Shown: positions 1-28,641, counted from the stretch's first letter. The stretch: 28,641 bases of DNA from Macrostomum lignano (GCA_002269645.1 NIVC01005008.1:1-28641); one strand, 5' to 3'. Translations and numbers: made by a program. The notes: generated from the sequence alone by a model not told the origin.

Positions 1-38
1 GTATCCGGTCTGAACAATGCAAATATTCATAATATCAA
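1..38. other. Only non-repetitive sequence in the window (left flank of the array)
   Basis: GTATCCGGTCTGAACAATGCAAATATTCATAATATCAA does not align to the unit; similarity starts at AGC (39-41). It is too short to assign a function or organism. Confidence 0.9.
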
Positions 39-51
39 AGCAGTAGCTTTG
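36..51. other. Inverted repeat CAAAGC-AGTA-GCTTTG spanning the flank/array junction
   Basis: CAAAGC (36-41) is the exact reverse complement of GCTTTG (46-51), with a 4-nt spacer. It exists only at the first unit; internal units keep just the 3-bp AGC/GCT part. Confidence 0.85.
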
Positions 52-959
52 GCGCCTATTAGCAGTAGCTTTAACGCTCTATTAGCAGTAGCTTTGGCGC
101 CTTATTAGCAGTAGCTTTGGCGCTCTATTAGCAGTAGCTTTGGCGCTCTATTAGCAGTAGCTTTGGCGCTCTATTAGCAGTAGCTTTGGTCCCTATTAGC
201 AGTAGCTTTGGTGCTCTATTAGCAGTAGCTTTGGCGCCTATTAGCAGTAGCTTTGGCGCTCTATTAGCAGTAGCTTTGGCGCTCTATTAGCAGTAGCTTT
301 GGCCCTATTAGCAGTAGCTTTGGCCCTATTAGCAGTAGCTTTGGTGCCCTATTAGCAGTAGCTTTGGTGCCCTATTAGCAGTAGCTTTGGTGCCCTATTA
401 GCAGTAGCTTTGGTGCCTATTAGCAGTAGCTTTGGCGCCTATTAGCAGTAGCTTTGGCGCTCTATTAGCAGTAGCTTTGGCGCTCTATTAGCAGTAGCTT
501 TGGCGCTCTATTAGCAGTAGCTTTGGCGCTCTATTAGCAGTAGCTTTGGCGCTCTATTAGCAGTAGCTTTGGCCCTATTAGCAGTAGCTTTGGCGCTCTA
601 TTAGCAGTAGCTTTGGCGCCTATTAGCAGTAGCTTTGGTGCCCTATTAGCAGTAGCTTTGGTGCCTATTAGCAGTAGCTTTGGTGCCCTATTAGCAGTAG
701 CTTTGGCCTATTAGCAGTAGCTTTGGTGCCTATTAGCAGTAGCTTTGGTCCCCTATTAGCAGTAGCTTTGGCGCTCTATTAGCAGTAGCTTTGGCGCTCT
801 ATTAGCAGTAGCTTTGGCGCTCTATTAGCAGTAGCTTTGGCGCCTTATTAGCAGTAGCTTTGGCGCTCTATTAGCAGTAGCTTTGGCGCTCTATTAGCAG
901 TAGCTTTGGCGCCTATTAGCAGTAGCTTTGGCGCTCTATTAGCAGTAGCTTTGGCGCTC

Positions 960-1646
960 TATTAGCAGTAGCTTTGGCGTCTATTAGCAGTAGCTTTGGT
1001 GCCCTATTAGCAGTAGCTTTGGCCCTATTAGCAGTAGCTTTGGCGCTCTATTAGCAGTAGCTTTGGTGCCCTATTAGCAGTAGCTTTGGCGCTCATTAGC
1101 AGTAGCTTTGGCGCTCTATTAGCAGTAGCTTTGGCCCTATTAGCAGTAGCTTTGGCCCTATTAGCAGTAGCTTTGGCCCTATTAGCAGTAGCTTTGGGCC
1201 CTATTAGCAGTAGCTTTGGCCCTATTAGCAGTAGCTTTGGCGCTCTATTAGCAGTAGCTTTGGCGCTCTATTAGCAGTAGCTTTGGCGCTCTATTAGCAG
1301 TAGCTTTGGCGCCTTATTAGCAGTAGCTTTGGCGCTCTATTAGCAGTAGCTTTGGCGCCTTATTAGCAGTAGCTTTGGCGCTCTATTAGCAGTAGCTTTG
1401 GCGCTCTATTAGCAGTAGCTTTGGCGCTCTATTAGCAGTAGCTTTGGTGCCCTATTAGCAGTAGCTTTGGCGCTATTAGCAGTAGCTTTGGCGCCTATTA
1501 GCAGTAGCTTTGGCCCTATTAGCAGTAGCTTTGGCGCCTTATTAGCAGTAGCTTTGGCGTCTATTAGCAGTAGCTTTGGTGCCCTATTAGCAGTAGCTTT
1601 GGCCCTATTAGCAGTAGCTTTGGCGCTCTATTAGCAGTAGCTTTGG
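960..1646. repeat. Internal repeated variant string: 960-1066 identical to 1540-1646 (linkers CGTC, TGCCC, CCC, CGCTC)
   Basis: 107-bp identity at offset 580, including the rare CGTC linker (seen only 4 times in the window). Confidence 0.7.
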
Positions 1647-2670
1647 CGCTCTATTAGCAGTAGCTTTGGCGCTCTATTAGCAGTAGCTTTGGCGCTCTAT
1701 TAGCAGTAGCTTTGGCGCTCTATTAGCAGTAGCTTTGGCGCTCTATTAGCAGTAGCTTTGGCGCTCTATTAGCAGTAGCTTTGGCGCTCTATTAGCAGTA
1801 GCTTTGGTGCCCTATTAGCAGTAGCTTTGGCGCTCTATTAGCAGTAGCTTTGGCGCTCTATTAGCAGTAGCTTTGGCCCTATTAGCAGTAGCTTTGGCGC
1901 TCTATTAGCAGTAGCTTTGGCGCTCTATTAGCAGTAGCTTTGGCGCTCTATTAGCAGTAGCTTTGGTGCCTATTAGCAGTAGCTTTGGCGCTCTATTAGC
2001 AGTAGCTTTGGCCTCTATTAGCAGTAGCTTTGGTGCCTATTAGCAGTAGCTTTGGTGCCCTATTAGCAGTAGCTTTGGTGCCCTATTAGCAGTAGCTTTG
2101 GTGCCTATTAGCAGTAGCTTTGGCCCTATTAGCAGTAGCTTTGGCGCTCTATTAGCAGTAGCTTTGGCGCTCTATTAGCAGTAGCTTTGGCGCTCTATTA
2201 GCAGTAGCTTTGGCGCCTATTAGCAGTAGCTTTGGCGCTCTATTAGCAGTAGCTTTGGCGCTCTATTAGCAGTAGCTTTGGCGCCTATTAGCAGTAGCTT
2301 TGGCGCTCTATTAGCAGTAGCTTTGGCGCCCTATTAGCAGTAGCTTTGGTGCCCTATTAGCAGTAGCTTTGGCGCCTTATTAGCAGTAGCTTTGGTGCCC
2401 TATTAGCAGTAGCTTTGGCGCCCTATTAGCAGTAGCTTTGGCGCCTATTAGCAGTAGCTTTGGCCCTATTAGCAGTAGCTTTGGCGCTCTATTAGCAGTA
2501 GCTTTGGCGCTCTATTAGCAGTAGCTTTGGCGCTCTATTAGCAGTAGCTTTGGCGCCTATTAGCAGTAGCTTTGGCGCTCTATTAGCAGTAGCTTTGGCG
2601 CCTTATTAGCAGTAGCTTTGGCGCCTATTAGCAGTAGCTTTGGCGCTCTATTAGCAGTAGCTTTGGCGCT

Positions 2671-5600
2671 CTATTAGCAGTAGCTTTGGCGTCTATTAGC
2701 AGTAGCTTTGGCGCCTATTAGCAGTAGCTTTGGCCCTATTAGCAGTAGCTTTGGCGCCTATTAGCAGTAGCTTTGGCGCTCTATTAGCAGTAGCTTTGGC
2801 GCCTATTAGCAGTAGCTTTGGCGCTCTATTAGCAGTAGCTTTGGCGCTTATTAGCAGTAGCTTTGGCGCTCTATTAGCAGTAGCTTTGGCGCTCTATTAG
2901 CAGTAGCTTTGGCGCCTTATTAGCAGTAGCTTTGGCGCTCTATTAGCAGTAGCTTTGGCGCTCTATTAGCAGTAGCTTTGGCGCCTATTAGCAGTAGCTT
3001 TGGCGCCTATTAGCAGTAGCTTTGGCGCTCTATTAGCAGTAGCTTTGGCGCCTATTAGCAGTAGCTTTGGCGCCTATTAGCAGTAGCTTTGGCGCTCTAT
3101 TAGCAGTAGCTTTGGCGCTCTATTAGCAGTAGCTTTGGCGCCTATTAGCAGTAGCTTTGGCGCTCTATTAGCAGTAGCTTTGGCGCCTATTAGCAGTAGC
3201 TTTGGCGCTCTATTAGCAGTAGCTTTGGCGCCTATTAGCAGTAGCTTTGGCGCTCTATTAGCAGTAGCTTTGGCGCTCTATTAGCAGTAGCTTTGGCGCT
3301 CTATTAGCAGTAGCTTTGGTGCCCTATTAGCAGTAGCTTTGGCGCCTATTAGCAGTAGCTTTGGCGCCTATTAGCAGTAGCTTTGGCCCTATTAGCAGTA
3401 GCTTTGGCGCTCTATTAGCAGTAGCTTTGGCGCTCTATTAGCAGTAGCTTTGGCGCTCTATTAGCAGTAGCTTTGGCGCTCTATTAGCAGTAGCTTTGGC
3501 GCCTATTAGCAGTAGCTTTGGCGCTCTATTAGCAGTAGCTTTGGCGCCTATTAGCAGTAGCTTTGGCCCTATTAGCAGTAGCTTTGGCGCTCTATTAGCA
3601 GTAGCTTTGGCGCTCTATTAGCAGTAGCTTTGGCGCTCTATTAGCAGTAGCTTTGGCGCTCTATTAGCAGTAGCTTTGGCGCTCTATTAGCAGTAGCTTT
3701 GGCGCTCTATTAGCAGTAGCTTTGGCGCTCTATTAGCAGTAGCTTTGGCGCCTATTAGCAGTAGCTTTGGCGCTCTATTAGCAGTAGCTTTGGCGCTCTA
3801 TTAGCAGTAGCTTTGGCGCTCTATTAGCAGTAGCTTTGGCGCTCTATTAGCAGTAGCTTTGGCGCTCTATTAGCAGTAGCTTTGGCCCTATTAGCAGTAG
3901 CTTTGGCCCTATTAGCAGTAGCTTTGGCGCCTATTAGCAGTAGCTTTGGCGCCTATTAGCAGTAGCTTTGGCGCTCTATTAGCAGTAGCTTTGGCGCTCT
4001 ATTAGCAGTAGCTTTGGCGCTCTATTAGCAGTAGCTTTGGCGCCCTATTAGCAGTAGCTTTGGCGCCTATTAGCAGTAGCTTTGGCGCCTATTAGCAGTA
4101 GCTTTGGCGCCCTATTAGCAGTAGCTTTGGCCCTATTAGCAGTAGCTTTGGCGCTCTATTAGCAGTAGCTTTGGCGCTCTATTAGCAGTAGCTTTGGCGC
4201 TCTATTAGCAGTAGCTTTGGCGCCTATTAGCAGTAGCTTTGGCGCTCTATTAGCAGTAGCTTTGGCGCCTATTAGCAGTAGCTTTGGCGCCTATTAGCAG
4301 TAGCTTTGGCGCTCTATTAGCAGTAGCTTTGGCGCTCTATTAGCAGTAGCTTTGGCGCTCTATTAGCAGTAGCTTTGGCGCCTATTAGCAGTAGCTTTGG
4401 CGCCTATTAGCAGTAGCTTTGGCGCCTCTATTAGCAGTAGCTTTGGCGCTCTATTAGCAGTAGCTTTGGCGCTATTAGCAGTAGCTTTGGCGCTCTATTA
4501 GCAGTAGCTTTGGCGCCTTATTAGCAGTAGCTTTGGCGCTCTATTAGCAGTAGCTTTGGCGCTCTATTAGCAGTAGCTTTGGCGCTATTAGCAGTAGCTT
4601 TGGCGCCTATTAGCAGTAGCTTTGGCGCTCTATTAGCAGTAGCTTTGGCGCCTATTAGCAGTAGCTTTGGCGCCTATTAGCAGTAGCTTTGGCGCTCTAT
4701 TAGCAGTAGCTTTGGCGCCTATTAGCAGTAGCTTTGGCGCCTATTAGCAGTAGCTTTGGCGCTCTATTAGCAGTAGCTTTGGCGCTCTATTAGCAGTAGC
4801 TTTGGCGCTCTATTAGCAGTAGCTTTGGCGCTCTATTAGCAGTAGCTTTGGCGCTCTATTAGCAGTAGCTTTGGCGCTCTATTAGCAGTAGCTTTGGCGC
4901 TCTATTAGCAGTAGCTTTGGCGCTCTATTAGCAGTAGCTTTGGCGCTCTATTAGCAGTAGCTTTGGCGCTCTATTAGCAGTAGCTTTGGCGCTCTATTAG
5001 CAGTAGCTTTGGCGCCTATTAGCAGTAGCTTTGGCCCTATTAGCAGTAGCTTTGGCGCTCTATTAGCAGTAGCTTTGGCGCTCTATTAGCAGTAGCTTTG
5101 GCGCCTATTAGCAGTAGCTTTGGCGCTCTATTAGCAGTAGCTTTGGCGCCTATTAGCAGTAGCTTTGGCGCTCTATTAGCAGTAGCTTTGGCGCTCTATT
5201 AGCAGTAGCTTTGGCGCTCTATTAGCAGTAGCTTTGGCGCTCTATTAGCAGTAGCTTTGGCGCTCTATTAGCAGTAGCTTTGGCGCTCTATTAGCAGTAG
5301 CTTTGGCGCTCTATTAGCAGTAGCTTTGGCGCTCTATTAGCAGTAGCTTTGGCGCTCTATTAGCAGTAGCTTTGGCGCTCTATTAGCAGTAGCTTTGGCG
5401 CCTATTAGCAGTAGCTTTGGTGCTCTATTAGCAGTAGCTTTGGCGCTCTATTAGCAGTAGCTTTGGCGCTCTATTAGCAGTAGCTTTGGCGCTCTATTAG
5501 CAGTAGCTTTGGCGCTCTATTAGCAGTAGCTTTGGCCCTATTAGCAGTAGCTTTGGCGCTCTATTAGCAGTAGCTTTGGTGCCTATTAGCAGTAGCTTTG

Positions 5601-6998
5601 GCGCTCTATTAGCAGTAGCTTTGGCGCTCTATTAGCAGTAGCTTTGGCGCTCTATTAGCAGTAGCTTTGGCGCTCTATTAGCAGTAGCTTTGGCGCTCTA
5701 TTAGCAGTAGCTTTGGCGCTCTATTAGCAGTAGCTTTGGCGCTCTATTAGCAGTAGCTTTGGCGCTCTATTAGCAGTAGCTTTGGCGCTCTATTAGCAGT
5801 AGCTTTGGCGCTCTATTAGCAGTAGCTTTGGTGCCTATTAGCAGTAGCTTTGGTGCCTATTAGCAGTAGCTTTGGCGCTCTATTAGCAGTAGCTTTGGCG
5901 CTCTATTAGCAGTAGCTTTGGCGCTCTATTAGCAGTAGCTTTGGCGCTATTAGCAGTAGCTTTGGCGCCTATTAGCAGTAGCTTTGGCCCTATTAGCAGT
6001 AGCTTTGGTGCCTATTAGCAGTAGCTTTGGCGCTCTATTAGCAGTAGCTTTGGCGCCTATTAGCAGTAGCTTTGGCGCTCTATTAGCAGTAGCTTTGGCG
6101 CTCTATTAGCAGTAGCTTTGGCCCTATTAGCAGTAGCTTTGGCGCTCTATTAGCAGTAGCTTTGGTGCCCTATTAGCAGTAGCTTTGGCGCCTATTAGCA
6201 GTAGCTTTGGTGCCTATTAGCAGTAGCTTTGGTGCCTATTAGCAGTAGCTTTGGCGCTCTATTAGCAGTAGCTTTGGCGCTCTATTAGCAGTAGCTTTGG
6301 CGCTCTATTAGCAGTAGCTTTGGCCCTATTAGCAGTAGCTTTGGTGCGCTCTATTAGCAGTAGCTTTGGGCCCTATTAGCAGTAGCTTTGGCGCCTATTA
6401 GCAGTAGCTTTGGCGCTCTATTAGCAGTAGCTTTGGCGCTCTATTAGCAGTAGCTTTGGCGCTCTATTAGCAGTAGCTTTGGCGCTATTAGCAGTAGCTT
6501 TGGCGCTCTATTAGCAGTAGCTTTGGCGCCTATTAGCAGTAGCTTTGGCGCTCTATTAGCAGTAGCTTTGGCGCTCTATTAGCAGTAGCTTTGGCGCTAT
6601 TAGCAGTAGCTTTGGCGCTCTATTAGCAGTAGCTTTGGTGCCCTATTAGCAGTAGCTTTGGCGCTCTATTAGCAGTAGCTTTGGCCTATTAGCAGTAGCT
6701 TTGGCGCTCTATTAGCAGTAGCTTTGGCGCCTATTAGCAGTAGCTTTGGCGCTCTATTAGCAGTAGCTTTGGCGCTCTATTAGCAGTAGCTTTGGCGCTC
6801 TATTAGCAGTAGCTTTGGCGCTCTATTAGCAGTAGCTTTGGCGCCTATTAGCAGTAGCTTTGGCGCTCTATTAGCAGTAGCTTTGGCGCCTATTAGCAGT
6901 AGCTTTGGCGTCTATTAGCAGTAGCTTTGGCGCCTATTAGCAGTAGCTTTGGCCCTATTAGCAGTAGCTTTGGCGCCTATTAGCAGTAGCTTTGGCGC
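2671..6998. repeat. Internal repeated variant string: 2671-2779 identical to 6890-6998 (linkers CGTC, CGCC, CCC, CGCC)
   Basis: 109-bp identity at offset 4219, carrying the other two CGTC linkers. Confidence 0.6.
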
Positions 6999-9900
6999 CT
7001 ATTAGCAGTAGCTTTGGCGCTCTATTAGCAGTAGCTTTGGCGCTCTATTAGCAGTAGCTTTGGCGCTCTATTAGCAGTAGCTTTGGCGCTCTATTAGCAG
7101 TAGCTTTGGCGCCTATTAGCAGTAGCTTTGGCGCTCTATTAGCAGTAGCTTTGGCGCCTATTAGCAGTAGCTTTGGCGCTCTATTAGCAGTAGCTTTGGC
7201 GCCTATTAGCAGTAGCTTTGGCGCCTATTAGCAGTAGCTTTGGCGCTCTATTAGCAGTAGCTTTGGCGCTATTAGCAGTAGCTTTGGCGCCTATTAGCAG
7301 TAGCTTTGGCGCTATTAGCAGTAGCTTTGGCGCTCTATTAGCAGTAGCTTTGGCGCTCTATTAGCAGTAGCTTTGGCGCCTATTAGCAGTAGCTTTGGCG
7401 CTCTATTAGCAGTAGCTTTGGCGCTCTATTAGCAGTAGCTTTGGCGCTCTATTAGCAGTAGCTTTGGCGCCTATTAGCAGTAGCTTTGGCGCTCTATTAG
7501 CAGTAGCTTTGGCGCTCTATTAGCAGTAGCTTTGGCGCTCTATTAGCAGTAGCTTTGGCGCTCTATTAGCAGTAGCTTTGGCGCTCTATTAGCAGTAGCT
7601 TTGGCGCTCTATTAGCAGTAGCTTTGGTCTATTAGCAGTAGCTTTGGCGCTCTATTAGCAGTAGCTTTGGCTATTAGCAGTAGCTTTGGCGCCTATTAGC
7701 AGTAGCTTTGGCGCCTATTAGCAGTAGCTTTGGCGCCTATTAGCAGTAGCTTTGGCGCCTATTAGCAGTAGCTTTGGCCCTATTAGCAGTAGCTTTGGCG
7801 CTCTATTAGCAGTAGCTTTGGCGCTCTATTAGCAGTAGCTTTGGCGCTCTATTAGCAGTAGCTTTGGCGCTCTATTAGCAGTAGCTTTGGCGCCTCTATT
7901 AGCAGTAGCTTTGGCGCCTATTAGCAGTAGCTTTGGCGCTCTATTAGCAGTAGCTTTGGCGCTCTATTAGCAGTAGCTTTGGCGCTCTATTAGCAGTAGC
8001 TTTGGCGCCTATTAGCAGTAGCTTTGGCGCTCTATTAGCAGTAGCTTTGGCGCCCTATTAGCAGTAGCTTTGGCGCCTATTAGCAGTAGCTTTGGCGCTC
8101 TATTAGCAGTAGCTTTGGCGCTCTATTAGCAGTAGCTTTGGCGCCTATTAGCAGTAGCTTTGGCGCCTATTAGCAGTAGCTTTGGCGCTCTATTAGCAGT
8201 AGCTTTGGCGCTCTATTAGCAGTAGCTTTGGCGCTCTATTAGCAGTAGCTTTGGCGCTCTATTAGCAGTAGCTTTGGCGCCTATTAGCAGTAGCTTTGGC
8301 GCTCTATTAGCAGTAGCTTTGGCGCTCTATTAGCAGTAGCTTTGGCGCTCTATTAGCAGTAGCTTTGGCGCTCTATTAGCAGTAGCTTTGGCGCTCTATT
8401 AGCAGTAGCTTTGGCGCCTATTAGCAGTAGCTTTGGCGCTCTATTAGCAGTAGCTTTGGCGCTCTATTAGCAGTAGCTTTGGCGCTCTATTAGCAGTAGC
8501 TTTGGCGCCTATTAGCAGTAGCTTTGGCGCCTATTAGCAGTAGCTTTGGCGCTCTATTAGCAGTAGCTTTGGCGCTCTATTAGCAGTAGCTTTGGCGCTC
8601 TATTAGCAGTAGCTTTGGCGCTCTATTAGCAGTAGCTTTGGCGCTCTATTAGCAGTAGCTTTGGCGCTCTATTAGCAGTAGCTTTGGCGCTCTATTAGCA
8701 GTAGCTTTGGCGCTCTATTAGCAGTAGCTTTGGCGCTCTATTAGCAGTAGCTTTGGCGCTCTATTAGCAGTAGCTTTGGCGCTCTATTAGCAGTAGCTTT
8801 GGCGCTCTATTAGCAGTAGCTTTGGCGCTCTATTAGCAGTAGCTTTGGCGCTCTATTAGCAGTAGCTTTGGCGCTCTATTAGCAGTAGCTCTATTAGCAG
8901 TAGCTTTGGCGCTCTATTAGCAGTAGCTTTGGCGCTCTATTAGCAGTAGCTTTGGCGCTCTATTAGCAGTAGCTTTGGCGCCTATTAGCAGTAGCTTTGG
9001 CGCTATTAGCAGTAGCTTTGGCGCCTATTAGCAGTAGCTTTGGCGCCTATTAGCAGTAGCTTTGGCGCTATTAGCAGTAGCTTTGGCGCTCTATTAGCAG
9101 TAGCTTTGGCGCTCTATTAGCAGTAGCTTTGGCGCTCTATTAGCAGTAGCTTTGGCGCTCTATTAGCAGTAGCTTTGGCGCTCTATTAGCAGTAGCTTTG
9201 GCGCTCTATTAGCAGTAGCTTTGGCGCTCTATTAGCAGTAGCTTTGGCGCTCTATTAGCAGTAGCTTTGGCGCTCTATTAGCAGTAGCTTTGGCGCTATT
9301 AGCAGTAGCTTTGGCGCTCTATTAGCAGTAGCTTTGGCGCTCTATTAGCAGTAGCTTTGGCGCCTATTAGCAGTAGCTTTGGCGCCTATTAGCAGTAGCT
9401 TTGGCGCCTATTAGCAGTAGCTTTGGCGCTCTATTAGCAGTAGCTTTGGCGCTCTATTAGCAGTAGCTTTGGCGCTCTATTAGCAGTAGCTTTGGCGCTC
9501 TATTAGCAGTAGCTTTGGCGCCTATTAGCAGTAGCTTTGGCGCTCTATTAGCAGTAGCTTTGGCGCTTATTAGCAGTAGCTTTGGCGCTCTATTAGCAGT
9601 AGCTTTGGCGCTCTATTAGCAGTAGCTTTGGCGCCTATTAGCAGTAGCTTTGGCGCCTATTAGCAGTAGCTTTGGCGCTCTATTAGCAGTAGCTTTGGCG
9701 CTCTATTAGCAGTAGCTTTGGCGCTCTATTAGCAGTAGCTTTGGCGCTCTATTAGCAGTAGCTTTGGCGCTCTATTAGCAGTAGCTTTGGCGCTCTATTA
9801 GCAGTAGCTTTGGCGCTCTATTAGCAGTAGCTTTGGCGCTCTATTAGCAGTAGCTTTGGCGCTCTATTAGCAGTAGCTTTGGCGCCTATTAGCAGTAGCT

Positions 9901-10662
9901 TTGGCGCTCTATTAGCAGTAGCTTTGGCGCTCTATTAGCAGTAGCTTTGGCGCTCTATTAGCAGTAGCTTTGGCGCTCTATTAGCAGTAGCTTTGGCGCC
10001 TATTAGCAGTAGCTTTGGCGCTCTATTAGCAGTAGCTTTGGCGCTCTATTAGCAGTAGCTTTGGCGCTCTATTAGCAGTAGCTTTGGCGCTCTATTAGCA
10101 GTAGCTTTGGCGCCTATTAGCAGTAGCTTTGGCGCTCTATTAGCAGTAGCTTTGGCGCTCTATTAGCAGTAGCTTTGGCGCTCTATTAGCAGTAGCTTTG
10201 GCGCTCTATTAGCAGTAGCTTTGGCGCTCTATTAGCAGTAGCTTTGGCGCTCTATTAGCAGTAGCTTTGGCGCTCTATTAGCAGTAGCTTTGGCGCTCTA
10301 TTAGCAGTAGCTTTGGCGCTCTATTAGCAGTAGCTTTGGCGCTCTATTAGCAGTAGCTTTGGCGCTCTATTAGCAGTAGCTTTGGCGCTCTATTAGCAGT
10401 AGCTTTGGCGCTCTATTAGCAGTAGCTTTGGCGCTCTATTAGCAGTAGCTTTGGCGCTCTATTAGCAGTAGCTTTGGCGCTCTATTAGCAGTAGCTTTGG
10501 CGCCTATTAGCAGTAGCTTTGGCGCTCTATTAGCAGTAGCTTTGGCGCTCTATTAGCAGTAGCTTTGGCGCTCTATTAGCAGTAGCTTTGGCGCTCTATT
10601 AGCAGTAGCTTTGGCGCTCTATTAGCAGTAGCTTTGGCGCTATTAGCAGTAGCTTTGGCGCC

Positions 10663-11605
10663 TATTAGCAGTAGCTTTGGCGCTCTATTAGCAGTAGCTT
10701 TGGCGCTCTATTAGCAGTAGCTTTGGCGCTCTATTAGCAGTAGCTTTGGCGCTCTATTAGCAGTAGCTTTGGCGCTCTATTAGCAGTAGCTTTGGCGCTC
10801 TATTAGCAGTAGCTTTGGCGCTCTATTAGCAGTAGCTTTGGCGCTCTATTAGCAGTAGCTTTGGCGCTCTATTAGCAGTAGCTTTGGCGCTCTATTAGCA
10901 GTAGCTTTGGCGCTCTATTAGCAGTAGCTTTGGCGCTCTATTAGCAGTAGCTTTGGCGCTCTATTAGCAGTAGCTTTGGCGCTCTATTAGCAGTAGCTTT
11001 GGCGCTCTATTAGCAGTAGCTTTGGCGCTCTATTAGCAGTAGCTTTGGCGCTCTATTAGCAGTAGCTTTGGCGCTCTATTAGCAGTAGCTTTGGCGCTCT
11101 ATTAGCAGTAGCTTTGGCGCTCTATTAGCAGTAGCTTTGGCGCTCTATTAGCAGTAGCTTTGGCGCTCTATTAGCAGTAGCTTTGGCGCTCTATTAGCAG
11201 TAGCTTTGGCGCTCTATTAGCAGTAGCTTTGGCGCTCTATTAGCAGTAGCTTTGGCGCTCTATTAGCAGTAGCTTTGGCGCTCTATTAGCAGTAGCTTTG
11301 GCGCTCTATTAGCAGTAGCTTTGGCGCTCTATTAGCAGTAGCTTTGGCGCTCTATTAGCAGTAGCTTTGGCGCTCTATTAGCAGTAGCTTTGGCGCTCTA
11401 TTAGCAGTAGCTTTGGCGCTCTATTAGCAGTAGCTTTGGCGCTCTATTAGCAGTAGCTTTGGCGCTCTATTAGCAGTAGCTTTGGCGCTCTATTAGCAGT
11501 AGCTTTGGCGCTCTATTAGCAGTAGCTTTGGCGCTCTATTAGCAGTAGCTTTGGCGCTCTATTAGCAGTAGCTTTGGCGCTCTATTAGCAGTAGCTTTGG
11601 CGCTC
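10663..11605. repeat. Longest perfectly homogeneous block: 41 consecutive 23-bp CGCTC units
   Basis: 943 bp = 41 x 23 with no variant linker. Other pure blocks: 11628-12179 (24 units), 20432-20983 (24) and 23564-24138 (25). Confidence 0.9.
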
Positions 11606-14600
11606 TATTAGCAGTAGCTTTGGCGCCTATTAGCAGTAGCTTTGGCGCTCTATTAGCAGTAGCTTTGGCGCTCTATTAGCAGTAGCTTTGGCGCTCTATT
11701 AGCAGTAGCTTTGGCGCTCTATTAGCAGTAGCTTTGGCGCTCTATTAGCAGTAGCTTTGGCGCTCTATTAGCAGTAGCTTTGGCGCTCTATTAGCAGTAG
11801 CTTTGGCGCTCTATTAGCAGTAGCTTTGGCGCTCTATTAGCAGTAGCTTTGGCGCTCTATTAGCAGTAGCTTTGGCGCTCTATTAGCAGTAGCTTTGGCG
11901 CTCTATTAGCAGTAGCTTTGGCGCTCTATTAGCAGTAGCTTTGGCGCTCTATTAGCAGTAGCTTTGGCGCTCTATTAGCAGTAGCTTTGGCGCTCTATTA
12001 GCAGTAGCTTTGGCGCTCTATTAGCAGTAGCTTTGGCGCTCTATTAGCAGTAGCTTTGGCGCTCTATTAGCAGTAGCTTTGGCGCTCTATTAGCAGTAGC
12101 TTTGGCGCTCTATTAGCAGTAGCTTTGGCGCTCTATTAGCAGTAGCTTTGGCGCTCTATTAGCAGTAGCTTTGGCGCTCTATTAGCAGTAGCTTTGGCGC
12201 CTATTAGCAGTAGCTTTGGCGCTATTAGCAGTAGCTTTGGCGCCTATTAGCAGTAGCTTTGGCGCCTATTAGCAGTAGCTTTGGCGCTCTATTAGCAGTA
12301 GCTTTGGCGCTCTATTAGCAGTAGCTTTGGCGCTCTATTAGCAGTAGCTTTGGCGCTCTATTAGCAGTAGCTTTGGCGCTCTATTAGCAGTAGCTTTGGC
12401 GCTCTATTAGCAGTAGCTTTGGCGCCTATTAGCAGTAGCTTTGGCGCTCTATTAGCAGTAGCTTTGGTCTATTAGCAGTAGCTTTGGCCTATTAGCAGTA
12501 GCTTTGGTGCCCTATTAGCAGTAGCTTTGGCCCTATTAGCAGTAGCTTTGGCGCCTATTAGCAGTAGCTTTGGCCCTATTAGCAGTAGCTTTGGCGCCTA
12601 TTAGCAGTAGCTTTGGCGCCTATTAGCAGTAGCTTTGGCGCCTATTAGCAGTAGCTTTGGCGCTCTATTAGCAGTAGCTTTGGCGCTCTATTAGCAGTAG
12701 CTTTGGCGCCTATTAGCAGTAGCTTTGGCGCCTATTAGCAGTAGCTTTGGCGCCTATTAGCAGTAGCTTTGGTCCTATTAGCAGTAGCTTTGGCGCCTAT
12801 TAGCAGTAGCTTTGGCGCTCTATTAGCAGTAGCTTTGGCGCTCTATTAGCAGTAGCTTTGGCGCTCTATTAGCAGTAGCTTTGGCGCTCTATTAGCAGTA
12901 GCTTTGGCGCTCTATTAGCAGTAGCTTTGGCGCCTATTAGCAGTAGCTTTGGCGCTCTATTAGCAGTAGCTTTGGCGCTCTATTAGCAGTAGCTTTGGCG
13001 CCTATTAGCAGTAGCTTTGGCCCTATTAGCAGTAGCTTTGGCGCCTATTAGCAGTAGCTTTGGCGCCTATTAGCAGTAGCTTTGGCGCCTATTAGCAGTA
13101 GCTTTGGCGCTCTATTAGCAGTAGCTTTGGCGCCTATTAGCAGTAGCTTTGGCGCTCTATTAGCAGTAGCTTTGGCGCTCTATTAGCAGTAGCTTTGGCG
13201 CTCTATTAGCAGTAGCTTTGGCGCTCTATTAGCAGTAGCTTTGGCCTATTAGCAGTAGCTTTGGTGCCTATTAGCAGTAGCTTTGGTGCCCTATTAGCAG
13301 TAGCTTTGGTGCCCTATTAGCAGTAGCTTTGGCGCCTATTAGCAGTAGCTTTGGCGCCTATTAGCAGTAGCTTTGGCGCCTATTAGCAGTAGCTTTGGCG
13401 CTCTATTAGCAGTAGCTTTGGCGCTCTATTAGCAGTAGCTTTGGCGCCTATTAGCAGTAGCTTTGGCGCCTATTAGCAGTAGCTTTGGCGCCTATTAGCA
13501 GTAGCTTTGGCGCCTATTAGCAGTAGCTTTGGCCCTATTAGCAGTAGCTTTGGCGCCTATTAGCAGTAGCTTTGGCGCTATTAGCAGTAGCTTTGGCGCT
13601 CTATTAGCAGTAGCTTTGGCGCTCTATTAGCAGTAGCTTTGGCGCTCTATTAGCAGTAGCTTTGGCGCCTATTAGCAGTAGCTTTGGCGCTCTATTAGCA
13701 GTAGCTTTGGCGCTCTATTAGCAGTAGCTTTGGCGCTCTATTAGCAGTAGCTTTGGCGCTCTATTAGCAGTAGCTTTGGCGCTCTATTAGCAGTAGCTTT
13801 GGCGCTCTATTAGCAGTAGCTTTGGCGCCTATTAGCAGTAGCTTTGGCGCTCTATTAGCAGTAGCTTTGGCGCTCTATTAGCAGTAGCTTTGGCGCTCTA
13901 TTAGCAGTAGCTTTGGCGCTCTATTAGCAGTAGCTTTGGCGCTCTATTAGCAGTAGCTTTGGCGCTCTATTAGCAGTAGCTTTGGCGCTCTATTAGCAGT
14001 AGCTTTGGCGCTCTATTAGCAGTAGCTTTGGCGCTATTAGCAGTAGCTTTGGCGCTCTATTAGCAGTAGCTTTGGCGCTCTATTAGCAGTAGCTTTGGCG
14101 CTCTATTAGCAGTAGCTTTGGCGCCTATTAGCAGTAGCTTTGGCGCTCTATTAGCAGTAGCTTTGGCGCTCTATTAGCAGTAGCTTTGGCGCTCTATTAG
14201 CAGTAGCTTTGGCGCTCTATTAGCAGTAGCTTTGGCGCTCTATTAGCAGTAGCTTTGGCGCTCTATTAGCAGTAGCTTTGGCGCTCTATTAGCAGTAGCT
14301 TTGGCGCTCTATTAGCAGTAGCTTTGGCGCTCTATTAGCAGTAGCTTTGGCGCTCTATTAGCAGTAGCTTTGGCGCCTATTAGCAGTAGCTTTGGCGCTC
14401 TATTAGCAGTAGCTTTGGCGCTCTATTAGCAGTAGCTTTGGCGCCTATTAGCAGTAGCTTTGGCGCTCTATTAGCAGTAGCTTTGGCGCTCTATTAGCAG
14501 TAGCTTTGGCGCTCTATTAGCAGTAGCTTTGGCGCTCTATTAGCAGTAGCTTTGGCGCTCTATTAGCAGTAGCTTTGGCGCCTATTAGCAGTAGCTTTGG

Positions 14601-17600
14601 CGCTCTATTAGCAGTAGCTTTGGCGCCTATTAGCAGTAGCTTTGGCGCTCTATTAGCAGTAGCTTTGGCGCCTATTAGCAGTAGCTTTGGCGCTCTATTA
14701 GCAGTAGCTTTGGCGCTCTATTAGCAGTAGCTTTGGCGCTCTATTAGCAGTAGCTTTGGCGCTCTATTAGCAGTAGCTTTGCGCCTATTAGCAGTAGCTT
14801 TGGCGCCTATTAGCAGTAGCTTTGGCGCCTATTAGCAGTAGCTTTGGCGCCTATTAGCAGTAGCTTTGGCGCCTATTAGCAGTAGCTTTGGCGCCTATTA
14901 GCAGTAGCTTTGGCGCTCTATTAGCAGTAGCTTTGGCGCCTATTAGCAGTAGCTTTGGCGCTCTATTAGCAGTAGCTTTGGCGCTCTATTAGCAGTAGCT
15001 TTGGCGCTCTATTAGCAGTAGCTTTGGCGCTCTATTAGCAGTAGCTTTGGCGCCTATTAGCAGTAGCTTTGGCGCTCTATTAGCAGTAGCTTTGGCGCTC
15101 TATTAGCAGTAGCTTTGGCGCCTATTAGCAGTAGCTTTGGCGCTATTAGCAGTAGCTTTGGCGCCTATTAGCAGTAGCTTTGGCGCCTATTAGCAGTAGC
15201 TTTGGCGCTCTATTAGCAGTAGCTTTGGCGCTCTATTAGCAGTAGCTTTGGCGCTCTATTAGCAGTAGCTTTGGCGCTCTATTAGCAGTAGCTTTGGCGC
15301 TCTATTAGCAGTAGCTTTGGCGCCTATTAGCAGTAGCTTTGGCGCTCTATTAGCAGTAGCTTTGGCGCTCTATTAGCAGTAGCTTTGGCGCCTATTAGCA
15401 GTAGCTTTGGCGCTCTATTAGCAGTAGCTTTGGCGCTCTATTAGCAGTAGCTTTGGCGCTCTATTAGCAGTAGCTTTGGCGCTCTATTAGCAGTAGCTTT
15501 GGCGCTCTATTAGCAGTAGCTTTGGCGCTCTATTAGCAGTAGCTTTGGCGCCTATTAGCAGTAGCTTTGGCGCTCTATTAGCAGTAGCTTTGGCGCCTAT
15601 TAGCAGTAGCTTTGGCGCTCTATTAGCAGTAGCTTTGGCGCCTATTAGCAGTAGCTTTGGCGCCTATTAGCAGTAGCTTTGGCGCCTATTAGCAGTAGCT
15701 TTGGCCCTATTAGCAGTAGCTTTGGCGCCTATTAGCAGTAGCTTTGGCGCTCTATTAGCAGTAGCTTTGGCGCTCTATTAGCAGTAGCTTTGGCGCTCTA
15801 TTAGCAGTAGCTTTGGCGCTCTATTAGCAGTAGCTTTGGCGCTCTATTAGCAGTAGCTTTGGCGCTCTATTAGCAGTAGCTTTGGCGCTCTATTAGCAGT
15901 AGCTTTGGCGCTCTATTAGCAGTAGCTTTGGCGCTCTATTAGCAGTAGCTTTGGCGCTCTATTAGCAGTAGCTTTGGCGCTCTATTAGCAGTAGCTTTGG
16001 CGCTCTATTAGCAGTAGCTTTGGCGCTCTATTAGCAGTAGCTTTGGCGCTCTATTAGCAGTAGCTTTGGCGCTCTATTAGCAGTAGCTTTGGCGCTCTAT
16101 TAGCAGTAGCTTTGGCGCCTATTAGCAGTAGCTTTGGCGCTCTATTAGCAGTAGCTTTGGCGCCTATTAGCAGTAGCTTTGGCGCCTATTAGCAGTAGCT
16201 TTGGCCCTATTAGCAGTAGCTTTGGCGCCTATTAGCAGTAGCTTTGGCGCTCTATTAGCAGTAGCTTTGGCGCTCTATTAGCAGTAGCTTTGGCGCCTAT
16301 TAGCAGTAGCTTTGGCGCTCTATTAGCAGTAGCTTTGGCGCCTATTAGCAGTAGCTTTGGCGCCTATTAGCAGTAGCTTTGGCGCTCTATTAGCAGTAGC
16401 TTTGGCGCTCTATTAGCAGTAGCTTTGGCGCTATTAGCAGTAGCTTTGGCGCTCTATTAGCAGTAGCTTTGGCTCTATTAGCAGTAGCTTTGGCGCCTAT
16501 TAGCAGTAGCTTTGGCGCCTATTAGCAGTAGCTTTGGCGCCTATTAGCAGTAGCTTTGGCGCTCTATTAGCAGTAGCTTTGGCGCCTATTAGCAGTAGCT
16601 TTGGCGCCTATTAGCAGTAGCTTTGGCGCCTATTAGCAGTAGCTTTGGCGCTCTATTAGCAGTAGCTTTGGCGCTCTATTAGCAGTAGCTTTGGCGCTCT
16701 ATTAGCAGTAGCTTTGGCGCTCTATTAGCAGTAGCTTTGGCGCTCTATTAGCAGTAGCTTTGGCGCTCTATTAGCAGTAGCTTTGGCGCTCTATTAGCAG
16801 TAGCTTTGGCGCTCTATTAGCAGTAGCTTTGGCGCTCTATTAGCAGTAGCTTTGGCGCTCTATTAGCAGTAGCTTTGGCGCTCTATTAGCAGTAGCTTTG
16901 GCGCCTATTAGCAGTAGCTTTGGCGCTCTATTAGCAGTAGCTTTGGCGCTCTATTAGCAGTAGCTTTGGCGCCTATTAGCAGTAGCTTTGGCGCTCTATT
17001 AGCAGTAGCTTTGGCGCTCTATTAGCAGTAGCTTTGGCGCTCTATTAGCAGTAGCTTTGGCGCTCTATTAGCAGTAGCTTTGGCGCTCTATTAGCAGTAG
17101 CTTTGGCGCTCTATTAGCAGTAGCTTTGGCGCTCTATTAGCAGTAGCTTTGGCGCTCTATTAGCAGTAGCTTTGGCGCTCTATTAGCAGTAGCTTTGGCG
17201 CTCTATTAGCAGTAGCTTTGGCGCTCTATTAGCAGTAGCTTTGGCGCCTATTAGCAGTAGCTTTGGCGCTCTATTAGCAGTAGCTTTGGCGCTCTATTAG
17301 CAGTAGCTTTGGCGCTCTATTAGCAGTAGCTTTGGCGCTCTATTAGCAGTAGCTTTGGCGCTCTATTAGCAGTAGCTTTGGCGCTCTATTAGCAGTAGCT
17401 TTGGCGCTATTAGCAGTAGCTTTGGCGCTCTATTAGCAGTAGCTTTGGCGCCTATTAGCAGTAGCTTTGGCGCCTATTAGCAGTAGCTTTGGCGCCTATT
17501 AGCAGTAGCTTTGGCGCCTATTAGCAGTAGCTTTGGCGCTCTATTAGCAGTAGCTTTGGCGCTCTATTAGCAGTAGCTTTGGCGCTCTATTAGCAGTAGC

Positions 17601-20600
17601 TTTGGCGCTCTATTAGCAGTAGCTTTGGCGCTCTATTAGCAGTAGCTTTGGCGCTCTATTAGCAGTAGCTTTGGCGCTCTATTAGCAGTAGCTTTGGCGC
17701 TCTATTAGCAGTAGCTTTGGCGCTCTATTAGCAGTAGCTTTGGCGCTCTATTAGCAGTAGCTTTGGCGCTCTATTAGCAGTAGCTTTGGCGCTCTATTAG
17801 CAGTAGCTTTGGCGCTCTATTAGCAGTAGCTTTGGCGCTCTATTAGCAGTAGCTTTGGCGCTCTATTAGCAGTAGCTTTGGCGCTCTATTAGCAGTAGCT
17901 TTGGCGCTCTATTAGCAGTAGCTTTGGCGCTCTATTAGCAGTAGCTTTGGCGCTCTATTAGCAGTAGCTTTGGCGCTCTATTAGCAGTAGCTTTGGCGCC
18001 TATTAGCAGTAGCTTTGGCGCTCTATTAGCAGTAGCTTTGGCGCTCTATTAGCAGTAGCTTTGGCGCTCTATTAGCAGTAGCTTTGGCGCCTATTAGCAG
18101 TAGCTTTGGCGCTCTATTAGCAGTAGCTTTGGCGCTCTATTAGCAGTAGCTTTGGCGCTATTAGCAGTAGCTTTGGCGCTCTATTAGCAGTAGCTTTGGC
18201 GCTCTATTAGCAGTAGCTTTGGCGCCTATTAGCAGTAGCTTTGGCGCTCTATTAGCAGTAGCTTTGGCCTATTAGCAGTAGCTTTGGCCCTATTAGCAGT
18301 AGCTTTGGTGCCTATTAGCAGTAGCTTTGGCGCTCTATTAGCAGTAGCTTTGGCCCTATTAGCAGTAGCTTTGGCGCTCTATTAGCAGTAGCTTTGGCGC
18401 TCTATTAGCAGTAGCTTTGGCGCTCTATTAGCAGTAGCTTTGGCGCTCTATTAGCAGTAGCTTTGGCGCCTATTAGCAGTAGCTTTGGCGCCTATTAGCA
18501 GTAGCTTTGGCGCTCTATTAGCAGTAGCTTTGGCGCTATTAGCAGTAGCTTTGGCGCCTATTAGCAGTAGCTTTGGCGCTATTAGCAGTAGCTTTGGCGC
18601 CCTATTAGCAGTAGCTTTGGCGCCTATTAGCAGTAGCTTTGGCGCCTATTAGCAGTAGCTTTGGCGCTATTAGCAGTAGCTTTGGCGCTCTATTAGCAGT
18701 AGCTTTGGCGCTCTATTAGCAGTAGCTTTGGCGCTCTATTAGCAGTAGCTTTGGCGCTCTATTAGCAGTAGCTTTGGCGCTCTATTAGCAGTAGCTTTGG
18801 CGCTCTATTAGCAGTAGCTTTGGCGCTCTATTAGCAGTAGCTTTGGCGCTCTATTAGCAGTAGCTTTGGCGCTCTATTAGCAGTAGCTTTGGCGCTCTAT
18901 TAGCAGTAGCTTTGGCGCTCTATTAGCAGTAGCTTTGGCGCTCTATTAGCAGTAGCTTTGGCGCTCTATTAGCAGTAGCTTTGGCGCTCTATTAGCAGTA
19001 GCTTTGGCGCTCTATTAGCAGTAGCTTTGGCGCTCTATTAGCAGTAGCTTTGGCGCTCTATTAGCAGTAGCTTTGGCGCTCTATTAGCAGTAGCTTTGGC
19101 GCTATTAGCAGTAGCTTTGGCGCCTATTAGCAGTAGCTTTGGCGCCTATTAGCAGTAGCTTTGGCGCCTATTAGCAGTAGCTTTGGCGCTATTAGCAGTA
19201 GCTTTGGCGCTCTATTAGCAGTAGCTTTGGCGCCTATTAGCAGTAGCTTTGGCGCCTCTATTAGCAGTAGCTTTGGCGCTCTATTAGCAGTAGCTTTGGC
19301 GCTCTATTAGCAGTAGCTTTGGCGCTCTATTAGCAGTAGCTTTGGCGCTCTATTAGCAGTAGCTTTGGCGCTCTATTAGCAGTAGCTTTGGCGCTCTATT
19401 AGCAGTAGCTTTGGCGCCTATTAGCAGTAGCTTTGGCGCTCTATTAGCAGTAGCTTTGGCGCTCTATTAGCAGTAGCTTTGGCGCTCTATTAGCAGTAGC
19501 TTTGGCGCTCTATTAGCAGTAGCTTTGGCGCTCTATTAGCAGTAGCTTTGGCGCTCTATTAGCAGTAGCTTTGGCGCTCTATTAGCAGTAGCTTTGGCGC
19601 CTATTAGCAGTAGCTTTGGCGCCTATTAGCAGTAGCTTTGGCGCCTATTAGCAGTAGCTTTGGCGCCTATTAGCAGTAGCTTTGGCGCCTATTAGCAGTA
19701 GCTTTGGCGCCTATTAGCAGTAGCTTTGGCGCCTATTAGCAGTAGCTTTGGCGCTATTAGCAGTAGCTTTGGCGCTCTATTAGCAGTAGCTTTGGCGCTC
19801 TATTAGCAGTAGCTTTGGCGCTCTATTAGCAGTAGCTTTGGCGCTCTATTAGCAGTAGCTTTGGCGCCTATTAGCAGTAGCTTTGGCGCTATTAGCAGTA
19901 GCTTTGGCGCCTATTAGCAGTAGCTTTGGCGCTCTATTAGCAGTAGCTTTGGCGCTCTATTAGCAGTAGCTTTGGCGCCTATTAGCAGTAGCTTTGGCGC
20001 CTATTAGCAGTAGCTTTGGCGCCCTATTAGCAGTAGCTTTGGCGCCTATTAGCAGTAGCTTTGGCGCCTATTAGCAGTAGCTTTGGCGCTCTATTAGCAG
20101 TAGCTTTGGCGCCTATTAGCAGTAGCTTTGGCGCCTATTAGCAGTAGCTTTGGCGCTCTATTAGCAGTAGCTTTGGCGCTCTATTAGCAGTAGCTTTGGC
20201 GCTCTATTAGCAGTAGCTTTGGCGCTCTATTAGCAGTAGCTTTGGCGCTCTATTAGCAGTAGCTTTGGCGCTCTATTAGCAGTAGCTTTGGCGCTCTATT
20301 AGCAGTAGCTTTGGCGCTCTATTAGCAGTAGCTTTGGCGCTCTATTAGCAGTAGCTTTGGCGCTCTATTAGCAGTAGCTTTGGCGCCTATTAGCAGTAGC
20401 TTTGGCGCCTATTAGCAGTAGCTTTGGCGCCTATTAGCAGTAGCTTTGGCGCTCTATTAGCAGTAGCTTTGGCGCTCTATTAGCAGTAGCTTTGGCGCTC
20501 TATTAGCAGTAGCTTTGGCGCTCTATTAGCAGTAGCTTTGGCGCTCTATTAGCAGTAGCTTTGGCGCTCTATTAGCAGTAGCTTTGGCGCTCTATTAGCA

Positions 20601-23600
20601 GTAGCTTTGGCGCTCTATTAGCAGTAGCTTTGGCGCTCTATTAGCAGTAGCTTTGGCGCTCTATTAGCAGTAGCTTTGGCGCTCTATTAGCAGTAGCTTT
20701 GGCGCTCTATTAGCAGTAGCTTTGGCGCTCTATTAGCAGTAGCTTTGGCGCTCTATTAGCAGTAGCTTTGGCGCTCTATTAGCAGTAGCTTTGGCGCTCT
20801 ATTAGCAGTAGCTTTGGCGCTCTATTAGCAGTAGCTTTGGCGCTCTATTAGCAGTAGCTTTGGCGCTCTATTAGCAGTAGCTTTGGCGCTCTATTAGCAG
20901 TAGCTTTGGCGCTCTATTAGCAGTAGCTTTGGCGCTCTATTAGCAGTAGCTTTGGCGCTCTATTAGCAGTAGCTTTGGCGCTCTATTAGCAGTAGCTTTG
21001 GCGCCTATTAGCAGTAGCTTTGGCGCCTATTAGCAGTAGCTTTGGCGCCTATTAGCAGTAGCTTTGGCGCCTATTAGCAGTAGCTTTGGCGCTCTATTAG
21101 CAGTAGCTTTGGCGCTCTATTAGCAGTAGCTTTGGCGCTCTATTAGCAGTAGCTTTGGCGCTCTATTAGCAGTAGCTTTGGCGCTCTATTAGCAGTAGCT
21201 TTGGCGCTCTATTAGCAGTAGCTTTGGCGCTCTATTAGCAGTAGCTTTGGCGCTCTATTAGCAGTAGCTTTGGCGCTCTATTAGCAGTAGCTTTGGCGCT
21301 CTATTAGCAGTAGCTTTGGCGCTCTATTAGCAGTAGCTTTGGCGCTCTATTAGCAGTAGCTTTGGCGCTCTATTAGCAGTAGCTTTGGCGCTCTATTAGC
21401 AGTAGCTTTGGCGCTCTATTAGCAGTAGCTTTGGCGCTCTATTAGCAGTAGCTTTGGCGCTCTATTAGCAGTAGCTTTGGCCTATTAGCAGTAGCTTTGG
21501 CCTCTATTAGCAGTAGCTTTGGTCTATTAGCAGTAGCTTTGGCGCTCTATTAGCAGTAGCTTTGGCGCTCTATTAGCAGTAGCTTTGGCGCTCTATTAGC
21601 AGTAGCTTTGGCGCTCTATTAGCAGTAGCTTTGGCCCTATTAGCAGTAGCTTTGGCGCCTATTAGCAGTAGCTTTGGCGCCTATTAGCAGTAGCTTTGGC
21701 GCTCTATTAGCAGTAGCTTTGGCGCTCTATTAGCAGTAGCTTTGGCCTATTAGCAGTAGCTTTGGTGCCCTATTAGCAGTAGCTTTGGTGCCTATTAGCA
21801 GTAGCTTTGGCGCCTATTAGCAGTAGCTTTGGCTCTATTAGCAGTAGCTTTGGCGCTCTATTAGCAGTAGCTTTGGCGCCTATTAGCAGTAGCTTTGGCC
21901 CTATTAGCAGTAGCTTTGGCCTATTAGCAGTAGCTTTGGTGCCCTATTAGCAGTAGCTTTGGTGCCCTATTAGCAGTAGCTTTGGTGCCCTATTAGCAGT
22001 AGCTTTGGTGCCCTATTAGCAGTAGCTTTGGCGCTCTATTAGCAGTAGCTTTGGCGCTCTATTAGCAGTAGCTTTGGTCCCCTATTAGCAGTAGCTTTGG
22101 TGCCTATTAGCAGTAGCTTTGGCGCCTATTAGCAGTAGCTTTGGTGCCTATTAGCAGTAGCTTTGGCGCTCTATTAGCAGTAGCTTTGGCGCTCTATTAG
22201 CAGTAGCTTTGGCGCTCTATTAGCAGTAGCTTTGGCGCTCTATTAGCAGTAGCTTTGGCGCTCTATTAGCAGTAGCTTTGGCGCTCTATTAGCAGTAGCT
22301 TTGGCGCTCTATTAGCAGTAGCTTTGGCGCTCTATTAGCAGTAGCTTTGGCGCTCTATTAGCAGTAGCTTTGGCGCTCTATTAGCAGTAGCTTTGGCGCC
22401 TATTAGCAGTAGCTTTGGCGCTCTATTAGCAGTAGCTTTGGCGCTCTATTAGCAGTAGCTTTGGCGCCTATTAGCAGTAGCTTTGGCGCTCTATTAGCAG
22501 TAGCTTTGGCGCTCTATTAGCAGTAGCTTTGGCGCTCTATTAGCAGTAGCTTTGGCGCTCTATTAGCAGTAGCTTTGGCGCTCTATTAGCAGTAGCTTTG
22601 GCGCTATTAGCAGTAGCTTTGGCGCTCTATTAGCAGTAGCTTTGGCGCTCTATTAGCAGTAGCTTTGGCGCTCTATTAGCAGTAGCTTTGGCGCTCTATT
22701 AGCAGTAGCTTTGGCGCCTATTAGCAGTAGCTTTGGTCCCCTATTAGCAGTAGCTTTGGCGCCCTATTAGCAGTAGCTTTGGCGCTCTATTAGCAGTAGC
22801 TTTGGCGCTCTATTAGCAGTAGCTTTGGCGCTCTATTAGCAGTAGCTTTGGCGCTCTATTAGCAGTAGCTTTGGCGCTCTATTAGCAGTAGCTTTGGCGC
22901 TCTATTAGCAGTAGCTTTGGCGCTCTATTAGCAGTAGCTTTGGCGCTCTATTAGCAGTAGCTTTGGCGCTCTATTAGCAGTAGCTTTGGCGCTCTATTAG
23001 CAGTAGCTTTGGCGCTCTATTAGCAGTAGCTTTGGCGCTCTATTAGCAGTAGCTTTGGCGCTCTATTAGCAGTAGCTTTGGCGCTCTATTAGCAGTAGCT
23101 TTGGCGCTCTATTAGCAGTAGCTTTGGCGCTCTATTAGCAGTAGCTTTGGCGCTCTATTAGCAGTAGCTTTGGCGCTCTATTAGCAGTAGCTTTGGCGCT
23201 CTATTAGCAGTAGCTTTGGCGCTCTATTAGCAGTAGCTTTGGCGCCTATTAGCAGTAGCTTTGGCGCCTATTAGCAGTAGCTTTGGCGCCTATTAGCAGT
23301 AGCTTTGGCGCCTATTAGCAGTAGCTTTGGCGCTCTATTAGCAGTAGCTTTGGCGCTCTATTAGCAGTAGCTTTGGCGCTCTATTAGCAGTAGCTTTGGC
23401 GCTCTATTAGCAGTAGCTTTGGCGCTCTATTAGCAGTAGCTTTGGCGCTCTATTAGCAGTAGCTTTGGCGCTCTATTAGCAGTAGCTTTGGCGCTCTATT
23501 AGCAGTAGCTTTGGCGCTCTATTAGCAGTAGCTTTGGCGCTCTATTAGCAGTAGCTTTGGCGCTATTAGCAGTAGCTTTGGCGCTCTATTAGCAGTAGCT

Positions 23601-25173
23601 TTGGCGCTCTATTAGCAGTAGCTTTGGCGCTCTATTAGCAGTAGCTTTGGCGCTCTATTAGCAGTAGCTTTGGCGCTCTATTAGCAGTAGCTTTGGCGCT
23701 CTATTAGCAGTAGCTTTGGCGCTCTATTAGCAGTAGCTTTGGCGCTCTATTAGCAGTAGCTTTGGCGCTCTATTAGCAGTAGCTTTGGCGCTCTATTAGC
23801 AGTAGCTTTGGCGCTCTATTAGCAGTAGCTTTGGCGCTCTATTAGCAGTAGCTTTGGCGCTCTATTAGCAGTAGCTTTGGCGCTCTATTAGCAGTAGCTT
23901 TGGCGCTCTATTAGCAGTAGCTTTGGCGCTCTATTAGCAGTAGCTTTGGCGCTCTATTAGCAGTAGCTTTGGCGCTCTATTAGCAGTAGCTTTGGCGCTC
24001 TATTAGCAGTAGCTTTGGCGCTCTATTAGCAGTAGCTTTGGCGCTCTATTAGCAGTAGCTTTGGCGCTCTATTAGCAGTAGCTTTGGCGCTCTATTAGCA
24101 GTAGCTTTGGCGCTCTATTAGCAGTAGCTTTGGCGCTCTATTAGCAGTAGCTTTGGCGCCTATTAGCAGTAGCTTTGGCCCTATTAGCAGTAGCTTTGGC
24201 CCTATTAGCAGTAGCTTTGGCGCCTATTAGCAGTAGCTTTGGCGCTCTATTAGCAGTAGCTTTGGCGCTCTATTAGCAGTAGCTTTGGCGCTCTATTAGC
24301 AGTAGCTTTGGCGCTCTATTAGCAGTAGCTTTGGCGCTCTATTAGCAGTAGCTTTGGCGCCTATTAGCAGTAGCTTTGGCGCTCTATTAGCAGTAGCTTT
24401 GGCGCTCTATTAGCAGTAGCTTTGGCGCTCTATTAGCAGTAGCTTTGGCGCTCTATTAGCAGTAGCTTTGGCGCTCTATTAGCAGTAGCTTTGGCGCTCT
24501 ATTAGCAGTAGCTTTGGCGCTTATTAGCAGTAGCTTTGGCGCTCTATTAGCAGTAGCTTTGGCGCTCTATTAGCAGTAGCTTTGGCGCTCTATTAGCAGT
24601 AGCTTTGGCGCTCTATTAGCAGTAGCTTTGGCGCTCTATTAGCAGTAGCTTTGGCGCTCTATTAGCAGTAGCTTTGGTCCCCTATTAGCAGTAGCTTTGG
24701 TGCCCTATTAGCAGTAGCTTTGGTGCTCTATTAGCAGTAGCTTTGGCGCTCTATTAGCAGTAGCTTTGGCGCTCTATTAGCAGTAGCTTTGGCGCCTATT
24801 AGCAGTAGCTTTGGCGCTCTATTAGCAGTAGCTTTGGCGCCTATTAGCAGTAGCTTTGGCGCTCTATTAGCAGTAGCTTTGGCGCTCTATTAGCAGTAGC
24901 TTTGGCGCCTATTAGCAGTAGCTTTGGCCCTATTAGCAGTAGCTTTGGTGCCTATTAGCAGTAGCTTTGGTGCCTATTAGCAGTAGCTTTGGCGCTATTA
25001 GCAGTAGCTTTGGCGCTCTATTAGCAGTAGCTTTGGCCCTATTAGCAGTAGCTTTGGCGCCTATTAGCAGTAGCTTTGGTGCCTATTAGCAGTAGCTTTG
25101 GTGCCCTATTAGCAGTAGCTTTGGTGCCCTATTAGCAGTAGCTTTGGTGCCCTATTAGCAGTAGCTTTGGCGC

Positions 25174-26085
25174 CTATTAGCAGTAGCTTTGGCGCTCTAT
25201 TAGCAGTAGCTTTGGCGCTCTATTAGCAGTAGCTTTGGCCCTATTAGCAGTAGCTTTGGCCCTATTAGCAGTAGCTTTGGTGCCTATTAGCAGTAGCTTT
25301 GGTGCCCTATTAGCAGTAGCTTTGGCGCCTATTAGCAGTAGCTTTGGCCCTATTAGCAGTAGCTTTGGCGCTCTATTAGCAGTAGCTTTGGCGCTCTATT
25401 AGCAGTAGCTTTGGCGCTCTATTAGCAGTAGCTTTGGCGCTCTATTAGCAGTAGCTTTGGCGCTCTATTAGCAGTAGCTTTGGCGCCTATTAGCAGTAGC
25501 TTTGGCGCTCTATTAGCAGTAGCTTTGGCGCTCTATTAGCAGTAGCTTTGGCCCTATTAGCAGTAGCTTTGGTCTCTATTAGCAGTAGCTTTGGCGCCTA
25601 TTAGCAGTAGCTTTGGCGCTCTATTAGCAGTAGCTTTGGCGCTCTATTAGCAGTAGCTTTGGCGCTCTATTAGCAGTAGCTTTGGCGCTCTATTAGCAGT
25701 AGCTTTGGCCCTATTAGCAGTAGCTTTGGCGCCTATTAGCAGTAGCTTTGGTGCTCTATTAGCAGTAGCTTTGGCGCTCTATTAGCAGTAGCTTTGGCGC
25801 TCTATTAGCAGTAGCTTTGGCGCTATTAGCAGTAGCTTTGGTGCCTATTAGCAGTAGCTTTGGTGCCCTATTAGCAGTAGCTTTGGCGCCTATTAGCAGT
25901 AGCTTTGGTGCTATTAGCAGTAGCTTTGGCGCTCTATTAGCAGTAGCTTTGGCGCTCTATTAGCAGTAGCTTTGGCGCTCTATTAGCAGTAGCTTTGGCC
26001 CTATTAGCAGTAGCTTTGGCCCTATTAGCAGTAGCTTTGGTGCCTATTAGCAGTAGCTTTGGTGCCCTATTAGCAGTAGCTTTGG
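25174..26085. repeat. Internal repeated variant string: 25174-25325 identical to 25934-26085 (linkers CGCTC, CGCTC, CCC, CCC, TGCC, TGCCC)
   Basis: 152-bp identity at offset 760, including four consecutive minority linkers in the same order. Confidence 0.65.
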
Positions 26086-28410
26086 TGCCTATTAGCAGTA
26101 GCTTTGGCGCCTATTAGCAGTAGCTTTGGCGCTCTATTAGCAGTAGCTTTGGCGCTCTATTAGCAGTAGCTTTGGCGCCTATTAGCAGTAGCTTTGGTGC
26201 CTATTAGCAGTAGCTTTGGTGCCTATTAGCAGTAGCTTTGGTGCCCTATTAGCAGTAGCTTTGGTGCCCTATTAGCAGTAGCTTTGGCGCTCTATTAGCA
26301 GTAGCTTTGGCGCTCTATTAGCAGTAGCTTTGGCGCTCTATTAGCAGTAGCTTTGGCGCTCTATTAGCAGTAGCTTTGGCGCTCTATTAGCAGTAGCTTT
26401 GGCGCTCTATTAGCAGTAGCTTTGGCGCCTATTAGCAGTAGCTTTGGCGCTCTATTAGCAGTAGCTTTGGCGCTCTATTAGCAGTAGCTTTGGCGCTCTA
26501 TTAGCAGTAGCTTTGGCGCTCTATTAGCAGTAGCTTTGGCGCTCTATTAGCAGTAGCTTTGGCGCTCTATTAGCAGTAGCTTTGGCGCTCTATTAGCAGT
26601 AGCTTTGGCGCTCTATTAGCAGTAGCTTTGGCGCTCTATTAGCAGTAGCTTTGGCGCTCTATTAGCAGTAGCTTTGGCGCTCTATTAGCAGTAGCTTTGG
26701 CGCTCTATTAGCAGTAGCTTTGGCGCTCTATTAGCAGTAGCTTTGGCGCTCTATTAGCAGTAGCTTTGGCGCTCTATTAGCAGTAGCTTTGGCGCCTATT
26801 AGCAGTAGCTTTGGCGCCTATTAGCAGTAGCTTTGGCGCCTATTAGCAGTAGCTTTGGCGCTCTATTAGCAGTAGCTTTGGCGCCTATTAGCAGTAGCTT
26901 TGGCGCTCTATTAGCAGTAGCTTTGGCGCTCTATTAGCAGTAGCTTTGGCGCTCTATTAGCAGTAGCTTTGGCGCCTCTATTAGCAGTAGCTTTGGCGCT
27001 CTATTAGCAGTAGCTTTGGCTATTAGCAGTAGCTTTGGCGCTATTAGCAGTAGCTTTGGCGCTCTATTAGCAGTAGCTTTGGCGCTCTATTAGCAGTAGC
27101 TTTGGCGCCTATTAGCAGTAGCTTTGGCCCTATTAGCAGTAGCTTTGGTCCCTATTAGCAGTAGCTTTGGCGCCTATTAGCAGTAGCTTTGGTGCTCTAT
27201 TAGCAGTAGCTTTGGCGCTCTATTAGCAGTAGCTTTGGCGCTCTATTAGCAGTAGCTTTGGCGCCTATTAGCAGTAGCTTTGGCGCCTATTAGCAGTAGC
27301 TTTGGCGCCTATTAGCAGTAGCTTTGGCGCTCTATTAGCAGTAGCTTTGGCGCTCTATTAGCAGTAGCTTTGGCGCTCTATTAGCAGTAGCTTTGGCGCT
27401 CTATTAGCAGTAGCTTTGGCGCTCTATTAGCAGTAGCTTTGGCGCTATTAGCAGTAGCTTTGGCGCTCTATTAGCAGTAGCTTTGGTGCTCTATTAGCAG
27501 TAGCTTTGGCGCTCTATTAGCAGTAGCTTTGGCGCTCTATTAGCAGTAGCTTTGGCGCTCTATTAGCAGTAGCTTTGGCGCCTATTAGCAGTAGCTTTGG
27601 CGCCTATTAGCAGTAGCTTTGGTGCCTATTAGCAGTAGCTTTGGTGCCTATTAGCAGTAGCTTTGGCCCTATTAGCAGTAGCTTTGGTGCCTATTAGCAG
27701 TAGCTTTGGCGCTCTATTAGCAGTAGCTTTGGCGCTCTATTAGCAGTAGCTTTGGCCCTATTAGCAGTAGCTTTGGCGCCTATTAGCAGTAGCTTTGGTG
27801 CCCTATTAGCAGTAGCTTTGGGCCCTATTAGCAGTAGCTTTGGTCCCTATTAGCAGTAGCTTTGGCCCTATTAGCAGTAGCTTTGGCGCTCTATTAGCAG
27901 TAGCTTTGGCGCTCTATTAGCAGTAGCTTTGGCGCTATTAGCAGTAGCTTTGGCGCTCTATTAGCAGTAGCTTTGGCGCTCTATTAGCAGTAGCTTTGGC
28001 GCTCTATTAGCAGTAGCTTTGGCGCTCTATTAGCAGTAGCTTTGGCGCTCTATTAGCAGTAGCTTTGGCGCTCTATTAGCAGTAGCTTTGCCTATTAGCA
28101 GTAGCTTTGGCGCTCTATTAGCAGTAGCTTTGGCGCCTATTAGCAGTAGCTTTGGCGCCCTATTAGCAGTAGCTTTGGCGCTCTATTAGCAGTAGCTTTG
28201 GCGCCTCTATTAGCAGTAGCTTTGGTGCCTATTAGCAGTAGCTTTGGTGCCTATTAGCAGTAGCTTTGGCGATATTAGCAGTAGCTTTGGCGCTCTATTA
28301 GCAGTAGCTTTGGCCTCTATTAGCAGTAGCTTTGGCGCTCTATTAGCAGTAGCTTTGGCGCCTATTAGCAGTAGCTTTGGCCCTATTAGCAGTAGCTTTG
28401 GTGCCCTATT

Positions 28411-28641
28411 AGCAGTAGCTTGGCGCTATTAGCAGTAGCTTTGTGCCCTATTAGCAGTAGCTTTGGCCCAATTAGCAGTAGCTTTGGTGCCGCTATTAGC
28501 AGTAGCTTTGGCGCTCTATTAGCAGTAGCTTTGGCGCTCTATTAGCAGTAGCTTGCGCTATTAGCAGTAGCTTTGGTGCGCTATTAGCAGTAGCTGGCGC
28601 CCTATTAGCAGTAGCTTTGGCGCCTATTAGCAGTAGCTTGG
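28411..28641. other. Degenerate terminal segment of the array (core lesions concentrated at the window end)
   Basis: About six of the last ~10 cores are damaged: TTT>TT (~28421, ~28554, ~28639), TTT>T (~28595), GG>G (~28443, ~28555) and TATT>AATT (28470). Only about five core lesions occur in the preceding 28.4 kb. Confidence 0.85.

What the first reader, a model, noticed from the sequence alone, without database searches (positions are those of the whole stretch)
39..28641. 28.6-kb array with an invariant core and one hypervariable junction: candidate product of iterative short-template copying (telomerase-/RT-like)
Seen: the 13-mer ATTAGCAGTAGCT is intact in every full unit I read, and the 18-bp core has only about five lesions before the last 230 bp. 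In contrast, more than 20 different linkers of 1-7 nt occur at a single position, between GG and TATT. The array has one orientation, unique sequence only on the left, and a + strand slightly rich in G+T (14/23). Established: neutrally drifting satellites usually scatter mutations over the whole unit. Heterogeneity confined to the repeat junction is characteristic of enzymes that copy a short template and re-align, for example the heterogeneous telomeres of S. pombe and S. cerevisiae. Long 23-25-nt telomere units occur in Candida/Kluyveromyces, and bacterial defence-associated RTs (DRT2, DRT10) make tandem-repeat cDNA. Inference: this could be an unrecognised long-unit telomere or an RT-made concatemer. 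No RT or template gene is in the window, and I do not recognise the motif. Ordinary satellite DNA or a technical artefact remain live alternatives.
Basis: partly seen in the sequence, partly recalled or inferred. Interest (0 to 1): 0.72.

Follow-up and report, generated by a model that had tools for sequence, protein, structure and literature searches.

The report
23-bp tandem array, variable linker only
Almost the whole window is one 28.6-kb head-to-tail array of a 23-bp unit in which 18 bases never vary and only a 5-base linker does; it is most likely satellite-type repeat DNA of unknown origin, and a telomerase-made telomere is possible but not shown.

Summary
One array runs from 39 to 28639 (period 23, about 1265 copies). 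The 13-mer ATTAGCAGTAGCT is exact 1266 times. The 18-bp core has 10 lesions, 5 of them in the last 240 bp. Between GG and TATT there are 27 linker types of 1-7 nt. All 19 multi-copy variant types lie in the linker and none in the core (P about 3e-13), so this is not neutral scatter.

The linker variants are not independent junction noise. They form two linked families, CGC+TC and TGC+CC/C (odds ratio 36). They sit in domains, with pure CGCTC runs up to 41 units and clustered TGCCC/TGCC/CCC patches. The common variants are point changes or 1-2-nt deletions, not register shifts.

I found no array, template-like 1.2-unit copy or flank match in prokaryotic genomes, JGI metagenomes, IMG/VR, plasmids, phages or E. 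coli. The motif is not in the searchable literature, and it does not resemble known long yeast telomere units. There is no long ORF, no Rfam hit and no G-run. Bacterial DRT10/DRT2 products fit poorly.

My best reading (0.45) is a real, probably eukaryotic, recombination-homogenised satellite or minisatellite with a constrained core. Rivals are a two-template telomerase telomere (0.2), an ALT-like terminal array (0.1), a long-read consensus artefact at a modified linker (0.12) and others. Whether the array is terminal cannot be tested here.

The parts
1..38 (.). Unique left flank (32% GC). It is not a degenerate repeat.
   Evidence: Read directly. Local alignment to the repeat is no better than shuffles. 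It is absent from JGI metagenome contigs, IMG/VR and plasmids.
39..57 (+). First, 5'-truncated unit (AGCAGTAGCTTTGGCGCC). The array starts abruptly inside the core.
39..28641 (+). Head-to-tail array of about 1266 units. Each unit is the 18-bp core TATTAGCAGTAGCTTTGG plus a 1-7-nt linker (consensus CGCTC). It has one orientation and runs off the right end of the window.
   Evidence: TRF; k-mer counts.
58..80 (+). Second unit, with TTTAA instead of TTTGG. This is the only substitution-type core lesion in the body.
57..2986 (+). Heterogeneous proximal domain: 45% CGCTC, 17 unit types, 23 T-class linkers.
9979..12202 (+). Most homogeneous domain: 93% CGCTC and no T-class linkers. It includes the longest pure run, 41 units at 10663-11606.
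   Evidence: The longest run expected if units were independent is about 13.
8878..8892 (+). 15-bp short unit, an 8-bp deletion between two GCT microhomologies.
24660..26270 (+). Heterogeneous domain rich in TGCCC/TGCC/CCC linkers: 36% CGCTC, 23 T-class linkers.
28400..28641 (+). Error-rich end. It holds five of the ten core lesions plus a damaged last unit, mostly T or G deletions in short homopolymers. This looks like thin long-read coverage at a contig end.

Best explanation
The array is genuine genomic tandem-repeat DNA of the satellite or minisatellite class. It most likely comes from a eukaryote sequenced with error-prone long reads. I infer that the window is a repeat edge of the assembly graph that carries 38 bp of one flank.

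The array grows and is homogenised in place by in-register exchange between units: unequal sister-chromatid exchange, gene conversion or replication slippage. Two unit lineages, linker CGCTC and linker TGCCC, have been spread locally together with their 1-2-nt deletion derivatives (CGCC, CGC, TGCC, CCC, CC). This gives a mosaic of young homogeneous blocks and older mixed blocks.

The 18-bp core stays identical because units with core changes do not propagate. The likeliest reason is that the core is the recognition site of a sequence-specific DNA-binding protein, in the way the CENP-B box or telomere-protein sites are kept within repeats. The GC-rich linker is both unconstrained and made of overlapping micro-repeats (GG, GCGC, CTCT, C2-4).

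Shown: the anatomy, the confinement of variation, the linkage within the linker and the domain structure. Inferred: eukaryotic origin, the exchange mechanism and protein binding to the core. Whether the array lies at a chromosome end is unknown.
For: - The array is single-orientation and head-to-tail, with no coding capacity: ORFs are at most 62 aa, on the + strand only.
- Variant units behave as heritable types that spread locally. TGCCC-to-TGCCC adjacency is 9.8x expectation, TGCC/TGCCC cross-adjacency is 6-9x, and CGCC-to-CGCC is 1.7x.
- T-class linkers fall in 36 clusters against 62 +/- 3.6 in shuffles, and composition is regionally heterogeneous (p 6e-33).
- Pure CGCTC runs reach 41 units against about 13 expected.
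- Linkage inside the linker (odds ratio 36) points to lineages, not independent events.
- Singletons in the body are split 5 core to 5 linker, whereas all 19 multi-copy variants are in the linker. Changes do occur in the core but never spread, as expected under constraint.
- The array is absent from 185,579 prokaryotic species genomes, plasmids, phages, E. coli, IMG/VR and JGI metagenomes. That fits a eukaryotic lineage-specific satellite.
- Protein-binding boxes kept within satellites are known, for example the 17-bp CENP-B box (PMC8122249).
Against: - Selection on single units of a 1266-unit array should be weak, so the complete absence of propagated core variants is not easily explained.
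- The T3 run in the core should slip about as readily as C3 in the linker, yet it never varies in the body.
- No multi-unit higher-order repeat or long duplicated variant string was found beyond a local-shuffle null (observed maximum 29.8 bits against 24.1 +/- 3.0, maximum 30.3). Unequal exchange often leaves such traces.
- The array begins abruptly, without degenerate edge repeats.
- The source organism and the genomic position are unknown.
Confidence: 0.45

Rival explanations
1. It is a long-unit telomere made by telomerase. A template RNA of about 1.2-1.5 units is copied repeatedly. Two template variants (one giving CGCTC, one giving TGCCC) are each used processively and produce runs. Slippage at translocation drops one base just before TATT in both families.
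For: - Propagated variation is confined to one site per unit. Telomerase is known to produce position-biased variant repeats (PMC3919612).
- The same 1-nt shortening recurs in both families: CGCTC to CGCC (239 against 793) and TGCCC to TGCC (31 against 36).
- Linkage within the linker is what two templates would give.
- The array has one orientation. The unique flank is 5' of the slightly G+T-rich strand (60.4%, GC skew +0.09), and the array runs to the contig end, where coverage appears to thin out.
- A 23-nt unit is within the range known for budding yeasts (own knowledge).
- Telomerase RNA gene duplications that produce mixed telomeric repeats have been reported in Andrena bees (abstract of bioRxiv 10.1101/2025.04.29.651168, listed).
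Against: - There is no G cluster: 3 GGG in 28.6 kb.
- The unit shows no similarity to long yeast telomere units (sequences from memory).
- The frequency of CGCC varies between domains (2 in 77 units in one block, about 40-50% in others). A constant slippage rate therefore fails.
- The common variants are not register-shift products.
- 28.6 kb or more is very long for the fungi known to have 23-25-nt units (own knowledge).
- No terminal position, TERT or template could be examined.
Confidence: 0.2
2. It is a telomerase-independent terminal array, maintained by break-induced replication, rolling circle copying or gene conversion (ALT-like). Known examples are Microstromatales yeasts, chironomids and sciarid flies.
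For: - Domain-wise spread of variant units is what recombination-based telomere maintenance does to variant repeats (PMC3919612).
- Non-canonical terminal arrays of 1.6-21.6 kb exist in Jaminaea angkorensis (PMC13234504).
- Terminal repeats of 14-22 bp exist in Rhynchosciara (PMC7694509 and PMC12051294).
- The array reaches the contig end.
Against: - The units of the Microstromatales arrays are 52-178 bp.
- No periodic multi-unit pattern was seen of the kind that rolling-circle copying of a small circle would give.
- Terminal position is untested.
- It has the same difficulty as the satellite model in explaining the invariant core.
Confidence: 0.1
3. The array is real but in truth uniform or nearly so. 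The linker heterogeneity is technical: a modified base in the GCGC/CpG linker, present in patches, disturbs long-read basecalling and consensus within a 5-nt window.
For: - The last 240 bp show raw long-read-type homopolymer deletions, so the assembly comes from an error-prone long-read platform.
- 91% of linkers are CGCTC or can be derived from it by deletion alone. All other common changes are C/T swaps. Both are typical long-read error types (own knowledge).
- The variable window is about the size of a pore k-mer (own knowledge) and contains the only CpG of the unit.
Against: - In the variable domains the core, including its T3 run, is error-free (for example 24660-26270), so general read quality is high there.
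- The double substitution TGCCC is six times commoner than TGCTC and is clustered.
- A systematic error in an identical sequence context should give the same consensus in every unit, unless modification is patchy.
Confidence: 0.12
4. The whole array is an in vitro or assembly artefact, for example template-independent or rolling-circle polymerase product from whole-genome amplification, or a mis-assembled or collapsed repeat of arbitrary length.
For: - The contig consists of nothing but repeat plus 38 nt.
- The array was not found in any collection searched.
- The array length in an assembly of reads shorter than the array is not reliable (own knowledge).
Against: - The array has a single orientation over 28.6 kb, with no inverted chimeras.
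- The structured, domain-wise variant pattern is not expected of a polymerase runaway product.
- Neither the unit nor the flank resembles the sequencing adapters that I compared by eye from memory. No tool was run for this.
Confidence: 0.05
5. It is double-stranded concatemeric cDNA made by a bacterial defence reverse transcriptase (DRT10- or DRT2-like) and captured by long-read sequencing.
For: - It is a tandem repeat with a short unique 5' leader.
- DRT10 makes kilobase-length tandem-repeat DNA by a telomerase-like A-B-A' realignment, and precision varies between homologues (PMC12632851).
Against: - DRT10 products are single-stranded and protein-linked, with a 9-nt unit in Eco3DRT10. A 10-nt B segment gave only low activity and a 20-nt one gave none.
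- A DRT2-type product needs a stop-free frame, but every frame here has stops.
- The exact 18-mer core occurs only as 26 single hits in 185,579 prokaryotic species genomes, at about the number I estimate for chance (17). None of the hits extends into the unit.
- There is no match of about 21-28 nt or more in E. coli complete genomes, plasmids or phages, and there are only chance hits in IMG/VR.
- No Rfam family was hit.
Confidence: 0.03

Closest known systems
Minisatellites and satellites with variant-repeat interspersion (for example human MS32-type minisatellites), and satellites that carry a conserved protein-binding box (the 17-bp CENP-B box)
   Same: - Long head-to-tail array in one orientation.
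- A few unit types that differ at one or two sites and are interspersed in patches.
- A conserved stretch of 17-18 bp within the unit (PMC8122249; MS32 from my own knowledge).
   Different: - Here there are 27 linker types against zero propagated core variants.
- There is no higher-order repeat.
- No binding protein is known, and the organism and locus are unknown.
[quoted passage not shown]
   Same: - The unit length is in the known range.
- Variation is restricted to particular unit positions (PMC3919612).
- The strand running towards the open end is mildly G+T-rich.
   Different: - No G cluster, and no sequence similarity to those units.
- Variants are linked and arranged in domains, not independent.
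- The array is at least 28.6 kb, against a few hundred bp in those yeasts (own knowledge).
- Terminal position and template are untested.
Telomerase-independent terminal tandem arrays: Microstromatales yeasts (52-178-bp units, 1.6-21.6 kb) and sciarid flies (14-22-bp units)
   Same: - The array size is similar.
- Short non-canonical units are known in Rhynchosciara.
- Recombination-type spread of variants.
   Different: - The unit length differs from the Microstromatales arrays.
- The motif is not found in those papers or anywhere in the searchable literature.
- Terminal position is unknown.
DRT10 (UG17) and DRT2 bacterial defence reverse transcriptases
   Same: Both produce tandem-repeat DNA by iterative copying of a short RNA template with realignment.
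   Different: - The DRT10 products characterised are single-stranded and protein-primed, with a 9-nt unit in the system studied in most detail.
- No template, RT gene or ncRNA was found.
- There is no open frame as in DRT2.

Membership tests
Telomerase-synthesised telomere | The array lies at chromosome termini, with the G-rich strand running 5' to 3' to the end | not testable with these tools
   Only 38 nt of flank are present and the right end of the window lies inside the array.
Telomerase-synthesised telomere | The genome holds TERT and a telomerase RNA with a template of one unit plus an alignment region | not testable with these tools
   No eukaryotic genome collection is available. The window holds no gene and gives no Rfam hit in 1-3000.
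Telomerase-synthesised telomere | G-rich strand with G clusters | tested here: not met
   GC skew is +0.09, the longest G run is 3, and GGG occurs 3 times in 28.6 kb. G+T is 60%. Some yeast telomeres also lack strong G clusters (own knowledge), so this feature is not absolute.
Telomerase-synthesised telomere | Variant repeats arise at specific template positions | tested here: met
   All 19 multi-copy variant types lie in the 5-nt linker.
Telomerase-synthesised telomere | Variant repeats are made independently at each repeat addition and are explained by misincorporation or realignment on one template | tested here: not met
   Neighbouring units are correlated and form domains. Linker positions 1 and 4 are linked, odds ratio 36. 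A single template does not explain this; two templates could.
DRT10 / DRT2 RT-made tandem-repeat cDNA | An A-B-A' template in an ncRNA next to a UG-class RT (with SLATT) in a bacterial genome | tested here: not met
   The 18-mer core gives 26 single, non-extending hits in 185,579 species genomes. There is no match in E. coli, plasmids or phages, and only chance hits in IMG/VR. Caveat: the genome scan covers only 11 of the 23 possible registers of a 28-nt template.
DRT10 / DRT2 RT-made tandem-repeat cDNA | Short unit (9 nt in Eco3DRT10; a 20-nt B segment was inactive); single-stranded, protein-primed product | tested here: not met
   The unit here is 23 nt, against PMC12632851. Strandedness and protein priming cannot be tested from sequence.
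DRT10 / DRT2 RT-made tandem-repeat cDNA | DRT2: the concatemer creates a stop-free reading frame | tested here: not met
   The longest ORF is 62 aa. Every frame of the consensus unit meets a stop.
Satellite / minisatellite DNA | Long head-to-tail non-coding array in one orientation | tested here: met
Satellite / minisatellite DNA | Unit variants spread locally (concerted evolution), giving patches of like units | tested here: met
   Adjacency enrichment is up to 9.8x. Variants form domains and clusters.
Satellite / minisatellite DNA | Under neutrality, mutations are scattered over the whole unit | tested here: not met
   0 of 19 propagated variant types are in the core, P 2.6e-13. This feature is expected of neutral satellites but does not define the class.
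Satellite / minisatellite DNA | Present in the genome in independent data, at one or more loci | not testable with these tools
   No reads and no source genome are available. The array is absent from all collections searched.

The most novel reading that the evidence does not exclude
The array is the product of an undescribed telomerase or telomerase-like RT that copies a 23-nt unit. At least two template variants are used processively, and there is frequent one-base slippage at the translocation step. That would make it a new long-unit, heterogeneous telomere type, at least 28 kb long, in an organism where none has been described.
Probability: 0.2. Interest if true: 0.65.

Novelty: new member of a known kind. 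Interest (0 to 1): 0.3.

Why it matters
If it is a satellite, it is a clean natural example of strong sequence constraint inside a very short repeat unit: 18 invariant bases in about 1260 copies next to a free 5-nt linker. That points to a sequence-specific binding protein worth looking for.

If it is a telomere, it would add a new long-unit, two-template heterogeneous telomere, and a new telomerase RNA to find.

If the linker variation is technical, it is a useful warning. Long-read consensus at a modified motif can mimic junction hypervariability.

In all three cases the motif is not in the literature or collections searched here.

Tried and rejected
**Tracing the source or relatives**
- The exact 18-mer core in genome contigs gave 26 single hits that do not extend into the unit.
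- IMG/VR gave 3 chance hits for the core and 3 chance hits for the junction 17-mer.
- A two-unit pattern in metagenome contigs gave 0 hits.
- The flank gave 0 hits in metagenome contigs, IMG/VR and plasmids in distant mode.
- Megablast and blastn of the array against plasmids, phages and E. coli found nothing.

**Tracing through proteins**
- The six longest + strand ORFs and others are not on record and not in the 15-billion-protein collection, whether translated from the DNA or typed with M as first residue.
- One homology search gave nothing at E <= 0.001.

**Literature**
- 12-13-mers covering every rotation and both strands hit only unrelated texts.

**RNA family and structure**
- There is no Rfam hit in 1-3000.
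- Single-strand folds of either strand are no better than shuffles (z +1.0 and +0.5).

**Higher-order repeat or large internal duplications**
- Nothing exceeds a local-shuffle null.

**Flank as degenerate repeat**
- Rejected.

- None.

**Other ideas considered and rejected**
- Coding repeat: rejected because of stops in all frames.
- CRISPR-like array: rejected because the spacers would be 1-7 nt.
- Designed operator array with random linkers: rejected because the core matches no operator I know and the linkers are not random.
- Sequencing-adapter concatemer: rejected because there is no resemblance.

Full report
**What is there**

The window is 38 nt of unique, AT-rich sequence followed by a single tandem array that runs to the last base. 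Tandem Repeats Finder reports 39..28639, period 23, 1265.5 copies, 96% matches and 2% indels.

Each unit is an 18-bp core, TATTAGCAGTAGCTTTGG, followed by a short linker whose consensus is CGCTC. The 13-mer ATTAGCAGTAGCT occurs 1266 times exactly, with spacings of 15-25 bp (859 x 23, 289 x 22, 93 x 21). It never occurs in reverse complement, so every unit carries it and the array has one orientation.

The full 18-mer is exact 1255 times. Ten units have a lesion in it. Five are in the body (units starting at 58, 1073, 8878, 14766 and 28075) and five are in 28408-28583, where the truncated last unit is also damaged.

Between GG and TATT there are 27 different linkers of 1-7 nt. The commonest are CGCTC 793, CGCC 239, CCC 52, TGCCC 36, CGC 33 and TGCC 31.

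**Is the confinement of variation more than chance?**

Yes. In the body of the array there are 30 unit types, of which 20 occur at least twice. All 19 non-consensus multi-copy types differ from the consensus in the linker only. If the 23 positions were equally mutable, the probability of that is (5/23)^19 = 2.6e-13.

The ten singletons of the body are split evenly, five in the core and five in the linker only. Changes, or residual sequencing errors, do therefore occur in the core at a low rate, but none has ever been propagated. The T3 run of the core never varies in the body, although the C2-4 and CTCT stretches of the linker do. Simple slippage-proneness does not account for the contrast.

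**The linker variants are not independent junction noise**

- Neighbouring units are alike more often than in shuffles. Identity at lag 1 is 0.553 against 0.432 +/- 0.009, and the excess persists to lag 20.
- Composition differs strongly between 50-unit bins (chi2 271.6, 48 df, p 6e-33). The fraction of CGCTC per bin ranges from 0.20 to 0.94.
- The longest pure CGCTC run is 41 units (10663-11606), where about 13 would be expected if units were independent.
- Linkers beginning with T form 36 clusters against 62 +/- 3.6 in shuffles. TGCCC follows TGCCC 9.8 times more often than expected.
- Within the linker, the first and fourth bases are linked. CGC is followed by TC (793) more often than by C or CC (248), whereas TGC is followed by C or CC (67) and rarely by TC (6). 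The odds ratio is 36 and p is 2e-32.
- The double variant TGCCC (36) is much commoner than either single-step intermediate, TGCTC (6) or CGCCC (9).

There are thus at least two unit lineages, CGCTC and TGCCC. Each has shortened derivatives: CGCC and CGC from the first, TGCC, CCC and CC from the second. They are arranged as a mosaic of homogeneous and mixed domains.

No multi-unit higher-order repeat or long duplicated string of variants stands out from a local-shuffle null.

**What it is not**

- It does not code. The longest ORF is 62 aa, all ORFs of 25 aa or more are on the + strand, and every frame of the consensus unit meets a stop.
- It matches no Rfam family in 1-3000.
- Neither strand folds better than shuffles.
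- The 38-nt flank is not a decayed repeat.

**Searches for relatives, a template or the source all failed**

- The 18-mer core occurs in 26 stretches of the 596-Gb prokaryotic species collection. My arithmetic gives about 17 expected by chance. Each hit is single, and none extends into the rest of the unit.
- IMG/VR gave three chance hits for the core and three for a junction-centred 17-mer.
- A two-unit pattern gave nothing in JGI metagenome contigs.
- The flank gave nothing in metagenomes, IMG/VR or plasmids.
- blastn of the array, or of 2.8 units, found nothing in plasmids, phages or complete E. coli genomes.
- The ORF products are not in the protein collections.
- 12-13-mers covering all rotations and both strands of the unit are not in the searchable literature except as chance matches in unrelated papers.

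One gap remains. By my reckoning, a 28-nt template would contain that 18-mer in 11 of 23 registers.

**Technology**

The last 240 bp carry half of all core lesions. They are mostly deletions in T3 or G2, and erratic singleton linkers occur there too. That is what the thinly covered end of a contig from an error-prone long-read platform looks like (inference).

The rest of the core is essentially error-free, also inside the most variable domains such as 24660-26270. The linker calls there are therefore not due to generally poor reads.

They could still be due to a base modification in the GCGC/CpG linker that is present in patches:
- 91% of linkers are CGCTC or deletion derivatives of it, and the rest are mainly C/T swaps.
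- Against this, TGCCC is a clustered double substitution, and a systematic error in an identical context should give the same consensus everywhere.

I put this technical reading at about 0.12.

**Comparison with template-copying systems**

Telomerase is known to make variant repeats at particular template positions, whereas recombination-based maintenance spreads existing variants (PMC3919612). This array shows both signatures: position-restricted variation, and domain-wise spread with linkage.

- A single template with random realignment does not fit. The common variants are internal deletions and substitutions, not register shifts, and the CGCC frequency differs greatly between domains.
- Two template variants used processively, plus slippage before TATT, would fit most features. 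Mixed telomeres caused by telomerase RNA duplications have been reported (abstract listed).
- There is no G cluster.
- Nothing about terminal position, TERT or a template can be tested here.

DRT10 fits poorly. Its products are single-stranded and protein-primed, with a 9-nt unit in Eco3DRT10, and lengthening the template's B segment to 20 nt abolished synthesis (PMC12632851). DRT2 needs a stop-free frame.

Non-canonical terminal arrays maintained without telomerase are known. Examples are 52-178-bp units in arrays of 1.6-21.6 kb in Jaminaea (PMC13234504) and 14-22-bp units in Rhynchosciara. They are the nearest precedents if the array is terminal.

**Verdict**

The array and its unusual pattern of variation are real features of the sequence. 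The most likely explanation (0.45) is a lineage-specific satellite or minisatellite, probably eukaryotic, that is homogenised in place by exchange between units. Its 18-bp core would be under constraint, plausibly as a protein-binding site, beside a free, slip-prone linker.

The rivals are:
- a telomerase product with two templates (0.2);
- an ALT-like terminal array (0.1);
- a long-read consensus artefact at a modified linker (0.12);
- a wholly artefactual array (0.05);
- a bacterial RT concatemer (0.03).

The decisive data are the source record, raw reads, short-read k-mer counts, and a TERT or template search in the same genome. None of these can be reached with these tools.

Noticed in passing
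window 8873-8905: One unit is only 15 bp long (ATTAGCAGTAGCTCT). It is an 8-bp deletion between two GCT triplets, which looks like a microhomology-mediated deletion. TRF lists it as a separate period-15 row.
   Followed up: partly
window 58-80: The second unit of the array reads TTTAACGCTC instead of TTTGGCGCTC. It is the only substitution-type core lesion in the body, and it lies right at the proximal edge.
   Followed up: no
window 28400-28641: Core lesions are concentrated here: five damaged units plus the truncated last one. They are mostly T or G deletions in short homopolymers, as at a thinly covered long-read contig end.
   Followed up: partly
window, whole array: The CGCC linker creates the palindrome GGCGCC (a NarI/KasI site, 264 copies). 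GCGC occurs 1099 times and AGCT 1267 times. The only CpG of the unit lies in the variable linker.
   Followed up: no
L006, L019, L022 and L016, L018; L009, L027, L029: Several of the chance hits of the 18-mer in prokaryotic and viral contigs are the same sequence context seen in related organisms. This explains why 26 hits exceed the roughly 17 expected.
   Followed up: partly
window 20432-20984 and 22765-23225 (units 906-939 and 1005-1038): The same string of 34 units (20 x CGCTC, 4 x CGCC, 10 x CGCTC) occurs twice, 99 units apart. Its information content (29.8 bits) lies within the range of the local-shuffle null (maximum 30.3), so it is not significant evidence for a block duplication.
   Followed up: yes
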